Program-made: the position numbers and the translations under genes
Assembly (NCBI GenBank): GCA_041690135.1
Contig: JAWLHY010000001.1
Location: forward strand, 32,001 to 96,000
Reading direction: 5' to 3'
DNA length: 64,000 nucleotides
Origin: Armatimonadota bacterium
GTDB taxonomy: Bacteria > Armatimonadota > SYMT01
Shown: in pieces, positions 1 through 64,000 of the stretch
Numbering within the stretch: position 1 is the stretch's first letter
Layout of the letters: each line of letters opens with the position of its first letter
Notes under the pieces: generated by a model
Database searches by the model: none
Told to the model about the DNA's origin: nothing
Seen by the model: only the letters and a program-made list of their open reading frames with translations

Positions 1-598
1 TGTCGGCCGCGCCCCGGGTCCATTCCTTCGGCGTATAAGCCCGGTTGTACAGCGTCTTCCCGTTCCGGAAGATGATCACGGTCACCGCCGCATCGGCAGC
101 AATCTGGTAGCCGGGAGGCCCCACCGGGTCTCCCAGCACGGAGATGGGGATTGCGGTCGCCTGGTTCGCCTTTGCGAACTGGCGGGCCTGATTTTCCAGC
201 GCGGTCTCGGAAGCGGTACTGTCCTCTCCCAGGAAGACGAACCAGCCGAACAGCTTCACGGGCACGCTCGCGGCCCCGGCTTTGCCGCCCGCCTGCGCCA
301 GTTCCCGCTGGTTCTCCCGAACCGCATCGCGCAGGTCCGTCAGCAGCCGGGCCGTCGGCTCGTCCATCTTGCGGGCAAATACCAGCACCGCCAGCTCATC
401 CTTCATCTCACAGACGTAACAGTGCTGCTTGCCGCTGTGCGGCCCCGTTACGAGGTTGCTGGTGAAAGGGAGGGGCCGCTCACCCAACTGCGGCCCGGAC
501 TTCAGGTCCGCGGCAAAGGCAGTCGCAGTAGGCATCCCAGCCAGCGCCCATCCCGATAGGGCCAGCAGATTGCGGCGAGACACACAGATATCCTTCAT
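1..598 (-). CDS. Tat-signal, CxxC-containing thioredoxin-like secreted protein (partial, runs off left edge)
   Basis: Not in the ORF track. Manual translation from ATG at 598: MKDICVSRRNLLALSGWALAGMPTATAFAADLKSGPQLGERPLPFTSNLVTGPHSGKQHCYVCEMKDELAVLVFARK..., open to the window edge. Twin-arginine SRRNLL, CYVC motif, and ATGA overlap with the stop of the upstream TPR gene. Confidence 0.7.
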   Translation of the reverse strand, partial: MKDICVSRRNLLALSGWALAGMPTATAFAADLKSGPQLGERPLPFTSNLVTGPHSGKQHCYVCEMKDELAVLVFARKMDEPTARLLTDLRDAVRENQRELAQAGGKAGAASVPVKLFGWFVFLGEDSTASETALENQARQFAKANQATAIPISVLGDPVGPPGYQIAADAAVTVIIFRNGKTLYNRAYTPKEWTRGAAD

Positions 599-2649
599 TT
601 CGCTACCCCTACATTCGCGGCGACCGAGCCGGACGCCAGCCTTCGCAAACGCTCCAGGTGCAACTCCCGCATGCCGGGGTCCGCACCCTTCCAGATGGCC
701 GCGGCCCGGGCGGCATAGTGGTCCGCCATCTGCCGGTCGCCACGCCGTTCCCACACCACCTGCATTCCCAGCGCGCCCAGGATGCTGCCGTGTTCGTGCG
801 CCAGCGCCTCGTGGTAAGCCTCTTCCGCTTCATCCCAGCGGTGCCCGCGCAGGGCCGTTTCGCCCCAGACTTCCAGCACGTAGCTGCCGCCGCCCCAGGC
901 ATGCAGTCCGGGATCCTTCACCGCTTTCGCCGCCGCCTCGCGCAACAGCTTCAGGCCTTCGTCCACCTGGCCGCTCTGAACGAGGAAGCGCCCTTTCACC
1001 TCGTTGTAGCGATAGACGTTTGAGGGATTCTTTTTCCAGTCTTGCTCCACCCGCTCCAGCAGCGGTTTGGCGGCCTCGAGGTTGCCGCGGTTCAATTCCA
1101 CGATCGCCCCGATATAGAAGGACTCCGGCGTGTTATTCTTCCGGCGCTCTTCAACCCAGGCAGCCAGCGCGTCCATGTCCCCCTTCAACTGGAGGAGGCG
1201 CGCCCAGGGAAGACCATTGCGGTAGGCCTTCGGCTCGCTCTCCGCTTCTTTGAAGCGGCCCTCGTGTGCCAGCGCCCGGATCATCGTGTCGATGTGGTGG
1301 GAGGGGTCCAGTTCCGGAAAGCCTTCCAACGACTTCTTGCGGGAGGTCCGGGTGCAATCGATCGCCTCCTCCCAGCGGCCGACGCGCATGGCCAGGTGGG
1401 CCTGCATGTGGTTGGCATGCGGCATGTTGGGCGCGGAATTGCGATAGCCCCAGGTGTAGGGCCAGCCGAGGGCGGGCCGGTCTACCGACTCGTAGGAGTG
1501 AACCAGCTCGTGGTTGGGCGAAGGGTGCTCCGGCTGGATCTTGTGAGCGGCAAGCTGGTAGGGGATCGCCATCAGGCTGGTCCCGTGCGCCTTGCCGCGC
1601 CATACCCACAGCTCCACGTCCTCCGGATAGGCGGCGATAGCGCCTTCCAACGCATCCAAAAACGCCTCCCGCTTGTCCTTGGTCAACTCCAGCACACGAG
1701 CCGCGGCCATCCGGCGCTCCTTGTCGGTCCCCTTCTTCTGCACCAGCTCCAGCGCCCGGTTGGCGGCATCGAGCGGCTTGATCGGGTCCCCGTTGTTCGC
1801 CGCGAGGCTCAAGCCCCAGTAGGCCATTCCGCACTCCGGGTCGAGGTTGGCGGCGTGCTGGAAGTTGACGAAGGCGCCGTTCTTCACCCGACGAGGGGTG
1901 ACATAGGAATGCCAGCAGCGAAGCCCCTGCTCGTAATAGGCCTGCGCCTGCGGCTGAGCAGTCGTGATCGGATGGGAAAGTTTACCCAGGCCCTCGAAAA
2001 GCTGGGGCGTGTAAGGCGCGGGCTCCACCGGCTTGGTGGGCGCGGGCTTCACGTCCGGCACCGGCGGAGCCACGGGCTTCCACACGGTTCCCAGCGGATG
2101 GTCCGGCTGGAAGCGGAGGGCTCCCAGGTAGAAGGGCGTCGCCCGGAGCGGGTTCGGCATCACATCGCCCTTGAGGATCCAGACCTCCGGGTCCTCGAAG
2201 TGGATGCTGAGAGCGGTATCCAGGTCCCGGCGCACCTGGTCCAGCGACTTCTTCCGCTCCGCTTCCGGCTCGCCCTGGGCTTTGAGGTAACGGTGCCAGG
2301 CCGCAATCAGCTTCTGCTCGCGGTCGTCCGCCCCCGGCGCCAGTTTTTCCGCTTCTGCCGCTTCGAGGAGCGCTTCCGGTGTCTTCCCGGACTTGTGCAG
2401 TGCACGGCTCAGTCCCCAATGTGCCATCGCGCAGGTCTGGTCCCGCTTGAGCGCGGCGCGGAACTGCTTGATCGCCTGCTCCATGCGCCCCAGGTGATAA
2501 TCTTTCAGCGCCTCCTGGTACGTCCGGCTCACCTTCGGAGAAGTACAGGTGATCTGGTGCGGGGGAGGGGGAGCCTCCGGAGCCGCGGCCAACCCGCTTC
2601 CCAGGCTGAGAAGCAGGAGTGATGTGGTCACCACGTGAGAAGCTCGCAT
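595..2649 (-). CDS. Secreted tetratricopeptide-repeat (TPR) protein
   Basis: 684-aa ORF with N-terminal signal peptide and many TPR-like helices; internally repeated motifs CAMAHWGLS and CGMAYWGLS. Confidence 0.75.
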   Translation of the reverse strand: MRASHVVTTSLLLLSLGSGLAAAPEAPPPPHQITCTSPKVSRTYQEALKDYHLGRMEQAIKQFRAALKRDQTCAMAHWGLSRALHKSGKTPEALLEAAEAEKLAPGADDREQKLIAAWHRYLKAQGEPEAERKKSLDQVRRDLDTALSIHFEDPEVWILKGDVMPNPLRATPFYLGALRFQPDHPLGTVWKPVAPPVPDVKPAPTKPVEPAPYTPQLFEGLGKLSHPITTAQPQAQAYYEQGLRCWHSYVTPRRVKNGAFVNFQHAANLDPECGMAYWGLSLAANNGDPIKPLDAANRALELVQKKGTDKERRMAAARVLELTKDKREAFLDALEGAIAAYPEDVELWVWRGKAHGTSLMAIPYQLAAHKIQPEHPSPNHELVHSYESVDRPALGWPYTWGYRNSAPNMPHANHMQAHLAMRVGRWEEAIDCTRTSRKKSLEGFPELDPSHHIDTMIRALAHEGRFKEAESEPKAYRNGLPWARLLQLKGDMDALAAWVEERRKNNTPESFYIGAIVELNRGNLEAAKPLLERVEQDWKKNPSNVYRYNEVKGRFLVQSGQVDEGLKLLREAAAKAVKDPGLHAWGGGSYVLEVWGETALRGHRWDEAEEAYHEALAHEHGSILGALGMQVVWERRGDRQMADHYAARAAAIWKGADPGMRELHLERLRRLASGSVAANVGVAK

Positions 2650-2910
2650 CCAGGTCCTCCGGAGGGGCGCCGGTTTGTCCCTTGACGGACAGGCGCGCGA
2701 AAATCCTACCTTCTACTACGAACAGACGCGGCCATTCCCCTTCCGGTCATCCGGTTTCGGGAGAACTCTGCGGAATCCCTAACCGCATCCGCGTTCAATC
2801 GGGCCGTGCCCAATTCCGGGACGCCTTGAAACAGGGAATCTGTTGCCCCCGCGCGGAACGTGATCGGGAGCGCGGGCCGTCCAACCGCTCCCTCTTACCG
2901 GAGAGAACCC

Positions 2911-3447
2911 ATGGCAAAACCGTTTCGCGAGTTGACGGACTACCTGGTCGCATTGGGGACCGACCGGGTCGAGCACAGCGGCGGGGCGTTCCTCGCCCAC
3001 CTGATCGGGGTCTACCGCGACCTGAAGGAATGGGGCTGCGACGAGGACCTGGCGCTGGCAGGCCTGTTCCACTCCATCTACGGCACCGAAGTGTTCCAGA
3101 GCTTCAAGGTCCCGCTGGACCGGAGAGAGGAGATTCGGGACCTAATCGGCGAGCGTGCGGAGCGGCTGGCCTACGCCAACTGCGCGCTGACCCGGGAATC
3201 GCTGGATGCTTCCATGGCCTCGGGCGGTCCGCCGCGCCTGTGGGATCGCTTTGAGAACACTCCTCTACCCCTCTCGGAGGAGGAGTTTACCCGCCTGATC
3301 ACGCTACACCTCTGCGACCGCCTGGAACAGGTCGAACGGAGCGGCAACTGGGAGGTGCGGCGCCAGGCATGGGAACAGATGGCTCGCCGCCTCGGAGGCA
3401 TCGCCTTCGAGAACTGGCAGCAGGTGTTCAGCCGTGCACCCCAGTAA
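2911..3447 (+). CDS. DUF6817-like HD-type domain protein
   Basis: HSGGAFLAHLIGV...AGLFHSIYGTE motif. ATG at 2911 follows a GGAGAG RBS. Confidence 0.7.
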   Translation: MAKPFRELTDYLVALGTDRVEHSGGAFLAHLIGVYRDLKEWGCDEDLALAGLFHSIYGTEVFQSFKVPLDRREEIRDLIGERAERLAYANCALTRESLDASMASGGPPRLWDRFENTPLPLSEEEFTRLITLHLCDRLEQVERSGNWEVRRQAWEQMARRLGGIAFENWQQVFSRAPQ

Positions 3448-3490
3448 AGACTCTTCCGCCATTCGAACGATCGCTCTCAGGAAACCACCC

Positions 3491-4489
3491 ATGCGCCCCG
3501 TAATTCTCCTGACCTCTTTGCTGCTCGTCACGCTCGGCACCGGCGCCCTCCCACTCCCCAAAGTACTGGCCCAGCGCCAAAAGTCGCCGGTGCGCATCCT
3601 CTTCGATACCGACATCGGCCCCGACGTGGACGACGTGGGGACGGCCGCCGTGCTGCACGCCCTGGCGAATCGCGGGGAGGCGCGCATCCTGGGAATGGCC
3701 TGTTGCACCTCCAATGAGTGGGGCGCTCCGTGTCTCGACGCCCTGAACACGTACTTCGGGCGGCCCGATCTTCCGATCGGCACCTTTAAGGGCTCCGGCT
3801 TTCTCCCGGACTCGAAGTACGCCCGCGGCGTCGCGGAGGAGTTTCCCAACGATCTGCGCAGCGGCAAGAACGCTCCCGACGCCACCGAGCTGTACCGGCG
3901 CCTGCTGGCCAGGGCGAAAGACGGAAGCGTGGTATTCTGCGCCACCGGCCCCCTCAACAACCTCGCCCGCCTGCTCGACTCGCCCCCTGATAAGGTGAGC
4001 CGTCACTCCGGGCTGGAGCTGGTGCGCCGGAAGGTGAAGCATCTCTCGGTGATGGGCGGGAGGTACCCGGAAGGGAAGGAGTGGAACTTCGAGCAGGACC
4101 CGGCCGCCGCCGCCCGCGTGGCCTCGGCCTGGCCGACCCCCATCCTCTTCAGCGGCTTCGAGATCGGGGCGCGGGTCAAGACCGGAGCCCGGCAGGAGGC
4201 GGAAGCGCCGCAGGAGAGCCCGGTCCGGCGTGCCTACGCCCTTTACATCGGCGCCGGCAAGGACCGGGAGAGCTGGGACCAGACCGCCCTGCTGGCCGCG
4301 GTGCAGGGTGGGGAAGTCCACTGGTCGGTCCGTTCCGGCGGCACGGTGTCGATCGACCCGAAGACCGGCTACAGCCGCTGGACCCCAGACGCCACAGGGA
4401 AACACAGCTACCTCGTCGAGCGCGACCCCGTGGAGAACGTGAAGAAGGTCATTGATGATCTGATGCTGGCGCTTCCCGTCAAGCGATGA
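3491..4489 (+). CDS. Secreted nucleoside hydrolase family protein (inosine-uridine preferring type)
   Basis: DTDIGPDVDD motif, TGPLNNLA, MGG...EWNF and SWD motifs; signal peptide MRPVILLTSLLLVTLG. Confidence 0.8.
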   Translation: MRPVILLTSLLLVTLGTGALPLPKVLAQRQKSPVRILFDTDIGPDVDDVGTAAVLHALANRGEARILGMACCTSNEWGAPCLDALNTYFGRPDLPIGTFKGSGFLPDSKYARGVAEEFPNDLRSGKNAPDATELYRRLLARAKDGSVVFCATGPLNNLARLLDSPPDKVSRHSGLELVRRKVKHLSVMGGRYPEGKEWNFEQDPAAAARVASAWPTPILFSGFEIGARVKTGARQEAEAPQESPVRRAYALYIGAGKDRESWDQTALLAAVQGGEVHWSVRSGGTVSIDPKTGYSRWTPDATGKHSYLVERDPVENVKKVIDDLMLALPVKR

Positions 4490-4509
4490 CCGCAAGGGCG
4501 AGGTGAACG

Positions 4510-5598
4510 ATGGCGGACGATCCACCCAATTCGGGATCCCCACATTCGGGTCGGCCCAGCCGGGAGGTCATCCGGGAGTTCACGGACCGCGGTGTCCTCT
4601 GGCTCCTGGAGGACCCGACCAACACCGGCGAGCTGCTGCGCATCATCGAACCGGAGTTAGCGGCGCATCTGGACTTTCGACGGGCGCAGCGAGTCAATCG
4701 AAGCCTGATCCCCGCGGACTTGCAAAAGCGGGAAAGCGATCTGATCTTTTCCGTGCCCTATCGGGAGCCCTCCCCGAACGGTGAGGAGGTGATCTGGATC
4801 TATTTACTGCTGGAGCACCAGTCCAAGCGGGACCCCGAAATGGCCCTGCGGATCCTGAGCTACATGGTGCAACTCTGGGAGCTTCAGCGCCGAGCCTGGA
4901 CAGACCAGCGGACTCCACGGCGAGAGCGCCGCCTTCATCCCGTAATCCCGCTGGTGTTCTACACGGGCGAACCCGCCTGGAAGGGACCCATTACCCTCGC
5001 GGATCTGATGCGCCTCCCGCCGGAACTCCAGAGGTTCGTCCCTGCCTGGGAGACGCTGGCGCTGAACCTGAAGAGAACGGAACCGGAGGATCTGGTCCGC
5101 TTCGCTTCCGCCGTAGGCTGGGCACTGCGGGTCCTGCAGGAAGAGCGAACTTCTTTCGAGCGCTTCGAGAGCGTGGTCCGCCAATCGCTCGGCCAACTGG
5201 AACGCTTGACAGAGGAGCAGACCGGACAGTGGATTCGGGCGGTGTGGTTTATACTGCTTACGGGTTTCCACCGGCGAGAACACGACGAGTATAATACTCT
5301 TGAATCAGAAATTCGAGCCTGGGCGGCTCAATCCAAGTTCTTCAACCAGGAAGAGGTCGAGGTTATGGCACTTACCATGGCACAGGAAGTTGAGGCTCGT
5401 GGCGAGGCTCGTGGCGAGGCTCGTGGCGAGGCCCGAGCTGTTCAGAGGCTCTTGATCCGCCTGCTTGAAAGTCGTTTCGGAGCATTGCCGTTGCCGGTTC
5501 GAACCGCCATCAGTGATGCGGAGACGGCGGACCTCAATGCTTGGTATGAGCGGGCACTGCAAGCCGCAAGTCTCGAGGAAGTTGGGATCCTGCACTGA
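4510..5598 (+). CDS. Rpn family recombination-promoting nuclease / putative transposase (Transposase_31-like)
   Basis: RESDLIFSV...YLLLEHQS..DPEMALRILSYM...PVIPLVFYTG motifs; C-terminal (EARG)n repeat followed by an LLESRFG...W DUF4351-like tail. Confidence 0.85.
   Translation: MADDPPNSGSPHSGRPSREVIREFTDRGVLWLLEDPTNTGELLRIIEPELAAHLDFRRAQRVNRSLIPADLQKRESDLIFSVPYREPSPNGEEVIWIYLLLEHQSKRDPEMALRILSYMVQLWELQRRAWTDQRTPRRERRLHPVIPLVFYTGEPAWKGPITLADLMRLPPELQRFVPAWETLALNLKRTEPEDLVRFASAVGWALRVLQEERTSFERFESVVRQSLGQLERLTEEQTGQWIRAVWFILLTGFHRREHDEYNTLESEIRAWAAQSKFFNQEEVEVMALTMAQEVEARGEARGEARGEARAVQRLLIRLLESRFGALPLPVRTAISDAETADLNAWYERALQAASLEEVGILH
5392..5432 (+). repeat. 12-bp tandem repeat GAGGCTCGTGGC x3 plus partial (encodes EARG repeats)
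   Basis: Three perfect copies at 5392-5427, read directly. Confidence 0.9.
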
Positions 5599-5643
5599 TC
5601 CGGCGGTGCATCCTCGCGAGTTCACCTTTTGAACAGGCAAGAA

Positions 5644-5681
5644 TCGCGAAAGGGCCCGTCGTCCGGCGGGCCCTTTCGCGA
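5644..5681. terminator. Hairpin between convergent genes, probable bidirectional terminator
   Basis: TCGCGAAAGGGCCCG ... CGGGCCCTTTCGCGA, a perfect 15-bp stem. Confidence 0.7.
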
Positions 5682-5702
5682 CTCATCCCCAGCAGGATCC
5701 CA

Positions 5703-6986
5703 TCAGCCGACCAACTCTGGGATCGGCGAGGCGTCGTGGATCAGCGGTATGGGACGGGCCTGCTGATCCATGAAGACCGCCTCCGGATCGATGCCCAGCG
5801 CGTGATAGAGGGTGGCCACTACCTCGCGGACGCGGTATGGCTTGTCCTTTGCCTCGTGCGCGTCCGGGGTGGTGGAACCGATGGCCTGGCCCATCTTCAG
5901 GCCGCCTCCCGCGATCAGCACCGACATCACGGCGGGCCAGTGGTCGCGCCCGGCGGTGCCGTTGACGCGCGGCGTGCGGCCGAACTCACCCCACACCACA
6001 ATCAGCGTATCCTGCTCCCGGCCCCGGTCCTTCAGGTCGTCCATCAGGGCCGTCAGGCTCTGGTCGAGCGGCGGCATGATATTCCGGAGCTGCTTGAAGT
6101 TATCGCTGTGCGTATCCCAACCGCCGACCTCGATGGCGACGCACTGCACCCCGGCCTCGATCAAGCGGCGCGCCCGCAGGAAATGCTCGTAGGGGTAGCG
6201 CTTGCGGGTCTTCTCATCTTCCCTGGAGATGTCGAGCGCCGTGTAGGTCGCGCTGGAGCTGACCAGCTCGAGTGCCCGCTGCGCGAAGACGCTCTGGGCC
6301 TCGACCGCACCACTCTCCACCGTCGCACGAAACCGGTTGACCTTGTCCAGCAGCTTACGCCGGCCGTTCAGGCGGTCCGTGCTCACCTGCAGGCGTAGAT
6401 CCTCGCGGCCCGGCCCCTCGTAGACATACGGCTCGGTCTGCGTGCCCAGGTGTGCCCCTCCCAGGCCGGTTTCGTAGTTGTAGCCCCGCAGGCTGACATA
6501 GGGAGGCACCAGGGACTCCGGTTTTCCCCGCAGCCGCGCCAGCACGGAGCCGATACACGGCTTGTCTCCCTGGGCGCGACGCTCCGTGAAGCCGTAACCG
6601 GTGCACATCAACGAGGAGGCATGCTCCTCCGGCAGCACCCGGTGGACGGAGCGCAGCACGGCCAGGCGGTCCATCCGCTGCGCTTGGAGGGGGAACAGCT
6701 CGCACATCTGTACCCCGGGCACGTTGGTGTCGATCGCCTTGAACTCGCCGCGGATCTCGACCGGCGCTTCCGGTTTGGGGTCGTAAGTATCCACGTGGGA
6801 GGGCCCTCCACCCAGGTGGATCATCACGATCGAAGTGGCCTTACCCCGTGCAGGCGCCGCTTCGGCGCGGAGCTGCAGCAGGTTCGGGAGGGAAAGACCG
6901 GCGATACCGAGTGTGCCGATCCGGAGCGCGTCGCGCCGGGTAACTCCACGGCACAACCGGTAGGACTGCCCTTGAAGGGTGATCAC
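5703..6986 (-). CDS. DUF1501 domain protein
   Basis: TRRDALRIG Tat-like signal, GGPSHVDTYDPKP, GWDTH, WGEFGRTP and GRDHW motifs. Confidence 0.85.
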   Translation of the reverse strand: MITLQGQSYRLCRGVTRRDALRIGTLGIAGLSLPNLLQLRAEAAPARGKATSIVMIHLGGGPSHVDTYDPKPEAPVEIRGEFKAIDTNVPGVQMCELFPLQAQRMDRLAVLRSVHRVLPEEHASSLMCTGYGFTERRAQGDKPCIGSVLARLRGKPESLVPPYVSLRGYNYETGLGGAHLGTQTEPYVYEGPGREDLRLQVSTDRLNGRRKLLDKVNRFRATVESGAVEAQSVFAQRALELVSSSATYTALDISREDEKTRKRYPYEHFLRARRLIEAGVQCVAIEVGGWDTHSDNFKQLRNIMPPLDQSLTALMDDLKDRGREQDTLIVVWGEFGRTPRVNGTAGRDHWPAVMSVLIAGGGLKMGQAIGSTTPDAHEAKDKPYRVREVVATLYHALGIDPEAVFMDQQARPIPLIHDASPIPELVG

Positions 6987-7198
6987 GGATGTTGTCCCTC
7001 ATGCGGCGGCTCCCATCCGGCACCTGGCGGGACGCGTGGAACCGCCGCCCACGTACCGCCCTTGCTCCTGATTTCGGGCGCGCGACCACGCGCGGCCCGA
7101 TTTGCAAGGTGCGACACGTTGAGAGACGGGGGGTTACGGGATTCCGACCTCGGATTGCGGAGAAACTCGCAGGATAAGGAGCATCCTGCCGAACGGCT

Positions 7199-7585
7199 TC
7201 ACTCCACGGCCGCGCCGACCGACGCAGGCTGCTGGGCTCGGCAGGCCGCCACTTCCGCCTGCATCCATTCTTCTCCCCAACGGGCGAGACTTTCGATCAC
7301 CTCGTTCAGGGCTCGTCCTTTTTCCGTGAGCTCGTACTCCACCCACGGCGGGATGGTGTGCTTGATTTCCCGGACCACGATCCCCTCTTCCTCCAGGGCG
7401 CGGAGACGGCAGCAGAGGGTTCTAGAACTCACGTTCCCCAGAGCGCGGCTCAACTCGTTGAAACGCTTTCGACCTTCCATCAATTCCCGCAGGATGTGGA
7501 GCGTCCACTTCCCATTGAGCAAATCCATCGTAGCCGCCACGGGGCAGTAAATGCCGTTCTCCGCCTTGGACGTGTCACAGGACAT
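7199..7585 (-). CDS. HxlR-family winged-helix transcriptional regulator
   Basis: CPVAATMDLLNGKWTLHILREL...RFNEL...PPWVEYELTEKG; start moved to ATG at 7585. Confidence 0.88.
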   Translation of the reverse strand: MSCDTSKAENGIYCPVAATMDLLNGKWTLHILRELMEGRKRFNELSRALGNVSSRTLCCRLRALEEEGIVVREIKHTIPPWVEYELTEKGRALNEVIESLARWGEEWMQAEVAACRAQQPASVGAAVE

Positions 7586-7674
7586 ACTTCGAGCACCTCC
7601 ACCGGGTATTCTACCCCGTCTGCACGCACTCTGCCCATACACCAAAAAGGCAACTGGTTGCGCAACGCAGGCAC

Positions 7675-7704
7675 TTTACAAATGATACTGCTTTCCCCTA
7701 TAAT
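7675..7704 (+). promoter_or_regulatory. Candidate sigma70 promoter of the sigma-factor gene
   Basis: TTTACA-18 bp-TATAAT in an AT-rich patch, about 90 bp upstream of ATG 7796. Confidence 0.5.
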
Positions 7705-7795
7705 CTGACTGCCGGGGTGTCTTCCTGGCGGGCACGGTTTTCCGGGATCATCCCGGCCGACGCGCCCCAGGGTAGAGCCGGCAGCGGAGAACTAA

Positions 7796-8392
7796 ATGGC
7801 TGCGCCTTTGCGGAGTGAAGCAGAAGTCCATCGCCTGGTGAACGAGAACCGAAGACTCGTGGAATACATGGTCAACCGCTATCTGAAGCGGTACCACGTG
7901 GGTACGATGGAGCGTGACGACCTGGTGTCGTGGGGGATGATGGGCCTGATCAACGCGGCCCGCGCCTTCGACCCGAGCCGGAACGTTGCCTTCTCCACGC
8001 TGGCGTGTCGCGCCATCGAGCGGATGATCATCCGCGGCGTCAACCGCGAGTGGCATCCCGATCGGGAGCAGGTGACGGTGAGCCTCGACGAACTGATCCA
8101 CGGCGCCAACGGTGAGGGCGGAGACGACCGTTTCATCGACCAGTTGCCGGCGGACGAGAACGTTGAGAAGACGATGCTCCATACGGAGCAGGGGAGCGTC
8201 ATTGACGATGCTCTGAACACCCTCACGCCGGAACAGCGCGAGTTGATCGTCCGGCACTTTTTCGAGGGAGAGAGCGTGCAGGACATCGCGCGCAGCATGG
8301 GCATGAGCCGCCAGGGCGTCTATTCGCGCCAGAAGGCCATCTTCAAGCGGCTGCGGGAGACCCTGGACGACTCGCTGGCAATGGCTGCCTGA
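7796..8392 (+). CDS. Sigma-70 family RNA polymerase sigma factor (compact, regions 2 and 4; FliA/SigF-like region 2)
   Basis: NRRLVEYMV...DDLVSWGMMGLINAARAFDPSRNVAFST and C-terminal HTH (SVQDIARSMGMSRQGVYSRQ). Confidence 0.85.
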   Translation: MAAPLRSEAEVHRLVNENRRLVEYMVNRYLKRYHVGTMERDDLVSWGMMGLINAARAFDPSRNVAFSTLACRAIERMIIRGVNREWHPDREQVTVSLDELIHGANGEGGDDRFIDQLPADENVEKTMLHTEQGSVIDDALNTLTPEQRELIVRHFFEGESVQDIARSMGMSRQGVYSRQKAIFKRLRETLDDSLAMAA

Positions 8393-8443
8393 GAACGAGA
8401 AGAACTCCGGAGCCGGCATTGAGGTCGGCCCCGGTTTTATAGA

Positions 8444-8478
8444 ACAACCCCGGGTGAGAAGCTCTCGCCCGGGGTTGT
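8444..8478. terminator. Hairpin downstream of the sigma-factor gene
   Basis: ACAACCCCGGGTGAGA-agc-TCTCGCCCGGGGTTGT stem. Confidence 0.55.
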
Positions 8479-8505
8479 ATGCATTGGCCGTTGCGGGTGA
8501 ACGCA

Positions 8506-8540
8506 AACAGCCCCCGGAGAGAAGTCCTCCGGGGGCTGTT
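8506..8540. terminator. Second hairpin between the convergent genes
   Basis: AACAGCCCCCGGAG ... CTCCGGGGGCTGTT, 14-bp stem with A/T flanks on both sides. Confidence 0.65.
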
Positions 8541-8565
8541 CTTCGAGTCAGCTCTTGTGGACGGC

Positions 8566-9027
8566 TCAGTCTCGATACCGACGGCGAGACCAGTCGTCGT
8601 AGCGGTCGTAGTACCAGTAGCGATGGTCCCGATCGTACCGGTCGTACCGATCCCACCGGTCGCGGTTCCGGCGCAGGGCCCGGCGCAGGTCGGACCCCAC
8701 ATCGTTGAGATCGTCCTGGCGGCGCTCGAACTCCCGGCCATCCAGGTGGCGGTCATCCCGCAGGAAGTCGCGCACGTCGTCCAGCTTGCGGTAGAGACGA
8801 TTCGCTTCGCGGGGACCAATGTCCCGTTCCCGCTCCGCCAGGCGGATCCGGTCCGCGAGGTCGAACATTCGCATGCGCAAGAACTCCCGCCGGCGGATGT
8901 CGTCGCGATCGCGACCGCGATAATAGCGGAACTCCCGATATCGATCAGCCGCCTGTGCCGGCTGGACCGCAATCGTCCCTCCGACCCCCACCAGGGAAAG
9001 GGCGAGCCACAGGTGCTTCCATTTCAT
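8566..9027 (-). CDS. Secreted Arg/Asp-rich hypothetical protein
   Basis: Signal peptide MKWKHLWLALSLVGVGG...AQA; highly charged mature part with DRYDRYDR repeats; RBS-like GGAG upstream. Confidence 0.7.
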   Translation of the reverse strand: MKWKHLWLALSLVGVGGTIAVQPAQAADRYREFRYYRGRDRDDIRRREFLRMRMFDLADRIRLAERERDIGPREANRLYRKLDDVRDFLRDDRHLDGREFERRQDDLNDVGSDLRRALRRNRDRWDRYDRYDRDHRYWYYDRYDDWSRRRYRD

Positions 9028-9161
9028 TGCTGCTACTCCAGGTGCAAACAAACGGCATTTCCGGGTACTCTTGAACGGATCTTACCGGGCCGTTACTCAG
9101 AACGACCCACAAAACGTCTTGAGGTTCCCTGCAAACCGACCACCGAGGAACAGCCGCACCG

Positions 9162-9635
9162 ATGCACGATTTGGAACACTCGTCGCCCGTTCGCTCCGAA
9201 CAGGACCAGGAACAGCGACCGCTACCCCAATACCTTGATCTGAGCTTCATTCACCGCGTTTACCGCACGTCGGCCATCCTGGTGTTGGTCCTGGGTCTCC
9301 TCCTCTGGGAAAGTCTCGGCGGCCCGGCCGCGTTGGGGCTCCTGATCGGCGCGGCAGTGAGCCTGATGATGCTCGCCGCACTGGAGTGGGCGATCCGCCG
9401 CTTCATCTCGCCGGAAACGCGGTCGCCCGGAACGCTCCTGGCGGTTTCCGTACTGAAGCTGGTGGTGGCCGCCGGAATCCTGGTCGGTGCATTTCTGGCG
9501 GCCCAGCGAGGCTGGGTCTCCATCCTGTGGATCCTGGTCGGCTTTGCCATCCCGCACCTGGTCATCGTGTTGAAGCTGATCGGGCAGAAAGTTAATGAGG
9601 CGATCCGCTCCCCGGAATTATCGAGGAGGAACTGA
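9162..9635 (+). CDS. Four-TM membrane protein resembling ATP synthase protein I (AtpI-like)
   Basis: Four hydrophobic segments with the GLLIGAAVS...VLKLVV...LVGF pattern typical of the AtpI family; no atp operon nearby. Confidence 0.5.
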   Translation: MHDLEHSSPVRSEQDQEQRPLPQYLDLSFIHRVYRTSAILVLVLGLLLWESLGGPAALGLLIGAAVSLMMLAALEWAIRRFISPETRSPGTLLAVSVLKLVVAAGILVGAFLAAQRGWVSILWILVGFAIPHLVIVLKLIGQKVNEAIRSPELSRRN

Positions 9636-9685
9636 CGGTTTGATGAGCAACGTCTTAACCAACAGATAAGGTGCGGTAATCAATC

Positions 9686-11551
9686 GTGCTCATCCGGCAG
9701 TTTCCCAAGCGGTCGGCGCTTACCGGCAGTGGCGGCGGTATGGTCAACCCAACGCGGGGCGAATCTCCCGGGCTCCTGCCTGCAGGACCGCCGTCGGCCG
9801 GCAAACTGCGCTCGCGGATTTTCAATCTCGGCGCGGCGCTCCTTACGCGCGTGCTGGGAACCGCCGATGGGCGCGCCGTGGGCGACATGGCGCTCCGCGA
9901 GCTGACTCTCACGCTTCGTTCGCGCGCCTGGCATCGCTTCCTGGGAATGTGGCTCCTGGCCGCCACCGCCATCCTCCTCTTGCCGCTGCTCTACCGCCTG
10001 GAGACCGGCCGCTGGTCGCAGCCAAGCGACGCCGAGTGGTTCGCCATCTGCGGCTACGGCCTGCAGTTCAGCGTCGCCTTCGCGATGGCCCAGTGGTGTA
10101 TCCGGCGCCTCCGGCGAGACCTGTACTCGGACCGCCTGGAAGAGTTGATGCTCACCCGCTGCTCGGCGGCCGATATCGCCATGGGCGAGGCTCTGGCCGC
10201 GGCGGTGGCTTCCTTGTGGATCGTGGCGGCAGCCCTGCCTTACTGTCTGTTCTTGAGCGCCATGGCCGGTAAGGGACTGGAAACGGCGCTGCGCCTGATG
10301 CTCTCGCTCGCGCCGGCCGGCAGCCTGGGGGTGTGGTTCGGGATGGGGTGGGGAATGGCCTTCACGCTCCGTAAGCCCGCCGCCATCTTTCCCATGACCG
10401 GCTGGTGGGTGATGGGTCCCTTCGTCCCGCTCTGGATCGCGTGGTCGTTCCTCTGCTTCCTCACCCTGTTGTGGGCGGGAATGGGTCTCTTTCCCGGCAG
10501 CCTGGTGATCATGGAGCGGTGCCTGGCACTGCTCCAGTGGGGCATGCAGCAGATCCTGCGGCACTGGAACCCCTTCCTCACCGTGCCGGCCTCTGCGGAC
10601 CTGTGGCAGAGCACCTGGATCACCGATTGGCTGGTCCTGATGGGCATCACCACCTTCATGATGCGGAAAAGCATGGATGCCATCCAGGTGGCCCTAGTCT
10701 CGCTTCCGGAGCGGGAAACGGTGCGCGGTCAGGTCGACTTCTGGGTCCACCACGACGTCCACCACTTTACCCAGTACGGGGAGGAGAAGCGCCGGGAAGT
10801 GCGCTACCGGGACGGAGGCAACCCGATCGCCGCTTTCGACGTGGCGCTGGGGCACCGCGTTTTCCTGCACCCCTTCCTCTGGGCGGTCGTCATCATGGCG
10901 TACCTGTTCCTGCTGGGGTGGAGCCTGCTGGTGCCAGAGTACGGGCTGGGAACCGGGATCGTGGCGGTTCTGCTCCCGGCCACCGGCGCCCTGCTCCTGA
11001 TGTCGGGCGGGGTGGCGGTCAGTTTCGGCTGGGAACGAGATCAGCACCGCTGGCCGGCCCTCGCCGTGCTGCCGGTAGAGGACTACCGGATTGCCCTCGG
11101 CAAGATCAAGGGAGTGGTGCGCCCAACCCTCTGGGTGGGGCTGATCGCCAGCGTGACGGCACTGGTCCTGGGATGGAGGGGCACCCTGCCGATGCAATCG
11201 GCGCTCTGGATGTCGCTCCACGTGCTCACCTTTCCCGTGGCGCTGGCGTTCGTCTCCGCCACCCTGGCGCTAACGACGCCCACGCTGGGGGAAGCACTTT
11301 ACCGATGGGCCTTCCTGGGAGCCCTACCCACCCTGGCCTCCGTGCTGCCCTATCCGATCGGTGGCGAGGCGGGGTTCGCGCTGCCGTTCACCCCGCCGCT
11401 GCTCGTGCTGCTGGTCGTTCTGGAAGGCCCCACCCCCGACCTGATCCGCTCCTGCTGGGTCAGTTTGATCCTGCAGATCCTCGGCTCCCTCACCGCGCTG
11501 GTCATCCTCTCCCGCGGTCTGCGACACTGGACCGTCGGGGAGAAGGATTAA
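9686..11551 (+). CDS. Polytopic membrane protein, internally duplicated ABC-2 permease-like
   Basis: About 12 TM segments; two halves each with a permease-like motif (DLYSDRLEELMLTRCSAADIAMGE and WERDQHRWPALAVLPVEDYRIALGK). Start uncertain. Confidence 0.6.
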   Translation: MLIRQFPKRSALTGSGGGMVNPTRGESPGLLPAGPPSAGKLRSRIFNLGAALLTRVLGTADGRAVGDMALRELTLTLRSRAWHRFLGMWLLAATAILLLPLLYRLETGRWSQPSDAEWFAICGYGLQFSVAFAMAQWCIRRLRRDLYSDRLEELMLTRCSAADIAMGEALAAAVASLWIVAAALPYCLFLSAMAGKGLETALRLMLSLAPAGSLGVWFGMGWGMAFTLRKPAAIFPMTGWWVMGPFVPLWIAWSFLCFLTLLWAGMGLFPGSLVIMERCLALLQWGMQQILRHWNPFLTVPASADLWQSTWITDWLVLMGITTFMMRKSMDAIQVALVSLPERETVRGQVDFWVHHDVHHFTQYGEEKRREVRYRDGGNPIAAFDVALGHRVFLHPFLWAVVIMAYLFLLGWSLLVPEYGLGTGIVAVLLPATGALLLMSGGVAVSFGWERDQHRWPALAVLPVEDYRIALGKIKGVVRPTLWVGLIASVTALVLGWRGTLPMQSALWMSLHVLTFPVALAFVSATLALTTPTLGEALYRWAFLGALPTLASVLPYPIGGEAGFALPFTPPLLVLLVVLEGPTPDLIRSCWVSLILQILGSLTALVILSRGLRHWTVGEKD

Positions 11552-11713
11552 CCAGAAGCCGGAACGTTACTCCAGTGGCCCCTCGCTCGGCGACTGGAAG
11601 TCGCAGACAGAAGCAGGACGAAGTCCCCACCCGAAAGGTGCCCCGCGCCAACTCGCCGGTCAGGAATTACCGAAGCGCGTTGGCCGTCTGCTGTCGGAAC
11701 TACGGCGGTAACG

Positions 11714-12577
11714 CTAATCCAGCGGCTCGACGATCAACTGTTCGGATACCCGCTTACGCTGCTGTTCCTGTAGTCGCTCTTCCCGCGTTTTGAACTTCCG
11801 CCACTCCCGCAGAAAAGCTTCTTCGCGAGAGTCAGTAGACCCGACCCAACCTGCGGTGGTTGTGGCTCCCCGCACGACGCGCTCTTCACGCGTGCTGCTC
11901 GCCCGCGTTTCGTTCCTCGCCACGGTCGCCGGGGCGGACTTCCTCACCACCCGCCGCTTCCGGGACGGTTCCACAAACCGGCTGGGCGCACGCCGTACAC
12001 TGTTGGCCTGGGCCAGCCGCACCTTTCGCGTCCGCGTGCTCTTTCTCGGCTGCGTGTCGCGAGACCGCTCGCCGGAAGACCGCTGCACCACCTTCGGCTT
12101 TCGCGGGACGACGCGTTGGGTCGCCTTGCCGGAAGTGCCGGGCGCCGCTTCGGCCGTGGAAGCCTTCCGATTCGCCGCCGCTCCGGACTCCGCAATTCCC
12201 TCAGGCACCACGGGCTTGATCTCGCGGATCGTGACCGGTTCCGCCGTTCCGGGGCTCGCAGGCGCTTCCACCGTCCCACGCGGTTCTGTCGGAAGGGAGG
12301 GCGTCGCAGAGGGTGGCGGTGTCGGCACCGACGACAGGCGCGGATAGAGGGTCCGGGTCACCGAAAGGCGGCTGCTGTCCGGCAGGCTCGGCAGCTTCAC
12401 CTGCGGGATCAATGCTGCCGCCGCGACGACCGTGACCAGACCCGCCGCCGCCAGGGCAAGAGCATGCTGCTCGGCACCCGGACGACCCCGCCGAGAAGGC
12501 GATCTTTCGTCCGGGGCCTCGCGCCAGTCGCGCCGGAGCCCGGTCCCGCGTCGCCGCGCAAAGTTTCCCTGTGCCAT
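11714..12577 (-). CDS. Hypothetical single-TM protein with long Pro/Arg-rich disordered region
   Basis: 287-aa ORF with GGAGGG RBS, one hydrophobic segment and a low-complexity remainder. Confidence 0.5.
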   Translation of the reverse strand: MAQGNFARRRGTGLRRDWREAPDERSPSRRGRPGAEQHALALAAAGLVTVVAAAALIPQVKLPSLPDSSRLSVTRTLYPRLSSVPTPPPSATPSLPTEPRGTVEAPASPGTAEPVTIREIKPVVPEGIAESGAAANRKASTAEAAPGTSGKATQRVVPRKPKVVQRSSGERSRDTQPRKSTRTRKVRLAQANSVRRAPSRFVEPSRKRRVVRKSAPATVARNETRASSTREERVVRGATTTAGWVGSTDSREEAFLREWRKFKTREERLQEQQRKRVSEQLIVEPLD

Positions 12578-12767
12578 GGTCCCGTCGCCCTCCCTGTACA
12601 GCTCTATGCCGGGGGCGCAAAGGCCCCTCTCCAGCCCTCAGCATTACCCCAACGGGGCCGATAGCAAACAAACATGTCAGAGATACGACCATTTTCGCCG
12701 CAAGGGTTGCAAGACGCGCTGAATCTACCCCCCGTCCACGAAAGATTGGGAGTATCATAGGGGCACC

Positions 12768-13652
12768 ATGATCGATCTCCACGCGCATACCACCGCCTCC
12801 GACGGCACCTGCACACCGGCCGAACTGGTCCGGCTCGCCCACGCGCGCGGGCTCCGCGCCCTGGGAGTTACTGACCACGACACGGTTGCGGGCCTGGAGG
12901 AGGCCACCGCCACGGCGGCGGAGTTGGGACTGGAGCTGGTGCCCGGCATCGAGATCAGCGTCGATTATCCGCACGGCGAGTTTCACCTGTTGGGCTACTT
13001 CCTCGACTTCCGCCACCCGGAGTTCCTCGCGCGGGTCAACTACCTCCAGGAAAACCGCTTCAACCGGAACGGCGTGATGCTCCGCCGGATGCAGGAGCAA
13101 GGGTTCGACGTCACGCTGGCCGACGTGGAAGCGGAGGCGGGCGGGGGCCAGATCGGGCGGCCGCACTTCGCGCGGGCGCTCGTGAAGAAGGGGTATGCCG
13201 CGAGCGTGCAGGACGCCTTCGAGCGCTACGTCGGCGAAGGCAAGCCGCTCCACGTAGCCAAGGTGAAGCTCGGTCCCGAGGAGGCAATCCGCCTCGTCCA
13301 CCTGGCCGGGGGTGCGGCCGTGCTCGCGCATCCGAAGTACCTGGCATTCAACACCCCGGACCGGCTGGTCGAAGAGCTGGCGCACTTGCGGTCCCTGGGA
13401 CTGGACGGATTGGAGTGCTACTACAGCCAGCACACCGAAGAGGAAACGGCCACCTACCTGCGCATTGCCGCGGACCTGGGCTTCGTCGTCTCCGCCGGAA
13501 GCGACTTCCACGGCACCACCAAGGCAGACGTGCCGCTGGGCGTGGTGTACCGGGGCCGGGGTGGGGAAGACGCCCTCCTGGAACCCCTCCGAGACGCCGC
13601 ACGCTCGCGGGGGAATACTTCCACTTCCGTCTCACCCATGACAGGTCCGTGA
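12768..13652 (+). CDS. PHP-domain phosphoesterase (TrpH/YciV-like)
   Basis: IDLHAHTTASDG, TDHD, GIEIS, HLLGY, GRPH, LAHP and GSDFHG motifs. Confidence 0.92.
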   Translation: MIDLHAHTTASDGTCTPAELVRLAHARGLRALGVTDHDTVAGLEEATATAAELGLELVPGIEISVDYPHGEFHLLGYFLDFRHPEFLARVNYLQENRFNRNGVMLRRMQEQGFDVTLADVEAEAGGGQIGRPHFARALVKKGYAASVQDAFERYVGEGKPLHVAKVKLGPEEAIRLVHLAGGAAVLAHPKYLAFNTPDRLVEELAHLRSLGLDGLECYYSQHTEEETATYLRIAADLGFVVSAGSDFHGTTKADVPLGVVYRGRGGEDALLEPLRDAARSRGNTSTSVSPMTGP

Positions 13653-13912
13653 CAGCCACCTGCTTCCTCGGCCTGAGTGCTCCTCTTGAAGCGCTAGCCG
13701 GTCACTGCCACGAACCGGCCGGTCTACTTCCTCGAAAGCCACTGACCCATCGAAAGGCGGGGGCAGGCGGCCCCATGACCGGGAGCTCAGTTTGGTGGCG
13801 AAGCAGGCTCCCGTTCGGCTAAACTTTCACCGAAAGCTGGGTTACCCCGGCACCTTCCGCCTTCACCCGGCGAGCCTTTCGATCTCGCCACTCCCGGAGC
13901 CGAGCACCACCG

Positions 13913-15967
13913 ATGCCATCGCCCGACCCACTCAAGCCGCCTGTTGCTCGCCGCCTGGATCACGTCCACACGATCCACGGCGATCTCCGCGAGGACCCTT
14001 ACTTCTGGCTCCGGGAGAAGGCAAACCCCGACGTGACCGCTTACCTCCAGGCGGAGAACGCGTACGCCGATGCCGTGATGGCGCCGACTGCGGAGCTGCA
14101 GGAGACCCTGTACCAGGAGATGCTCGGCCGGATCCAGGAGACGGACGTTTCCGCCCCCTATCCGGAGAACGGCTACTTCTACTATGAACGCACCGAGGCG
14201 GGGAAACAGTACCGCATCCAGTGCCGGAAGCAGGGAAGCCTCGACGCTCCGGAGCAGGCCTACCTCGATCTAAACGTGCTCGCGGAGGGACACCCGTTCC
14301 TGGCGGTCCACGTCTCCACCGTCACCGACGACGGCCACCTCCTGGCCTACTCCGTGGATACCTCCGGGTTCCGCGAGTACGAGCTGTTCATCCGGAACCT
14401 GCGCACGGGCGAGACCCTGCCGGACCGGCTGGGCAAAGTAGCCGGCGCAGTGTGGGCGAACGACGGCCGCACCCTTTTCTACCTGACCGAGGACGACGCC
14501 AAGCGGTCCTACCGGCTGTACCGCCATGTGCTCGGCACCTCCAAAGAGGACGACGAGCTGATTTACGAGGAGACGGACGCCCTTTTCAGGCTGTCCCTGT
14601 GGCGCTCGGAGAGCCGGGCCTACCTCTTCCTGACTTCTTCCAGCTTCACTTCGTCCGAGGTGCGGTACGTGCCCGCCGACCGCCCCGCGGAGCCGTTCCG
14701 CCTCCTGCTGCCGCGCGAGCCGGACCACGAGTACTATCTCTCCCACCATGGGGACCGGTTCTACATCCGGACCAACGATCGGGGAAGAAACTTCCGGCTG
14801 GTCTCCGCACCCGTCGCCGACCCCGGCAAGCAGAATTGGGAAGAAGTCCTGCCGCACCGGCCCGAGGTGATGCTCTCCTGGGTGATTTTCTTCCAGGACC
14901 ACTGGGTGGCGCTGGAGCGGGAGGATGGCCTGCAGCAGTTCCGCGTCGCCGACCTGCGCACCGGGGACCAGCACCGCGTCGAGTTTCCCGAGCCGATCTA
15001 CTCCGCCTTTGCGGACCACAACGCCGAGTTCGACACCCGGGTGTTCCGTTTCAGCTACCAGTCACTCGTCACGCCGGCCTCCGTTTTCGAGTACGACATG
15101 GAGACCCGCCAGCGGACCCTGGTGAAGCAGACGGAGGTCCGGGGCGGCTACGATGCCTCGCTCTATGCCTCGGAGCGCGTCTTCACCACCGCCTCGGACG
15201 GCACCCGGGTGCCGATTTCCCTGGTTTACCGCAAGGACCTCCGCCGCGACGGCCAGCGTCCGCTCTTCCTGTACGGCTACGGCTCCTACGGCTTCTCGCT
15301 GCCGATCCTCTTCCAGTCCGAGCGCCTCTCCCTGCTCGACCGCGGCGTGATCTACGCCATGGCCCACATCCGGGGTGGGGGAGAAATGGGCAAGCCCTGG
15401 CACGACCACGGGAAGATGCTGGAGAAGCGGAACACCTTCACCGACTTCATCGCCTGCGCCGAACACCTGGTCCGCGAGGGCTACACTTCGCCGGACCGGC
15501 TCGCGATCAGCGGCGGCAGCGCCGGCGGGCTGCTGATGGGCGCGGTGGTCAACATGCGCCCGGACCTCTTCCGGGCCGTGCTCTCCTACGTGCCGTTCGT
15601 GGACGTCCTCAACACCATGCTCGACGCCTCGCTCCCGCTGACGGTAGGGGAGTACCTGGAGTGGGGCAATCCCAACGTCCCGGCGGAGTACGCGTACATG
15701 AAAAGCTACTGCCCCTACACCAACCTGGAGGGGAAAGCTTACCCCGCAATGCTCGTGCGCACCTCCCTGAACGATAGCCAAGTGATGTACTGGGAGCCCG
15801 CCAAGTACGTCGCCCGGCTCCGCACCCTGAAAACGGACGACGCGCCCCTGCTGTTGAAGACGAACATGGGGGCCGGCCACGGGGGCGCCTCCGGCCGCTA
15901 CGACGCCCTCCGAGACCGCGCCTACGACTACGCCTTTCTGCTCCGAGAACTCGGGGCCGACGTCTAG
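13913..15967 (+). CDS. ptrB: Oligopeptidase B (S9A prolyl oligopeptidase family)
   Basis: HGDLREDPYFWLR N-terminus, GGSAGGLL nucleophile, VPFVDV, DSQVMYWEPAK, and GAGHGGASGRY. Confidence 0.92.
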   Translation: MPSPDPLKPPVARRLDHVHTIHGDLREDPYFWLREKANPDVTAYLQAENAYADAVMAPTAELQETLYQEMLGRIQETDVSAPYPENGYFYYERTEAGKQYRIQCRKQGSLDAPEQAYLDLNVLAEGHPFLAVHVSTVTDDGHLLAYSVDTSGFREYELFIRNLRTGETLPDRLGKVAGAVWANDGRTLFYLTEDDAKRSYRLYRHVLGTSKEDDELIYEETDALFRLSLWRSESRAYLFLTSSSFTSSEVRYVPADRPAEPFRLLLPREPDHEYYLSHHGDRFYIRTNDRGRNFRLVSAPVADPGKQNWEEVLPHRPEVMLSWVIFFQDHWVALEREDGLQQFRVADLRTGDQHRVEFPEPIYSAFADHNAEFDTRVFRFSYQSLVTPASVFEYDMETRQRTLVKQTEVRGGYDASLYASERVFTTASDGTRVPISLVYRKDLRRDGQRPLFLYGYGSYGFSLPILFQSERLSLLDRGVIYAMAHIRGGGEMGKPWHDHGKMLEKRNTFTDFIACAEHLVREGYTSPDRLAISGGSAGGLLMGAVVNMRPDLFRAVLSYVPFVDVLNTMLDASLPLTVGEYLEWGNPNVPAEYAYMKSYCPYTNLEGKAYPAMLVRTSLNDSQVMYWEPAKYVARLRTLKTDDAPLLLKTNMGAGHGGASGRYDALRDRAYDYAFLLRELGADV

Positions 15968-16021
15968 TAGGTCACTTGCCACCCAGGTTCTGATGGTCCG
16001 CGCCCGCTCTAGCGCACAGTT

Positions 16022-17269
16022 TCAGACAAGCGTGTCCTGGATGGCCCGCACCAGATCCGGGCTCTCCCAGTAGATCCCGTGCGTGTTCAACCCGTGGGAA
16101 AGGAGGTGTGCCGTCTGGCGGTCGTCCGGTGCCTTGCCGTTGTGGAGCCGGAACACCTTCCCGGCGACGAAGGCCAGGGGGTCCAGCGGATGCCACAGGT
16201 TGGTCCAGCGGTCGATCGACGGGGGTAAGGCAACGGGACTTCCCGGGCTGTATACCCCCAAGGTCCTTTCACGCGGGTCGACCAGGTGGAAGAAGGCGGA
16301 CTGGCTCCCAAAGGTGACCAGGCCGTTGATCCAGAGGGGATCGGGGCTCCTTGTCGCCATGTCCACCGCGATTACCCCACCCAGGCTGTGCGCGACGACG
16401 TGGACCGGCTTCTGCTCCGTGCCGTATCCCGGAGCTTCTTTGGCCAGGGCCGCCGTCAGCGTTGCGTGGATCGCCGCCTGCTGGCGCTGATAGACAAATA
16501 CGTCGCCCAGGAAGCTCCCGACCGGCGCGGCAATGTTCGCGCGGAACTTCTGGTTGAAATTCCCCGCCACGTGCCCGACGGTGGCCCCAACGACCCGGTC
16601 CAGCTCTTTCAAGACCGCTCCCGCCAGTTTCCGGATGCTGTCTTTCACGCCGCGTGTATCGTCCGTGCCCAGGCCACCCATCACGAGATCGCCAGGCCCG
16701 CCGGTTGCGCCGCCCAGGTCCAGACCACCCCCGTCGCGGACCAGCGATCCCCCCGCATCTCCCTCACCCACAACACCGGGGGAAGCACCGTCCCGCACGG
16801 CGGTCCCGATAGCCCGACCGACCGCCTCCAGCACGCCTTCATCTTCCAATAGCTTCAGGTAAGTGGTGTTGGGCCACTCTTCCCGGATCGCTTCGGCCAG
16901 CGCGTCGGTCCCGTCCGGCCCGCGCACGGCCTCGGAAGGAGCATCTCCCTTCGCCGCGGTCGCGGCTCGGACGACAACGTCGGCCTGCTCTTCGCCCCTG
17001 ACCACCGGCGCTGCGCCTCCCTCCAGCATGCCGCGCAGCAGTTCATCCGCAAGGGCTTCGTCCATGCCGCCGCCGGGGCCTCGCACGCCACCCGGCATGA
17101 CGGGCAGGCTGTCTGAGAGGTGCTCCAGCCTGGCCCCCAGGTCTCCCCAATACACGGGGATCATCTTCCAATCCGAGCCGGCTCGCCGGCCCAACGCCTT
17201 GACGCTGGCGATGAAGTCGTCCCGATCACGCGTAGCCACACCGTGGACTACCAGCACCGGTTCCGCCAT
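16022..17269 (-). CDS. Alpha/beta-hydrolase (lipase-like) with a large Gly-rich insertion
   Basis: VLVVHGV, AHSLGG (Ser), LVTFGSQ, WHPLDPL (Asp) and HGIYW (His). ATG 17269 has a GGAGG RBS and lies 27 bp downstream of the CHAT gene. Confidence 0.75.
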   Translation of the reverse strand: MAEPVLVVHGVATRDRDDFIASVKALGRRAGSDWKMIPVYWGDLGARLEHLSDSLPVMPGGVRGPGGGMDEALADELLRGMLEGGAAPVVRGEEQADVVVRAATAAKGDAPSEAVRGPDGTDALAEAIREEWPNTTYLKLLEDEGVLEAVGRAIGTAVRDGASPGVVGEGDAGGSLVRDGGGLDLGGATGGPGDLVMGGLGTDDTRGVKDSIRKLAGAVLKELDRVVGATVGHVAGNFNQKFRANIAAPVGSFLGDVFVYQRQQAAIHATLTAALAKEAPGYGTEQKPVHVVAHSLGGVIAVDMATRSPDPLWINGLVTFGSQSAFFHLVDPRERTLGVYSPGSPVALPPSIDRWTNLWHPLDPLAFVAGKVFRLHNGKAPDDRQTAHLLSHGLNTHGIYWESPDLVRAIQDTLV

Positions 17270-17296
17270 TGCATGCCTCCTGTTTTCCAAATTGGC

Positions 17297-19420
17297 CTAG
17301 GGTCCAACCAGCGTTGCCGCCGGATCTCCATAGAGCGTGTATGCCAGCCAGGTCGGGTCCCCCGGTTCGGACTGGATCGCCTGCCGGGCCTGGCGCAGCG
17401 CCTCTCCCAGGTTCTCACCGTCGAGCAGGGCCTGGTAAAAGTGCCCCGCAAACTCGGCCGCCGTGGTGTCCCGCACCTCCCAAAGCGAGCCGACGAACGC
17501 GCCGGCTCCCTGCGAGAGGAAGCCGTTCGCCCATCCCGCCAGTCGCGTGTAGTTGGCCGCCTGCCCGTCCGAGCGACAGGCGTTCATGAACACCAGCGGC
17601 ACCTGCTTCCGGAGACTGCGCTGCATGGAGGCCAGCAGCGCCGGTGTAAACGGCGATGGCCCAAAGGCCACGTGGGAAGCGGTGGGGTTCTGCGGCTGAA
17701 AAGTGTTGTGGCAGGCGAAGTGCAGCAGGTCGAAGTCCGCCGCCTCCAGCCGGTCGAGCAACTCGTCCAGGTCGTCCACGGGAGTGGTGGCGGGAACCCC
17801 CAGCAGCTCGCGAAGCGCCTGGATCTCGGCGTCGGCGCTGGCGGGAGACCCGGCCGGTCGGACGAAAACGGGAGCAGCGCGGTGAAGCTCGGCTACCGGC
17901 GGCGTGCGTCCCTGCCAGCGCGCGATGGGAAACTGCTCGACCAGGAAACCTCGGTCCTGCGGCTCGTCCCCCTCGGGTGCGGTGGGGTAGAGGATTTCCC
18001 AGGGGATGGGGTCCCCATCGGCCTGGATGATCAGCCGGCGGATGTCGGCATGGCGCTCCCAGAAGAGGCGCTGGAGATCGGCGGGGAACAACTCCTGCCA
18101 GAGCACAATGCCATGCCCCTTCAGCGCCCGGCGCGTGGTGGAGGCGGAGTACTGGAGGCGGTTGCGCGCCATCAGGTTGAACTGCGCCACCACATCTTCC
18201 ACGCATTTGTCGGGCGTCCGCCGGAGGCGGGCCGACTCCATCGGCTCGTAGAAGCCGATCGTGTCGTCGATGAACTGGTAGCGGTAGACCTGGTCCTCCT
18301 CATCGTACCGGATGAACAGGGTGACCTCCCCGGGCTGGCGCTGGCGCGGCGGCATGCCGGACCGACGGGCGACACTCGGGCCTGTCGCCGCCACCGGGTC
18401 CACGGTGACCTGCATCTGCAGGGCGCCCAGGAACATACCTCCCAGGAAAGCGGAGACCCTTACGTCGCACACACCCTGCTTCTCCGCGCGGAGACGGAAC
18501 AGTGCCGGGTCCGAGTCCTGTCCCGCCGGAACGTGGACGACTCGGGACGTTCCTTCCAGGGGAGCGAAACCCGGGCTCTGGAGCACCAGGCGGACGTCCT
18601 GATCCTCAAGAGAAACGCGGTCCCTCAGGGCAGCGGTGGAAGCCCCGGCGCCCCGCAAGAGGGAAACGGTTATCAACAACTCCGTCTCCTCGCCCAGGCG
18701 CACGCGCTCCGGCATTTCGCCGTTCAGGTAACGCGTCACCGGCGCCTCTGCTGTCCCGGCAGCCGCCGTGGTGTCTCCCGAGCGCACGGCCCGGGGACTA
18801 TCCCCGGCACTGCCATCGAGTTCAAAGGCGGTTTCTTCCCACCCTCCACGCACGGTTGGGGTCGTGGGCGCGCCCCAGCCCCCGGATCCGCTTCCGACTG
18901 CGTCACTCGTGCCCTCGCGAAATCCGAACCGCTCTTCTCCGAAATCATTCCCACCGGGTCGGAAAGACTCTTCCCGGGTCTCATCCATGCGCGGTTCCAT
19001 GCGCGGTACGGGTCGCTCGCCCCCGCCGTTCGCCATCGCCCGGCGATCTTCGCCCGGCCAGGTCGGCCGCGCCGGACCGGTGTCCAGTGTGGCCATCAGC
19101 CACGCCCGCAGGGTCGCCGGTGATACCTCCTCCAGTGGGGTCAGCGGGCCGCCTTCCAGACCGACAACGGCCCCTGCCGGAAAGCCGGTCTCCTTATCCA
19201 GAAGAATCTCGGCCACGGCGTCCGCATCTTGCAATCCCGCGTGGTGACCGCGCCGCAGGGTGAGGAACCATTGCACCCGTTTCACCGAGGGCTCCTCGTC
19301 TTTGCGAAGGTCAACATGCGATGCCAGGCGCTCGGCGAGCGCGGCACTCCGGTCTTTGGAAACCGCCGGGGAAACGAGAACAAGAGCGGCGGACATGGGC
19401 TTTCCTCCGATCTCCTGCAT
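17297..19420 (-). CDS. CHAT-domain (caspase/HetF-like) cysteine protease with a central beta-sandwich domain
   Basis: IPWEIL, LLHFACH (His), VFMNACRS (Cys), GAGAFVGSLWEV and WLAYTLYGDP motifs. Start may be 19396. Confidence 0.88.
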   Translation of the reverse strand: MQEIGGKPMSAALVLVSPAVSKDRSAALAERLASHVDLRKDEEPSVKRVQWFLTLRRGHHAGLQDADAVAEILLDKETGFPAGAVVGLEGGPLTPLEEVSPATLRAWLMATLDTGPARPTWPGEDRRAMANGGGERPVPRMEPRMDETREESFRPGGNDFGEERFGFREGTSDAVGSGSGGWGAPTTPTVRGGWEETAFELDGSAGDSPRAVRSGDTTAAAGTAEAPVTRYLNGEMPERVRLGEETELLITVSLLRGAGASTAALRDRVSLEDQDVRLVLQSPGFAPLEGTSRVVHVPAGQDSDPALFRLRAEKQGVCDVRVSAFLGGMFLGALQMQVTVDPVAATGPSVARRSGMPPRQRQPGEVTLFIRYDEEDQVYRYQFIDDTIGFYEPMESARLRRTPDKCVEDVVAQFNLMARNRLQYSASTTRRALKGHGIVLWQELFPADLQRLFWERHADIRRLIIQADGDPIPWEILYPTAPEGDEPQDRGFLVEQFPIARWQGRTPPVAELHRAAPVFVRPAGSPASADAEIQALRELLGVPATTPVDDLDELLDRLEAADFDLLHFACHNTFQPQNPTASHVAFGPSPFTPALLASMQRSLRKQVPLVFMNACRSDGQAANYTRLAGWANGFLSQGAGAFVGSLWEVRDTTAAEFAGHFYQALLDGENLGEALRQARQAIQSEPGDPTWLAYTLYGDPAATLVGP

Positions 19421-19694
19421 GCGGGCAAGAAGGGGGGTGTCTATCGGGTTAACATTCGTAAACCGGGGTCATCCTTCCTTCAATGCGAGGTCCGGAAATC
19501 GCTCCATGGCTCGAGGCGTCCAAAACGCATGCAACTCCGCCCGGCGTACTCGGCTCATGACTTCCGGCCGCCTGCGCGACCTCCCGAAGTTGCCGCCGGA
19601 ACAACGCCGGATAGATAATTGCTCGGGGCCCGGGCCGGCGGTGCGCCGCTCAGTCGGCCGGCGACCGCCTTTCAAGTGGAGTGAGGAAGACCAG

Positions 19695-21026
19695 ATGCTG
19701 ACCATTCAAGGAGACCCCCAGCGCTACTGCGACGGCGTCTCCCGCCGCGAGTTCCTGAAGATCGGCGCCATGACGATGGGTGGCCTCACGCTCACCGACC
19801 TCCTGGCGGCCGAAGCACAGGCGGGCGTCCGCTCCTCGCACAAGTCGGTCATCATCGTCTATCTCCCCGGCGGGCTGGGGCACCAGGATTCGCTCGACCT
19901 CAAGATGGAGGCCCCATCCGAGATCCGCGGCGACTTCAAACCGATCCCCACCAACGTCTCGGGGATCGAGATCTGCGAGTTGATGCCGCGCCTGGCGAAG
20001 GCGATGGATAAGTTCACTATCCTCCGCTCCCTGGTCGGGGCGCGGGACGAGCACGCCAACCCGCTCTGCCTCAGCGGCTTCACGATGGCGGAGACCAACA
20101 AGAACCATCCCTGCCTGGGGGCCTCCATCGCGAAGATTTTCGGGCCCGTCGAGAAGACCGTCCCGCCCCACGTGGACCTGATCCCGAAGACCCAGCACAA
20201 GCCGTACTCCATTCCCGCCGCCAGCGGGTTCCTGGGCCGGGCCTACTCCGCGGCCCGCGTGGACGGGGACGGCGCCGAAGATATGACGCTCAAGGGCATC
20301 ACCCTGCAGCGCCTGCAGGACCGCAAGCGGTTGCTGGCTTCGGTGGATCGTTTCCGCAAGGCGGTCGACGACAGCGACATGGTCCAGGCGCAGGACATCG
20401 CCACTCAGCAGGCGTTCAACATCCTCACCTCGGCAAAGTTCGTGGAGGCGCTGGACGTGTCACGGGAGGACCCGAAGGTCCTGGAGAAGTACGGAAAGGG
20501 ATACGACAAGGTGGTGGGCGACGCCTGCCCCTGTAAGAACGAGCAGTTCCTGGCGGCCCGGCGGCTCGTGGAGGCGGGGGTCCGCTGTGTTTCCCTCGGC
20601 TACGGCTTCTGGGACTTCCACGGCGGCAACACCGGCAATATGAAGAAGTACCTGCCGATGCTGGACCAGGCCATCACCGCCCTGGTGCAGGATCTCCACG
20701 ATCGGGGCCTGGATAAGGACGTGTCCGTGCTGATGTGGGGCGACTTCGGCCGCACGCCCAAGATCAACAAAGACGCCGGGCGGGACCACTGGCCCCACGT
20801 GGCTTCCGCCCTGGTCGCTGGCGGTGGCATGCGCACCGGCCAGGTGATCGGCAGCACCACCAAAGACGGCGGCTACGCCGACGAACGCCCGATCCATTAC
20901 CGCGACGTGATGGCGACCCTCCTCCACCAGATGGGCTTCGACGTCCGCCACCAGCAAACCACCGACCAGCTCGACCGGCCCCAGTTCCTCTACCCCGGCC
21001 ATGAGCCCATAGAGGAGTTGATCTAA
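19695..21026 (+). CDS. DUF1501 domain protein (second copy)
   Basis: SRREFLKIG Tat-like signal, WDFH, WGDFGRTPKIN and GRDHWP motifs; ATG 19695 follows GAGGA. Confidence 0.85.
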   Translation: MLTIQGDPQRYCDGVSRREFLKIGAMTMGGLTLTDLLAAEAQAGVRSSHKSVIIVYLPGGLGHQDSLDLKMEAPSEIRGDFKPIPTNVSGIEICELMPRLAKAMDKFTILRSLVGARDEHANPLCLSGFTMAETNKNHPCLGASIAKIFGPVEKTVPPHVDLIPKTQHKPYSIPAASGFLGRAYSAARVDGDGAEDMTLKGITLQRLQDRKRLLASVDRFRKAVDDSDMVQAQDIATQQAFNILTSAKFVEALDVSREDPKVLEKYGKGYDKVVGDACPCKNEQFLAARRLVEAGVRCVSLGYGFWDFHGGNTGNMKKYLPMLDQAITALVQDLHDRGLDKDVSVLMWGDFGRTPKINKDAGRDHWPHVASALVAGGGMRTGQVIGSTTKDGGYADERPIHYRDVMATLLHQMGFDVRHQQTTDQLDRPQFLYPGHEPIEELI

Positions 21027-21306
21027 TTAGGGCACCCAGTAAGTGGCAATCGGATTTCCACGTAAGCGGGATACATCCAGTGGCATGGGCCGGGTCCCGT
21101 AGGACCAACTTTGGCAAGCGGTATCTGTTGGGAAGGTCTCGTACACCCGGCGAAGTTAGGGCCGTATTTTTCCGGCGGATTGGGGCTGATCCCGTTCTGT
21201 CAACTCGTGTCGGCACAGGTTCCGGTCCGGTGCGGTTTGGCGCAACAGGATCAACTTCATCAACAGCGGAATGGAGCGGCGTCGCATTCCCTACGATCCG
21301 GTTCCC

Positions 21307-21348
21307 TTTTCCGCATCCTTCCGCGTCTTTCCGCGGGCAAGACGGTTC
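21307..21348 (+). repeat. Short form of the TTCCGCG-unit dispersed repeat
   Basis: TTCCGCATCC-TTCCGCGTCT-TTCCGCGGGC-AAGACGGTTC, similar to copies at 25745, 45999, 48717 and 49017. Confidence 0.55.
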
Positions 21349-21359
21349 GGTTTTTCTCA

Positions 21360-22271
21360 TCAGGCCCGGCGCCAGCCGGTGGATTCCATGCGGTCCAGCT
21401 CCTTCCGGATCTCCACACCTTCATAGAAGGAGAGCCAGCCGCGGAGGCGACTCGTTTCGCCCGGATTGCAGTCAGGGAACTGCGGATCGGAGTGAAGGCA
21501 GGGGCAGGGCGGGTTGCCCCAGACGCGTTGGACCGGCTCCCACGCCGTGATGACCCAGCGGTTGCCGGCGGCGTTCCGGCAGGCAGCGTAGGGGGAGCGG
21601 AAGAGCTTGTTGTCGTTGGTCAACTGCTCGAACCCGGTGGCGCCCTTCAGCATCACGCAGTTCTGCACGCGCAGGCCCGTCAACGGCTGCGCCGTGCCGT
21701 TCACCAGCCACATCTCCATCCGGACGGCGTCCCGGCCGGGTGTCACTCGCGTGCCGAAGCGGACCTGGTTCGGCAGGATCCGCTCCATCTCGAGGTCCCC
21801 GTCTTCCTTCCGCTGCCACTCCAGCTTCGGGAGCTCGACGCCCTGCTGCGACCAGAGGGTGGGCACATGGGTGTGCGCCAGGTAGAGCAGGCCGAGGTTG
21901 GAGAAGATCGCCTCCGGCACGTCGGCGACCACGTAGCTCGTGGGGTCCCAGGGCGTGAAGATGCTGACCTTCGTCTCCCGCTGGGGGTGGACCGCGCCTT
22001 CCAGGAACTGGATGCGGGGATGCCGGCCGCCGGGGTAAGGGAGGACCAGCAGCTTTGACCCCGCGGGTCGCTCGGGCCGGTTATTGACGGTGATGGGGAA
22101 CCGGCTCCGCGCCCGCATCACCTCTTCCAGGGTCATCCCGAAGGCGGCCCCGATCTCCTCGTCGCTGAAGTGGTGATACCAGATCATCGATTCCAGCCAG
22201 AGCCGGAGCTCTTCGTCATCCTTCGGCGGCCGTCCTTCCATCCGATCCTCCCACGCGCCCAGAGGTGGCAT
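21360..22271 (-). CDS. Conserved-looking hypothetical protein
   Basis: 303-aa ORF with strong GC3 bias and motif-like segments (LPYPGGRHPRI, LYLAHTHVPT, CPCLHSDP); 3 bp from the GNAT gene. Confidence 0.7.
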   Translation of the reverse strand: MPPLGAWEDRMEGRPPKDDEELRLWLESMIWYHHFSDEEIGAAFGMTLEEVMRARSRFPITVNNRPERPAGSKLLVLPYPGGRHPRIQFLEGAVHPQRETKVSIFTPWDPTSYVVADVPEAIFSNLGLLYLAHTHVPTLWSQQGVELPKLEWQRKEDGDLEMERILPNQVRFGTRVTPGRDAVRMEMWLVNGTAQPLTGLRVQNCVMLKGATGFEQLTNDNKLFRSPYAACRNAAGNRWVITAWEPVQRVWGNPPCPCLHSDPQFPDCNPGETSRLRGWLSFYEGVEIRKELDRMESTGWRRA

Positions 22272-22274
22272 CCG

Positions 22275-23327
22275 TTACTCCCACCCGCGCTCCGAGAGAT
22301 ACTTCCGGACCGTGGTGGTTTCTACCTGCCACTCCGTATGCGTGTGGTGCGGTCGGAAGCCCAACTCGTGGTTGATCTTGAGCATCGGGACGTTCGAGCT
22401 GGCATTGCCGGTGCGCACCCGCTGGGCTCGCGGCCGTCTTTCCAGGACGCGCTCCAGCATCGTCGCCTTCAACCACCGGCCCATTCCCCGGTTCTGGTAT
22501 TCGGGGAAGACCGCCGTGTCGTCCTGGTCGAGAATCTCCGGGCGGTCGGGGTGCCAGTACACCTCCGTGTACCCCGCAATCATCCCCGTGGAGCGGTCCC
22601 GCAGGAAGAGCGTCCACCGTTCGATCCGCGTCATCTCCAGCCAGCGGTTGTGCTCGCGGAGTTGGTCCGGAGTGAGGTGAACGTCTTCCACTTCCAGGTC
22701 GCCGCGGGGCATCAGGTTCACCGCCGCCTTCATGGCGATGGCGTCTGGAAAGAACTCTTCGGGGTAGGGGCCTTCTAGTGCGCCGACTTCGAACCCCTGG
22801 CCTTCCGGGTCGAACCGTTCTTTCCACCGGGCGAGGAGGCTCCGGTCCAACGTCGCCAGGAGCAGTTGGTTGGAAGTCATCAGCAGCGCCGGCCGCGCCT
22901 CCAGCCGCCGCATGAACTCTTCTCCCGCGGGAATACGATCGGAGCTGCCGCCCAGGAGGAGCCTCCGGCTCCACGCTTCGGCCGTCTCAACCACCGGCGC
23001 CAACAGCCGGGTGCCCAGCCCGCGCCGGCGCCACTCGCGATCGACGTGCACGCCGAACCAGGCGCAGTGGCGGTTCTCTTCCGCCTCCGTGACGTGCAGC
23101 CAGGAGCGGCCCACCACCTGCTCTCCTTGCCACACGGCCCAGCGCCGGATCCGCACGTGTGCCGGGGGGTTGGTCAACGCCTCGCGCGTCTGCTGCTCGG
23201 TCACTGGTGGGTCTTCGGGCATGAACTCCTGCTGCATCCGGTTGGTCAACCGGTTCCAGGCACGGAACTGCTCTGCGGTAGCCGTTGTAGCGGGAAATTC
23301 CTCGGGGGTCATTTCAGTGCTCCACAC
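22275..23327 (-). CDS. Tandem GNAT-family N-acetyltransferase
   Basis: Two acetyl-CoA motifs (VDREWRRRGLGTRL and VFPEYQNRGMGRWLK) and NASSNVPMLKINHELGF. Confidence 0.88.
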   Translation of the reverse strand: MWSTEMTPEEFPATTATAEQFRAWNRLTNRMQQEFMPEDPPVTEQQTREALTNPPAHVRIRRWAVWQGEQVVGRSWLHVTEAEENRHCAWFGVHVDREWRRRGLGTRLLAPVVETAEAWSRRLLLGGSSDRIPAGEEFMRRLEARPALLMTSNQLLLATLDRSLLARWKERFDPEGQGFEVGALEGPYPEEFFPDAIAMKAAVNLMPRGDLEVEDVHLTPDQLREHNRWLEMTRIERWTLFLRDRSTGMIAGYTEVYWHPDRPEILDQDDTAVFPEYQNRGMGRWLKATMLERVLERRPRAQRVRTGNASSNVPMLKINHELGFRPHHTHTEWQVETTTVRKYLSERGWE

Positions 23328-23523
23328 TGTAACGGTGTCCAGCCGGACTTCTCAGCTAACGGGTTGGGAAGCATCGGAACAGTTTTTGTCCCCTCGGCAC
23401 GAGCCTGTTTCTACTCACAACTTTGCGAGGCTTGCCGGAGTGACGGCGCTTGCGCGGCCAACTCATGTGAGGCGGTACCTTGTCAGATACTTACACGCAC
23501 CCCTTTACTTCCTGTCCGTGGGC

Positions 23524-24393
23524 TCAGCCAGCCGGTCCCAGGATCAGCGCCCGGCCGTCCCAGATGTAGGACAATTCCAATGGATCCGTGATCGGCCACT
23601 TCTCCCGGCCGTAACTGGGGTCCGCCACCTCGATCCATCTCCCTTCCGGATCGCCCGTGAGGACCACGACGGCGTGGAAGACGCCGGGGGTCCAGCCGTA
23701 GCCCTGCATCCGCTTCGCCACCTCGGGCGGCGCACCCCGACGCAGGCCGACCCGGACCACGGCGGGACCATCGAGCCGGCTGAAGTCCGCCGCACCCCGC
23801 AGATGAAGGAGGCGCGGGCGTAGGCGGTGCGAGCCTGCCTTTAAGGCAAGCCCCCGGTAAAGCCCCAGAGTGGGCGTGCCCAGCCGCTCCCGGGTGAGGC
23901 AGAGCCGGGCCATCTCCGCCTCCGTGGCGGGGATACCATGGTGATGGAGCACCATCACGGCCGCGGCGGCGCTGCAACTGTCGTCACTGGTCTGGCGGCA
24001 GAGGCCCGTGGCATCCACCGTCCCCGCCAGTCCCGCCGGTGTGGGAAAAAAGAGCCAGGCGTAGCTCCAGAACGCCGCTCCCAGGGCGCCCGCCCCCAGG
24101 AGGCCTGCACGCACCCGGGCGGAGGTGTCGTTTGCCTGTCGCCAGAGCAGGACCAACAGCGCGCCGACCCCTTCCAGGGAGAGGTTGGTGAAGAAAACCA
24201 GGTCCGGCCAGGAAAGACGCATGGCATCCCAGGCCCACTCCGCCCGCCGCTCCAGTACCATCCCGCCCACTACCGCCAGCAGCAATCCCACGCCGAAGCC
24301 GCGACTCGCCGCCGACCCTGGAGGCAGCCGCGCAGCGAGAGCCACACAGGCCACCGTGAGAACCGCGTGCGCAAGCAAGTACTGGAACGGCAT
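23524..24393 (-). CDS. Membrane-anchored C39-like cysteine peptidase
   Basis: Four N-terminal TM segments, then RQTSDDSCSAAA (Cys), HAVVV (His) and VADP (Asp). Start moved to ATG 24393. Confidence 0.75.
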   Translation of the reverse strand: MPFQYLLAHAVLTVACVALAARLPPGSAASRGFGVGLLLAVVGGMVLERRAEWAWDAMRLSWPDLVFFTNLSLEGVGALLVLLWRQANDTSARVRAGLLGAGALGAAFWSYAWLFFPTPAGLAGTVDATGLCRQTSDDSCSAAAAVMVLHHHGIPATEAEMARLCLTRERLGTPTLGLYRGLALKAGSHRLRPRLLHLRGAADFSRLDGPAVVRVGLRRGAPPEVAKRMQGYGWTPGVFHAVVVLTGDPEGRWIEVADPSYGREKWPITDPLELSYIWDGRALILGPAG

Positions 24394-24680
24394 GGAAGGG
24401 GTCCCGACTCCGGTCTTCTTATCGGCGCCGCCACGCAAGTCCCGGCAGGAAGGATCGCCTCATTGGCTGTTGTGGCAAAGGGGTCGGCCAGCCTACACCA
24501 CTCAGTTCCCTGGCTCGTGGGGGACACCCTTCTGGGCTGTGTTCCCCACCCGTTAAGCTGGTGGAGACGGGCCGTGGCCGAATCTGTCGGATATTTGTCC
24601 TTCATGCCGTACCGCGCCGTGCTACTTTACTTCTGACACCGAATCTCTGGCGGATGGGAGATTGAGTTGGGATAGGAGGA

Positions 24681-25721
24681 GTGGCCAACGTGAACGACAA
24701 CGGACGCGCGCAAGCTCCGGCCGGGAAGCCGAGGCGAGTGGTGGTGCTGGCTTACCCCCTGGTGGACCTGCTGGATGTGGCAGGCCCTACCGAGGTGTTC
24801 GGGCTGGCCAATTTCCTGGCCGCCGGAATGGCGGGTGCGTCGGCGCACCACTACCGACTGGAAGTGATCGCGACCGGAGACCAGCTTCAACTCCCCACGG
24901 CCTTCGGACTGGCGTTGACCGCGCAACGCCTGCTTTCCGACCTCTCGGACGAAGAGATCGGTGAAATCGATACGCTACTGATCCCCGCCGGCCCACCGGA
25001 AGCGGGACCGATGCACGACCCGGCGCTCCACCACTGGCTGCGGGAGGCGGCGCCTCGCATCCGACGTGTCGGCTCCGTGTGCGCCGGCGCCCTGGTGCTG
25101 GCGGCTGCCGGCCTCCTGGATGGGCGCCGGGCCACCTCCCACTGGCAGGTCTGCGGGCTGCTCGCCCGGGAGTACCCCCGCGTGACGGTCGAGCCGGATG
25201 CCATCTACGTGAAGGACGGGAACATCTACAGCTCGGCCGGCTCCACGGCGGGTATCGACCTGGCACTCGCGATGCTGGAGGAGGACCTGGGCCGGGAGAC
25301 GACACTGGAGGTCGCCCGGAACCTGATCATGTTCGCCCGGCGGCCCGGCGGGCAAAGCCAGTTCACGCCGCTGCTCCAACTCCAGAACGGCGGACCGACC
25401 CCCTTGCGCAGCCTGCAGGATTGGATCCTCGACCACCTGCGTGAGGACCTCTCCATCCAGCGGCTGGCGGAGCAGGTCCACATGAGCCCCCGGCACTTCT
25501 CGCGAGTCTTCACGCAGGAGGTCGGCTGGACTCCGGCACGCTTCGTGGAGCGCCTGCGGGTCGACGCGGCGCGCAGCCTGCTGGAAGAGACCCATGCGGA
25601 CCTGGAGCGGGTGGCGCGGCACTGCGGGTTCGGCTCGGCCGACTCCATGCGGCGCGCCTTCCTGCGGGTCGTGCGGGTCCCGCCCCAGGACTATCGCAGC
25701 CGCTTCCAACGCCCCGCCTGA
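24681..25721 (+). CDS. GlxA-family AraC transcriptional regulator (DJ-1/PfpI plus HTH)
   Basis: LLDVAGPTEVF, SVCAGALVLAAAGLLDGRRATSHW, SSAGSTAGIDLAL, RRPGGQSQF and the AraC HTH. Confidence 0.92.
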   Translation: MANVNDNGRAQAPAGKPRRVVVLAYPLVDLLDVAGPTEVFGLANFLAAGMAGASAHHYRLEVIATGDQLQLPTAFGLALTAQRLLSDLSDEEIGEIDTLLIPAGPPEAGPMHDPALHHWLREAAPRIRRVGSVCAGALVLAAAGLLDGRRATSHWQVCGLLAREYPRVTVEPDAIYVKDGNIYSSAGSTAGIDLALAMLEEDLGRETTLEVARNLIMFARRPGGQSQFTPLLQLQNGGPTPLRSLQDWILDHLREDLSIQRLAEQVHMSPRHFSRVFTQEVGWTPARFVERLRVDAARSLLEETHADLERVARHCGFGSADSMRRAFLRVVRVPPQDYRSRFQRPA

Positions 25722-25744
25722 CTTCGAGAGGGTCCACCAAACAA

Positions 25745-25818
25745 GAACCGCGGAGTTGGGGAGCCAGGTTAACCCGCGAGCCTGCCCGTATGGGAACACA
25801 TGGAAGAACGCGGAAGGA
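25745..25818 (-). repeat. Long form of the dispersed ~70-bp repeat (copy 1)
   Basis: Reverse complement TTCCGCGTTCTTCCATGTGTTCCCATACGGGCAGGCTCGCGGG... matches 45999-46072 and 49017-49079. Confidence 0.8.
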
Positions 25819-25819
25819 A

Positions 25820-27238
25820 ATGATGCCCTTTTCTCCGTCCGAGAGACACAAGACACCCCCAGTGCGGTCCCGAAGGGAAGCGGCTACGAATACGAGAGCG
25901 CGACGGGTGCTGGCGGGGTTCGGGTGCGCGGGAACCATTCTGACGGTCCTGTTCCTGGTGCTGGCGTTCGCCCGGCATACGGGCATCTGGGATCTCAGCG
26001 AGCATCGCGCGATCCGCTACCGGAGCACTCAACCCTCCGACCCTATCGCGCGGCTGCAGCGACGGATCGACGCGGGAGAGATCGCGCTGTCGCGAGAGCC
26101 GGGCCATGGCTACCTCTCCGCTCTCCTGCGCAATCTGGAGATTCCGGTCCTGTCGCAGGGCCTGGTCTTCTCCAAAACCAGCTTCCATCGCGACCTGATC
26201 TCCCCCAAAACGCCGCGCGCGCTCTACTTCAACGACCACACTTACGTCGGTTGGGTGCCGCACGCGGAGAATCTGGAGATCGCGACCCTGGATCCACAAC
26301 TCGGAACCGTGTTCTATACCCTCGATCAGCGACAGGAGCCGCCGCGGTTCGTACGCCGCACCCACGAGTGCCTGCAGTGCCACAGCGCCGGGCGAACCCA
26401 ACGAGTTCCAGGACTGGTGCTCCGGTCCGTTTTCACCAACGAGCAGGGACGACCGGCGCGGTTCGGGCAAAACATCGTCCTGACCGACGCCACCCCGTTC
26501 GCAGACCGCTGGGGCGGCTGGTACGTGTCCGGCACACACGGTGCCATGCTCCATCGCGGGAACCAGGCGCGCACCGGGACGGGGAACTCGAAACAGCCCG
26601 ACCTGAAAAAGGGGGCGAATGTCACGGACCTGGGGCAGCTTTTCGACCCAACATCCTACCTGGCTCCGCACTCGGACATCGTCGCGCTCATGCTTCTGCA
26701 GCACCAGGCCCACCTGCACAACGTGATGACCCGGGCGAACTTCGACACGCGGGTCGCCCTGGCGGAAACACCCGGCTCCGCCGTGAATCGGACCCTGGAA
26801 GCGGACGAATCCGACTTCGAGGAACTTTCCGAGGAGGCGCGCATGCGGGTCGGCAAGGCCACGGAGGCGCTGGTGCGAGCGCTACTCTTTGCCGGAGAAG
26901 CACCCCTCCGCTCCCAGGTCCGGGGTACCACCTCCTTCGCGCGAGACTTCGCCGCGCGGGGTCCCCACGACCGGAAGGGCCGATCCCTCCGGGAGCTGGA
27001 TCTGCGCCGGCGACTCCTCCGGTATCCCTGCAGCTACCTGATCCATTCCGAGCAGTTCGACGGTCTGCCGCGCCCCACCCGGGAATACGTTTACCGGCGC
27101 CTCTGGCAGGTATTGGATGGAAAGGATAATGAAGTAGGTTTCCGGCACCTGACGGACGAGGACCGCGCGGCCCTGATCGAGATCCTTACCGACACCCGGC
27201 CCGGTTTTGCGGCCGCACAACCAGCAGATTTCCCATAA
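25820..27238 (+). CDS. Exported hypothetical protein with one CxxCH heme-binding motif
   Basis: N-terminal TM/signal and ECLQCH motif; start uncertain. Confidence 0.7.
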   Translation: MMPFSPSERHKTPPVRSRREAATNTRARRVLAGFGCAGTILTVLFLVLAFARHTGIWDLSEHRAIRYRSTQPSDPIARLQRRIDAGEIALSREPGHGYLSALLRNLEIPVLSQGLVFSKTSFHRDLISPKTPRALYFNDHTYVGWVPHAENLEIATLDPQLGTVFYTLDQRQEPPRFVRRTHECLQCHSAGRTQRVPGLVLRSVFTNEQGRPARFGQNIVLTDATPFADRWGGWYVSGTHGAMLHRGNQARTGTGNSKQPDLKKGANVTDLGQLFDPTSYLAPHSDIVALMLLQHQAHLHNVMTRANFDTRVALAETPGSAVNRTLEADESDFEELSEEARMRVGKATEALVRALLFAGEAPLRSQVRGTTSFARDFAARGPHDRKGRSLRELDLRRRLLRYPCSYLIHSEQFDGLPRPTREYVYRRLWQVLDGKDNEVGFRHLTDEDRAALIEILTDTRPGFAAAQPADFP

Positions 27239-27258
27239 CGAACCCTGGAGACTTCCGG

Positions 27259-27837
27259 ATGCAGCGCTATCTTCCCGCCATCGCTTGTCTGGCCGTGCTG
27301 TTGAGCCCCGTGCTGGCCCAAAACCGGCCGTCACGCGGGAAAGCGAATGCGACCAAAACAAAGCAGGCAACCGCCAGCCTGAAGCCCACCCCGCCGGCGC
27401 CGGCAACCGGGGTGAGCGTGGAGGAGGCCCGCCGGACCGTGGAACTACTGAACGATGTCTACCAGGTGAGCCTGCAGGAGATTCACCGCCGCTTCCCGAT
27501 CGGTGGCGGTCAACCCATCGTGGCCGCCCTGGTCATCCGGGACATCCAGAAGCGGGTCAGTAACCGGCGCGGGGTGCAATCCCGATTTCTGGCGGTCGAT
27601 ACGCGCGCAATGAATCTCGACCACGCGGCGAAAGACGCCTTCGAGCGCCGGGCGGTGGAGAAACTGGCGGCGGGGGCGCGCCGCTGGGAAGTGGTGGAGA
27701 ACGGTCAACTGCGCGTTGCCACCGTGGTGCCCCTGGGTGGCACCTGCTTTCCGTGCCACTCCACGGCAAAGGGAGACATGGGTCGCGCGGCGATCAGTTG
27801 GAAGGTGGCGCTGGGTCCCACGTCGGGACAGGAGTAA
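27259..27837 (+). CDS. DUF3365-like secreted c-type heme protein
   Basis: Signal peptide, AMNLDHAAKDAFERRAV motif and C-terminal CFPCH. Confidence 0.75.
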   Translation: MQRYLPAIACLAVLLSPVLAQNRPSRGKANATKTKQATASLKPTPPAPATGVSVEEARRTVELLNDVYQVSLQEIHRRFPIGGGQPIVAALVIRDIQKRVSNRRGVQSRFLAVDTRAMNLDHAAKDAFERRAVEKLAAGARRWEVVENGQLRVATVVPLGGTCFPCHSTAKGDMGRAAISWKVALGPTSGQE

Positions 27838-27840
27838 GCT

Positions 27841-28170
27841 CTAGCCGAAAGTTCTCTCTGCGGAACCACCCACCCGCCGGCGCCACCACCGCTCCATGGC
27901 CCGGGCTGTGAGAAAAATGGCGAATAACACCGCGGCGAGTGGTGACGCCACCCAACCGAGCATCCATAGGAGACCCAGGGCCCCAGCCATCACCACAGCT
28001 TCTATCCCCGGTCGTCCGCGTAAGAACGCCAGGGCCAATCCGAAGAGGGCCGCGACGGGAGCCAGGAATCCCACGCTGACGAGGCCCGTGAACAGGGCCG
28101 CGGAGACCAGGGCGATGACCGTTCGCCCGATCACGACCTCTTTAGCCGTGTAACTCTGGCTCTGCATCAT
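27841..28170 (-). CDS. Small hypothetical membrane protein
   Basis: 109-aa hydrophobic ORF with GAGAGG RBS. Confidence 0.55.
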   Translation of the reverse strand: MMQSQSYTAKEVVIGRTVIALVSAALFTGLVSVGFLAPVAALFGLALAFLRGRPGIEAVVMAGALGLLWMLGWVASPLAAVLFAIFLTARAMERWWRRRVGGSAERTFG

Positions 28171-28190
28171 CCTCTCAAACGCAGCTCTTC

Positions 28191-28520
28191 TCAGACGCAG
28201 TTCTTCGAGAAGCGCAGGAAGGGTGCCTGGCGGGTGCGCGGGTCCGGATCGAACAGTGCGCCGACGATCCCGCGCTGCGCGAACTGCCGCGCCCGAGCGC
28301 CGAACTCCTTCCGATTGCGGGAGAAGACGACCGCCCGCAGCGAAGCCTTCTCGACCTCATCGCACTCGTTGAGGTACTCCTGGGCGGCATCCAGGGAAGT
28401 AAAAACCAGGACGCAATGTCCCAGAGGAATGGCGGCCCGACGCGATGAGCCATCCGCGGCTTCGACCTGCCACAGCACGTGATCAAAAACAGAGCTAGGT
28501 AAACACTTCGTTCCGAGCAT
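28191..28520 (-). CDS. Hypothetical protein (weak SseB-N-like VLVFTSLDAAQEY motif)
   Basis: 109-aa ORF from ATG 28520, co-oriented with the adjacent small gene. Confidence 0.55.
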   Translation of the reverse strand: MLGTKCLPSSVFDHVLWQVEAADGSSRRAAIPLGHCVLVFTSLDAAQEYLNECDEVEKASLRAVVFSRNRKEFGARARQFAQRGIVGALFDPDPRTRQAPFLRFSKNCV

Positions 28521-28938
28521 CGTCCCACCCGGCCATCCGGACCCGAAAAACGGGAGGCACCTGTCATTTTCCGCCCTTCGGTGCCGCAATTATATCTTCA
28601 GTCCGGGCCGTGTCGGTCACATCGAATGCGGCATGAATGCGGAATGGAAGGGCTCGTTTGGCGACCCGGACGGTCTGTATCTACCCGGTTTCGGGCGTCG
28701 TACAAACGGGCAAGCCCCGGATGAACCGCACCCTCACCCCTGGCTCCTGCCTTTCGTAGATGCTTGCATACACATCGCCGGACCGATATGTACCTTAGGA
28801 AGCAGCAAGCAGCAGAATTCGCTCGCCCCACTTTGCTCCCGCGTTCCGAAAGCGAGAGTGCTGCGCCACGTACCGGCCGGCCCGCGCTCATCATCCGCTC
28901 CACTACCCGCTCCATCATCCATCGCCGCACCCGCACCC

Positions 28939-31182
28939 ATGTCTTCCAGCCCCAACGAGGTTCTCGAGATCCGCTCCCCCGTCTCACTCGACGAGACGAT
29001 GAACATCCTGCGCCGCCGTAAGGGGGTGTTCCTCCAGGCGTTCATCGCGGTGGTGGCGGTCGGCATCCTGGTGACGGCTTCCACCAAGCCGGTCTATCGC
29101 ACCTGGGCGCGGCTCCTGGTGCCGGCGGGAAGCCGTTCCGTGAGCCTGGTCGACTCCGCCAACCCGATCGCCGCGATGGTGGCGGCGGCCCAGCCGGATA
29201 GCCTCGCCACGCAGCTACAGATCCTGCAAAGCCGCCCCTTTCTCGCCGATGCCCGAAAGGCGGCCGGTCTCGCGGACCGGCCCGACGTCGTCCCGGCGAC
29301 GGTCCGTATCGAAGCGCTCGAGGAATCGAGCGTCATCCAGATCACCGTGGAGGGGGGAGACCGCCAGGGCATCGCGGACCTGGCCAACGCCGTGGTGGAC
29401 CTCCATCTGGAGCGGACGGACCTCCTCGCCACCACGGGTCTCCAGGATACGCTCACGTTTGTCCGCAAGGAGAAGGAGAAGGCGCGGAAGGGATTGGTGG
29501 CGGCCGAGCAGCGCCTGGTCCAGTTCCGTAAGGAGCACCGGATCGTCCAACTGGCGGCAGAGCAGGAGGCCCAGGCCAAGGAGTATGTCGAGCTGGAAGC
29601 GCGGGTCCGGGAGTTGGAGAGCAACATCCTCACCACCCGTGCCCAGGTGCAGGAGCTGCGTACCCGGCTCTCGCGCATGCCCATCGACCTGGTCCAGGAA
29701 TCGACGAAGGAGAACCCCCGCGCAGCGCGCCTGCAGGAGCGACTGGATGAGCTGAGCGCGCAGCGGGAGGAGCTGCTGACCGACTTCAAGCCCACCAGCA
29801 GCCGCGTGCAGGCGCTCGACAGACAGATAGCGGCCCTCCGGCTACAGCGGGAAGGCGAGCCGGAGCAACTCACGGTACGGACGCATTCCCCCAATCCCGA
29901 GCGACCGCCGCTGCAGGCGGAGCTCGCCCGCCTGGAAGCTCAGCTCCGCGGCCACGAAGTCGCCTTCAACGCCGCACGCGCCCGGCTGCAGACGCGAAAG
30001 GCGCTGGTGGATAACCTGGGCCCCTGGGAGGTGGAGCAGACGCGTTTGGTCCGGGAGCGCGACCAGGCCCAAACGGCGGACACACAATTGGCGGAGCGAC
30101 TCCGGAACCTGGAGATCCAGGTCAACGCCCGCGTGCGCACCGCCCGCATCCTCGAGCGAGCCTTCGTTCCGGGAACCCCGGTGCTGCCCCGGAAGGCCGA
30201 CAACCTGGTTATCGCGGTGGCCGCCGCGCTCTGCTTCGGCATCGGTATGGCCTTCCTGGCGGAATACCTGGACGACCGGGTGAACACCCCCACCGATTTC
30301 GATCGCTTCTCTCACCTGCCGCCGCTCGCCACCGTTCCCCAGATCGGCAGCGGCGAGACCGCACTGCTCTCCGCGATGCCGGTCTACTCCCACGTGGCCG
30401 AAGCGTATCGCGCCCTTCGCTCGAGCATCATGTTCGCCGCGCTGGATCACCCGGTGCGGCGGCTCCTGGTGACGAGCGCCAACAAGAGCGAGGGGAAGAC
30501 GCTGACCTCGGTCAACCTCGCTACGGCCATGGCGCTCGACGGCAAGCGCGTAATCCTGGTCGATGCCGACCTCCGGCGACCCCACGTGCACGCCACCCTC
30601 GGACTGCCGGGAGCACCCGGCCTCTCGGAGGTTCTGGTCGGTGTTAAGACGGTAGATGAAGTGCTGCACCCCACCGGGACGGAGAACCTCCAGGCGATCT
30701 GCGGCGGCGCCATTCCGCCGAACCCGGCGGAGCTTCTCGGCTCGCCGGCTTTCGACCGGCTCATGACGGATCTGGAGGCACGCGCGGACGTCGTGGTCTT
30801 CGACAGCCCGCCCTGCGTGCCGGTGACCGACCCCCTGCTGCTCGCGGCCCGCATGGATGGCGTGGTGCTGGTCGTTCAGGTGGGCCAGACCCGCCGGGCC
30901 GCCATCCGTCATGTGGAAGAGCAACTGCGCCGCGCCCGCGCCCGCGTACTGGGGGTCGTCTTCAACCGCTTCGAGCAGCGAAAACACGGCTACTACCAGC
31001 ACTACGGCTACGGCTACTACGGAGATACCGCGCCTGCGAACGGCCAGAGAGTGAAGGTCCCCGGTCTGAACGCCCGGGGGGCTAACGGACATGCGAGCAA
31101 CGGGCACAGCCCGAACGGGAAGGAGCACTCCGAGGACCAACCGGTCCGGGGGCTTCCCGAGAGCACGGGGCGGGAGAACTGA
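28939..31182 (+). CDS. Polysaccharide co-polymerase / tyrosine autokinase (Wzc/GumC family)
   Basis: Two TMs flanking a coiled coil, AEAYRALRS, Walker A SANKSEGKT, VDADLRRP, FDSPP and C-terminal Tyr cluster GYYQHYGYGYYG. Confidence 0.93.
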   Translation: MSSSPNEVLEIRSPVSLDETMNILRRRKGVFLQAFIAVVAVGILVTASTKPVYRTWARLLVPAGSRSVSLVDSANPIAAMVAAAQPDSLATQLQILQSRPFLADARKAAGLADRPDVVPATVRIEALEESSVIQITVEGGDRQGIADLANAVVDLHLERTDLLATTGLQDTLTFVRKEKEKARKGLVAAEQRLVQFRKEHRIVQLAAEQEAQAKEYVELEARVRELESNILTTRAQVQELRTRLSRMPIDLVQESTKENPRAARLQERLDELSAQREELLTDFKPTSSRVQALDRQIAALRLQREGEPEQLTVRTHSPNPERPPLQAELARLEAQLRGHEVAFNAARARLQTRKALVDNLGPWEVEQTRLVRERDQAQTADTQLAERLRNLEIQVNARVRTARILERAFVPGTPVLPRKADNLVIAVAAALCFGIGMAFLAEYLDDRVNTPTDFDRFSHLPPLATVPQIGSGETALLSAMPVYSHVAEAYRALRSSIMFAALDHPVRRLLVTSANKSEGKTLTSVNLATAMALDGKRVILVDADLRRPHVHATLGLPGAPGLSEVLVGVKTVDEVLHPTGTENLQAICGGAIPPNPAELLGSPAFDRLMTDLEARADVVVFDSPPCVPVTDPLLLAARMDGVVLVVQVGQTRRAAIRHVEEQLRRARARVLGVVFNRFEQRKHGYYQHYGYGYYGDTAPANGQRVKVPGLNARGANGHASNGHSPNGKEHSEDQPVRGLPESTGREN

Positions 31183-31183
31183 G

Positions 31184-32443
31184 ATGAAGCGTGTGGGACA
31201 GCCCCTGCGACTCGGCGGCATTTCCTGGGTCCTGGCCGCCCTGGCCCTGCTGGCGACGATTGTTCCGGCCGCGGCGGCGGAAGGGGCACCCGCACAGGAG
31301 GCGCCCCCACCACCCGGCCGGACCACCGAGACCGCCGCCTACCGCTTACAGCCCGGTGATGAGGTGTCGATCGCGGTTCTCCCCCGGAAGGAGTTCGACT
31401 GCGCAGGCCTCATCCTGCCGGATGGGATGCTCTACCTGCCGAACATCGGCGGCTTGAAGGCGGCGGGAATGACGATTCCGGAGCTCGCCGGGGCCGTGCG
31501 GAAGGTGCTGGAGGAGGAACTGGTGGAGCCCCGCGTCACTGTGGCGCTGGCTCGCATGGCCCCGCCACCCGCCGAGAAGCCCGCTAGACCCGGCACCATC
31601 ACCCTGATCGGCGCCGTGCCGCGGACCGGACCGCTCCCCCTCGAAATGGGTCTCCGCGTCCGGCGGGCTCTCGACCTGGCGGGCGGCACGGACCCCGATG
31701 CCGACCTCACCCAGATCGTCATTCTGCACGCCGACCTCACCCGCACCCTGGTGGACCTCTCGACCGACGAGCGGGTCTCCAACCCGGCTCACAACCGCCT
31801 GTTGCAGGACGGCGACTCGATAGAGATCCGCCGGAAGCCGGTGGTGCGGAAAGAGGCCTCGCGCGTGCGGATCAGCGGAGAGGTGCAGACCCCCGGCCCG
31901 TACGATTTGCGGGACGGGATGACGCTGGAAGACCTCATCATCGCCGCGGGCAAGCTGCGACCCCTGGCGGACGTGGAGCGCGTCGAGTTGCATCGCCCCG
32001 GAAAACCGGTGACCTTTTTCAATCTGGAGGCGCTCCGCAAGCAGGGCCCTGCGGGCAAGGTCCTCCTCCAGTCCGGGGACGAGGTCTACGTCCACGAGCA
32101 GGCGAGCCGCATCGCCCTGATCGGCGCCGTGCAGAACCCGGGGCCCCGCGCCCTGAAACCGGGCCTCAAGCTCCGAGAGCTGATGGTCGGGGGCGCGGCG
32201 GACATTGTCTCCGCGGCCAACCCGGCGGTGGTCGACCTGGGCGCCGTCCAACTCCTGCGCGGTGGGAAACCCGCCCTGAAACTGAACCTGCGTGAGGTGC
32301 TGCGCAAGCCCGAGCACCGCGACAACATCGCGCTCGAGAGCGGCGACGTGCTGTTCTTCCCGCCGCGGAAGGGGCTGCGTCGCAACCCGCTGGATTACGT
32401 AGGCCAGCTCGGCTCGCTCGGTTTTCTCTTCGGGCTATTCTGA
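31184..32443 (+). CDS. Polysaccharide export protein (Wza/Poly_export plus SLBB repeats)
   Basis: Signal peptide, YRLQPGDEV...ILPDGMLYLPNIGGLKAAGMTIPEL and three SLBB-like repeats; starts 1 bp after the wzc stop. Confidence 0.88.
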   Translation: MKRVGQPLRLGGISWVLAALALLATIVPAAAAEGAPAQEAPPPPGRTTETAAYRLQPGDEVSIAVLPRKEFDCAGLILPDGMLYLPNIGGLKAAGMTIPELAGAVRKVLEEELVEPRVTVALARMAPPPAEKPARPGTITLIGAVPRTGPLPLEMGLRVRRALDLAGGTDPDADLTQIVILHADLTRTLVDLSTDERVSNPAHNRLLQDGDSIEIRRKPVVRKEASRVRISGEVQTPGPYDLRDGMTLEDLIIAAGKLRPLADVERVELHRPGKPVTFFNLEALRKQGPAGKVLLQSGDEVYVHEQASRIALIGAVQNPGPRALKPGLKLRELMVGGAADIVSAANPAVVDLGAVQLLRGGKPALKLNLREVLRKPEHRDNIALESGDVLFFPPRKGLRRNPLDYVGQLGSLGFLFGLF

Positions 32444-32456
32444 AAGATTGGGCCGC

Positions 32457-35400
32457 ATGAGTTCTCCCTCTCCGACGGGCCGGCGACACCCCGGCTGGGT
32501 GCTGCTGATCGCCGGTTTACTGGCCCTGTTCCTGGCCGGAGCGCCCGATGCCGCCGCGCCGGCCGCCGTGCGACTCCACCTGCGCTCCGTCGGCAGCTTC
32601 GATCCCCGGACCCAGACCTCACGGGTGCCGTCGGACCTCTCCGTGATGGGCGCCCAGCCCACGCGGGCGCCGGCTCGGCTCGGAGCGTCGCAACTCTGGA
32701 TCGTGCAGTTCGCGGGTCCCGTCCGGCCCAGTTGGCAGGAGCTGCTGCTCGACGCGGGGGCGGAGATCCTGCGATACCTGCCGGACTACGCTTACGTGGT
32801 GCGGGTCGCCGACCGTCGTCTTCCCCGCGTCCGCTCCCTCCCGCACGTCCGCACGGTCACGCCGTTCCGCCCCGCCTACGCCCTGAGCCCCCGGCTGGCG
32901 CGCCCCCGCCGCGGGCGCCTGGATGTCCGGATCGAGACCTTCCTGCCGGAGGACGTGCCCAACATCCTGACCTGGGTCCGCAAGCTTGGCGGGCGGGTGA
33001 AATCGGTGACCGCCACCGAGGTCGGCTCCATCTCGGCGGATATCTCCTGGGCCGGAGCCCGCGCCCTGACCCGCGTCTACGGCGTGGCATGGGTGGAGGA
33101 GGAGCTGCCCCTCCGCCCCTTCAACGACGTCGGCTCCGGCATCTGCTACGTGCCCGCCACCCGCACGGCCCTGGGCCTCTACGGCACCGGGCAGATCGTC
33201 GCGGTGTCCGACACCGGCCTGGACAATGGGGATGCCGCCAGCGTGGGGATCGGCGCCGCCGGTACGCTGCACCCGGATTTCCAGGGGCGCCTCCTGTCCG
33301 CCACCAGTGTGAACGACCGGGGCACCTGGGACGATCCCGATGGGGCGGGCCACGGAACGCATGTCGCGGGTTCTGTCCTCGGAAACGGCCTCAACTCCGG
33401 CTCCACGCCCGCCCTGCACGCCTACGCCGGCAGCTACGCGGGGGCCGCCCCCGAGGCGCTGCTGGTCTTCCAGTCCAACCTCCGCAACGACGGCAACCTC
33501 TTCAGCGATCAGTACCGGTCGAACCTGTACCGGCTGTTCCAGGAGGCCTACGACCAGGGCGCGCGCATCCACAGCGACAGTTGGGGCGCCAACGTCCAGG
33601 GGATGTACACTTCGGACTCGTATCTCGTGGACCGCTTCATGTGGGAGCGGCAGGACATGCTGTGCGTGTTCGCCGCGGGCAACGACGGTCGCGACACCGG
33701 AACCCCGGACGGCATCGTGGACCTCGACTCGATGGGGGCGCCCGCGACCGCCAAGAACTGCCTGACGGTGGGAGCGACGGAAACCGAGCGGAACATCTAC
33801 AGCACCACCTGGTCGCTCTTCGGCAACCCCTCGCGGTTCACCACCGCGCCGATCAGCACGGACCGCGTGGACACCAGTCGCTTCGGCATGGCCGCCTTCA
33901 GCTCCCGCGGCCCCTGCGACGACCCGGCCGGCGCCTTCGGCGAGCGGCGGATCAAGCCGGACCTCGTGGCGCCAGGCACGGGCATTGCGTCTACCCGGTC
34001 GCAACTGCTGGCGGGTCCATTATCGGAGAACCACTGGGGCCGACTATCCGGTGCAGGCCTGACGACCTCGGGTAGCCTGGAGGATAACTCCTACCACTTC
34101 AATGGCGGGACCAGCATGGCCACGCCGCTGGTCGCGGGAATGGCGGCCCTGACACGTCAGTATTACCAGGAGCGGGAGAACCACCCCAACCCGAGCGCGG
34201 CGCTGCTCAAGGCCACGCTCCTCGCCAGCGCCTTCGATCTCCACTCCCTTCCGGCACGCGGACAATACACCTCTGCCAAGCCCGAGCAGCCCTCCGCCCG
34301 GCCCAACGCCGTCCAGGGGTGGGGGAGAGCCGATCTCCGGAAGGCCCTGAACCCGGCGGCCCACGTCCAGGACTTCAGCGGCGTGGCGTATCCGAACACG
34401 CGCCTGCTGTTCAACGATGTCCGTCCGGGTCTGCGCACGGGAGAACTGGACCTGATCTCCTTCCGGGCGACCACCGGCACCCCCCTGAATATCGTGTTGG
34501 CGTACACGGATGCCCCCGCCACCACTTCCGCCTCCGTAACCCTCGTCAACAACCTGGACCTCCGCATCACGGGTCCGGGAGGCACCACCTGGAACGGCAA
34601 CGGGGTAGACGGAGACAGTCGCAATAACGTGGAGTCGATCGACCTGCCGTCGTCTCTCACCACCGGAACCTACACGATTGCAGTGCGCGGGACCAACGTG
34701 CCGGCCGGACCGCAGCCCTACGCCGTGGTGGTCTACGGCGCCCTGCCTTCCTTCAGCCAGACGCTGCGCACCTCTCCGGCCTCGACTTTCTGCCAGTACA
34801 AACGCTCGGTACAACTGACCGCCCTGTTCAATGGTCAGCCGACCACCGGGGTCGAGTGGAAGGTCCTGAGCGGCGGCGGCGCCGTAACCACGAGCGGCCT
34901 TTACACGGCGCCGCCTTCCGGCACGAGCGCGGTGGTCGAGGCGAAGTTCGGCGCATTGACCGCGTCTACCACCATCACCTTTGAGCCGACTTCGCCGATC
35001 CAACTACCGCCCATTGCGCGGATCGAGATCTTCCACGCTGTCCCCTCGGAGTTGGTCAACATGCGCGTGGGCACGGGCGCCAATCCGGATGATCCGGTTT
35101 GGGAGCACCCCCAGTACAGGACCGGGTTCGGCGACACACCGGGACTGTTGGTGGAAGAGTTCGACCTCGTCGGCGCGCCCTCGGGATCGCTGCCTCCGAA
35201 CACGTCCAACCCGTGGTGGGTGCGGATCGAAGACTTCGGCGTGCCTGGGGAGAACAGCGGGGAGCTGCGGGTCTTCTGGGTCCGCTACCAGGGCGTCCAG
35301 TATTCCGCCTCCACGTTGCCGGCCCCTGTGCCGCCGACTCTGGAAGAGTACACCACCACCATCTTCATCAACCCATCGAACAGCACGGCCGGGCCGACGA

Positions 35401-36374
35401 TCCTGGCCCGGGTGCTCCTCACGCACACCCAGCCGTCGCAGATCAACTCGATCACGGTGGGATGCGGGCCCAACCCCGCCAGTCCCCTGTGGGAGTCGCC
35501 GGCGCAGACCGGGTTGGGCGCGGGGGAGAAGCTCTTCCGGCTGGACGACGCCCCGGCGGAGGCGTTCCCTCCCTCCGCAAACTATCCGTGGTTCGTCAAG
35601 ATCAACGATAACATCGCCAACACCGCCACGGGCCAGGTGAGCGGGTTTACGATCACCTACAACCAGCAGGAGTACATCGCGGGCGACCTGCCCCGGATCA
35701 TTCCGTCCGTGGGCACCGTGATCGCCTGGATCGATCCGCGCCCGCCGACAGTGGCGCTTACGGCGCCGGCACCTGGGGCCTCGCTGACCAACATCTTCAC
35801 CCTCACGGCCGACGCCACGGACAACGATACCGTGAAGCGCGTGGAGTTCTACGTGGATGACCGCCTGCTGGCGACCGACGCAACCCCGCCGTTCGGTTAC
35901 GCCTGGGATACCATGCCGGAGACGAACGGACCGCACCGGATCAGCGTGCGCGCCTTCGATCCGAGCGGGAACACCTCCGAAAGCTACGTCATCGCTTCCA
36001 TCGCCAATGCGGCCCTACGACCCAGCGTGGAGATGACGGTCGGCGAGTGGAGCTTCAATACCTCTACCCGGGAGCTAACGGCCACCGCCACGTTCCGAAA
36101 TGCCGGGCCCGCACACAGCGACGCCTGGCACCTGACGCTGGAGCGGCTGACCCTTTTCGGCACCGGTCCGGGGTTCGCGGGCGAACGCACCCTTTACATG
36201 CAGCCGGTTTCCGGGACGCCAGTGCCGCGCAACCTGGGAACGCTTCCATCCGGTGGGACGACTTCCCTGCAGCTGAAGGTCACCGTCCCCCCCGATGTGT
36301 CCGCCATACCCCGCTGGACGAGCCGGGGCTATTACTTTAATCACGAGACAGGTGGTAATCGCTACTACCTGTAG
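32457..36374 (+). CDS. Secreted S8 subtilisin-like protease (Kp43-type) with P-domain-like repeats and a bacterial Ig domain
   Basis: SDTGLD (Asp), GHGTHVAG (His), FAAGN (oxyanion) and GGTSMATP (Ser); RIKPDLVAPG; Ig domain PPTVALTAP...VEFYVDD...RAFDPSGN. Confidence 0.92.
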   Translation: MSSPSPTGRRHPGWVLLIAGLLALFLAGAPDAAAPAAVRLHLRSVGSFDPRTQTSRVPSDLSVMGAQPTRAPARLGASQLWIVQFAGPVRPSWQELLLDAGAEILRYLPDYAYVVRVADRRLPRVRSLPHVRTVTPFRPAYALSPRLARPRRGRLDVRIETFLPEDVPNILTWVRKLGGRVKSVTATEVGSISADISWAGARALTRVYGVAWVEEELPLRPFNDVGSGICYVPATRTALGLYGTGQIVAVSDTGLDNGDAASVGIGAAGTLHPDFQGRLLSATSVNDRGTWDDPDGAGHGTHVAGSVLGNGLNSGSTPALHAYAGSYAGAAPEALLVFQSNLRNDGNLFSDQYRSNLYRLFQEAYDQGARIHSDSWGANVQGMYTSDSYLVDRFMWERQDMLCVFAAGNDGRDTGTPDGIVDLDSMGAPATAKNCLTVGATETERNIYSTTWSLFGNPSRFTTAPISTDRVDTSRFGMAAFSSRGPCDDPAGAFGERRIKPDLVAPGTGIASTRSQLLAGPLSENHWGRLSGAGLTTSGSLEDNSYHFNGGTSMATPLVAGMAALTRQYYQERENHPNPSAALLKATLLASAFDLHSLPARGQYTSAKPEQPSARPNAVQGWGRADLRKALNPAAHVQDFSGVAYPNTRLLFNDVRPGLRTGELDLISFRATTGTPLNIVLAYTDAPATTSASVTLVNNLDLRITGPGGTTWNGNGVDGDSRNNVESIDLPSSLTTGTYTIAVRGTNVPAGPQPYAVVVYGALPSFSQTLRTSPASTFCQYKRSVQLTALFNGQPTTGVEWKVLSGGGAVTTSGLYTAPPSGTSAVVEAKFGALTASTTITFEPTSPIQLPPIARIEIFHAVPSELVNMRVGTGANPDDPVWEHPQYRTGFGDTPGLLVEEFDLVGAPSGSLPPNTSNPWWVRIEDFGVPGENSGELRVFWVRYQGVQYSASTLPAPVPPTLEEYTTTIFINPSNSTAGPTILARVLLTHTQPSQINSITVGCGPNPASPLWESPAQTGLGAGEKLFRLDDAPAEAFPPSANYPWFVKINDNIANTATGQVSGFTITYNQQEYIAGDLPRIIPSVGTVIAWIDPRPPTVALTAPAPGASLTNIFTLTADATDNDTVKRVEFYVDDRLLATDATPPFGYAWDTMPETNGPHRISVRAFDPSGNTSESYVIASIANAALRPSVEMTVGEWSFNTSTRELTATATFRNAGPAHSDAWHLTLERLTLFGTGPGFAGERTLYMQPVSGTPVPRNLGTLPSGGTTSLQLKVTVPPDVSAIPRWTSRGYYFNHETGGNRYYL

Positions 36375-36495
36375 GGCCAAGAGAACGTTATACTCCTCTC
36401 CGTGGAGTCACACGGAAGCCCCTCGACAGGGCGGGCTATCGGCGCCTGCGACATCTCCCCTCTCCATGCGCAACAATCGGAAATCAAGCAACGCC

Positions 36496-39400
36496 ATGCG
36501 AGCGAACTGGTCTCGAGGATTCACCACGCTGATACTTCTGGTAACGCTGGGGCTCGCCTGGTGCGGCGCGCCCGAGGCCGCGCCGGAGCGGATGCCGTTG
36601 TTCCTGCGGGCGACGGGCGCCTTCGATCCGGCCGGGACGCAGCCGCGGGTTCCGGCCGATCTGAGCCAGGCCGCCGTCCAGAGCTTCAGCGCACGCGCGA
36701 CTAACCGCGTAGCGCCACCCAAAGGGGTGGGCCACTGGATCGTACAGTTCCGCGGGCCGGTTCTCGAGCACTGGAAAGAGGCGGTCGGTGAGTCCGGGGG
36801 ACGCCTGCTCCAGTATCTGCCCCAGAATGCGTTCATCGTTCGCATTGCCAACCGCGAAGTTCCCAAGGTCCGGCGCCTGCCGTACGTCCGCGCGGTCACC
36901 CCGTTCCATCCGGCCTACGCCCTTAGCCCGGCACTGCCGCGCCCGAGCCGAAGCCGGCTTAAAGTGAACATCCGGACCTTCTCACCCGAGGACCTGTCGG
37001 TGGTCCAACTGGCAGCCCGGCGCATGGGAGGTCGCATCACCTCCGTCTCGGCTGCCGGCGACGGTATGCTGACGGCCGATATCACCTCGGCCGCCATCCG
37101 CGCCCTGGCGCGCACCTTCGGCATCGCCTGGATCGAGCCGCTTCCCGCGTACCGGGTTCATTCCAGCCGGGCCAACGGGACCACGCGGGTCGACACCGCC
37201 CGGCAGCAAGTCAGCCTTTACGGCACCAACCAGATCGTGGCGGTAGCCGATACCGGTCTCGACCAGGGCCCCGCGGACGCCGTGGGCCTGGGAGCATACT
37301 CCCAGCACCTCCACCCGGACTTCACCAGCCGCATCCTGCAGGTCCAGGATCTGAACCTGCGGGGCGGATCGGACGAAGTGGTCTGGAGCGACCCCAACGG
37401 GCACGGCACGCACGTAGCGGGCGTGCTCCTGGGGAGCGGACGGGTCAGTGGCGCCGAGCCGGCGATCCAGTTGTATAACTCCAAGCTTTCCGGAGTCGTG
37501 CCGGAGGCGAACCTGGTGCTTCAATCGATCCTGGATGAAGACGGAAACATCCTCGGCCATCCGGAAGTCCAGGACCTCTACTTCATGTTCCAGCGGGCCT
37601 ACGATGCGGGCGCCCGGGTCCACAACAACAGTTGGGGCGCCGAGAACCGGCTGCACCAGACGCAGTTGGGAATTGCTCCCCAGTACGCGGGGCAATACTT
37701 CCAGGCCTCGCAGGCCGTGGACCGGTTCACCTGGGACCACCCGGACATGGTCATCGTCTTCTCCGCCGGCAACGGTGCGGAGGATCGAGACGGCAACGGG
37801 ATCATGGATTACGGACACACGCGGAACTCCATCGAAATTCCCGCCACCGCCAAGAATTGCATTGCCGTGGGTGCCACGGAGAACAGTCGACCCGAAGTGG
37901 ACGTGAACTACGGGCAACTGATGCCGTTTGCCTCCCTTTTCACGCCGATCGTGGAGGACCGGGTCGCGAACTTCGTCCACGGAATGGCGGCCTTCAGCGC
38001 CCGCGGCTACTGCGCCGACCCCGTCGGCAATTCGGAAGTGGCCCGCATCAAGCCAGACATCGTCGCCCCTGGCACGTATGTCGCGGGGGCACGTACGAGC
38101 GTGGCGTTTTTCGACGAGAACTTCGAAGGCGCCCAGCCCGGCGGCCTTCCGCAGGGCTGGACCCGCAGCGGAATTGCGGCAGTGACCAACGTGGACGGGC
38201 ATCCTACGCCGGGGCAATCGGCAGGCTTTGGGAACCCGGTCAGCGGATACCCGGTACTGGAACGGAACGGCACCGAGACCTTGGGTCTACCACTCCACCC
38301 GGACCTGGACCAGGCCTCTTGCCTCTATGTCAGTTACTGGACCAAGTACAATCTCCGCTCGGGTGATCAGGTGAAACTGTCTTACGGCTCGACGATCCTG
38401 GAATCCTCGATCGTCGGAACCAGCGACGGGGCCTGGGTCTACCGCACCGACGTGATCCGGCCCCTCCAACCCTCCGTCGACCGTATCACCTTCAACCTGA
38501 TCGGCGGAAGCACGAGCCAGGGCACCTACTACTTCCTGATCGACGACGTCCAGGTTCGGCCGGGGATCGGTAACGTCCTGAGCAATGTCGACCCGGGCTC
38601 CCTCGGGACCGCCCTCAATGAGGCGTATCAGTTTGCCTCCGGCACCAGCGTGGCGGCAGCGCAGGTCTCGGGCGCGGCCGCCCAGGTCCGCCAGTGGTAT
38701 CAGGAAGTGATGAACCACGGCCAGCCCAGCGCCGCCCTGATCAAGGCGACTCTGCTGACCAACGCCGCCGACCTGTTCAACACCGCGGACCAGGGCCAGT
38801 ACCCCTCCCATCCGGAGCAGCCGAGCCCGCGGCCGAACCCGGTCCAGGGATGGGGAAGGTTGGACGTGGCCAACGCCGTGCTCCCGGGAGTAGACGACCC
38901 GGACCGGACGGTGCTCTTTGCCGACGTATCGCCGGGTCTCGGTACCACCGAGTTCGATCAGTACCGGATCACGGTGTCCGGCGGCAACCGATTGAGCGTT
39001 GGGCTGGTATGGACTGATCCCCCCGCATCCCAGGCTTCCGGGGTGACGCTGGTCAACAACCTGGATCTCCTGGTGGAGACCCTGGATGGCGCGAAGTACC
39101 GCGGCAACGGGGTTGGCGGGGCGGGCGACGATCGCAACAACGTGGAAACCGTCGATGTCTCTGAACCGGGAACCAGAACGTATCTGGTTACCGTCACGGG
39201 GACCAACGTTCCCCTCGGCAAACAACCTTACGCGCTGGTGATCGGCGGCCGCGTACGCTACGCGCCCGAGAGCGGACTCCGCATCTCGCCATCCAAGGCG
39301 CAGTGCCAGTTTGGACGCAGTTACCGGTTCTCGGCCTATTTCCAGGGCATCCCCACCACCGGCGTGGAGTGGAAAGTGGCCACGGATAAGGGCGGGTTCA

Positions 39401-40953
39401 TCGACGCGAACGGCGTCTACACCGCCCCCAATGCCGGAGGTCCCGTGGAGATCCAGGCAGCTTACACGCTGCCGGGGACTTCCACCACCTACACGGCGAG
39501 CGCGCAGGTCGAACTGGTCGGCTTCCCGCTGCCGGACACCACTCCCAGTGGACACGTGGTGGTGAGCTACCCGGGCGCGCAAAGCGACATCAGCGTCGTG
39601 GAATTCGGCCACGACAGCGGCACCCCGCCTCCGGGCCCACCCGCGGTCGCCGAATACCTGACCGATAACAAGCCCGGCGACCCCACGGTGCCGGGTACCG
39701 GGGGCATGTTCACGCGCACGTTCCCACTCCAGAACTTCCCGTCCGGGTCGCTCCCGCCGAAGCCGGGCGAGTACTGGTGGGTCCACGTGCGGAACACCGG
39801 CGCCGCGGACGCCGAGGTGCCCACCGCGTGGCTAGTTTACGAGGGGCGGAAGTACACCTCCGATAGCGCGGTCACCGTGCCCGCCGGCACCGACCGCTAC
39901 ATCTACATCAACCCGACCACCGAGCGGCCACTGCCCGAGGTGTACGCCTACGTGGAGATCTACCATCCAAGGCCGAGTGACCTGACGAAGATCATCGTGG
40001 GAACGCCGGAGAACGGAGAGCGCGGTGCCTGGACCTCCGCGGTCGAGACAGGAGCGTCCGCCACGTCGAACATGCTCACCCTCGGGTTCGACCTGACAGA
40101 TGCCCCGGAGGGCTCGCTCCCGCCGGACGCGGACAACTCCTGGTTCGTTCGGATCGAGGACAGTGTGAGCGGGGACGTGGGGGTGCTGCGGAAGTTCTAC
40201 ATCCGCTACAACGGGGCTTACTACCGGGCCCGTCACCTGCCGCAGGGCCTGCGCGACGGTTCGTCCGGAGGTCCGGGCGTGGGGATCGGCTGGATCGACT
40301 ACACCCCCCCGGCCGTACGGATCACGGAGCCTGCACACGCCAGCACCATTACCGGAGCGGTTACGCTCCGGGCCGAGGCGACCGATAACGCCTGGGTGGC
40401 CCGGGTGGAGTTCTCGGTGGACGACCGCCTGCTCGGGGTCGACACCGAAGCGCCCTATGAGCTTACCGGGGATACGTACTTCGAGACCAACACCTGGCAT
40501 CGCGTGGTGGCGCGCGCCTTCGACGCCTCGGGCAACTGGAACGAGCATTCGATCGACGTATACACCGGCAACGGCGGCACGCGACCCAACGTGGCGGTGA
40601 ACATGGGCAACTGGCACTTTGACCCCACCACGCGCGAGTTGACCGGCACGATCACCCTGCGCAACACCACAATCACCGGCACCCGGGCCTACAACACCAC
40701 GCTCCAGCGCGTAACGCTCTACGGAACGGGGCCATCGTTTACGGGAACGCGCAGGTTGTACATGCAGCCCGTGGTTCCGCCGCCGCTGCCGCTCCGCACG
40801 CCGGGGGCCAACCCGGGGGAGATCGCACCAGGAAACTTCGCGAGCTTCCAGCTCAAGGTAGTCGTGCCGCCGGAGATCACCGCCGTCCCGCGCTGGAGCG
40901 CCACCGGTTTCTATTCGGACGACCCGGTGGCGGGCAGCTACTATCATCTCTAA
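36496..40953 (+). CDS. Second, paralogous secreted S8 protease with an inserted domain
   Basis: ADTGLD, HGTHVAG, FSAGN and SGTSVAAAQVSG; same domain order and C-terminal domain as the upstream paralog. Start moved to ATG 36496. Confidence 0.9.
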   Translation: MRANWSRGFTTLILLVTLGLAWCGAPEAAPERMPLFLRATGAFDPAGTQPRVPADLSQAAVQSFSARATNRVAPPKGVGHWIVQFRGPVLEHWKEAVGESGGRLLQYLPQNAFIVRIANREVPKVRRLPYVRAVTPFHPAYALSPALPRPSRSRLKVNIRTFSPEDLSVVQLAARRMGGRITSVSAAGDGMLTADITSAAIRALARTFGIAWIEPLPAYRVHSSRANGTTRVDTARQQVSLYGTNQIVAVADTGLDQGPADAVGLGAYSQHLHPDFTSRILQVQDLNLRGGSDEVVWSDPNGHGTHVAGVLLGSGRVSGAEPAIQLYNSKLSGVVPEANLVLQSILDEDGNILGHPEVQDLYFMFQRAYDAGARVHNNSWGAENRLHQTQLGIAPQYAGQYFQASQAVDRFTWDHPDMVIVFSAGNGAEDRDGNGIMDYGHTRNSIEIPATAKNCIAVGATENSRPEVDVNYGQLMPFASLFTPIVEDRVANFVHGMAAFSARGYCADPVGNSEVARIKPDIVAPGTYVAGARTSVAFFDENFEGAQPGGLPQGWTRSGIAAVTNVDGHPTPGQSAGFGNPVSGYPVLERNGTETLGLPLHPDLDQASCLYVSYWTKYNLRSGDQVKLSYGSTILESSIVGTSDGAWVYRTDVIRPLQPSVDRITFNLIGGSTSQGTYYFLIDDVQVRPGIGNVLSNVDPGSLGTALNEAYQFASGTSVAAAQVSGAAAQVRQWYQEVMNHGQPSAALIKATLLTNAADLFNTADQGQYPSHPEQPSPRPNPVQGWGRLDVANAVLPGVDDPDRTVLFADVSPGLGTTEFDQYRITVSGGNRLSVGLVWTDPPASQASGVTLVNNLDLLVETLDGAKYRGNGVGGAGDDRNNVETVDVSEPGTRTYLVTVTGTNVPLGKQPYALVIGGRVRYAPESGLRISPSKAQCQFGRSYRFSAYFQGIPTTGVEWKVATDKGGFIDANGVYTAPNAGGPVEIQAAYTLPGTSTTYTASAQVELVGFPLPDTTPSGHVVVSYPGAQSDISVVEFGHDSGTPPPGPPAVAEYLTDNKPGDPTVPGTGGMFTRTFPLQNFPSGSLPPKPGEYWWVHVRNTGAADAEVPTAWLVYEGRKYTSDSAVTVPAGTDRYIYINPTTERPLPEVYAYVEIYHPRPSDLTKIIVGTPENGERGAWTSAVETGASATSNMLTLGFDLTDAPEGSLPPDADNSWFVRIEDSVSGDVGVLRKFYIRYNGAYYRARHLPQGLRDGSSGGPGVGIGWIDYTPPAVRITEPAHASTITGAVTLRAEATDNAWVARVEFSVDDRLLGVDTEAPYELTGDTYFETNTWHRVVARAFDASGNWNEHSIDVYTGNGGTRPNVAVNMGNWHFDPTTRELTGTITLRNTTITGTRAYNTTLQRVTLYGTGPSFTGTRRLYMQPVVPPPLPLRTPGANPGEIAPGNFASFQLKVVVPPEITAVPRWSATGFYSDDPVAGSYYHL

Positions 40954-41025
40954 CGGGAAGCACTCGCCAGGGGCCGCCGTGACCTCCCGGCACACCTTCG
41001 ACGCTACCGCGCCCGGTGGATGACC

Positions 41026-41034
41026 TGTTACAAT
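41026..41034 (+). promoter_or_regulatory. Candidate extended -10 promoter for the peptide gene
   Basis: TG-T-TACAAT about 130 bp upstream of ATG 41163; no clear -35. Confidence 0.3.
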
Positions 41035-41162
41035 CAGGCAGGACCTTGGGCTCCGACCCGGCAGGGCAGAACACCGGCGGATGTTTTGAACACTCCGCAG
41101 TGGAACGTGATGGGCAAGTACTTCGACACAAGCGGAAAGCGGTGCAAGCGGTGAGGGAACGC

Positions 41163-41453
41163 ATGGCCACGGAAATCCACAAGACCGGAGAGGAGCATCC
41201 CGAGCGACCTGATATTCCCGGAGAGAACGCCGGCAGGTGCGGAGGCCGCGCTCCTTATCAGGCGCCGTGCCTGCGCCGGCTAGGAAACATCGCGGATGTG
41301 ACGAAGGGAACCGGCACCGGTCCCGGCGTGCTGGTGGGCGGGTTCGGAGCCGGCCAGGAGAAAGAACAGATCCGCATCTACGGGGACTACTCGACCGACC
41401 AGGTTGGCTCCATCCTCAACGGCCCTCCGGAGAATCCTCCGGAGGGGCGGTAA
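41163..41453 (+). CDS. RiPP precursor-like peptide with a lasso-type leader (96 aa)
   Basis: GAGGG RBS. Residues 32-49, YQAPCLRRLGNIADVTKG, match the lasso leader consensus YxxPxLxxxGxxxxxT-x/G. Lies directly upstream of the kinase and nucleotidyltransferase. Confidence 0.75.
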   Translation: MATEIHKTGEEHPERPDIPGENAGRCGGRAPYQAPCLRRLGNIADVTKGTGTGPGVLVGGFGAGQEKEQIRIYGDYSTDQVGSILNGPPENPPEGR

Positions 41454-41481
41454 CGGTAAGAGCGGGATGTGGGCCGCCGGA

Positions 41482-42450
41482 ATGGATGCGACGACCTTCT
41501 TTGACGAGCGGCGGTTCCATGGCCTGCGGGTGCGGATAGCCGCCGATTCCCCGGCGCTGCGGTCCGCCCTTCTCCGGGAGTTTCCCCACGAGGACCTGCC
41601 TCAACCGCAGGGTCCGGAACGCGGAATGGTGGAGATCCGGGCCGAAGCGGAAGGCGCGGGGGAAGCTTTCCCGGAGCCCCCGGCGCCGCTCCAACCCGGA
41701 GCCGTCGGGCTGGCCTATCGGGTGACCCGGGACCGCCTCTGGCTCGAGACACGCACCGGATCCCGGGGCTGCTTCGACCTCCAACTTCGAACCGCGAGGC
41801 TCCGGATGGTCTCCACCGCCGACGTGGAAGCGGACACCGCCGCCCTCCTGGGTGTGGGGCTGCCCTACCTTTACCGCGAGTTGGGCCTGTACCCGGTACA
41901 CGCGTCTGCCGTCCTGGCAAACCGCACCCCGGTGCTGCTCGCCGGTGTCAGCGGCTCGGGAAAGTCGACCACCGCCGCGCTGCTCGCCCGGAGTGGCTTC
42001 GGTTTCTTCGCCGACGACCTGGTGCTGCTGGAGCCGACCGGAGACACGCTCACGCTGCGCGGGGTTCCGCGCCCTCCGCGGCTCGACGCAGCCGCTCGTC
42101 GACGGCTGGAGAGTCTTGCAACCGGCCCTGCACCCGCCTCCGCCCGGAGCGAGCCGGAGACGTTCGCCGCCCGGCCCCCGGTCCTGCTGCTCTTCCCCCA
42201 GGTAGAACACATTCGCGACACCCGTCTGGAGCTCCTCACCGGTCCCGAGGCAGTCGGCGCGCTGATCCGCTGCTCGCTCCTGATGGGCGAGAAGGAGGCC
42301 ACTCAAAAGCATCTCTCGGCGCTGGCGGCCCTCGCCACGGAGGCTTCCGCGTACCGCCTGCGGTTGGGAGAAGGGGTAGAGGCCCTTCCGGGCCAATTAC
42401 GCAACCTCTTGGCTGCCGCGTCAGCTTCCGAAAGTGGGCGAGTGATCTAG
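41482..42450 (+). CDS. HPr kinase-related P-loop kinase (peptide-modifying type)
   Basis: YPVHASAV (His), Walker A GVSGSGKST and FFADDLVLL; alternative start at 41467. Confidence 0.82.
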   Translation: MDATTFFDERRFHGLRVRIAADSPALRSALLREFPHEDLPQPQGPERGMVEIRAEAEGAGEAFPEPPAPLQPGAVGLAYRVTRDRLWLETRTGSRGCFDLQLRTARLRMVSTADVEADTAALLGVGLPYLYRELGLYPVHASAVLANRTPVLLAGVSGSGKSTTAALLARSGFGFFADDLVLLEPTGDTLTLRGVPRPPRLDAAARRRLESLATGPAPASARSEPETFAARPPVLLLFPQVEHIRDTRLELLTGPEAVGALIRCSLLMGEKEATQKHLSALAALATEASAYRLRLGEGVEALPGQLRNLLAAASASESGRVI

Positions 42451-42453
42451 GAG

Positions 42454-43623
42454 ATGAGAGAGCGTTCGCTCGAAATCGAGCTCCTCGCGCTGACGGATGC
42501 ATTGGGGGGCGGTGAAACGAAGCATGCCGCGGTGTGTGACTTCAGCTTGGCGGAGTGGCAAGGGTGGTACCACCGCGTGGAAGAGCATGGCCTGGCGCCT
42601 GGACTGTACCGCTTGTTGGAGAGACCTCGATGGAGCGGCCTCCCCGCCGAACAGCGGGCCGAATGCCGGGCGCGCTACCTGGAGCAAACGGCTCGTACCC
42701 TGGGAGCCCGTCGGCAGTGCACAGAAATTCGCGAGTGCCTGGAGAACGCTTCCATTCCCGTCCTCCCACTCAAGGCACTGGCATTTTCCGGCACGCTTTA
42801 CGATGATCCCGGCTTGCGGCAATTCGGAGACCTGGACCTCCTGATTCCGGAAGAGGCTGCCGGGGAGGCCGAGGCCCGGCTGCATGCGCTTGGGTATCGC
42901 CCGCTGGCGGCCTTTACTTCCCGGGAAGAGGCGGCGCTCCACGCCCGGTTCGCGCACCTCTGCCCGCTCGCTCGCCCGGGAGGTCTACCGGTGGAGTTGC
43001 ACACGCACCTGCTGAAGGACCGCGGCGACGACCGGATGGCGGTACGGGACACCTGGGATCACGCCGGCATCGACGCCGCGGGAACCCGCCGGATGCGACC
43101 GGAGCACGAATTCGTGTATGCCGCCGCCCATTACGCGGGCCATCTGCACCTGGGCGGCGCACGGTTGAAGTGGGCGGCGGACCTGCTCCGGATGGCCCGG
43201 TATGAAGAAGCCCTCGATTGGGAGCCGGTACGGGGGACGGCGGAACGCTGGAGACTCACGCCGTACCTGGCCCCGGTGATGCATGCCCTGCGAGATCACT
43301 GGAACCTGCCGGTGGGGAAGTGGCCCTCGGCCGGCGGGGTGCTGGGATCGGAACAGCTCACCGCCAGCCCCCAACATTCGGCCTCGCGACTAGCCCCCTC
43401 AGCCCTGGCTCGCTTGCGGCAAGTACGAGAACTGCCGGGATGGGGCCGTCGCGCGCGCTATTTCTGGCACCTCGCCTTCCCCGAGGCCGAACATTTGCGC
43501 TTCCGTTACTCGCTGCCCGCGGGAGCGCCCGTAACGGGAGTGCGCCTGCTCCACCCCCTGCGCCAGGCGAGCCGGTTCGTCCGCGGTTGGGTGGGCTCCC
43601 ACAAGGAAGGGTCCGCCAGGTGA
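42454..43623 (+). CDS. Nucleotidyltransferase family protein (NTP_transf_5-like)
   Basis: VLPLKALAF...LYDDPGLRQFGDLDLLI, VELH and LKWAADL motifs; 3 bp after the kinase stop. Confidence 0.85.
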   Translation: MRERSLEIELLALTDALGGGETKHAAVCDFSLAEWQGWYHRVEEHGLAPGLYRLLERPRWSGLPAEQRAECRARYLEQTARTLGARRQCTEIRECLENASIPVLPLKALAFSGTLYDDPGLRQFGDLDLLIPEEAAGEAEARLHALGYRPLAAFTSREEAALHARFAHLCPLARPGGLPVELHTHLLKDRGDDRMAVRDTWDHAGIDAAGTRRMRPEHEFVYAAAHYAGHLHLGGARLKWAADLLRMARYEEALDWEPVRGTAERWRLTPYLAPVMHALRDHWNLPVGKWPSAGGVLGSEQLTASPQHSASRLAPSALARLRQVRELPGWGRRARYFWHLAFPEAEHLRFRYSLPAGAPVTGVRLLHPLRQASRFVRGWVGSHKEGSAR

Positions 43624-43714
43624 TCTCGACAACCGAACTTCATCAGGCTACTATTCATGGTAGCCGGCAACCGGCCGTTCCGAACCGGAGCGAGCCCTCG
43701 ACCGGGAGTTTCTT

Positions 43715-45526
43715 ATGACGGCAACGCTCCGGAATCTCCGCCCCCACCTGCCCCTGCTGATCGCCGCGCCAATCCTGCTGGCGCCGGTGCTTTTCGTACC
43801 GCAAGAGGGGCCATGGCAGGGGCTGCGCTGGTTCCTGGCGCAGGCGGTAGGGCTCGTCTTCCTCGTGTACCTGGCCGCCCGCGCGAGAGGTTCCGTCCAG
43901 GAAGCACGTTCTTTCTTCCTCACCGGGCCCAACCTGCCGATCCTGCTGCTGCTGGCCTGGGCGGGTGCTTCCTTTCTCACCTCCGCGCCCGCCGCGGGAC
44001 GGGGACGCGAGATGGCCCTGGTGGAACTCCTGCGCCTGGGTACGGGGGCGATCCTTTACTTCGCGGTCGCCTACGGAAACTCCCGGCGCAGCGCTTTGAA
44101 CGCCTGGACCCATCTGCTGTTGGGCTGCGCGGTCCTGGCCGCCCTGGCGGGGCTCGTCACCAGCACCCAGCAAGAAATCGGATGGGCGACCGGGGCGTAC
44201 GCCAACCCCCAACTCCTGGCGGGATTCCTCGTGCTGCTGCTTCCCTTCGCCGGGGTGTACGCCCTTCAGGGCCGGATGGACCTGCGCCGCCTCCTGGCGA
44301 CCGTCGCTCTCGTGTTCGTGGTGGGAGCGCTGCTGGTCACCCGGAACCGGAGCGCCTGGCTGGGATCCCTGACGGGGCTCATCCTCCTTGGCGGCCTCTG
44401 GCTGCGGTCCGTCTCCCTGGCCGAGCTGGCCCGCCAGCGGCACCGGTGGATGATGCCCCTCATCATCGCAGCCGTGGGAGGCGGGTTGTTCCTGACGTTT
44501 AAGCCAGATACCGGCACCCTGGTCGAAGCCCGCGCCGCCACGCTGCTCGCGCCGGGACAGGAACCGTCGTTCCAGTGGCGCCTGCGCATGTGGGCGGCCG
44601 GCTGGGACATGGTGACCGCCCGGCCGCTGACCGGCTGGGGCGTGGGCTCGTTCCCGCGATTGGTGGGGGACTTCCTGCCGGAGGCACCCGCGACGGTGCA
44701 GGTGGAAGAGGCCGGCCCTTCGCTGGCCAGCGTTCCCCACAACGAGTATGTCCAACTGGCCGCCGAGTTGGGCGTACCGGGCCTATTGCTTTATCTCGCC
44801 CTGTTCCTCGCCTTCTTCCGGCTGGGACTCCGGTTCACCCGCACCGCCGAGAGTGAGACGCGAAAGTGGCTCGCCATCGCCTGCATGGGAGCTGTGGCCG
44901 CGCAGAGCATCGATGCGCTGGGCAACCCAGCCTGGCGGTTTGGGGACGTGGCCCCCTTGTTCTGGCTGGTGCTCGGCCTCGGCGTGGCGGCTACCCGAGC
45001 CCAGCAGGCGGGAGAAGCGAGCCCCATCGCCGAGCCGGGCGAGACGACGGGGCTCGCACCCCGCACCCCCATCTGGCGCTGGAGCTGGCAGGCGGCCTCC
45101 CTGGTCTGCGCCGTCGGCCTGGGCGCCTCCGCGTTCGGCGCCACCGTCGGCGGCCAACCGGGCATCCTCCGCGGGTACTACGACCCACGCGCGACGCCCG
45201 ACCTGGTTCTCAGCCGCACCACCCTCAGCTTCGGAACCGTCCGGGTAACGGGGCGGCGACGCCCGCCCGTCGCCGTGAAGACGCTCCGGATCACGTCCGG
45301 TGGCGAGCGCGGCGGCCTGATCCTCGGCCACCTGACCCTGGCTCCCGGATCTCCCTTCGAGCTGATCGGCGGCAACGACTTCCGCCTGGTGAAGCCCCGC
45401 TCCCAGAACTTCCGGTTCCGCTTCCGTCCCACCCAGCCGGGCACCTACTCGGTTCCCGTGGTCGTGACGTGCAACGATCCGGAAACGCCGGAGGTGGTGG
45501 TGACCCTGGTGGGGACAGCGTTGTGA
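43715..45526 (+). CDS. O-antigen ligase / Wzy_C family membrane protein with a C-terminal Ig-like (ASH/choice-of-anchor D-like) domain
   Basis: More than 10 TMs; YANPQLLAG, TRNRSAWLG, RLRMW...RPLTGWGVGSF and HNEYVQLAAELGVPGL motifs; C-terminal LSFGTV...FRPTQPGTYS...NDPETPEVVVTLVG. Confidence 0.85.
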   Translation: MTATLRNLRPHLPLLIAAPILLAPVLFVPQEGPWQGLRWFLAQAVGLVFLVYLAARARGSVQEARSFFLTGPNLPILLLLAWAGASFLTSAPAAGRGREMALVELLRLGTGAILYFAVAYGNSRRSALNAWTHLLLGCAVLAALAGLVTSTQQEIGWATGAYANPQLLAGFLVLLLPFAGVYALQGRMDLRRLLATVALVFVVGALLVTRNRSAWLGSLTGLILLGGLWLRSVSLAELARQRHRWMMPLIIAAVGGGLFLTFKPDTGTLVEARAATLLAPGQEPSFQWRLRMWAAGWDMVTARPLTGWGVGSFPRLVGDFLPEAPATVQVEEAGPSLASVPHNEYVQLAAELGVPGLLLYLALFLAFFRLGLRFTRTAESETRKWLAIACMGAVAAQSIDALGNPAWRFGDVAPLFWLVLGLGVAATRAQQAGEASPIAEPGETTGLAPRTPIWRWSWQAASLVCAVGLGASAFGATVGGQPGILRGYYDPRATPDLVLSRTTLSFGTVRVTGRRRPPVAVKTLRITSGGERGGLILGHLTLAPGSPFELIGGNDFRLVKPRSQNFRFRFRPTQPGTYSVPVVVTCNDPETPEVVVTLVGTAL

Positions 45527-45539
45527 TGCGTGAAGCGTT

Positions 45540-45584
45540 AGGCTTACGTGCGAGGCGGCTGCGGGGGCAGGGGGTTCGCCTCGG
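45540..45584 (+). repeat. 45-bp palindromic repeat (copy A)
   Basis: AGGCTTACGTGCGAGGCGGCTGCGGGGGCAGGGGGTTCGCCTCGG, related to three copies at 47558-47750. Confidence 0.8.
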
Positions 45585-45795
45585 ACATGGGTGCGTAGTG
45601 CGTAAAGCGTGTTGCGTAAGAGACTTGCAGTAGCCGGGTTGCCGGCCACTGCACCGAACTCGAGCCCAGGTGTGGCGTTTGATGTGCGGGAGGTAGGGCA
45701 GGCTCGCCGTTGTGTCCCTCGCACCGAACCCGTACCCGTATTGCCGTGTGGGACCCGTGGTTAACGGCCTGTGCTCTGCCCTTGTACCCGCAGAT

Positions 45796-45820
45796 GTAGG
45801 GCGGGATCTCCGTTCCCGCC
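45796..45820 (+). repeat. GTAG-type REP-like palindrome
   Basis: GTAG-GGCGGGA-tctccgt-TCCCGCC; similar elements at 45693 and 48014-48039. Confidence 0.5.
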
Positions 45821-45998
45821 GGGCCATGGACAATTACCCGTCGTGCCATGTGGGACTCGACATCTATGTTGGTCTACGAACCAAGACAGGCGAACCGCCC
45901 GGACCTTATTGGGCCACGCTCTTGTTTGTTTCCCGACATCGGGTGCCGAGCAGATATGATTGTAGGACGAACGGCGCCTGTCTCCGACGTCAATCTTG

Positions 45999-46072
45999 TT
46001 CTTCCGCGTGTTTCCGTGTGTTCCCATACGGGCAAGCTCGCGGGCCTATTCGGTTCCCCGATTCCGCCGTCC
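45999..46072 (+). repeat. Long form of the dispersed ~70-bp repeat (copy 2)
   Basis: TTCCGCGTGTTTCCGTGTGTTCCCATACGGGCAAGCTCGCGGGC...CGGTTCCCCG. Confidence 0.8.
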
Positions 46073-46082
46073 TGGGCTTCAA

Positions 46083-47531
46083 ATGATTACGCCCTCCCTT
46101 CCCGAACCCTTTCTCACGGCACCCGGAAATCCAGAGACGGCGGACCTGCCGGAAAAGAAGGTCTCCTTCTGGGAACTGGCGGGACCGGGCGCGATCCTGG
46201 TGGGCCTCTCCATCGGGGCCGGCGAGATCATGCTCTGGCCGTACCTGATCGACCGGTTCGGGCCGGGGATCGCCTGGGCCGCGGGGTTGGGGGTCTTCCT
46301 CCAGTTGTGGGTGAACCTGGAGATCGCGCGTTACACCGTCGCCACCGGGGAGACCGTGTACACCGCGCTGGGCCGGGTGACCCGCTGGTTCGGGCCGGTG
46401 TTCATCCTGTTCAACGTGTTCGGCTGGATCGCCCCGGCCTGGGCCATGGCCTCGGGACTGGCGCTGAAGACGCTGCTGGTGGGGCCGGACGGGTGGGGGA
46501 GCGGAGCCACCTGGACCGCTATCACCTTCGCCCTGGTGGCCCTGGCCTTGTTCGGCCCCAGGGTCGTCTACTCCGGCGTTGAGAAGAGTGTGAGCTTCCT
46601 GGTAGGGGTGGTATCCCTGGGCCTGCTGGCCGTAGCGCTGGCGGTAGGCCGAGGTGAGGACTGGTCCGCCGTGGGCCGGGGACTGGTGAGCTTCGGCCAC
46701 GTGCCCGCCGACCTCGACATCAAGACCCTCTTCATCGCCATCTCAGCGGCCGGGGCGGCGGGCACCGCCAACCTTTTCTACGGCTTCTACCTGCGCGACA
46801 AGCACATCGGCATGGGCGCGCGCCTCCCGGAGATGCGCAACCCGCTGCGCGACCGGGTGGAGAAAGAGCCTACCACCGGCTACCTCTACCCGGAAACGCC
46901 GGAGAACGCCCACCGTTTCCGGGCGTGGTTCCGCCACGTCGCCACGGACCAGGGCCTCTTCTTCTGGGGCCTCAACTCGTTCACGATCATCCTCTTCATC
47001 TTCGTGGCCACGGCGATCCTGCGGGACACGCCGGAGGTGATGAAGCAGGGGCAGGTGATCGGCGCGCAGGCGGCGGCTCTCGGTTCCGCCCTGCCTGGAA
47101 TGTTCGGGCCGTTCTTCCGCGTATTGTTTCTACTGGTGGGCTTCGCCACGCTGTTCAGCACCCAGATCGCGCTGGTGGACGGCGTGTCGCGGTCGATCTC
47201 CGAGATCCTGTACGTGCAGTTCCCGCAGGCACGCGGATGGGAGCACTCTCGCTGGTACCTGGCGATTGCGATCACCTGGATGTTCTGCAGCGCCGGACTG
47301 GCGGCATTCCTGGAGGCGCGGGGGATCACCGAGATGGGCTTCCTGTTCAATGCCGCCTACGTGGGCGGCATCTGCATGGCCGTGTACACACCAGTGCTGC
47401 TGTGGGTGAACCACCGTCGGCTGCCGCCCTCGGCCCGACCGGGTCGGCTGTGCACCGTAATGACCACCCTGGCCGCGCTGTTCTACGTGACCTTTGCCAT
47501 CGGCAGCATTTGGTGGGAGATTTCTGGATAG
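46083..47531 (+). CDS. Nramp/APC-superfamily-like membrane transporter
   Basis: GPGAILVGLSIGAGE and EIARYTVATGE motifs, about 11 TMs. Start moved to ATG 46083 because the upstream part is a repeat. Confidence 0.78.
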   Translation: MITPSLPEPFLTAPGNPETADLPEKKVSFWELAGPGAILVGLSIGAGEIMLWPYLIDRFGPGIAWAAGLGVFLQLWVNLEIARYTVATGETVYTALGRVTRWFGPVFILFNVFGWIAPAWAMASGLALKTLLVGPDGWGSGATWTAITFALVALALFGPRVVYSGVEKSVSFLVGVVSLGLLAVALAVGRGEDWSAVGRGLVSFGHVPADLDIKTLFIAISAAGAAGTANLFYGFYLRDKHIGMGARLPEMRNPLRDRVEKEPTTGYLYPETPENAHRFRAWFRHVATDQGLFFWGLNSFTIILFIFVATAILRDTPEVMKQGQVIGAQAAALGSALPGMFGPFFRVLFLLVGFATLFSTQIALVDGVSRSISEILYVQFPQARGWEHSRWYLAIAITWMFCSAGLAAFLEARGITEMGFLFNAAYVGGICMAVYTPVLLWVNHRRLPPSARPGRLCTVMTTLAALFYVTFAIGSIWWEISG

Positions 47532-47557
47532 AGCGTGTTGCGTATTGCGTATCGAGT

Positions 47558-47750
47558 AAGCCGACGTGCGAGGCGGCTACGGGGGCGGAGGGCCTGCCTC
47601 GGTCGGGTGCGTGAGACGTGAAACGTGAAACGTGAGGCTTACGTGCGAGGCGGCTACAGGGGCAGGGATTTGGCCTCGGGCGTGGGGAGTATTGCGTAAT
47701 GCGTAAGGCTTACGTGCGAGGTAGGGGCGAGGGCGGAGGGTCTGCCTCGG
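47558..47750 (+). repeat. Three degenerate tandem copies of the 45-bp palindromic repeat with heptamer-rich spacers
   Basis: Copies at 47558-47602, 47635-47679 and 47706-47750, sharing ACGTGCGAGG...GCCTCGG; spacers contain CGTGAAA/TGCGTAA-like heptamers. Confidence 0.8.
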
Positions 47751-48192
47751 TCAGGTGGTGATGCGTGACGCGTGAGGTCCTCGATACGGCGGTCGCACCC
47801 GGAATGCATCCCGGTAACAGTCCAGGAGGGTTGGTGTCGCCGTCCCCAACCAGGATCATGCCGGCTAGCCCGGAATGCACCGTGGTAACCGCGCACTGGC
47901 GCGGGCGTGACGACCGCCTCGGCAGCCGTCACGCCAGGTGGGGCTCAGCTTGTATGAGGGAAATGCAAGGCGCGGCTCCTGGTGGACGGAATGGACCTTT
48001 GGCTCGCACCCATGTAGGGCAGGCTCTCCGATGCCTGCCTGGGCTTGTGTATGCACCCGTTTCGCCGGGTGGGACTCCGCGAGCGACCAGGGGATGTGAA
48101 CGCATACGCCGAAGGATCCGCAGGACGGCCTGCTGGCGATTGGGTGTGGATCAGAGTAAGGGCATAGCCCACGAAAAGCGATGGGAAGTTGG

Positions 48193-48675
48193 ATGATGGG
48201 TTGGAATAGGCGAGTGAGCCTGGGAAGTGTCGCGGTTCTCACGGCGTTCGGGACCGTGGGAGTGAGCGGGTGCCGTCCGGTAGCGCGGAGCGAGGCGGCG
48301 AGCCGGGCTCTGAAGATAGGACCGGGGCTGGAACGGCTGGACGGGAAGTTATTCGGATCGCAATTGTCCGAGGCGGAGAAGCAGGCCTACTGGTCGGAGC
48401 ACCAGGGCAAGCTGGTGAGCGCCACCGGGAACGTGGTGCGAGTAACCGAAGATCGCAGCATCCTTCTGCGTTGCCCGCTGAAGGCGCCCGTGGGCCGGAT
48501 GGTCCTGGTGCAAGCCTACGTGGGTGAGGATCTCCACACCGCCCTCCCCATGATGAAGTCGAATCAATACCTCACCCTGCAAGGCTTGCTCTCCGAGTGG
48601 AATCCGGATGCTGAGGCACCGAAGAGCGAAACCCCCGCGTTCGTCCTGCGAAAAGCACGGATCCGCATCCGCTGA
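48193..48675 (+). CDS. Putative lipoprotein with an OB-fold-like domain
   Basis: Hydrophobic N-terminus ending VSGC (lipobox-like); HQGKLVSATGNV and YLTLQG beta strands. Confidence 0.55.
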   Translation: MMGWNRRVSLGSVAVLTAFGTVGVSGCRPVARSEAASRALKIGPGLERLDGKLFGSQLSEAEKQAYWSEHQGKLVSATGNVVRVTEDRSILLRCPLKAPVGRMVLVQAYVGEDLHTALPMMKSNQYLTLQGLLSEWNPDAEAPKSETPAFVLRKARIRIR

Positions 48676-48902
48676 CGTGGGAAACTCACCACAGAGGGCA
48701 CACGGAGAGGGAGATGGCCCGCGGAAAACGCGGAAGCGCGCGGAAAAAGGGAGATTGGTGGAAGATTAAACTGGAGAAGGCCACTGTGTGACGCGCAGGG
48801 CCGCCGGACGGGGTCAAGCTCCGTAAACCTGCCACCTGAAACCCTCAACCCCTGGCCCCCGAGGGGGGCTTCCAATTTACCAACCTTTAAACCAGGAAAC
48901 AG

Positions 48903-48933
48903 GAGGCCGGCGCAGGGGGACTGCGCCGGCCTC
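48903..48933. terminator. Hairpin between convergent genes
   Basis: GAGGCCGGCGCAG-gggga-CTGCGCCGGCCTC, a perfect 13-bp stem without a clear U tract. Confidence 0.45.
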
Positions 48934-49016
48934 AGTCTGTCTGGGAATTGGCCGAGGGGCTCATCAGCACCGCAGGAAATCGCCCCATTCACCCGGGACT
49001 TTCTGGTTTCGGTTTT

Positions 49017-49079
49017 CTTTTCCGCGTGCTTCCGTGTGTTCCCATACGGGCAAGCTCGCGGGCACAAACGGTTCCCCGA
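49017..49079 (+). repeat. Long form of the dispersed repeat (copy 3), inverted relative to the short copy at 48717-48748
   Basis: TTCCGCGTGCTTCCGTGTGTTCCCATACGGGCAAGCTCGCGGGC...CGGTTCCCCG. Confidence 0.8.
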
Positions 49080-49145
49080 GCTTCAACCTGTAACCTGTTA
49101 ACCTGCAACTCAGCAGTAATCCCCGGCCAAATAGTACCCGTCACG

Positions 49146-50285
49146 TTATCGCCGGTCGGTGGTGAACCGGTGGATGGTCGTTTGTTTGTACACCTGGCCA
49201 GGTCGCAGGATCACCGAAGGGAACTGCGGCTTATTGGGGGAGTCGGGGAAGTGCTGGGTCTCCAGGCAGAAGCCGGTGTTCTTCTTGTAGACCACGCCGT
49301 TCTTGCCCTTCAGGGAGCCGTCCAGGAAGTTGCCGGTATAGAACTGGATGCCCGGCTCGTCCGTGAGGATCTCCATGACCCGCCCGCTCTTGGGATCCCG
49401 GACCCGGGCCGCGAGCGCCAGGCTCTTACCCCCGCTGTCGAGGACGTAGTTGAGGTCGTAACCGCCGGGATCGCTGTAGGCCGGGCGCGGCTTCAACTGC
49501 CCGATCCGAGCGCCCATGGGGGTCGGTTTCGTGAAATCGAAGGGGGTGCCCTTCACCGAAGCGATCTTGCCCGTGGGGATCATGGTGGCGTCGCCGGGGG
49601 TGTACCGCTTCGCCGCCAGCATCAGCTCGTGGTCGAGGATGGTCCCCTTACCCGCCAGGTTGAAATAGCTGTGGTGCGTGAGGTTGACCGGGGTGGGGGC
49701 GTCGGTCTTGGCGGTGTAATCCAGCCGCAGCTCGTTGTTATTCGTGAGGGTGTAGGTGACCCGAGAGACCAACTCGCCGGGATAGCCTTCCTCCAGGTTG
49801 GGGCTGGTGTAGGCGAACTCAACGGCCGGGCCGAGGCTCGACTGCACCGTCCGGGCACGCCATACCACCTTATCGAACGCCTTCTCACCCCCATGCAGGT
49901 GGTGGTTGCCGTTGTTCCGCGCCAGCGGGTACTCCACCCCATCCAGCGTGAACTTCCCGTTGGCGATGCGGTTCGCCACCCGGCCCACGGTGGAGCCGAA
50001 GAAGGGGTGACCGGCGAGGTACTGCTTCAGGTTGGTGAACCCGAGGACCACGTCGCCCAGCTTCCCGTTGCGGTCCGGCACGTGCAACTCGGTAAGGGTA
50101 GCGCCGTAGGTCGTGATCTTGGCGACCGCCCCATTCTTGTTGGTGAGCGTGTAAAGATCGACCACCGCGCCGTCCGGCATCTTGCCCCAGGCCTTCTTCG
50201 TCACGCCGGGCTGCGCGGCCGGAGCCTGCACCGCCATGCCAAGACTCAGCAGGACCACGGTGGCGAGGACTGGTTTCTTGAGCAT
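49146..50285 (-). CDS. galM: Aldose 1-epimerase (galactose mutarotase), with signal peptide
   Basis: [31 protein letters not shown] and [12 protein letters not shown] motifs. Confidence 0.93.
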
Positions 50286-50852
50286 CGTTGCTTTCCTGAT
50301 CGAAGGTGACATCACGGCCGGACGAGGACTTCCCCGGCACTTCTACCCTATAGGTTGGACACGATGAGGCCGCGTGCCTCCCAAGGCTTCGTAGACTATG
50401 ATGAGGATAAGGAAGGATGCGTGCGGAGACGGGGCGAGCGTTCGTTTCGTGATGCTGGGTTCGGTCGCGACACATACGGACACAGCGCGGCGCAGCCGCA
50501 ACCGAACCGGTTCTGGTCACGGTGGACAATGGGTGCATCGCGCTCCAGGCCGTTCACGGCACATCCGGTCCGCGTCGCCCGTACCGCTCAAACAGCAACA
50601 CTCGAAATCCGTGCCCCGTGTACCGGAGGTGCCAGCCCCCGGACCTGACGGCCGCACAGAAAAGCCCTGGAGGGGCGGTAGAGCCATGCGCTGTGAGGGA
50701 ATCTGAACCGCCCAAGGGGCGGATGGCGGAAGGCAGGAGCAAACCAGGGATAGCCAGATCTGGCGAAGGGAAGGGGTGTGTTTCGCAGAAACCGTCACGT
50801 AAGGAGCCGCACACTTCGCGGCAAGCATTTCCCCATAGGAGGCCCGGTCGCC

Positions 50853-51184
50853 ATGCCCGTTCAGATCGTCCGCATCAATGAAGATCAGCTCGGAGAGCAA
50901 GAGCGAAATGCCCTCGATATCCTGGTGAACCTGGATGTCGCCACCCTCAACCAGCTCAAAGAGTTGATGGAGCTGAGCCACCCAGGAGAAGTCGGACCCC
51001 AGACCCTCGCCAGCTTCATCGCGTTGTGCGGGGAAGAGCGGATCGACCTCTCCGACGCGGGGGTGAACGCCTTCAAGGAGGCGCACGGCCTGGGCAATCG
51101 CGGCCCCCTCCAGGGGGTGGCGGCCAGACACTGCCGGGGCTGGTCCGGCGGCGGAAGGCGGAGCGGGCGCTGTTCTTGACCTGA
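50853..51184 (+). pseudogene. Internally deleted peptidoglycan-binding/GH24 lysozyme gene remnant
   Basis: AGGAGG RBS. Frame 1 gives MPVQIVRINE...GVNAFKEAHGLGNRGPLQG. From 51113 another frame gives GGGGQTLPGLVRRRKAERALFLT-stop (51182-51184), the classic phage-type lysozyme C-terminus. The catalytic middle is absent. Confidence 0.65.
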
Positions 51185-51238
51185 CACCGCGGAGCCGCTG
51201 CAGCTCCAAGTTGAAGGTGCAGCGGCTCCGGGCCGCAT

Positions 51239-54200
51239 TCAATCCCTGGGCGGGGAGGCGATCCGCCGCAGGATCCCGGCCACTCCATCGTCGTCCGTGC
51301 CGATGAACAGGTCGCGGGTGCCGTTCCCCGGCTCGCGGATGGCCAGGCTTTCGACTTTGACCCCGTCCAGGGTCCCCAGGGGGCGGGCGGTTTCGAAGAT
51401 GTTCACCACCGTGCTGCCTTCCGCGTCCCGTCCCAGGCGCCCGATGCGGAAGACGTGGCTCCGGAACGGCCCGTGGTCCCCGAGATCGCTAACGCCTGCG
51501 GCATAGATCCATCCTTCCGAATCGATCTCCAGCGCCGTGATGTGCCGGCGATGGGGTCCCTTCAAGCTCGGAGCGGCATACGGCTTGCAGTCGTGGCTGA
51601 TGATAGTCCCCGAGCGGATCTCCCCCCAGTGGATCACCGTTTGGGTTTCACTCTCCCCGCGTTCGCCAAAGAGGAGCATCAGCCGGTCACCCATCCAGAA
51701 CGCAGCCGTCCCCTCGATGTTCCGGACCGTCTTCGGAAGGTCACCTTCGTGGTAGAGCCGCGCTTCCCCATCCCCGGTAAGCTCTGCCGTGAACACCCGC
51801 CGGAAGCGCGGATTGACCCCACTCTCCACCAGTAGGAACCGGGGCTTACCGGGTCCCTCGCCGGGCTTGGGCGGGATGCGGGCAATACTCTCCAGATCGT
51901 AAGGGGCCGGCTCCACCCCCTTGATCTTCAGCGGAGTAAACTGGCCGGTGTGCTCGTTCACCAGGCTCAGCCGCGCCTCCCCGTCTTTGGTGGTATCGTG
52001 CAGCACAAGGAAACGCTCGCCGTCCAGCCACGCGGCCCCGCTCAGATCGCGCGGGCAGGCGGAAGCCTTGGCTGGCGGCTGAGGGGCGGGCGCCGGCTCC
52101 ACGGGGACAGGACTCTTTACCTCGGGCTTCTCTTCCAGCGGCTCCATCAGGAACGCCGGCGGCTCGTCGCCAACCTCGGGCCGGCGCGGGACATCCACCA
52201 GCAGGTCGACCAGCTCGGCGACCGATGGGTAGATCGCGGTCTGCCCCAGGATGACGCTCTCCTGCACCACGCCTGCCTTGCTCGCCTGGCGGGTGAAGTA
52301 CCCGAGAATGGGGAGGTCCTTCAGGAGGGGAAGCTCGCGGACGAACGGAATGCCGCCCGTCCGGCGCTCGGGCAACCCGAGCTGCGAGTTTACCCCAAAG
52401 CGAGAGACCTCTCTCACTTCCAGGTTGGAGAGCTGGACTTCCGTGTTGACGGTATGCCGGTCCACCCGCGGGATGGACGGGTTGACGGTGCCGTCGGGCT
52501 CGCGCACCCGGACCGTGGCGGCATGGTCGAAGCGGAACCGAAGTGCCTGACCGGACGGGTCAAAGATCGGGGTAATCTTGAAAACGTCCCCGGTGTTGAG
52601 GCTGTACACCTCCCCCGGCGGTTCCTTCGGCTGCTCCTGAAGCAGGCTGAGCAGGCCCATGGCAGCCCCGATAACCGGGAGTGACGTGGTTCCGGCAAGG
52701 TTGGCCGCATTGGCCGTGGTCGCGGCCGTTACCCCCGCCCCGGCGGCCCGCGAGACCCGATCGGGCGCAAAGAAGGAGTTGTTGACCCCCTGGGCAAGCT
52801 GCCCAAGCTGTTGAGCCTGCTGCAGGAAGTCCTGTGCGCCCGCCAGTTCCACGTCGGCGGAAGCATTCGGTGAGACCCGCGCCACCAGACGGTTCGTGGC
52901 AAGGATAGAAGTGCGCTGGATCAGCCCGAGGTTCACGCGGGGGGCCGTCCCTCCGAACAGGCCGGCAATGCGGTCTCCCAGGCGGGTGCCCGGACCCGGT
53001 TTGTCGTGGATGGCGTCCTGGAGCCCTTGCAGGGTGGGGGCGACGAAGTAGTGGTCCAGGTCGTCCTCGGTGATGATCATCAGGCGCTTGATCATGTCGT
53101 CGGCCGCCGCCACGCGGGCTGTGGCCTGCGTCAACGTATTGCGGTTGCCTTCGGTGCCGGCCAGGTCCCAAGCCATGCGGTCGGCTCGGATCAGGACACC
53201 CCGCCCCGCGAGATCACCTCCCTTCATCCGCAGGGTCCCTCTGCTGTCGAGTTCGAGGAGTAGCGTTTTCGCGCCAAGCTGGCGGTAGCTGGGAGGGATG
53301 TCACATGGCTGCTTCACCCTTGCATCGATCTCGCGGAAATCCGCGGCAGAGTCCACGTGCGAGCGGCTGAGCCACCCAATCAACGGCAGATAGTCCTCTC
53401 GGTGCTTTCCGGCGCCGTCCCTGGTCACATCGACTTTCTTTCCGTTCGTCCGGCCCTTCCAGGCAAGGCTGCGATCGACCTGCTTGAGCAACCCGCGAAT
53501 CTCGGAGGCCACCGAGTAGCGTGCCTTGGCCTGGATAGCCAGCAAGACCTCGAGCTGGTTCGCGGTCATCTCGTCGTCGTTGAGGCCGGCGGTGCGGGCG
53601 TTCAACGCGCCGAACAGCACCTTGGGCATGGCGGGAAAAGCCGTGGCCCGCGATCCGTTCGCTCCGGCAGAACCCGTCACCCCATTGCCTTCCTGGCCGG
53701 TGATCAAGGTCCGCAGCACCTGAAGTGAGTCGTCCAGAAACCGGGCGTACTCCTTACGACGCTGCTCTTGTGCCTTCTGGTCGTCGTGGTTATCGGCGTC
53801 GCCGTTGATTTCGCGACGGCTGGAGAGGTTCACCAACTCGCGAGAAAAATCGCGCAGTACGCGGAGACGGGAAGAGCGTCGCCCCAGGGTCAGCACGAAC
53901 ATGGTCTCGCCAAGCGTCGTGCAGTGCGCCGGATCGGGGATGGTCCAGCGGGTTACGTATTCCAGGTCCTTGAGGTAAAGTCGAAGTTGCCTCACATTCC
54001 CCTGGTGCTCAAGAAACTGCTTCCGTTCCGCAGATGGCAGCTCCTGCAACTCCGACTCCGGCCGCTCTTCCGCCAGGGCGAAGGCGGCAACGCGCATCCC
54101 ATCCAGCATTGCCGACACCTGCTCGGTCACAACGCCAAGTGCATCGCGAAAGCTCGTGAGCTCGTCGAGCTTCCGTGCGTGGACCACTGCTGTGTTGAGA

Positions 54201-57200
54201 CGCTCCTGAAACACCGTTTGCTGCTGTTCAAGGCGGGGCGACCGTGATGTAGCATCACCTTCGGCCTTTCGTGTCTCTTCTTCGAGCACCTGGCATGACG
54301 AACCACAGGGGGAGACGGGCGGTTCGTTCTCTTCGTCCGAGGGCAAAGGCCCGTAACCCTGGAGATACGCGCGGTCTTCTTGCTTGAGGGACAGCTTTCC
54401 CAGCCGAAGCCGTTCGCCTCGCGCTTCATCCAGCCGATCCTGGACTTGCTGCGCAACCTTCCGGATAGATAAGGTAGCACCCTGCAGTTGTTTAACGAGT
54501 GTGTCGATTTGCGTGGAGCACTTTTCAAGACTTTTAAGTTCTCGCAGCCACAACTCGACTCGCGGCAGTGATTGGTTCCGGGCCTCGTCGAAGGCCGCGG
54601 AGGCAAACTCATCGAGCAGTTGCCGGTCTTTGCGCAGGCCCTTGATCTCTTTGGAACCCTCTTTCCCTTCCAACTTGAGCTTTTCGATTCGGTAGTTCAG
54701 GCCGGCGATCGCCTCGGTGAGATGGGCAATGTCCTGGATGTCGCCATGCAGCCGCAGCACCTGGGTGGCCGCGGACCACCAGGCGCGGTAGGGAAGCTTG
54801 AAGCCGAGCCGCTCGCGGATCTCCGGTGGGTAGAAGAAGTACCGGTTCAAGCGGGCGTCCAGCTCCAGAGCGGTGCCCCGGGTCAGGTTCCGCATTCCCT
54901 GGGCTACCTGGTTGACTTCCTTGTTAACGGAGTTCCGCAGCACCTCCTGGATCGTCGTGATGTTGTTGCGCAAGTGGCGCAACTCCGTGTTGATCATCCG
55001 GACGCGCCCGTTGATGGCGTTAGGATCGCGGCTGTTGAGTTGCATCGTCCAGAGCGTGACGCGCGCCTGCGGTGCGGGCCGGTCGAAACCGGCAATCACG
55101 TCCAGGGCCTTCTCCACATCTTCCGGAAGGCCGCGGATGAAGAGGGTTTTGCTGTCCGCGAAGGCGTACATCATCACCCGCTTGATCGGATCGGTGCTGC
55201 GGAAGTTTGCCGGGGCGAAGTAGATCGGCGTGTTCTCGCGGGCCGTGCCGAACGCTTCCGCCTCGATCCGGGCCTGGAACACGATGCTCTGCCGGAGGCC
55301 TGCCACGGCTGTCTGCAGTTCCGAAAGATCCGACCGCACCGCCGCAAGGTTCTGGGCTTTCCCCTCCTTCTCACCCGTCAGCAGGTCCAGCTCGTTCTTC
55401 TGATTGGTGTGCGCACCTTCGGCGGCCTCTACCAACTTGCTCTGGTTCTTCACCCGCTCCGTAGCTGCGTCATCATCCGCCTTGGCTTCCGCGGCAAGCT
55501 TCTTTGCGTCGGCAAGCGCCGCCTCGGCCTTCACCAGCGCTTCCGCGGCCCCTTCTTCGTTGGCATCCTTCTTCTGCCGCGCCTCCGTCACGGTCTGCTC
55601 CTTGCGGGTGACGTCGGCATCCTTTTTGCCCTTGGCGGTAGCGGTCTCGACCTGCTTGTCCTTCAGCTCCGACTCGGTGGATCTCAGACCTGAGAGTGTC
55701 TTCGCAGCCGCACTCACCTTCTGGCCCTGGATCCGGATCTTCTCCTCGAGCACCACCACCTGGCGCTGGAGGTCCGCGACCCGGCCCTGCTTTTCGAAGA
55801 GCTCCTGCTCACTCTTCAGCAGCTTGTTCTGAAGGTTCTGCCCGCGTGCAACTGCAACCCGTCCTTCCGGATTGAGGATGGTCGTCGCGCCGTTGAGGGT
55901 CTGCATCAGGCGCGGCACGTTGTCGAAGTAGAACAGGCGCACCTGTTCATTCACGAAGTGGTCGACATCGCCCGTGAACGACTCCTCCAACAGCAGCACT
56001 GCCTGCGCGAGGAGGTCGCGCTGCGAGCGCGCGTCCTTATAGGCCCGGTTCGCGTACTCGATGGGAGTCTCGTACCGTGTATTCAACTGCGCGGCCAGGA
56101 GCGGCCAGTCCTGGTCGGCCCGCCGGAGGTCGGCCACCAGGGATTTCGCCGGAGCAAGAGCTTCGTGGGTCTCACCAAGATCGAGTGCCGGATCGCGCTT
56201 ATCCTTGAGGCTATCGCGGATCTGCTTGATGATGGCATCTCGCCGGTTGCCCACCTTCAGGTTCTGCTCGCCAGCATAGTCCCGCATGCGAGCCCAAAGC
56301 CGTTCGAAGTTCCCCACGCACTGGTCACATTCATTGCTGTTGGTGACCACCGTTTTCAGATAGCTATTGCCGGTATCGGTCTCTTCCTTCCAACCTCCGG
56401 GTAAAAGGCCGGCTGCCAGGGTTTCGGCCGCTCCTTTGGAATAGTCGTTACCCGCCTGGAGCGGTGCGGCAGCCTTCTTCATCGGCGGATTCAGGGCTTC
56501 CGCCTGCCCAAACGCGGGAAGTTGCACCGCCAGAGCGCCGTGGATCCCGGCGTCTTTCCGCTCCTTCAACAGGGTCGGAAAACCGGTGACGAGGAAGCGC
56601 TGCTGATGGGACCCCGCGACTCGCTTCGCGGCCGTAAGATAACCGTTGGCTGCCGTCCGGAGCTTCTTATCGCCTTCGTGCAGCTCTTTGAGCCGGACCA
56701 GCAGGCCGTTCAACTGGGTGTGCGCGTTCCTCGCCACATCGTATCCCGGCACTTTCGCGTCGAGCGCCGTTTTCGCATCGGCCACGGCCTTCTCCGCCGT
56801 CGCCAGTTCCTTCTTCTTTTCTGCGATCTTGGCCTCGTCCTTCGGATCCGCTTTCTCGAGGGCGGCCAGTTCCTCGGCACGAGCTTTCCGGCTCGTCTCC
56901 GCGGCAGCCAGTGCATCGGCCTCGGTCTTGCGCCGGGAGTCGGCCTCGGCAAGAGCATCCGCCAGAGACTTGATGGTCTTGCGGAGCTCACTGTTCTTTG
57001 CGGGATCCCGGGGGTCTTCCTGGAGATGCTTCTGGAGTTCTGCGTCCAGACCGTGCTCGCCGCCGATCGGAGTCGCTTTCAGGACCTCCGCGGCCTCCTG
57101 GAGTTTTGCAATGCCTTCGGCATCGAGCGCGGCATCTTTAGCTGCTGCCAGCTTCGCCTGCAGCTTATCGCCGTTGTCCGCGACGGGTTTTACTTCTCCG

Positions 57201-57352
57201 GCAAAGGTGATGGCCTTGCCCGTGGGTCCCGCCAGCTTGGGGTCGAGGTTGGTCTGTGCCGACAGCTCGACCAGTCCCAGGGCGAGGGACAGTCCGATGC
57301 AGACCGGAAGGAGGCGCACGAGGTGCAGCACGGGACGGAATGGGTATCGCAT
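51239..57352 (-). CDS. Giant (2037 aa) secreted protein with dispersed secretin-like motifs, long coiled coils and a C-terminal beta-propeller-like domain
   Basis: Signal peptide; KTLFIRGLPEDVEKALDVIAGFDRPAPQARVTLW (N3/secretin junction-like); TGDVFKITPIFDPSG...PRVDRHTVNTEVQL and GGIPFVRELPLLKDLPILGYF (secretin core/signature-like); C-terminal DLSG..DLESIA..NIEG..VESLAI..TDDD repeats. Confidence 0.7.
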   Translation of the reverse strand: MRYPFRPVLHLVRLLPVCIGLSLALGLVELSAQTNLDPKLAGPTGKAITFAGEVKPVADNGDKLQAKLAAAKDAALDAEGIAKLQEAAEVLKATPIGGEHGLDAELQKHLQEDPRDPAKNSELRKTIKSLADALAEADSRRKTEADALAAAETSRKARAEELAALEKADPKDEAKIAEKKKELATAEKAVADAKTALDAKVPGYDVARNAHTQLNGLLVRLKELHEGDKKLRTAANGYLTAAKRVAGSHQQRFLVTGFPTLLKERKDAGIHGALAVQLPAFGQAEALNPPMKKAAAPLQAGNDYSKGAAETLAAGLLPGGWKEETDTGNSYLKTVVTNSNECDQCVGNFERLWARMRDYAGEQNLKVGNRRDAIIKQIRDSLKDKRDPALDLGETHEALAPAKSLVADLRRADQDWPLLAAQLNTRYETPIEYANRAYKDARSQRDLLAQAVLLLEESFTGDVDHFVNEQVRLFYFDNVPRLMQTLNGATTILNPEGRVAVARGQNLQNKLLKSEQELFEKQGRVADLQRQVVVLEEKIRIQGQKVSAAAKTLSGLRSTESELKDKQVETATAKGKKDADVTRKEQTVTEARQKKDANEEGAAEALVKAEAALADAKKLAAEAKADDDAATERVKNQSKLVEAAEGAHTNQKNELDLLTGEKEGKAQNLAAVRSDLSELQTAVAGLRQSIVFQARIEAEAFGTARENTPIYFAPANFRSTDPIKRVMMYAFADSKTLFIRGLPEDVEKALDVIAGFDRPAPQARVTLWTMQLNSRDPNAINGRVRMINTELRHLRNNITTIQEVLRNSVNKEVNQVAQGMRNLTRGTALELDARLNRYFFYPPEIRERLGFKLPYRAWWSAATQVLRLHGDIQDIAHLTEAIAGLNYRIEKLKLEGKEGSKEIKGLRKDRQLLDEFASAAFDEARNQSLPRVELWLRELKSLEKCSTQIDTLVKQLQGATLSIRKVAQQVQDRLDEARGERLRLGKLSLKQEDRAYLQGYGPLPSDEENEPPVSPCGSSCQVLEEETRKAEGDATSRSPRLEQQQTVFQERLNTAVVHARKLDELTSFRDALGVVTEQVSAMLDGMRVAAFALAEERPESELQELPSAERKQFLEHQGNVRQLRLYLKDLEYVTRWTIPDPAHCTTLGETMFVLTLGRRSSRLRVLRDFSRELVNLSSRREINGDADNHDDQKAQEQRRKEYARFLDDSLQVLRTLITGQEGNGVTGSAGANGSRATAFPAMPKVLFGALNARTAGLNDDEMTANQLEVLLAIQAKARYSVASEIRGLLKQVDRSLAWKGRTNGKKVDVTRDGAGKHREDYLPLIGWLSRSHVDSAADFREIDARVKQPCDIPPSYRQLGAKTLLLELDSRGTLRMKGGDLAGRGVLIRADRMAWDLAGTEGNRNTLTQATARVAAADDMIKRLMIITEDDLDHYFVAPTLQGLQDAIHDKPGPGTRLGDRIAGLFGGTAPRVNLGLIQRTSILATNRLVARVSPNASADVELAGAQDFLQQAQQLGQLAQGVNNSFFAPDRVSRAAGAGVTAATTANAANLAGTTSLPVIGAAMGLLSLLQEQPKEPPGEVYSLNTGDVFKITPIFDPSGQALRFRFDHAATVRVREPDGTVNPSIPRVDRHTVNTEVQLSNLEVREVSRFGVNSQLGLPERRTGGIPFVRELPLLKDLPILGYFTRQASKAGVVQESVILGQTAIYPSVAELVDLLVDVPRRPEVGDEPPAFLMEPLEEKPEVKSPVPVEPAPAPQPPAKASACPRDLSGAAWLDGERFLVLHDTTKDGEARLSLVNEHTGQFTPLKIKGVEPAPYDLESIARIPPKPGEGPGKPRFLLVESGVNPRFRRVFTAELTGDGEARLYHEGDLPKTVRNIEGTAAFWMGDRLMLLFGERGESETQTVIHWGEIRSGTIISHDCKPYAAPSLKGPHRRHITALEIDSEGWIYAAGVSDLGDHGPFRSHVFRIGRLGRDAEGSTVVNIFETARPLGTLDGVKVESLAIREPGNGTRDLFIGTDDDGVAGILRRIASPPRD

Positions 57353-57394
57353 GGATTCAAGAACCTGTGGGGAACGTGAGACTGGAAGGCGAGC

Positions 57395-58723
57395 TCAAGG
57401 GTGCAGCCCCCGGCCGTGCGGGGTCAGGTCGACCTGGGCAATTCCTTGCTCCCCGCGGGCCAGGTAGCGGAGAGTGCGGTTATTCTGCCACCGGGGAGTG
57501 GTCAAGTGAGCGCTGTGCCCGGACCACTCAACCCCATTCACAACCACCAATCGCGCGGGATCGCTTACGGCGTACGAGAGCCACCGGCCGTCGGGGCTGA
57601 AGCGAAGACTGTTAGGCTCGATGCGCCGGTAGACCTTGAGCGGCCGGCCGTCAAGGATGACAGCCTGTTGCCCGGGGGACAGGCTCGCGACATAGGCAAG
57701 GCGGCGGCCGTCGGGGGAGAAGAGGAGGCTGGAGTCGTCGATATCCGCGAGACGCGGGCCCAGGTTGCCTCCGTTTACGAGCCGCCACTCGCCACCGGAC
57801 TCTGCGGGAAAGACCATCTGGGGTCCCACGGGGTTGAAATGAATCGAGCCGACCCGAGTGTAGGGTCCCCGTTCCATCTCCTCATTTGAGTGGGTCCGAT
57901 CCGTTTCAGCGAGGATGACGCGCTCCCGGCCGTACTCGTCGGTGGCGACGTAGGCCAGCAGCCTACCGTCACTGCTGAATACGGGCCGGTCAACAGAAGG
58001 CGCCGGACGGGACCAGGGGACGCCGTCCAGGTAGATTTTCTGGGTTCGCCCATCATCCCCCATGAACGCAATTCTTTTTCCATCCGGACTGAATACCGGA
58101 TCTCCCACCGCCGCAAAACCCGTCCAACTGTGGCCCTGGTTCGTCTCGACCCGCCATGACGAAGCATCGCGCGCCGCGAGGGCAAGTGAGCGCCCGTCCG
58201 GACTGAAAACCAGCGAAGAGGCGCGGATCTCCTCGAGATGACAGAGGGAAGTTCCATCGCAAACGGCGAGCGACTTGCGCCCACTCCGACCTACAAAAGC
58301 GGAGTGGCGTCCATCGGCACTGACCCGGACGCTCGCAGGATCGATGGAGTGGTAGGCCGGCCCTTCGTGGAAGCCGACCACCACGTGCATCCCTTTGGGT
58401 GAACGGGCGACGTAGGTGATCTGGTGGTTCTCGGTAAAGCGAATGGTCGCCGGTTCGATCGAGTAGTAGGGGCGTCCCGGCACTCCGTTTATAGTGACCC
58501 AATCCACGCCGGCCCCGCGGACGTGGAAGGCCACCCGGTTGAGATCCCGGGAAACGACGGCCGCGCTCCGCTTCCCTTCTGGAATGGCTCCGAGGGGCGC
58601 GATAACGGCGGTGAGATGAGCGCCGCGAGTGCCCGCTTCGCCGGCAGGCGGCAGGGAGGCGGCGCCAACGGTAACCGCAATCAATCCCGAACGTGAGATA
58701 AGGGTGCACATGGATCTGGGCAT
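57395..58723 (-). CDS. Secreted TolB/PD40-type beta-propeller protein
   Basis: Repeated (V/L)FSPDGR-(S/R)LAY motifs. Confidence 0.8.
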   Translation of the reverse strand: MPRSMCTLISRSGLIAVTVGAASLPPAGEAGTRGAHLTAVIAPLGAIPEGKRSAAVVSRDLNRVAFHVRGAGVDWVTINGVPGRPYYSIEPATIRFTENHQITYVARSPKGMHVVVGFHEGPAYHSIDPASVRVSADGRHSAFVGRSGRKSLAVCDGTSLCHLEEIRASSLVFSPDGRSLALAARDASSWRVETNQGHSWTGFAAVGDPVFSPDGKRIAFMGDDGRTQKIYLDGVPWSRPAPSVDRPVFSSDGRLLAYVATDEYGRERVILAETDRTHSNEEMERGPYTRVGSIHFNPVGPQMVFPAESGGEWRLVNGGNLGPRLADIDDSSLLFSPDGRRLAYVASLSPGQQAVILDGRPLKVYRRIEPNSLRFSPDGRWLSYAVSDPARLVVVNGVEWSGHSAHLTTPRWQNNRTLRYLARGEQGIAQVDLTPHGRGLHP

Positions 58724-58731
58724 CGCGAGCC

Positions 58732-61170
58732 TCAGTGAGATGCGGAGTTGGGGCGAGCCCGGCCGGTCAGTCGCACCGGCACCGGGCGAGGGGCGCCGGC
58801 CGGCGTGATCGTAAGAGTGGAGCGGAAGCTTCCCGGCAAGGCAGGATCGAAATGAAGCATTAACGTACGGCTCTGGCGCGGCAACAGGTGGATCACGGCA
58901 GGAGAGCTCTCCACAAAGAACGGAGCTACCGGAGTGCCGATCGTCAGCGTCATAGCCCCCTTGCCGGTATTGCGCAGGCGCAAGCGCCGTGTGACCGGAG
59001 CCGCGCCGACCCGAAGGGTGCCGAAACCCACCGCCCGCCGCACGGAGAGACGGCCGAGATTCTGTGGACTGATCTCGAGCACGAAGGCATCCGAAAGGCC
59101 TCCTGCCGGATTGCCGCTCACACTCTGGAGCGGCTTCTCCAGAGGGAACCCCTCGTAGAATCCGGTTTCGCGAATATCAACCGACGCCGTGCGGCCGACC
59201 ACCAGTACGCGGCGATTAGGGGCCAGTCCGATACCCCTGCCGGAGTCCGCTCCCAGCCCGCCCAGGTAGGAGGCATACTCGATCTCCGCCCCCGCCCGCC
59301 GGAGCGCAACGACAAAGGCGTCGGACGACCCCGATGCACCTAGCTGCAAGGGATTGACCTGCGGGAAGTCGCCGGAAACCGTCTCACCGGTAAGGTAAAC
59401 CGTCCCATCGGCGCCGACGGCCACCGCGCGAGCCCGGTCGTCACTTGAGCCGCCAATGAAGGTGGAGTACAGAGTCGTGGTTCCTTCGGCGTTCAGCTTC
59501 AGCACAAAGGCGTCGCTTCCGCCGGAGTAAGGGAAGAGCGTGTCCACGCAGGGAAAATCTGCCGAACCGGCCCCGCCCGCCAGGTAAACGCTCCCGGCGG
59601 CATCCAGGGCAAGGGCATGGACCTCGTCTTCGCTGCTGCCGGCCAGAAAGCTCAAGAACTCCAGCCCCGTCCCGTCTTCCTTGAGCCGCGAAACGAAACC
59701 GTTCCCGCCAGTGTTCGCCGGCGCCGTCACCCCCTCCATGGCTGGGAAGCTCTCGGAAATCGTACGTCCGGCGATCCAGGCTTTGCCGTCGGGCGTCACC
59801 CCCACGGCGTTGGCACGGTCGTCCTGGGCTCCCCCCACGTAAGTGAAGTACTGTCGCTGGCCCGGCACGAGCCGCGCGACAAAGGCATCCGAAGCTCCAC
59901 CGATTAGAGTCACGGTGGTATCTCCCGTAACCAGCGAAGGAGAACTGGTGGATCCCGCCAGGTAGAACCTGCCTTGAGGATCGATCGCCAGTCCGAGCGC
60001 ATCGTCATCCCCCGCTCCACCGAGGAACGTGGAGGAGACAATGTCGCGGCCCTGCGGAGATAGGACAGTCAGGAAGCCATCCGACTTGCCTCCCGCGAAA
60101 AGCTGCTGCGAAGCATCCCGGCGCGGAAAATCCTCGGAGCCGGTGGAGCCGGCTACAGCGATCCGCCCCTCGCGGGTGAGAGCGACGGCATTGCCGAATT
60201 CGTCGCCGGACCCACCCAGGTAGGTGCAGAAGACGAAGGAGGTGCGGGTTCGGTTCAGTCGCGCAATGAAGACATCGCGCATGCCGGCATTCGCGGGCTG
60301 GCCGGGAGAGAACGTGGGAAACTGAAGGGATGCCGTGGTACCTACTACGTAGGCATTACCGGCGGCGTCCACCGCCACCGCATTCGCCTGGTCCGGTCCT
60401 TCCCCGCCGAGATAGCTGCTGAAGAGCAGCACGGGATCGATCACCTGCGCCCGCCGCCTGTCAAAGGGACCGATCTTGAAGCCGATCTTCTTACCGGCAC
60501 GGACTTCAAAGCCGGCCGGGATTTCCCGCCGTTTCGCACCGACGCCCTGGTACGCCACGGGCCGCTTCTGAACAAAGGAAAAGCCACCCCGCGTGATCCG
60601 GAGATCGCCGGAAGGCTCGATTCGGACCGTATCCGCCCCTTCGATCTCCAGTTGCAGCATCGCTGGATCGACGCCCGGTTGCAACCGGAGATCATACTCC
60701 AGGTCTCCCCGGTTCGTGTAGTACACGAGATCCACACCGGGAAGTAGGTTCCGCGAACGGACGCGATGATAGGCGGGCACATCGGCCCGCCAGCGGGAAG
60801 GATCGCTGCCTACGAGGGAGTGGATCCGGGTCCGGATGCGCTCTTCACCGTAGAAGCGGCTCTTTCGGACGCCCGTGAGGCGCATCCGCGCACCCCCCTG
60901 GGTGGAAGACGGCCCGGGCAGCAGCATGGAGCCGTCTTCCAGCAGCAGAAGGTGGCCGGTACGCCCGCGGAACGCGAAGGCAACGCCAGCGTTCCACTGG
61001 CCTACGTTCTGCTCGAACGCCGGTAGAGGTCGGAGGGAACCCGGATCTCCGGCTTCGCCGGCGCTGGCAGCCGCGCCGGCAGGGTGTGGCCCGGCGAGTG
61101 TGGCGAGTACTGCCGCAAGTGTGGGAAGAACGCAGCGGGCAGGCAGCGGGAAAAACCTAAAAGTATGCAT
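58732..61170 (-). CDS. Secreted SBBP-repeat (beta-propeller) protein with a C-terminal Ig-like domain
   Basis: FEQNVGQ N-domain, LEYD, IDPVLLFSSYLGG and repeated YLGG-x3-D-x-A-x-AVD..G.T.S.DFP units; C-terminal FGTLRVG...LRNTG...FDPALPG. Start moved to ATG 61170. Confidence 0.85.
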   Translation of the reverse strand: MHTFRFFPLPARCVLPTLAAVLATLAGPHPAGAAASAGEAGDPGSLRPLPAFEQNVGQWNAGVAFAFRGRTGHLLLLEDGSMLLPGPSSTQGGARMRLTGVRKSRFYGEERIRTRIHSLVGSDPSRWRADVPAYHRVRSRNLLPGVDLVYYTNRGDLEYDLRLQPGVDPAMLQLEIEGADTVRIEPSGDLRITRGGFSFVQKRPVAYQGVGAKRREIPAGFEVRAGKKIGFKIGPFDRRRAQVIDPVLLFSSYLGGEGPDQANAVAVDAAGNAYVVGTTASLQFPTFSPGQPANAGMRDVFIARLNRTRTSFVFCTYLGGSGDEFGNAVALTREGRIAVAGSTGSEDFPRRDASQQLFAGGKSDGFLTVLSPQGRDIVSSTFLGGAGDDDALGLAIDPQGRFYLAGSTSSPSLVTGDTTVTLIGGASDAFVARLVPGQRQYFTYVGGAQDDRANAVGVTPDGKAWIAGRTISESFPAMEGVTAPANTGGNGFVSRLKEDGTGLEFLSFLAGSSEDEVHALALDAAGSVYLAGGAGSADFPCVDTLFPYSGGSDAFVLKLNAEGTTTLYSTFIGGSSDDRARAVAVGADGTVYLTGETVSGDFPQVNPLQLGASGSSDAFVVALRRAGAEIEYASYLGGLGADSGRGIGLAPNRRVLVVGRTASVDIRETGFYEGFPLEKPLQSVSGNPAGGLSDAFVLEISPQNLGRLSVRRAVGFGTLRVGAAPVTRRLRLRNTGKGAMTLTIGTPVAPFFVESSPAVIHLLPRQSRTLMLHFDPALPGSFRSTLTITPAGAPRPVPVRLTGRARPNSASH

Positions 61171-61527
61171 CTGGCTGGGGTAACATCGTTCGGCCCCGCA
61201 AAGTGCGGGCTGCCGGCTGCTTGTTTCCGGCCGCTGTAATACACCCCTTCGCCTGATCTGGCTATTTTCGTCCCATTCCACTTACCTGGTGTCCGCGAGC
61301 TTAGCTCGGCTGAACCGGCAGGTAGAGGTCCTAATTGCCTCGTCGACCGGCACCTGGCTGCAATTGTTCACATGGATTTCGAACGGGGGGCCGGGCGGCG
61401 CCCTTCCGGAAGCGGCGATACCGCACCGCTACGCGCAGGAGATTGCCTGTGAGGCAAGTCAATACAAGTCCGTCTGACTGCACTCCCGCCCGTCACGCCC
61501 CTGGGCAAAAAATCCCAGAATCCAGCT

Positions 61528-61800
61528 TCAGCTCTCGCCGTGCACCTCTCCGAGTCTGGGCGCCCTTTGGGTTATCTCCGTAGTGAGAACATCTTCCGAT
61601 CGGAGCCAGCCGTTAACGGCGGCCCAGGCGATCATCTGGGTGAGGTAGCGGCAGCCGGACTTATCCCGGAGGTGGTCCAGGTGAGCGTCGACGGTATGGG
61701 GCGAGATGTACAGCGACCGGGCCGCTGCGGCGATCGTGCCGTGGACGGCGATCGCCTGCAGAACCTCGATCTCTTTGGGGGTGGGGGTATTCTGGCGCAT
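61528..61800 (-). CDS. Stand-alone LuxR-type HTH regulator
   Basis: TPKEIEVLQAIA...AARSLYISPHTVDAHLDHLRDKSG...WAAVNGW; GGAG RBS. Confidence 0.82.
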   Translation of the reverse strand: MRQNTPTPKEIEVLQAIAVHGTIAAAARSLYISPHTVDAHLDHLRDKSGCRYLTQMIAWAAVNGWLRSEDVLTTEITQRAPRLGEVHGES

Positions 61801-62278
61801 CGGGCTTTCTCCGTAGGTTCGGGGGAGGGGCACGATCGCCTGACGCGGGGCCTTCGCTTCTTTTGTTGCTTGTCCCCTTAGATCCCATAAGGCGGCCGTT
61901 TTGTTGGGAAGGGAGCAAGAATTTTTTTCCAGGGGCCTTGGCGTTCAGGCGAAGGGCAGGGGGGCTCAGGCGCTCCCGAGGCGGATCCGCACTCCATTCA
62001 ACGCTGCATGCCTCCCTCATCGGTCCGCACGGTAGTACGCTCCGTGGCGCGGTCGTTTTTACGGTGGAAACGGCACCTCGATGCTCGTGGGCATGCAGGC
62101 AACCGGTAGACAGGCGTTCAGACTTCAAGGAAACAGGCCTTCGGGCTCTCCCGCCGGTCGTGTACATTCCGGTGGCCAGTCCTCATCCTCCTGATCCTTA
62201 TCCTCTCCGTCCTTATCCCTATCTCCATCCTCATCGGCCGCAGGCGCCAGGAGGGGGCAAGGGAGCGGGGGGAGAATC

Positions 62279-62327
<49 letters not shown>

Positions 62328-62380
62328 TGGGCATGTGGGGGATGAGGTTGGAGATAGGGGCGGAGTTGGGGAGTGAACGA

Positions 62381-63269
62381 ATGAACGAGAACCGGCTGGG
62401 ACCGGGGACCCGGCTGGGGTCATACGAACTGGAAGAGGAACTGGGTCGGGGCGCGCTGGGGGTGGTGTACCGCGCGCGGCACCTGCACCTGGAGCGGCCG
62501 GCGGCCATCAAGGCGCTGCACGCCCACTGGACCCACGCCCCGAATTTTGTGGAGCGGTTCCGGGCCGAGGGACGCGTGCTGGCCCGGCTGGAACACCGGA
62601 ATATCGTGAGGGTCTACGACGCGGGAGAGGAGCACGGGGCCTTCTATCTGGCGACCCAACTCCTGGAAGGTCGGAACCTGGAGCAGTTGCTCTCCGAACC
62701 GGTACCCCACCGGGCGGTGATCCATGTGGGACGGCAGGTAGCCGCGGCGCTGGCCTATGCCCACGCGCGCGGCGTGGTCCACCGTGATGTGAAGCCGGCA
62801 AACCTGATGGTTGGGGATCGCGGCGAGGTCACGTTGATGGACTTCGGGGTGGCGCGAATGCTGGATGCCCCGGGGATGACGTTGCCCGGCAGCTTCGTGG
62901 GGACCCCCTTTTACATGGCGCCCGAGCAGGTGCAGGGCCGGCCGGCGGATACCCGCTCCGACCTTTATGCGCTGGGAGTGGTGCTGTATGAGATGCTCAC
63001 CGGGGCGCCCCCTTTTCCAGGCCCGAGTTCCGAGGAAGTCTTCCATGCCCACCTGAACCAGGCGCCACCCCCGTTGGACACCGGTTGTCCGGAATGGCTG
63101 CAGGCGGTGGTGCTGAAGACGCTGGAGAAGAACCCGGCGGCGCGGTTTCAGAGCGCCGAACAATTCCGCGCGGCGCTCTCTTCGGAGGGCATTCCGGAAC
63201 TCCTCGCGGCCGCTGGACTGGCCCTCCCGAACCTATCGCAGCCGGTGGACTCGGAGCGAACGGCCATAG
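62381..63269 (+). pseudogene. Hanks-type Ser/Thr protein kinase (PknB-like), interrupted by an IS after the kinase domain
   Basis: [35 protein letters not shown] and DLYALG motifs. The native frame ends at the IS end (63270); the ORF-track tail to 63499 is IS read-through. Confidence 0.8.
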
Positions 63270-64000
63270 CCCGAATTATTCATCGGGTGCCTAAAAGGAA
63301 AACAGTCTGTGCGAGGAGGATAGAGGAAGTGCCAACAACCCTTATCTCTCGCCAGACTGTTCGCCCATGTCTTCGCAACCAGCCTGTTCCTTTCCTCTCC
63401 TGGACCGTAAGCCGGTCGTCGCCGATTTCTCCGCCGGACACCTCTCCTCGGATGGCGGCCTCTTGCTGCTTGCGGAGGCCAACCGGCGTCTGGGGCTGAC
63501 CGCTGCGCTCGCCGCCGCGTTGACGGACCACCGGGCACCCGCGCAAGTGGAGCTCCCTTTACCCACCCTGGTCGCCCAACGGGTCCTCCAGATCGCGTGC
63601 GGTTACGAAGATGCCCTGGACGCCCAGACCCTGCGCCGCGATCCGCTGTTCAAAACCGCCGTGGGCCATGCCCCCCAGCAAGGGCGGGATCTGGGCAGCC
63701 AACCCACCCTCTCTCGCTTCGAGAACGGCGTCACCCGCCAGGAGTTGCTCCGGGCCGCCACCGCGCTGGCGGAGTTCGTCCTCGACCAGCACCGGGAGCA
63801 GCGGGTGGTCCGCGTGGTTCTGGACGTGGACGCGACAGAAGACCCCACCCACGGACAGCAGGAGCTGAACTTCTATAACCAGCACTACCGCTCTCACGGC
63901 TACTTACCCCTGTTGGTCTACGCGACCTTCACGGTGGAAGTAGCTCCGGGCGTGCACCAGGAACTGCCGGAACAGGAGCTCTTGGTGGCGCTCTTGCGGC
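63270..64000 (+). mobile_element. IS1380-family insertion sequence (left part)
   Basis: Left end CCCGAATTATTCAT resembles IS1380-type inverted repeats and is followed by the transposase ORF. Confidence 0.8.
63367..64000 (+). CDS. IS1380-family DDE transposase (partial, runs off right edge)
   Basis: Manual translation: MSSQPACSFPLLDRKPVVADFSAGHLSSDGGLLLL...IACGYEDALDAQTLRRDP...LGSQPTLSRFEN...LDVDATEDPTHGQQELNFYNQHY. Confidence 0.9.
   Translation, partial: MSSQPACSFPLLDRKPVVADFSAGHLSSDGGLLLLAEANRRLGLTAALAAALTDHRAPAQVELPLPTLVAQRVLQIACGYEDALDAQTLRRDPLFKTAVGHAPQQGRDLGSQPTLSRFENGVTRQELLRAATALAEFVLDQHREQRVVRVVLDVDATEDPTHGQQELNFYNQHYRSHGYLPLLVYATFTVEVAPGVHQELPEQELLVALLR

Follow-up and report, generated by a model that had tools for sequence, protein, structure and literature searches.

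A putative module for a linear, phosphate-modified ribosomal peptide in an array of polysaccharide-export and protease genes

An eight-gene array with peptide-modifying, polysaccharide-export and protease genes

The window, that is, the whole 64-kb stretch of DNA that was analysed, carries genes of a putative ribosomal peptide pathway next to genes for polysaccharide export and secreted proteases, which raises the question of whether these genes form one system and what it would make. Eight genes, all co-oriented on the + strand, were found between 28939 and 45526. They are listed here with two further features of the region.

28939..31182, + strand: Wzc-like polysaccharide co-polymerase/tyrosine autokinase (ORF open from 28633)
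31184..32443, + strand: Wza-like outer-membrane polysaccharide export protein (ORF open from 31091)
32448..36374, + strand: S8a, secreted subtilase of 1308 aa with a Big_7 domain
36466..40953, + strand: S8b, paralogue of S8a (ORF open from 36295)
40954..41162, no strand: intergenic gap of 209 nt, the largest within the array
41163..41453, + strand: precursor peptide of 96 aa (leader motif at residues 32-49, nt 41256-41309, then core)
41467..42450, + strand: HprK-like (PEPCK-fold) putative peptide kinase of 327 aa
42454..43623, + strand: NTP_transf_5 nucleotidyltransferase-fold enzyme of 389 aa (PF14907, 146 bits)
43715..45526, + strand: Wzy_C membrane protein of 603 aa with a C-terminal Ig-like domain (PF04932, 78.5 bits, cut-off 31.7)
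45523..45591, + strand: REP-like repeated hairpin of 69 nt (repeat family D1), beginning at the Wzy_C stop codon

Coordinates, strand and Pfam/NCBIfam identities (a Wzc-like kinase, Wza, two paralogous secreted S8 proteases, an HprK-like kinase, an NTP_transf_5 protein and a Wzy_C-Ig fusion) bear out the co-oriented array of eight genes that the earlier note had described. Computed with refined gene starts, the successive gaps from wzc to Wzy_C were 1 (wza starts 1 nt past the wzc stop), 13, 91, 209, 13, 3 (between the kinase stop and the nucleotidyltransferase gene) and 91 nt. It is possible that the 209-nt gap between S8b and the peptide gene contains an internal promoter. On its 3' side the array ends with the hairpin at 45523-45591. 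Three further copies of the D1 repeat occur at 47541-47757, after the gene following Wzy_C, and no copy lies inside 28.9-45.5 kb.

The start of the Wzc-like gene is likely at 28939, as in the earlier note. Its product matched TIGR01007 with 168 bits (cut-off 108), GNVR with 27.8 bits and P-loop models, while Wzz reached only 21.5 bits, under its cut-off; the protein has two hydrophobic segments and a Tyr-rich C-terminal tail. The Wza-like protein scored above the Pfam cut-offs for Poly_export (57 bits) and SLBB/SLBB_2 (66-70 bits) and has an N-terminal hydrophobic segment. Since an outer-membrane Wza is encoded, the host is a diderm. In S8a, Pfam detected Peptidase_S8 (156 bits), Big_7 (68 bits) and, below cut-off, PPC (21.7 bits), and in S8b Peptidase_S8 (125 bits) and Big_7 (52 bits). 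The two proteases are 40-46% identical over their full length, the alignment being broken at S8b residues 603-771, and both, like Wza, have signal-like N-termini. The Wzy_C-Ig protein contains at least 10 hydrophobic segments and, at residues 493-590, a weak Ig-like choice-of-anchor-D match (17.9 bits, cut-off 45). It may be an O-antigen ligase, a Wzy polymerase or a protein O-oligosaccharyltransferase, three functions among which the sequence does not discriminate.

The Wzc-type autokinase, Wza-type exporter and Wzy_C-family protein resemble those of Wzx/Wzy-dependent capsule and EPS loci. In contrast to such loci, the window has a RiPP-like trio inserted, and no glycosyltransferase, flippase or priming transferase was found by Pfam among the 76 ORF translations of the 64 kb. 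The same search detected no Asn_synthase, Transglut_core3 or PqqD domain, no ABC transporter (ABC_tran) and no S26/S24 peptidase, and an HMM for PqqD, based on 8 locus proteins, gave no match in the six frames of the window (best E = 3). The absences reported previously (the three glycan functions, lasso cyclase, B2 and PqqD/RRE) therefore hold. XrtA/PEP-CTERM EPS loci have a putative O-glycosylation ligase (TIGR03097); on the window proteins, every score of the XrtA-system models was below cut-off.

A conserved precursor peptide with a non-lasso core

Several sequence features indicate a genuine and conserved gene for the 96-aa peptide. Its GC content by codon position (0.69/0.53/0.74) resembles that of the adjacent genes, GAGGG lies upstream of the ATG, and two homologues, P0008 and P0009, are 66% and 65% identical. 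Compared with P0008, 20/23 residues of the motif, 31/42 of the remaining core and 15/31 of the N-terminal leader are identical; the leader motif, Y..P.L...G.....T.G, is thus the most conserved region, and the core is also kept in both homologues. Across all six reading frames of the window, a strict regular expression for this motif had a single match, at 41256, with the kinase gene following directly. Other loci, 633,749 bases in total, gave three matches, none of them in a small ORF beside a kinase gene. At that rate, a 300-nt stretch such as the one preceding the kinase gene would contain about 1.4e-3 matches, and occurrence of the motif by chance is unlikely.

We considered whether a lasso cluster has decayed or been split here, so that B1, B2 and C proteins encoded elsewhere turn the precursor into a lasso peptide or the peptide is a relic. 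The leader fits the lasso consensus and gave a near-threshold match to NCBIfam lasso_leader_L3 (NF033521; 16.8 bits, E 0.005, cut-off 19), and among the related loci, L021 is a canonical lasso cluster that encodes Asn_synthase, Transglut_core3 and a sulfotransferase. However, a lasso macrolactam requires a core Asp or Glu at position 7-9, and the first nine core positions here are G-T-G-T-G-P-G-V-L; the core would span 48 residues and, as noted, is conserved. Moreover, B or C genes were found nowhere in the 64 kb. The earlier note had held that relatives with lasso B and C genes would make this a decayed cluster; among 35 distant kinase loci scanned with Pfam, only one had cyclase and B2 together. 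The genes have intact catalytic residues and therefore show no sign of decay. Altogether we regard a lasso origin of this kind as very improbable. The linear, non-lasso product proposed earlier is supported by the core composition and by the lack of cyclase, B2 and RRE genes in the 64 kb, and further by the core conservation and by the precedent of linear peptides of the LPP family (PMC13381572).

Kinase and nucleotidyltransferase with conserved catalytic residues

The kinase scored below threshold with all profiles, Hpr_kinase_C giving 22 bits (cut-off 33), but its AlphaFold model (pLDDT 89.5) matched PEPCK and HprK/P folds in Foldseek searches. H145, the Walker A residues G165/K166 and the pair D183/D184 are invariant across 30 relatives. 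Similarly, R122, D126 and D128 (a D-x-D motif) of the NTP_transf_5 protein are invariant in 17 sequences. These Asp pairs are the counterparts of the essential pairs of PsmK and PsmN, in which, according to the pseudomycoidin report (PMC6993621), mutations of the pairs inactivate both enzymes and PsmN is required for the hexoses on the phosphate. This correspondence supports part of the earlier interpretation, in which a linear peptide would be phosphorylated and nucleotidylated.

What the window has in common with the clusters for paeninodin and pseudomycoidin, which are phosphorylated and phosphoglycosylated lasso peptides, is a leader of the lasso type together with an HprK-family kinase and an NTP_transf_5-type enzyme, which share the Asp pair and the D-x-D motif, respectively. 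The window differs in lacking cyclase, B1 and B2, in a core unable to form the ring, and in a peptide without the C-terminal Ser that paeninodin-type kinases need. The uncharacterised HprK-related kinases A and B (HPr-rel-A; TIGR04352, TIGR04353, TIGR04355) belong to the same kinase superfamily, and related loci pair the kinase with a PqqD-type chaperone and NTP_transf_5. The window, in contrast, has no PqqD, and its kinase scored only 42.1 bits (HprK_rel_B) and 36.5 bits (HprK_rel_A) against curated cut-offs of 200, a level that none of the 22 kinases examined reached, of which 18 came from loci and 4 from protein searches.

Comparison with the LPP family

The closest known system is the LPP (Linear Polyphosphorylated Peptide) family, published in 2026 and shown experimentally (PMC13381572). 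Its example is lppA-K-B-S-D-N of Paenibacillus alginolyticus (Bacilli). In LPP clusters, a YxxP-leader precursor 35-200 aa long is encoded together with an HprK-like kinase and an uncharacterised NTP transferase, but a cyclase is lacking; the clusters are embedded in capsule loci and were described by the authors as restricted to Bacillota (PMC13381572). The core genes also include an RRE (LppB), an SpI-type peptidase (LppS) and an MsbA-like exporter (LppD); Ser3 of the LppA core is polyphosphorylated, and LPP expression increases in parallel with that of an EPS gene at a distance of five locus tags (PMC13381572).

The window matches this pattern in the length of its precursor, the Y..P leader, a Thr at the aligned cleavage position, the combination of HprK-like kinase and NTP transferase without a macrolactam synthetase, and the setting in a polysaccharide locus near a tyrosine autokinase gene. 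It differs in the surrounding genes: a discrete RRE, an archaeal-type SpI peptidase and an MsbA-like pump were not found among the 76 ORFs, and Wzy_C-Ig, two large S8 proteases and Wza/Wzc are added. It also differs in its diderm host, LPPs being described from Bacillota only. The system had been put forward as undescribed; this stands for the surrounding gene set, whereas the peptide/kinase/nucleotidyltransferase core matches the LPP family. In the window, the LPP-like genes lie just downstream of polysaccharide-export and protease genes.

We regard it as somewhat probable that the peptide, the HprK-like kinase, NTP_transf_5 and Wzy_C-Ig constitute a module whose product is a linear ribosomal peptide with phosphate modification, and that they represent an LPP variant of the Gram-negative type. 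Several observations argue against this reading. The missing LPP core genes leave leader reading, cutting and export unexplained; because no RRE is encoded nearby, leader recognition would have to differ from that in LPP and lasso systems. The peptide has Thr in place of the LppA Ser at the aligned phospho-site, where LppK does not phosphorylate an S3T variant (PMC13381572), and Arg at its C-terminus rather than the Ser that paeninodin-type kinases need. Finally, the sequence resemblance appears partial, with kinase scores far under the curated cut-offs and a leader that, compared by eye with the LPP logo YxxPxVLxHQxIxFETxxS, agrees exactly at Y, P, I and T, 4/10 specified positions, and has L for V and T for S.

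Proposed pathway

In the LPP-like module that we favour, the 96-aa precursor, whose gene is conserved and which has no hydrophobic segment, would be translated in the cytoplasm. As inferred from LppK, PadeK and PsmK, the kinase would then phosphorylate the core on a hydroxyl residue, possibly repeatedly. Thr50 would be the best candidate, with Ser77 and Ser83 as alternatives; all three peptides have this Thr, which aligns with the phosphorylated Ser3 of LppA when the Y..P motifs are superposed. NTP_transf_5 may subsequently place a sugar or nucleotide-derived group on that phosphate, as PsmN suggests. The modified peptide would be passed to the envelope, where, judging by synteny and family chemistry only, Wzy_C-Ig might join an undecaprenyl-linked glycan to the peptide or use the peptide alongside the glycan. 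In the weakest and speculative step, wzc-wza-S8a-S8b may be co-transcribed and serve polymer export and extracellular trimming of the leader.

Conservation of the gene set in relatives

We examined 44 loci of distant kinase relatives, 35 of them by Pfam. NTP_transf_5 was present in 24/35 and PqqD in 13/35, and glycosyl or sugar transferases occurred, as a raw count, in 22/35. The kinase-nucleotidyltransferase pair is often flanked by glycosyltransferases (e.g. L006, L015 and L028), which would suit a pair of enzymes with a glycan or a lipid-linked intermediate as substrate, the small protein being a regulator or adaptor. In line with such substrates, the strict leader expression picked up no small gene for a precursor next to the kinase in the 44 loci, and no LppN activity on the peptide was seen in a heterologous host (PMC13381572). 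On the other hand, all characterised members of the kinase group phosphorylate a peptide, as far as reported, the PqqD domain accompanying the kinase is peptide-binding, and the window peptide, encoded at the position expected for a substrate gene, carries the leader motif as its best conserved part. We consider a glycan or lipid-linked substrate improbable.

The genes upstream of the peptide fared differently. Wzc and Wza occurred together in 1/44 loci, and an S8 protease in none (0/35 by Pfam, 0/44 by tblastn), so that the role assigned earlier to the proteases, leader removal or matrix remodelling, is unsupported. Given this result and the occurrence of Wzy_C in just 2/35 loci, the wider array is not a conserved unit in distant relatives. 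The genes may thus be neighbours rather than a system: the peptide, kinase and nucleotidyltransferase would make a free modified LPP-like linear peptide, while Wzc-Wza, the S8 proteases and perhaps Wzy_C-Ig perform ordinary envelope polysaccharide and protease functions. The 209-nt gap also points in this direction, as do the cytoplasmic peptide enzymes (no hydrophobic segment in kinase or nucleotidyltransferase), the secreted proteases and the lack of an encoded exporter. Against it stand the co-orientation and short gaps, the absence of repeats and hairpins inside the array and their presence after Wzy_C and the next gene, and the frequent glycan genes around kinase relatives together with the capsule setting of LPP clusters (PMC13381572). 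We view the neighbour explanation as possible but rather doubtful.

The nearest relative also argues against mere neighbourhood. Its homologues of the peptide (66%), the kinase (62%) and Wzy_C-Ig (81%) are each on a contig of 12,915 bp, and from this equal size the three appear to be syntenic on one contig. The cluster conservation that the earlier note had suggested testing was apparent for these three genes in the nearest relative, but not for the S8 and Wzc-Wza genes in distant loci. Based on this apparent synteny and the sugar transferases of the distant loci, coupling of the peptide to a glycan is plausible in the LPP-like module, of which Wzy_C-Ig is the best conserved of the three proteins in the nearest relative.

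Organization of the gene array

The window has a G+C content of approximately 66%. By ORF calling and searches against Pfam and NCBIfam, eight large or conserved ORFs were identified on the + strand between 28.9 and 45.5 kb.

Genes of the array (28939-45526), in array order
first gene, +, Wzc-type tyrosine autokinase; TIGR01007 at 168 bits (cut-off 108); Tyr-rich tail; two hydrophobic segments
second gene, +, Wza-type exporter; Poly_export and SLBB
32448-36374 (S8a) and 36466-40953 (S8b), +, two very large subtilases; Peptidase_S8 at 156 and 125 bits; a Big_7 domain in each
41163-41453, +, 96-aa ORF (the peptide)
41467-42450, +, kinase; HprK matches, all sub-threshold
42454-43623, +, NTP_transf_5 protein (NTase), 146 bits
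43715-45526, +, Wzy_C membrane protein (Wzy_C-Ig), 78.5 bits; weak Ig-like C-terminal match

When the likeliest starts are used, the intergenic gaps in array order are 1, 13, 91, 209, 13, 3, and 91 nt; wzc, wza, and S8a are packed tightly together. The ORF calls, the Pfam/NCBIfam identities, and the computed gaps agree with the gene list and coordinates of the earlier note, which are therefore correct. Both S8 proteases and Wza carry a hydrophobic segment at the N-terminus, while peptide, kinase, and NTase have none. S8a and S8b are paralogues (40–46% identical) with signal-like N-termini.

Pfam analysis of the 64-kb window, covered by 76 ORF translations, revealed no glycosyltransferase, flippase, or priming transferase, and likewise no Asn_synthase, Transglut_core3, PqqD, ABC transporter, or S26 peptidase. 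The previously claimed absence of glycosyltransferase, flippase, priming transferase, cyclase, B2, and PqqD/RRE (the PqqD-type leader-binding domain) thus holds across these translations. An HMM built from eight PqqD proteins of other loci had no match in any of the six window frames. Pairwise tblastn/phmmer comparison of the window with 25 locus proteins (cyclase, B2, glycosyltransferases, ABC, S26, Wzy_C) returned nothing relevant, but it missed the Wzy_C positive control as well and is therefore given no weight; the Pfam result is the one relied on.

The precursor peptide

Judged by its sequence, the 96-aa peptide gene is real. Its G+C content by codon position (0.69/0.53/0.74) resembles that of the kinase and NTase genes, GAGGG is located upstream of its ATG, and two independent database proteins are homologous to the product (66% and 65% identical). 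Compared with P0008, a database homologue, identity is highest in residues 32–54 (20/23), amounts to 31/42 in the remaining core, and is lowest in the N-terminal leader (15/31).

Residues 32–49 match the lasso-type leader Y..P.L...G.....T.G, and the NCBIfam model lasso_leader_L3 scored 16.8 bits on the peptide, just below the cut-off of 19. A strict regular expression for the leader had a single match in the window, all six frames considered, and three in 633,749 bases from other loci, where none of the matches was a small ORF adjoining a kinase. Closure of a lasso ring requires an acidic residue at a set place in the core. The core following the T-x-G junction reads G-T-G-T-G-P-G-V-L and has no acidic residue at that place. 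A search of the peptide against PDB sequences gave no match.

Kinase and nucleotidyltransferase

Both enzymes look active, as indicated by conserved residues and, for the kinase, a confident predicted structure (pLDDT 89.5) with fold matches to PEP carboxykinases and HprK/P. Across 30 kinase relatives, the Walker A residues G165/K166 and the pair D183/D184 do not vary. D183/D184 are the counterpart of D158/D159 in the pseudomycoidin kinase PsmK, which are required for activity according to PMC6993621. In the NTase, R122, D126, and D128 are invariant in 17 NTP_transf_5 proteins; for the pseudomycoidin nucleotidyltransferase PsmN, the same paper reports that D134A/D136A is inactive (PMC6993621). 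Among PDB sequences, the best hits of the NTase were NTase-fold matches at only E about 0.25.

The kinase family is large: a threshold of E≤1e-3 gives 4983 representatives, and one of E≤1e-10 gives 239. The subfamily is rare, with 6 representatives at E≤1e-30, window kinase included. The NCBIfam cut-offs for HprK-related kinases A/B were reached by none of 22 kinases tested (18 from loci, 4 from protein searches).

Comparison with linear phosphopeptide clusters

PMC13381572 (Nat Commun 2026) reports Linear Polyphosphorylated Peptides (LPPs), whose precursors of 35–200 aa carry the leader YxxPxVLxHQxIxFETxxS. The clusters also carry genes for two enzymes, an HprK-like kinase and an NTP transferase that is uncharacterised, together with a discrete RRE, an MsbA-like pump, and a signal peptidase of archaeal type; they sit within capsular polysaccharide loci of Bacilli and are restricted to Bacillota in the authors' view (PMC13381572). 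The kinase LppK places several phosphates on core Ser3, the leader being cleaved after Thr-1, and rejected an S3T variant; the NTP transferase was inactive in a heterologous host, and a partner outside the core cluster was suspected (PMC13381572). For LPPs and paeninodins alike, its authors describe the end products and functions as unknown and the co-location with capsule loci as unexplained, and a role in biofilm formation appears there as speculation only (PMC13381572). Paeninodin-type kinases phosphorylate the C-terminal Ser of a linear precursor (review PMC8498205), and PsmN is required for one or two hexoses on the phosphate (PMC6993621). Apart from PMC13381572, our literature search found no paper linking such kinase/NTase modules to polysaccharide loci.

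Aligned on Y..P with the LPP leader as given in PMC13381572, Thr47 of the window peptide falls on Thr-1 and Thr50 on Ser3. The aligned phospho-site is thus Thr in the window peptide but Ser in the LPPs described, and the C-terminus of the peptide, an Arg, is another difference from the LPPs. Measured against the LPP clusters as described, the window lacks three core genes, namely those for the RRE, the signal peptidase (SpI), and the pump. The locus would function in the manner of an LPP cluster but is better classed apart; it can be regarded as a stripped-down, LPP-like version in a diderm bacterium. By analogy with LPPs, the most likely product of peptide, kinase, and NTase is a linear peptide with a phosphate modification.

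Wzy_C-Ig as candidate partner of the peptide module

The database records for the best homologues of kinase (62%), peptide (66%), and Wzy_C-Ig (81%) each give a single contig, 12,915 bp long, as the location. Taking the three records as one contig, the three genes therefore appear syntenic in the nearest relative. Three observations make Wzy_C-Ig the leading candidate for a partner dedicated to the peptide module: the 91-nt gap, the synteny apparent in the relative, and the repeat element following its stop codon. We infer that it would act on the peptide. With a single candidate partner that is adjacent and apparently co-inherited, the open question of LPP function would become a four-gene reconstitution experiment.

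A further-reaching reading, which we consider rather unlikely, is that the NTase-modified phosphopeptide serves as a glycan acceptor or lipid-free carrier to which Wzy_C-Ig would join polysaccharide, the conjugate leaving via Wzc/Wza and being trimmed by the S8 proteases. The reading draws on the similarity of a peptide-Ser/Thr-(poly)phosphate-sugar to undecaprenyl-pyrophosphate-sugar. If true, the glycan-acceptor reading would apply also to kinase and NTP_transf_5 (and PqqD) modules among glycosyltransferases in many phyla, and would explain the placement of LPP and paeninodin clusters in capsule loci.

Two repeat families were observed around the array. A REP-like 69-nt hairpin repeat (45523-45591) begins at the stop codon of Wzy_C and closes the array; three tandem copies (47541-47757) directly follow the Nramp gene, and none lies within the array. 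A conserved element of approximately 80 nt with a long hairpin and no match in Rfam occurs in three copies:
25744-25824, -, first copy
45993-46073, +, second copy
49020-49079, +, third copy
The first two form an inverted pair (78% complementary) flanking 25.8–46.0 kb, that is, the entire array and two upstream genes.

Distant kinase loci

Searching species-representative genomes with a 7-sequence kinase alignment identified at least 44 loci with distant kinase relatives (25–52% identity over partial matches). These span many phyla, and among the matches listed none is from Bacillota and none is the source genome of the window. For 35 of the 44 listed loci, Pfam analysis covered ORFs up to about 5–6 kb from the kinase; the nine contigs left out were all ≤4.7 kb.

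Genes near kinase relatives, among the matches listed
PqqD, 13/35
NTP_transf_5, 18/35 by Pfam, 24/35 with tblastn
glycosyl or sugar transferase, 22/35 (raw count without background rate)
Asn_synthase, 2/35
Transglut_core3, 2/35
Asn_synthase and Transglut_core3 together, 1/35 (locus L021)
Wzy_C, 2/35 (one just under cut-off)
ABC_tran, 2/35
Peptidase_S8, 0/35 by Pfam, 0/44 by tblastn
wzc and wza, 1/44 (locus L020)

The matches listed suggest that kinase/NTP_transf_5 modules in glycan loci extend far wider than Bacillota, which is a lead and not a measured distribution. The weakest part of the earlier model is the link of the envelope and S8 genes to the peptide: a 209-nt gap lies between S8b and the peptide gene, and none of the related loci listed contains a counterpart of the S8 proteases.

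Seven PqqD proteins adjoining kinase relatives share a conserved C-terminal tail:
L002, 9406-9840
L006, 9078-9554
L011, 9057-9494
L016, 3166-3600
L028, 8973-9488
L039, 9121-9546
L042, 9120-9545
The tail begins with [F/Y/W]xxPx[L/M], resembling the lasso or LPP leader motif, followed by a conserved D-P-I-H...G-W-P. On this resemblance, the tailed proteins may be fusions of an RRE with a leader-like peptide of its own. In L022, a 785-aa ORF (8216-10573) flanked by NTP_transf_5, GT2, and ABC genes contains three PqqD domains, and frame arithmetic on the coordinates placed the kinase match in the same frame. The same arithmetic led us to reject kinase-glycosyltransferase fusions in L005 and L002, where kinase match and long ORF lie in different frames.

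Other features of the window

The alignment of S8b with S8a (36295-40953 vs 32448-36374) is interrupted between S8b residues 603 and 771, within the protease region. The two proteins have similar C-termini, which are rich in Tyr and do not constitute a membrane anchor. Further genes were observed outside the array:
4510-5598 and 63367-63999, transposase genes (YhgA-like, DDE) towards both window ends
17297-19420, CHAT-domain protease gene
25790-27238, upstream of wzc, 482-aa protein with a CxxCH motif and no family match
27259-27837, upstream of wzc, Tll0287-like protein
51239-57352, 2037-aa protein, sole match a weak secretin-N
The two genes upstream of wzc probably form a haem-related pair that has no connection with the array.

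Follow-up and report, generated by a model that had tools for sequence, protein, structure and literature searches.

Our study describes a compact three-gene unit from an Armatimonadota bacterium in which a lasso-type leader is joined to a long linear core and is encoded together with an HPrK-like peptide kinase and a nucleotidyltransferase-family protein. The locus was analyzed within a window of 64,000 nucleotides, the whole stretch of DNA under study, to which all coordinates refer. Most likely it specifies neither a lasso peptide nor an LPP in the published sense, yet it would work like an LPP. We propose that the kinase (poly)phosphorylates T50 or T52, that the transferase caps the phosphate with sugar and that an RRE and a peptidase encoded elsewhere free the core, so that the product would be a linear phospho(glyco)peptide RiPP; we consider this reading rather probable. 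By analogy, and with similar confidence, we expect that the peptide would work in the manner of LPP and of the Bsf/pseudomycoidin tailoring arm, without closure of a ring. The features of the locus are as follows.

28939..31182, forward strand: Wzc-type polysaccharide co-polymerase/tyrosine autokinase (TIGR01007, 168 bits, above cut-off)
31091..32443, forward strand: Wza-type polysaccharide export protein (profile matches to Poly_export and SLBB)
32448..36374, forward strand: S8 subtilase A, with an N-terminal hydrophobic segment and an Ig domain (PF00082, E 1.8e-45)
36496..40953, forward strand: S8 subtilase B, a paralog of A, 40-46% identical (PF00082, E 5e-36)
41163..41453, forward strand: precursor peptide gene, 96 aa, with a variable N-terminal extension (residues 1-28), a lasso-type leader and a 48-aa linear core
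41256..41306, forward strand: leader motif Y32 to K48, the predicted RRE-binding part (NF033521 match over residues 32-50)
41307..41327, forward strand: core head GTGTGPG, in which T50 (core T2) and T52 (core T4) are the probable phospho-acceptors, from conservation and the LppA Ser3 register
41367..41420, forward strand: second core motif IYGDYSxxQ[VI]GxILNG, residues 69-86, from conservation in kinase-paired homologs
41467..42450, forward strand: HPrK-like peptide kinase (PEPCK/HPrK fold), 13 bp 3' of the precursor stop
42454..43623, forward strand: NTP_transf_5 nucleotidyltransferase-family protein, PsmN/LppN-like, with DxD at D126/D128 (PF14907, E 1.6e-42)
43715..45526, forward strand: O-antigen ligase (Wzy_C) membrane protein (PF04932, E 5.8e-22; Atlas 0.94)

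The genes follow one another on one strand in the order Wzc-Wza-S8-S8-precursor-kinase-transferase-ligase. The transferase gene begins 3 bp after the kinase gene, and this gap and the 13 bp between precursor and kinase, set against the 209 bp that separate the end of S8 subtilase B from the precursor, define precursor, kinase and transferase as a tight unit. The ligase gene starts 91 bp after the transferase, with a promoter-like site between them at 43626-43654 (3 sites found, 1.2 expected); as the ligase may thus have its own promoter, it can be counted as part of the system only tentatively. Its C-terminus shows a weak choice-of-anchor D/Ig match (NF012200, E 0.003, below cut-off). S8 subtilase A may be linked to the peptide as a candidate extracellular processing enzyme. 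An intergenic repeat of ~69 nt occurs in four copies (45523-45591 and 47541-47757), and a second family of ~60 nt in three (25758-25815, 46002-46061 and 49020-49079); one copy among the two families is inverted, and the window contains no Rfam match. On the reverse strand at 51239-57352 lies a gene for a 2037-aa protein with a signal-like N-terminal segment and long helical stretches, otherwise unannotated save for a single weak Secretin_N match (E 2.6e-4). The Wza-type and secretin-N proteins suggest a diderm host.

The precursor frame runs from an ATG at 41163 to a TAA ending at 41453, directly preceded by a Shine-Dalgarno-like GAGGGA stretch, and its codon log-odds of 0.143 is the best among the six frames (28 main window genes, 0.03-0.45). 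Full-length homologs are 66% (E 4e-31) and 65% identical to it, and as far as sequence can show this is a real, conserved gene. A sequence-only reading of this DNA had called for a homolog search, which found the precursor conserved and recovered 22 other leader-bearing peptides. There is no second precursor in the window, the next best match having an E-value of 0.88, and the precursor carries no signal segment. Its AlphaFold model is of low confidence (pLDDT 58, pTM 0.18); an Atlas search returned unnamed clusters only (0.82-0.83) and a PDB sequence search the leader of the MS-271 precursor (E 0.63).

The leader displays the residues that define lasso leaders, [YW]xxPxL and Thr(-2), as Y32, P35, L37 and T47, with G41 as a further residue of the motif. 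A six-frame search of the window finds the pattern [YWF]xxPx[LIV]xxxGx[LIVM]xxxT a single time, where 200 shuffles give an expectation of 0.095. Against the NCBIfam lasso-leader family NF033521 the precursor scores 16.8 bits (E 0.005), slightly below the cut-off of 19; the homologs P0002, P0019, P0020 and P0021 exceed that cut-off, P0025 falls below it at 18.0 and P0003 gives no match. Eight homologs share 10-16 of 20 leader residues with the window precursor, and T47 is kept in all nine close family members. Cleavage is expected after T47 or K48; numbering by the lasso convention, with Thr at -2, gives the 48-aa core, and both the leader end and the core length of the sequence-only reading hold on re-reading of the frame. 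The family label 'lasso RiPP family leader peptide' need not mean a lasso product, as this locus shows.

The close family comprises nine sequences including that of the window, chosen by eye as those whose head is of the G[TS][GI][PD] type and whose core measures 33-48 aa; the 14 leader-bearing peptides outside it share mainly the leader. Positions 7-9 of the window core are G-V-L, its first acidic residue is E18 and its last residue is Arg, all as first read, and judged by these residues it cannot form a canonical lasso ring. The earlier claim to this effect extends to its relatives: Asp or Glu at core positions 7-9 is absent from eight of the nine close members and present in 8/14 of the peptides outside the family. 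The sole exception, P0003 (D7), has also lost most of the C-terminal core motif (8/18 identical) and may be damaged. This second motif is the better conserved part of the distal core in the homologs paired with kinases, with identities to the window of 17/18 (P0002), 13/18 (P0019) and 12/18 (P0026) against 7/13, 5/13 and 4/13 in the linker; it is partly retained in P0020 (9/18), as in P0003, and largely gone in P0021 and P0025, P0028 having been left out of the motif alignment. A low-confidence model weakly predicts a short helix at precursor residues 78-86. We suggest a probable docking role for the IYGDYS...ILNG motif, toward either an enzyme or a partner of the product. The kinase-paired homologs end in Arg or Lys.

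The proximal end of the core holds the likely sites of modification. In the three kinase-paired homologs the GTGTGPG head is identical at 7/7 positions, and across the close family position 52 is Ser or Thr in 9/9, position 51 Gly in 9/9 and position 50 Thr in 7/9; in P0025 and P0028 Glu replaces T50 beside a retained Ser at 52. The hydroxyl residues first listed as candidate acceptors (T2, T4, Y25, Y28, S29, T30 and S35) are all present in the core. The accompanying premise, that kinases of this kind act on a C-terminal Ser, is sound for the paeninodin and pseudomycoidin types and fails for BsfK and LppK, which phosphorylate core Ser3; their preference narrows the seven candidates to T2 and T4. 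The LppA leader spacing of Y-16, P-13, V-11 and T-1 equals that of Y32, P35, L37 and T47 here, which places T50 at +3. On sequence grounds, T50 is favored by register and T52 by conservation.

The kinase retains an intact motif, H145-G160-G163-G165-K166-S167-D183-D184, whose spacing equals that of BsfK (H148-G163-G166-G168-K169-S170-D186-D187) at a constant offset. Its AlphaFold model (pLDDT 85.5) aligns with PEPCK over residues 6 to 321 (Z 14.6, rmsd 4.1, 259 aligned), in agreement with Foldseek, and through its C-terminal domain with HPrK (Z 10.9, rmsd 3.9, 137 aligned). In the whole-model comparison the N-terminal domain is matched by the N-terminal lobe of PEPCK, and no RRE structure appears among the best 50 structural matches of the whole model. 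Scores of the RRE profile are negative across the kinase clade of the window, which makes a built-in RRE unlikely. The kinase N-terminal domain, which the sequence-only reading had named for co-folding with the leader, thus seems unlike an RRE. The P-loop region matches TIGR04355 (42 bits) and TIGR04352 (37 bits) weakly, far under cut-offs of 200 bits, and membership of the NCBIfam HprK-related kinase A/B or SynChlorMet ScmC families was rejected on these scores.

In a kinase tree built without BsfK and LppK, the window kinase and its three closest homologs form a supported clade (100/99), with the paeninodin-like L030 kinase outside it on a long branch; L030 was considered as an LPP and rejected, its locus being a paeninodin-like cluster. 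The precursors P0002, P0019 and P0026 and the three closest kinase homologs have equal longest-contig sizes (12915, 6483 and 3721), and from this equality of size alone we take it that each precursor and kinase probably share one contig and that their pairing is conserved. The pairing in the tree mirrors that of the precursor sequences, which shared descent alone could explain. These kinases are 46-62% identical, yet the core head and C-terminal motif of their precursors are retained.

The DxD of the transferase is kept in the alignment; a PDB sequence search with this protein gave nothing useful. The further parts expected of a RiPP cluster were sought throughout the window. A Pfam scan of 47 window ORFs, based in part on the best five families per protein, shows no PqqD, asparagine synthase, B2, S24/S26 or ABC family, and hence no SipW-like signal peptidase I (S24/S26) among these ORFs. 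Two cyclases and three B2 proteins from lasso loci of known type, searched with phmmer against the six frames, give no match at E<=1, under conditions where kinase and transferase queries from the same locus do find their window counterparts. The sequence-only reading had named orthologs with D/E at positions 7-9 and a cyclase nearby as evidence against itself; neither method found a cyclase in the 64 kb. An ABC query that finds 8 segments in other loci matches nothing in the window at E<=1, and an RRE profile built from 7 RREs, which picks up 6 RREs from other loci that were not used to train it, reaches a best E of only 4.3 in the six frames of the window.

Cassettes of kinase and transferase without a visible cyclase are common, which makes the window less surprising. 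A GTDB scan with a 15-kinase alignment found at least 29 distant kinase loci, many of which end at contig edges. Among the 29 listed, 13 have an RRE (7 of these in the RRE training set) and 15 (8 in the training set) encode an NTP_transf_5 protein; none has a cyclase or a close relative of the precursor, and B2 is represented by one fragment at the edge of a locus. The window differs from many of these loci with kinase and transferase in having no RRE in cis. In four Pyrinomonadaceae loci and one Entotheonella locus a short leader-like ORF with 12-13 residues past the Thr lies directly 5' of the kinase. The Pyrinomonadaceae ORFs (L001:9373-9546, L002:8906-9088, L003:4506-4682 and L005:1558-1740, all on the forward strand) read FxEPx[IL]SxPVDVLExT followed by TFFQ, with the NTP transferase upstream; L001 and L002 also encode an RRE and lamin-tail-domain proteins downstream. 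They apparently represent another cyclase-free leader family, L001 being the locus with the B2 fragment at its edge. In Entotheonella (L017:2312-6263) an S8 protease, a short leader peptide and a kinase stand in the same order as in the window, and the contig stops inside the kinase gene. A Desulfobacteraceae ORF upstream of an NTP transferase, an RRE and a kinase (L006:7525-8073) has a twin-arginine-like start and WxxPxV...LPAHAQ, and may encode a secreted protein that bears a leader-like motif. P0023 is a 199-aa protein with four tandem lasso-leader repeats. Plasmid searches returned distant lasso-type loci only.

Comparison with characterized systems places the window closest to LPP. LPP clusters (2026, PMC13381572) encode an SpI peptidase, an RRE, a kinase of the HprK-like type, an NTP transferase and a pump that is MsbA-like, are mostly from Bacillota and often lie in capsule loci. 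With them the window shares the lack of a cyclase, a YxxP leader with equal Y-to-T spacing, a long variable core, the HprK-like kinase with an NTP transferase, the polysaccharide-locus context and a hydroxyl residue at +3 past the leader Thr. Of the LPP leader consensus YxxPxVLxHQxIxFETxxS the window matches Y, P and T; its middle is LRRLGNIADV, so that LxxxGxxxxxT stands in place of VLxHQxIxFET, and its +3 residue is Thr. LppA cleavage follows T-1, and LppK polyphosphorylates core Ser3 and rejects S3T and S3Y (PMC13381572), whereas the acceptor in the window would be Thr. The SipW-like peptidase, RRE and MsbA-like pump of LPP were not found in cis in the window, which has instead a second conserved core motif, adjoining S8 proteases and an O-antigen ligase, and the Wza-type and secretin-N proteins that point to a diderm host, LPP being mostly from Bacillota.

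The Bsf lasso cluster of Bradymonas sediminis shares the H-G-G-G-K-S-D-D kinase spacing and the presence of a nucleotidyltransferase. BsfK phosphorylates core Ser3, accepts Thr there and is weakly active without an RRE (PMC10368454), and we count this action near the core N-terminus as a likeness to the window kinase; in its own core Thr2 was never modified, and Ser3 of BsfA maps to G51, between the two Thr. Bsf differs in its B1, B2, cyclase, ABC transporter and 21-aa core. Paeninodin and pseudomycoidin (PMC6993621) share an HprK-family kinase and a PF14907-type transferase with DxD, and supply the precedent for hexose on phosphate: attachment of one or two hexoses to phosphoserine depends on PsmN and on its DxD. 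They are cyclized and modified on the C-terminal Ser, in contrast to a ringless core that ends in Arg, and paeninodin-type leaders read WxxP where that of the window reads YxxP. The sequence-only reading had proposed a different RiPP class that reuses the leader; a non-lasso class is indeed the best reading, but a cyclase-free class with this enzyme pair, LPP, has already been published. New here are a long linear core that carries a canonical lasso leader, a Thr head and a second core motif and, relative to LPP, the missing RRE, peptidase and pump in cis and the S8 and ligase neighbors. We found no description of this locus type in a literature search whose coverage leaves out most subscription journals.

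These observations suggest a model for the locus. The 96-aa precursor would be made together with the kinase and the transferase from the tight unit, and its YxxPxL leader would be held by an RRE encoded outside the 64 kb, or else the kinase would act slowly without one, like BsfK. The kinase, whose fold and motif are evident, would (poly)phosphorylate T50 or T52 in the GTGTGP head, and by analogy with PsmN the NTP_transf_5 protein would cap the phosphate with sugar. In the weakest step of the model, removal of the leader near T47/K48 may fall to a peptidase from elsewhere in the genome or to a neighboring S8 protease, and the product may act with surface polysaccharide. The chemistry, cleavage, export and polysaccharide link are all put forward as what we infer from the gaps of 13 and 3 bp in the unit, the kinase fold with its BsfK-like motif offset, the LppA-like leader spacing with T50 at +3, the scarcity of Asp or Glu at positions 7-9 (8/9 without), the hydroxyl residue at position 52 in 9/9, the probable precursor-kinase pairing and, from the literature, the tolerance of BsfK for Thr and its weak activity without an RRE, the hexose role of PsmN and the frequent placing of LPP clusters in capsule loci. 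Against the model stand the lack of an RRE, leader peptidase and peptide exporter in the window, a precursor without a signal segment, Glu at position 50 in 2/9 family members and ortholog linkage read from equal contig sizes alone. The LPP and Bsf reports add the inactivity of LppK on S3T, the BsfK register on G51 with its own Thr2 never modified, and an lppN deletion that had no visible effect in a heterologous host (PMC13381572).

The absence of peptidase, RRE and exporter in cis, and of a signal segment in the precursor, would also fit a peptide that is neither cleaved nor exported but stays in the cytoplasm, where it accepts phosphate or carries sugar phosphate and regulates or feeds Wzc/Wza, its leader being a docking handle only. 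The tripeptide YGD is found both in the core motif (41373-41393) and in the tyrosine-rich tail of Wzc (3' part of 28939-31182), just twice in the 16,210 aa of the main window proteins; this may be chance, and three letters shared with a tail rich in Tyr and Gly carry little weight. We regard such a carrier as unlikely, given that T47, the residue read by leader peptidases, is kept in 9/9 close members and that the characterized relatives LppA and BsfA are cleaved (PMC13381572, PMC10368454).

The unbroken same-strand order from Wzc to the ligase raises another prospect, to which we give a slimmer chance: the phospho-sugar peptide may be a primer or anchor for surface glycan, exported and then joined by the O-antigen ligase to undecaprenyl-linked glycan, with an S8 protease trimming the leader. 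Here the kinase would phosphorylate the GTGTGP Thr without an RRE, docking through IYGDYS...ILNG, and the transferase would add the first sugar, a scheme that we hold to be just as doubtful. The S8-precursor-kinase order in distant Entotheonella is consistent with such a role, as are the co-induction of LPP and eps genes and the proposal that LppN needs a partner outside the core cluster, both from PMC13381572. However, there is no evident route by which the peptide would reach the periplasm, the ligase is preceded by a promoter-like site of its own, and ligase and S8 are both scarce elsewhere: among 126 LPP neighborhoods Wzy_C occurs in 6 and S8 in 3 (PMC13381572), and among the 29 distant kinase loci listed phmmer gives one match to the ligase and none to S8 subtilase A. 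If true, this reading would make the product a RiPP-polysaccharide conjugate, and would explain both the placing of LPP and paeninodin clusters in capsule loci and the escape of their native products from mass spectrometry.

That the locus makes a lasso peptide after all, through a cyclase encoded elsewhere, is very improbable. The leader is of canonical lasso type and P0003 has Asp at position 7, but no cyclase was found in the window and P0003, as noted above, may be damaged. Were cleavage shifted, say to core G11/G12, E18/E20 would come to positions 7-9; this variant was rejected, since the linker acids are not conserved: P0026 has its first acid at core 30, P0020 at core 29. Least likely of all is that the locus is what remains of a decaying lasso cluster and now serves no function, for the missing partners in cis, the leader score below the curated cut-off and a Cys in the leader where most homologs have Arg are outweighed by intact kinase and transferase motifs and by a core head and C-terminal motif kept across orthologs whose kinases have diverged so far.

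The linear phospho(glyco)peptide that we favor bears on a family whose members, LPPs and paeninodin-type peptides, have no known final structure or role, as PMC13381572 states. In this locus the cyclase-free design of kinase and transferase reaches a separate kinase clade and is combined with a canonical lasso leader, a probable Thr acceptor and a core motif of its own that is conserved. The compact three-gene unit, the prediction of two residues as the site of modification and the adjoining ligase make the link between peptide and polysaccharide directly testable.
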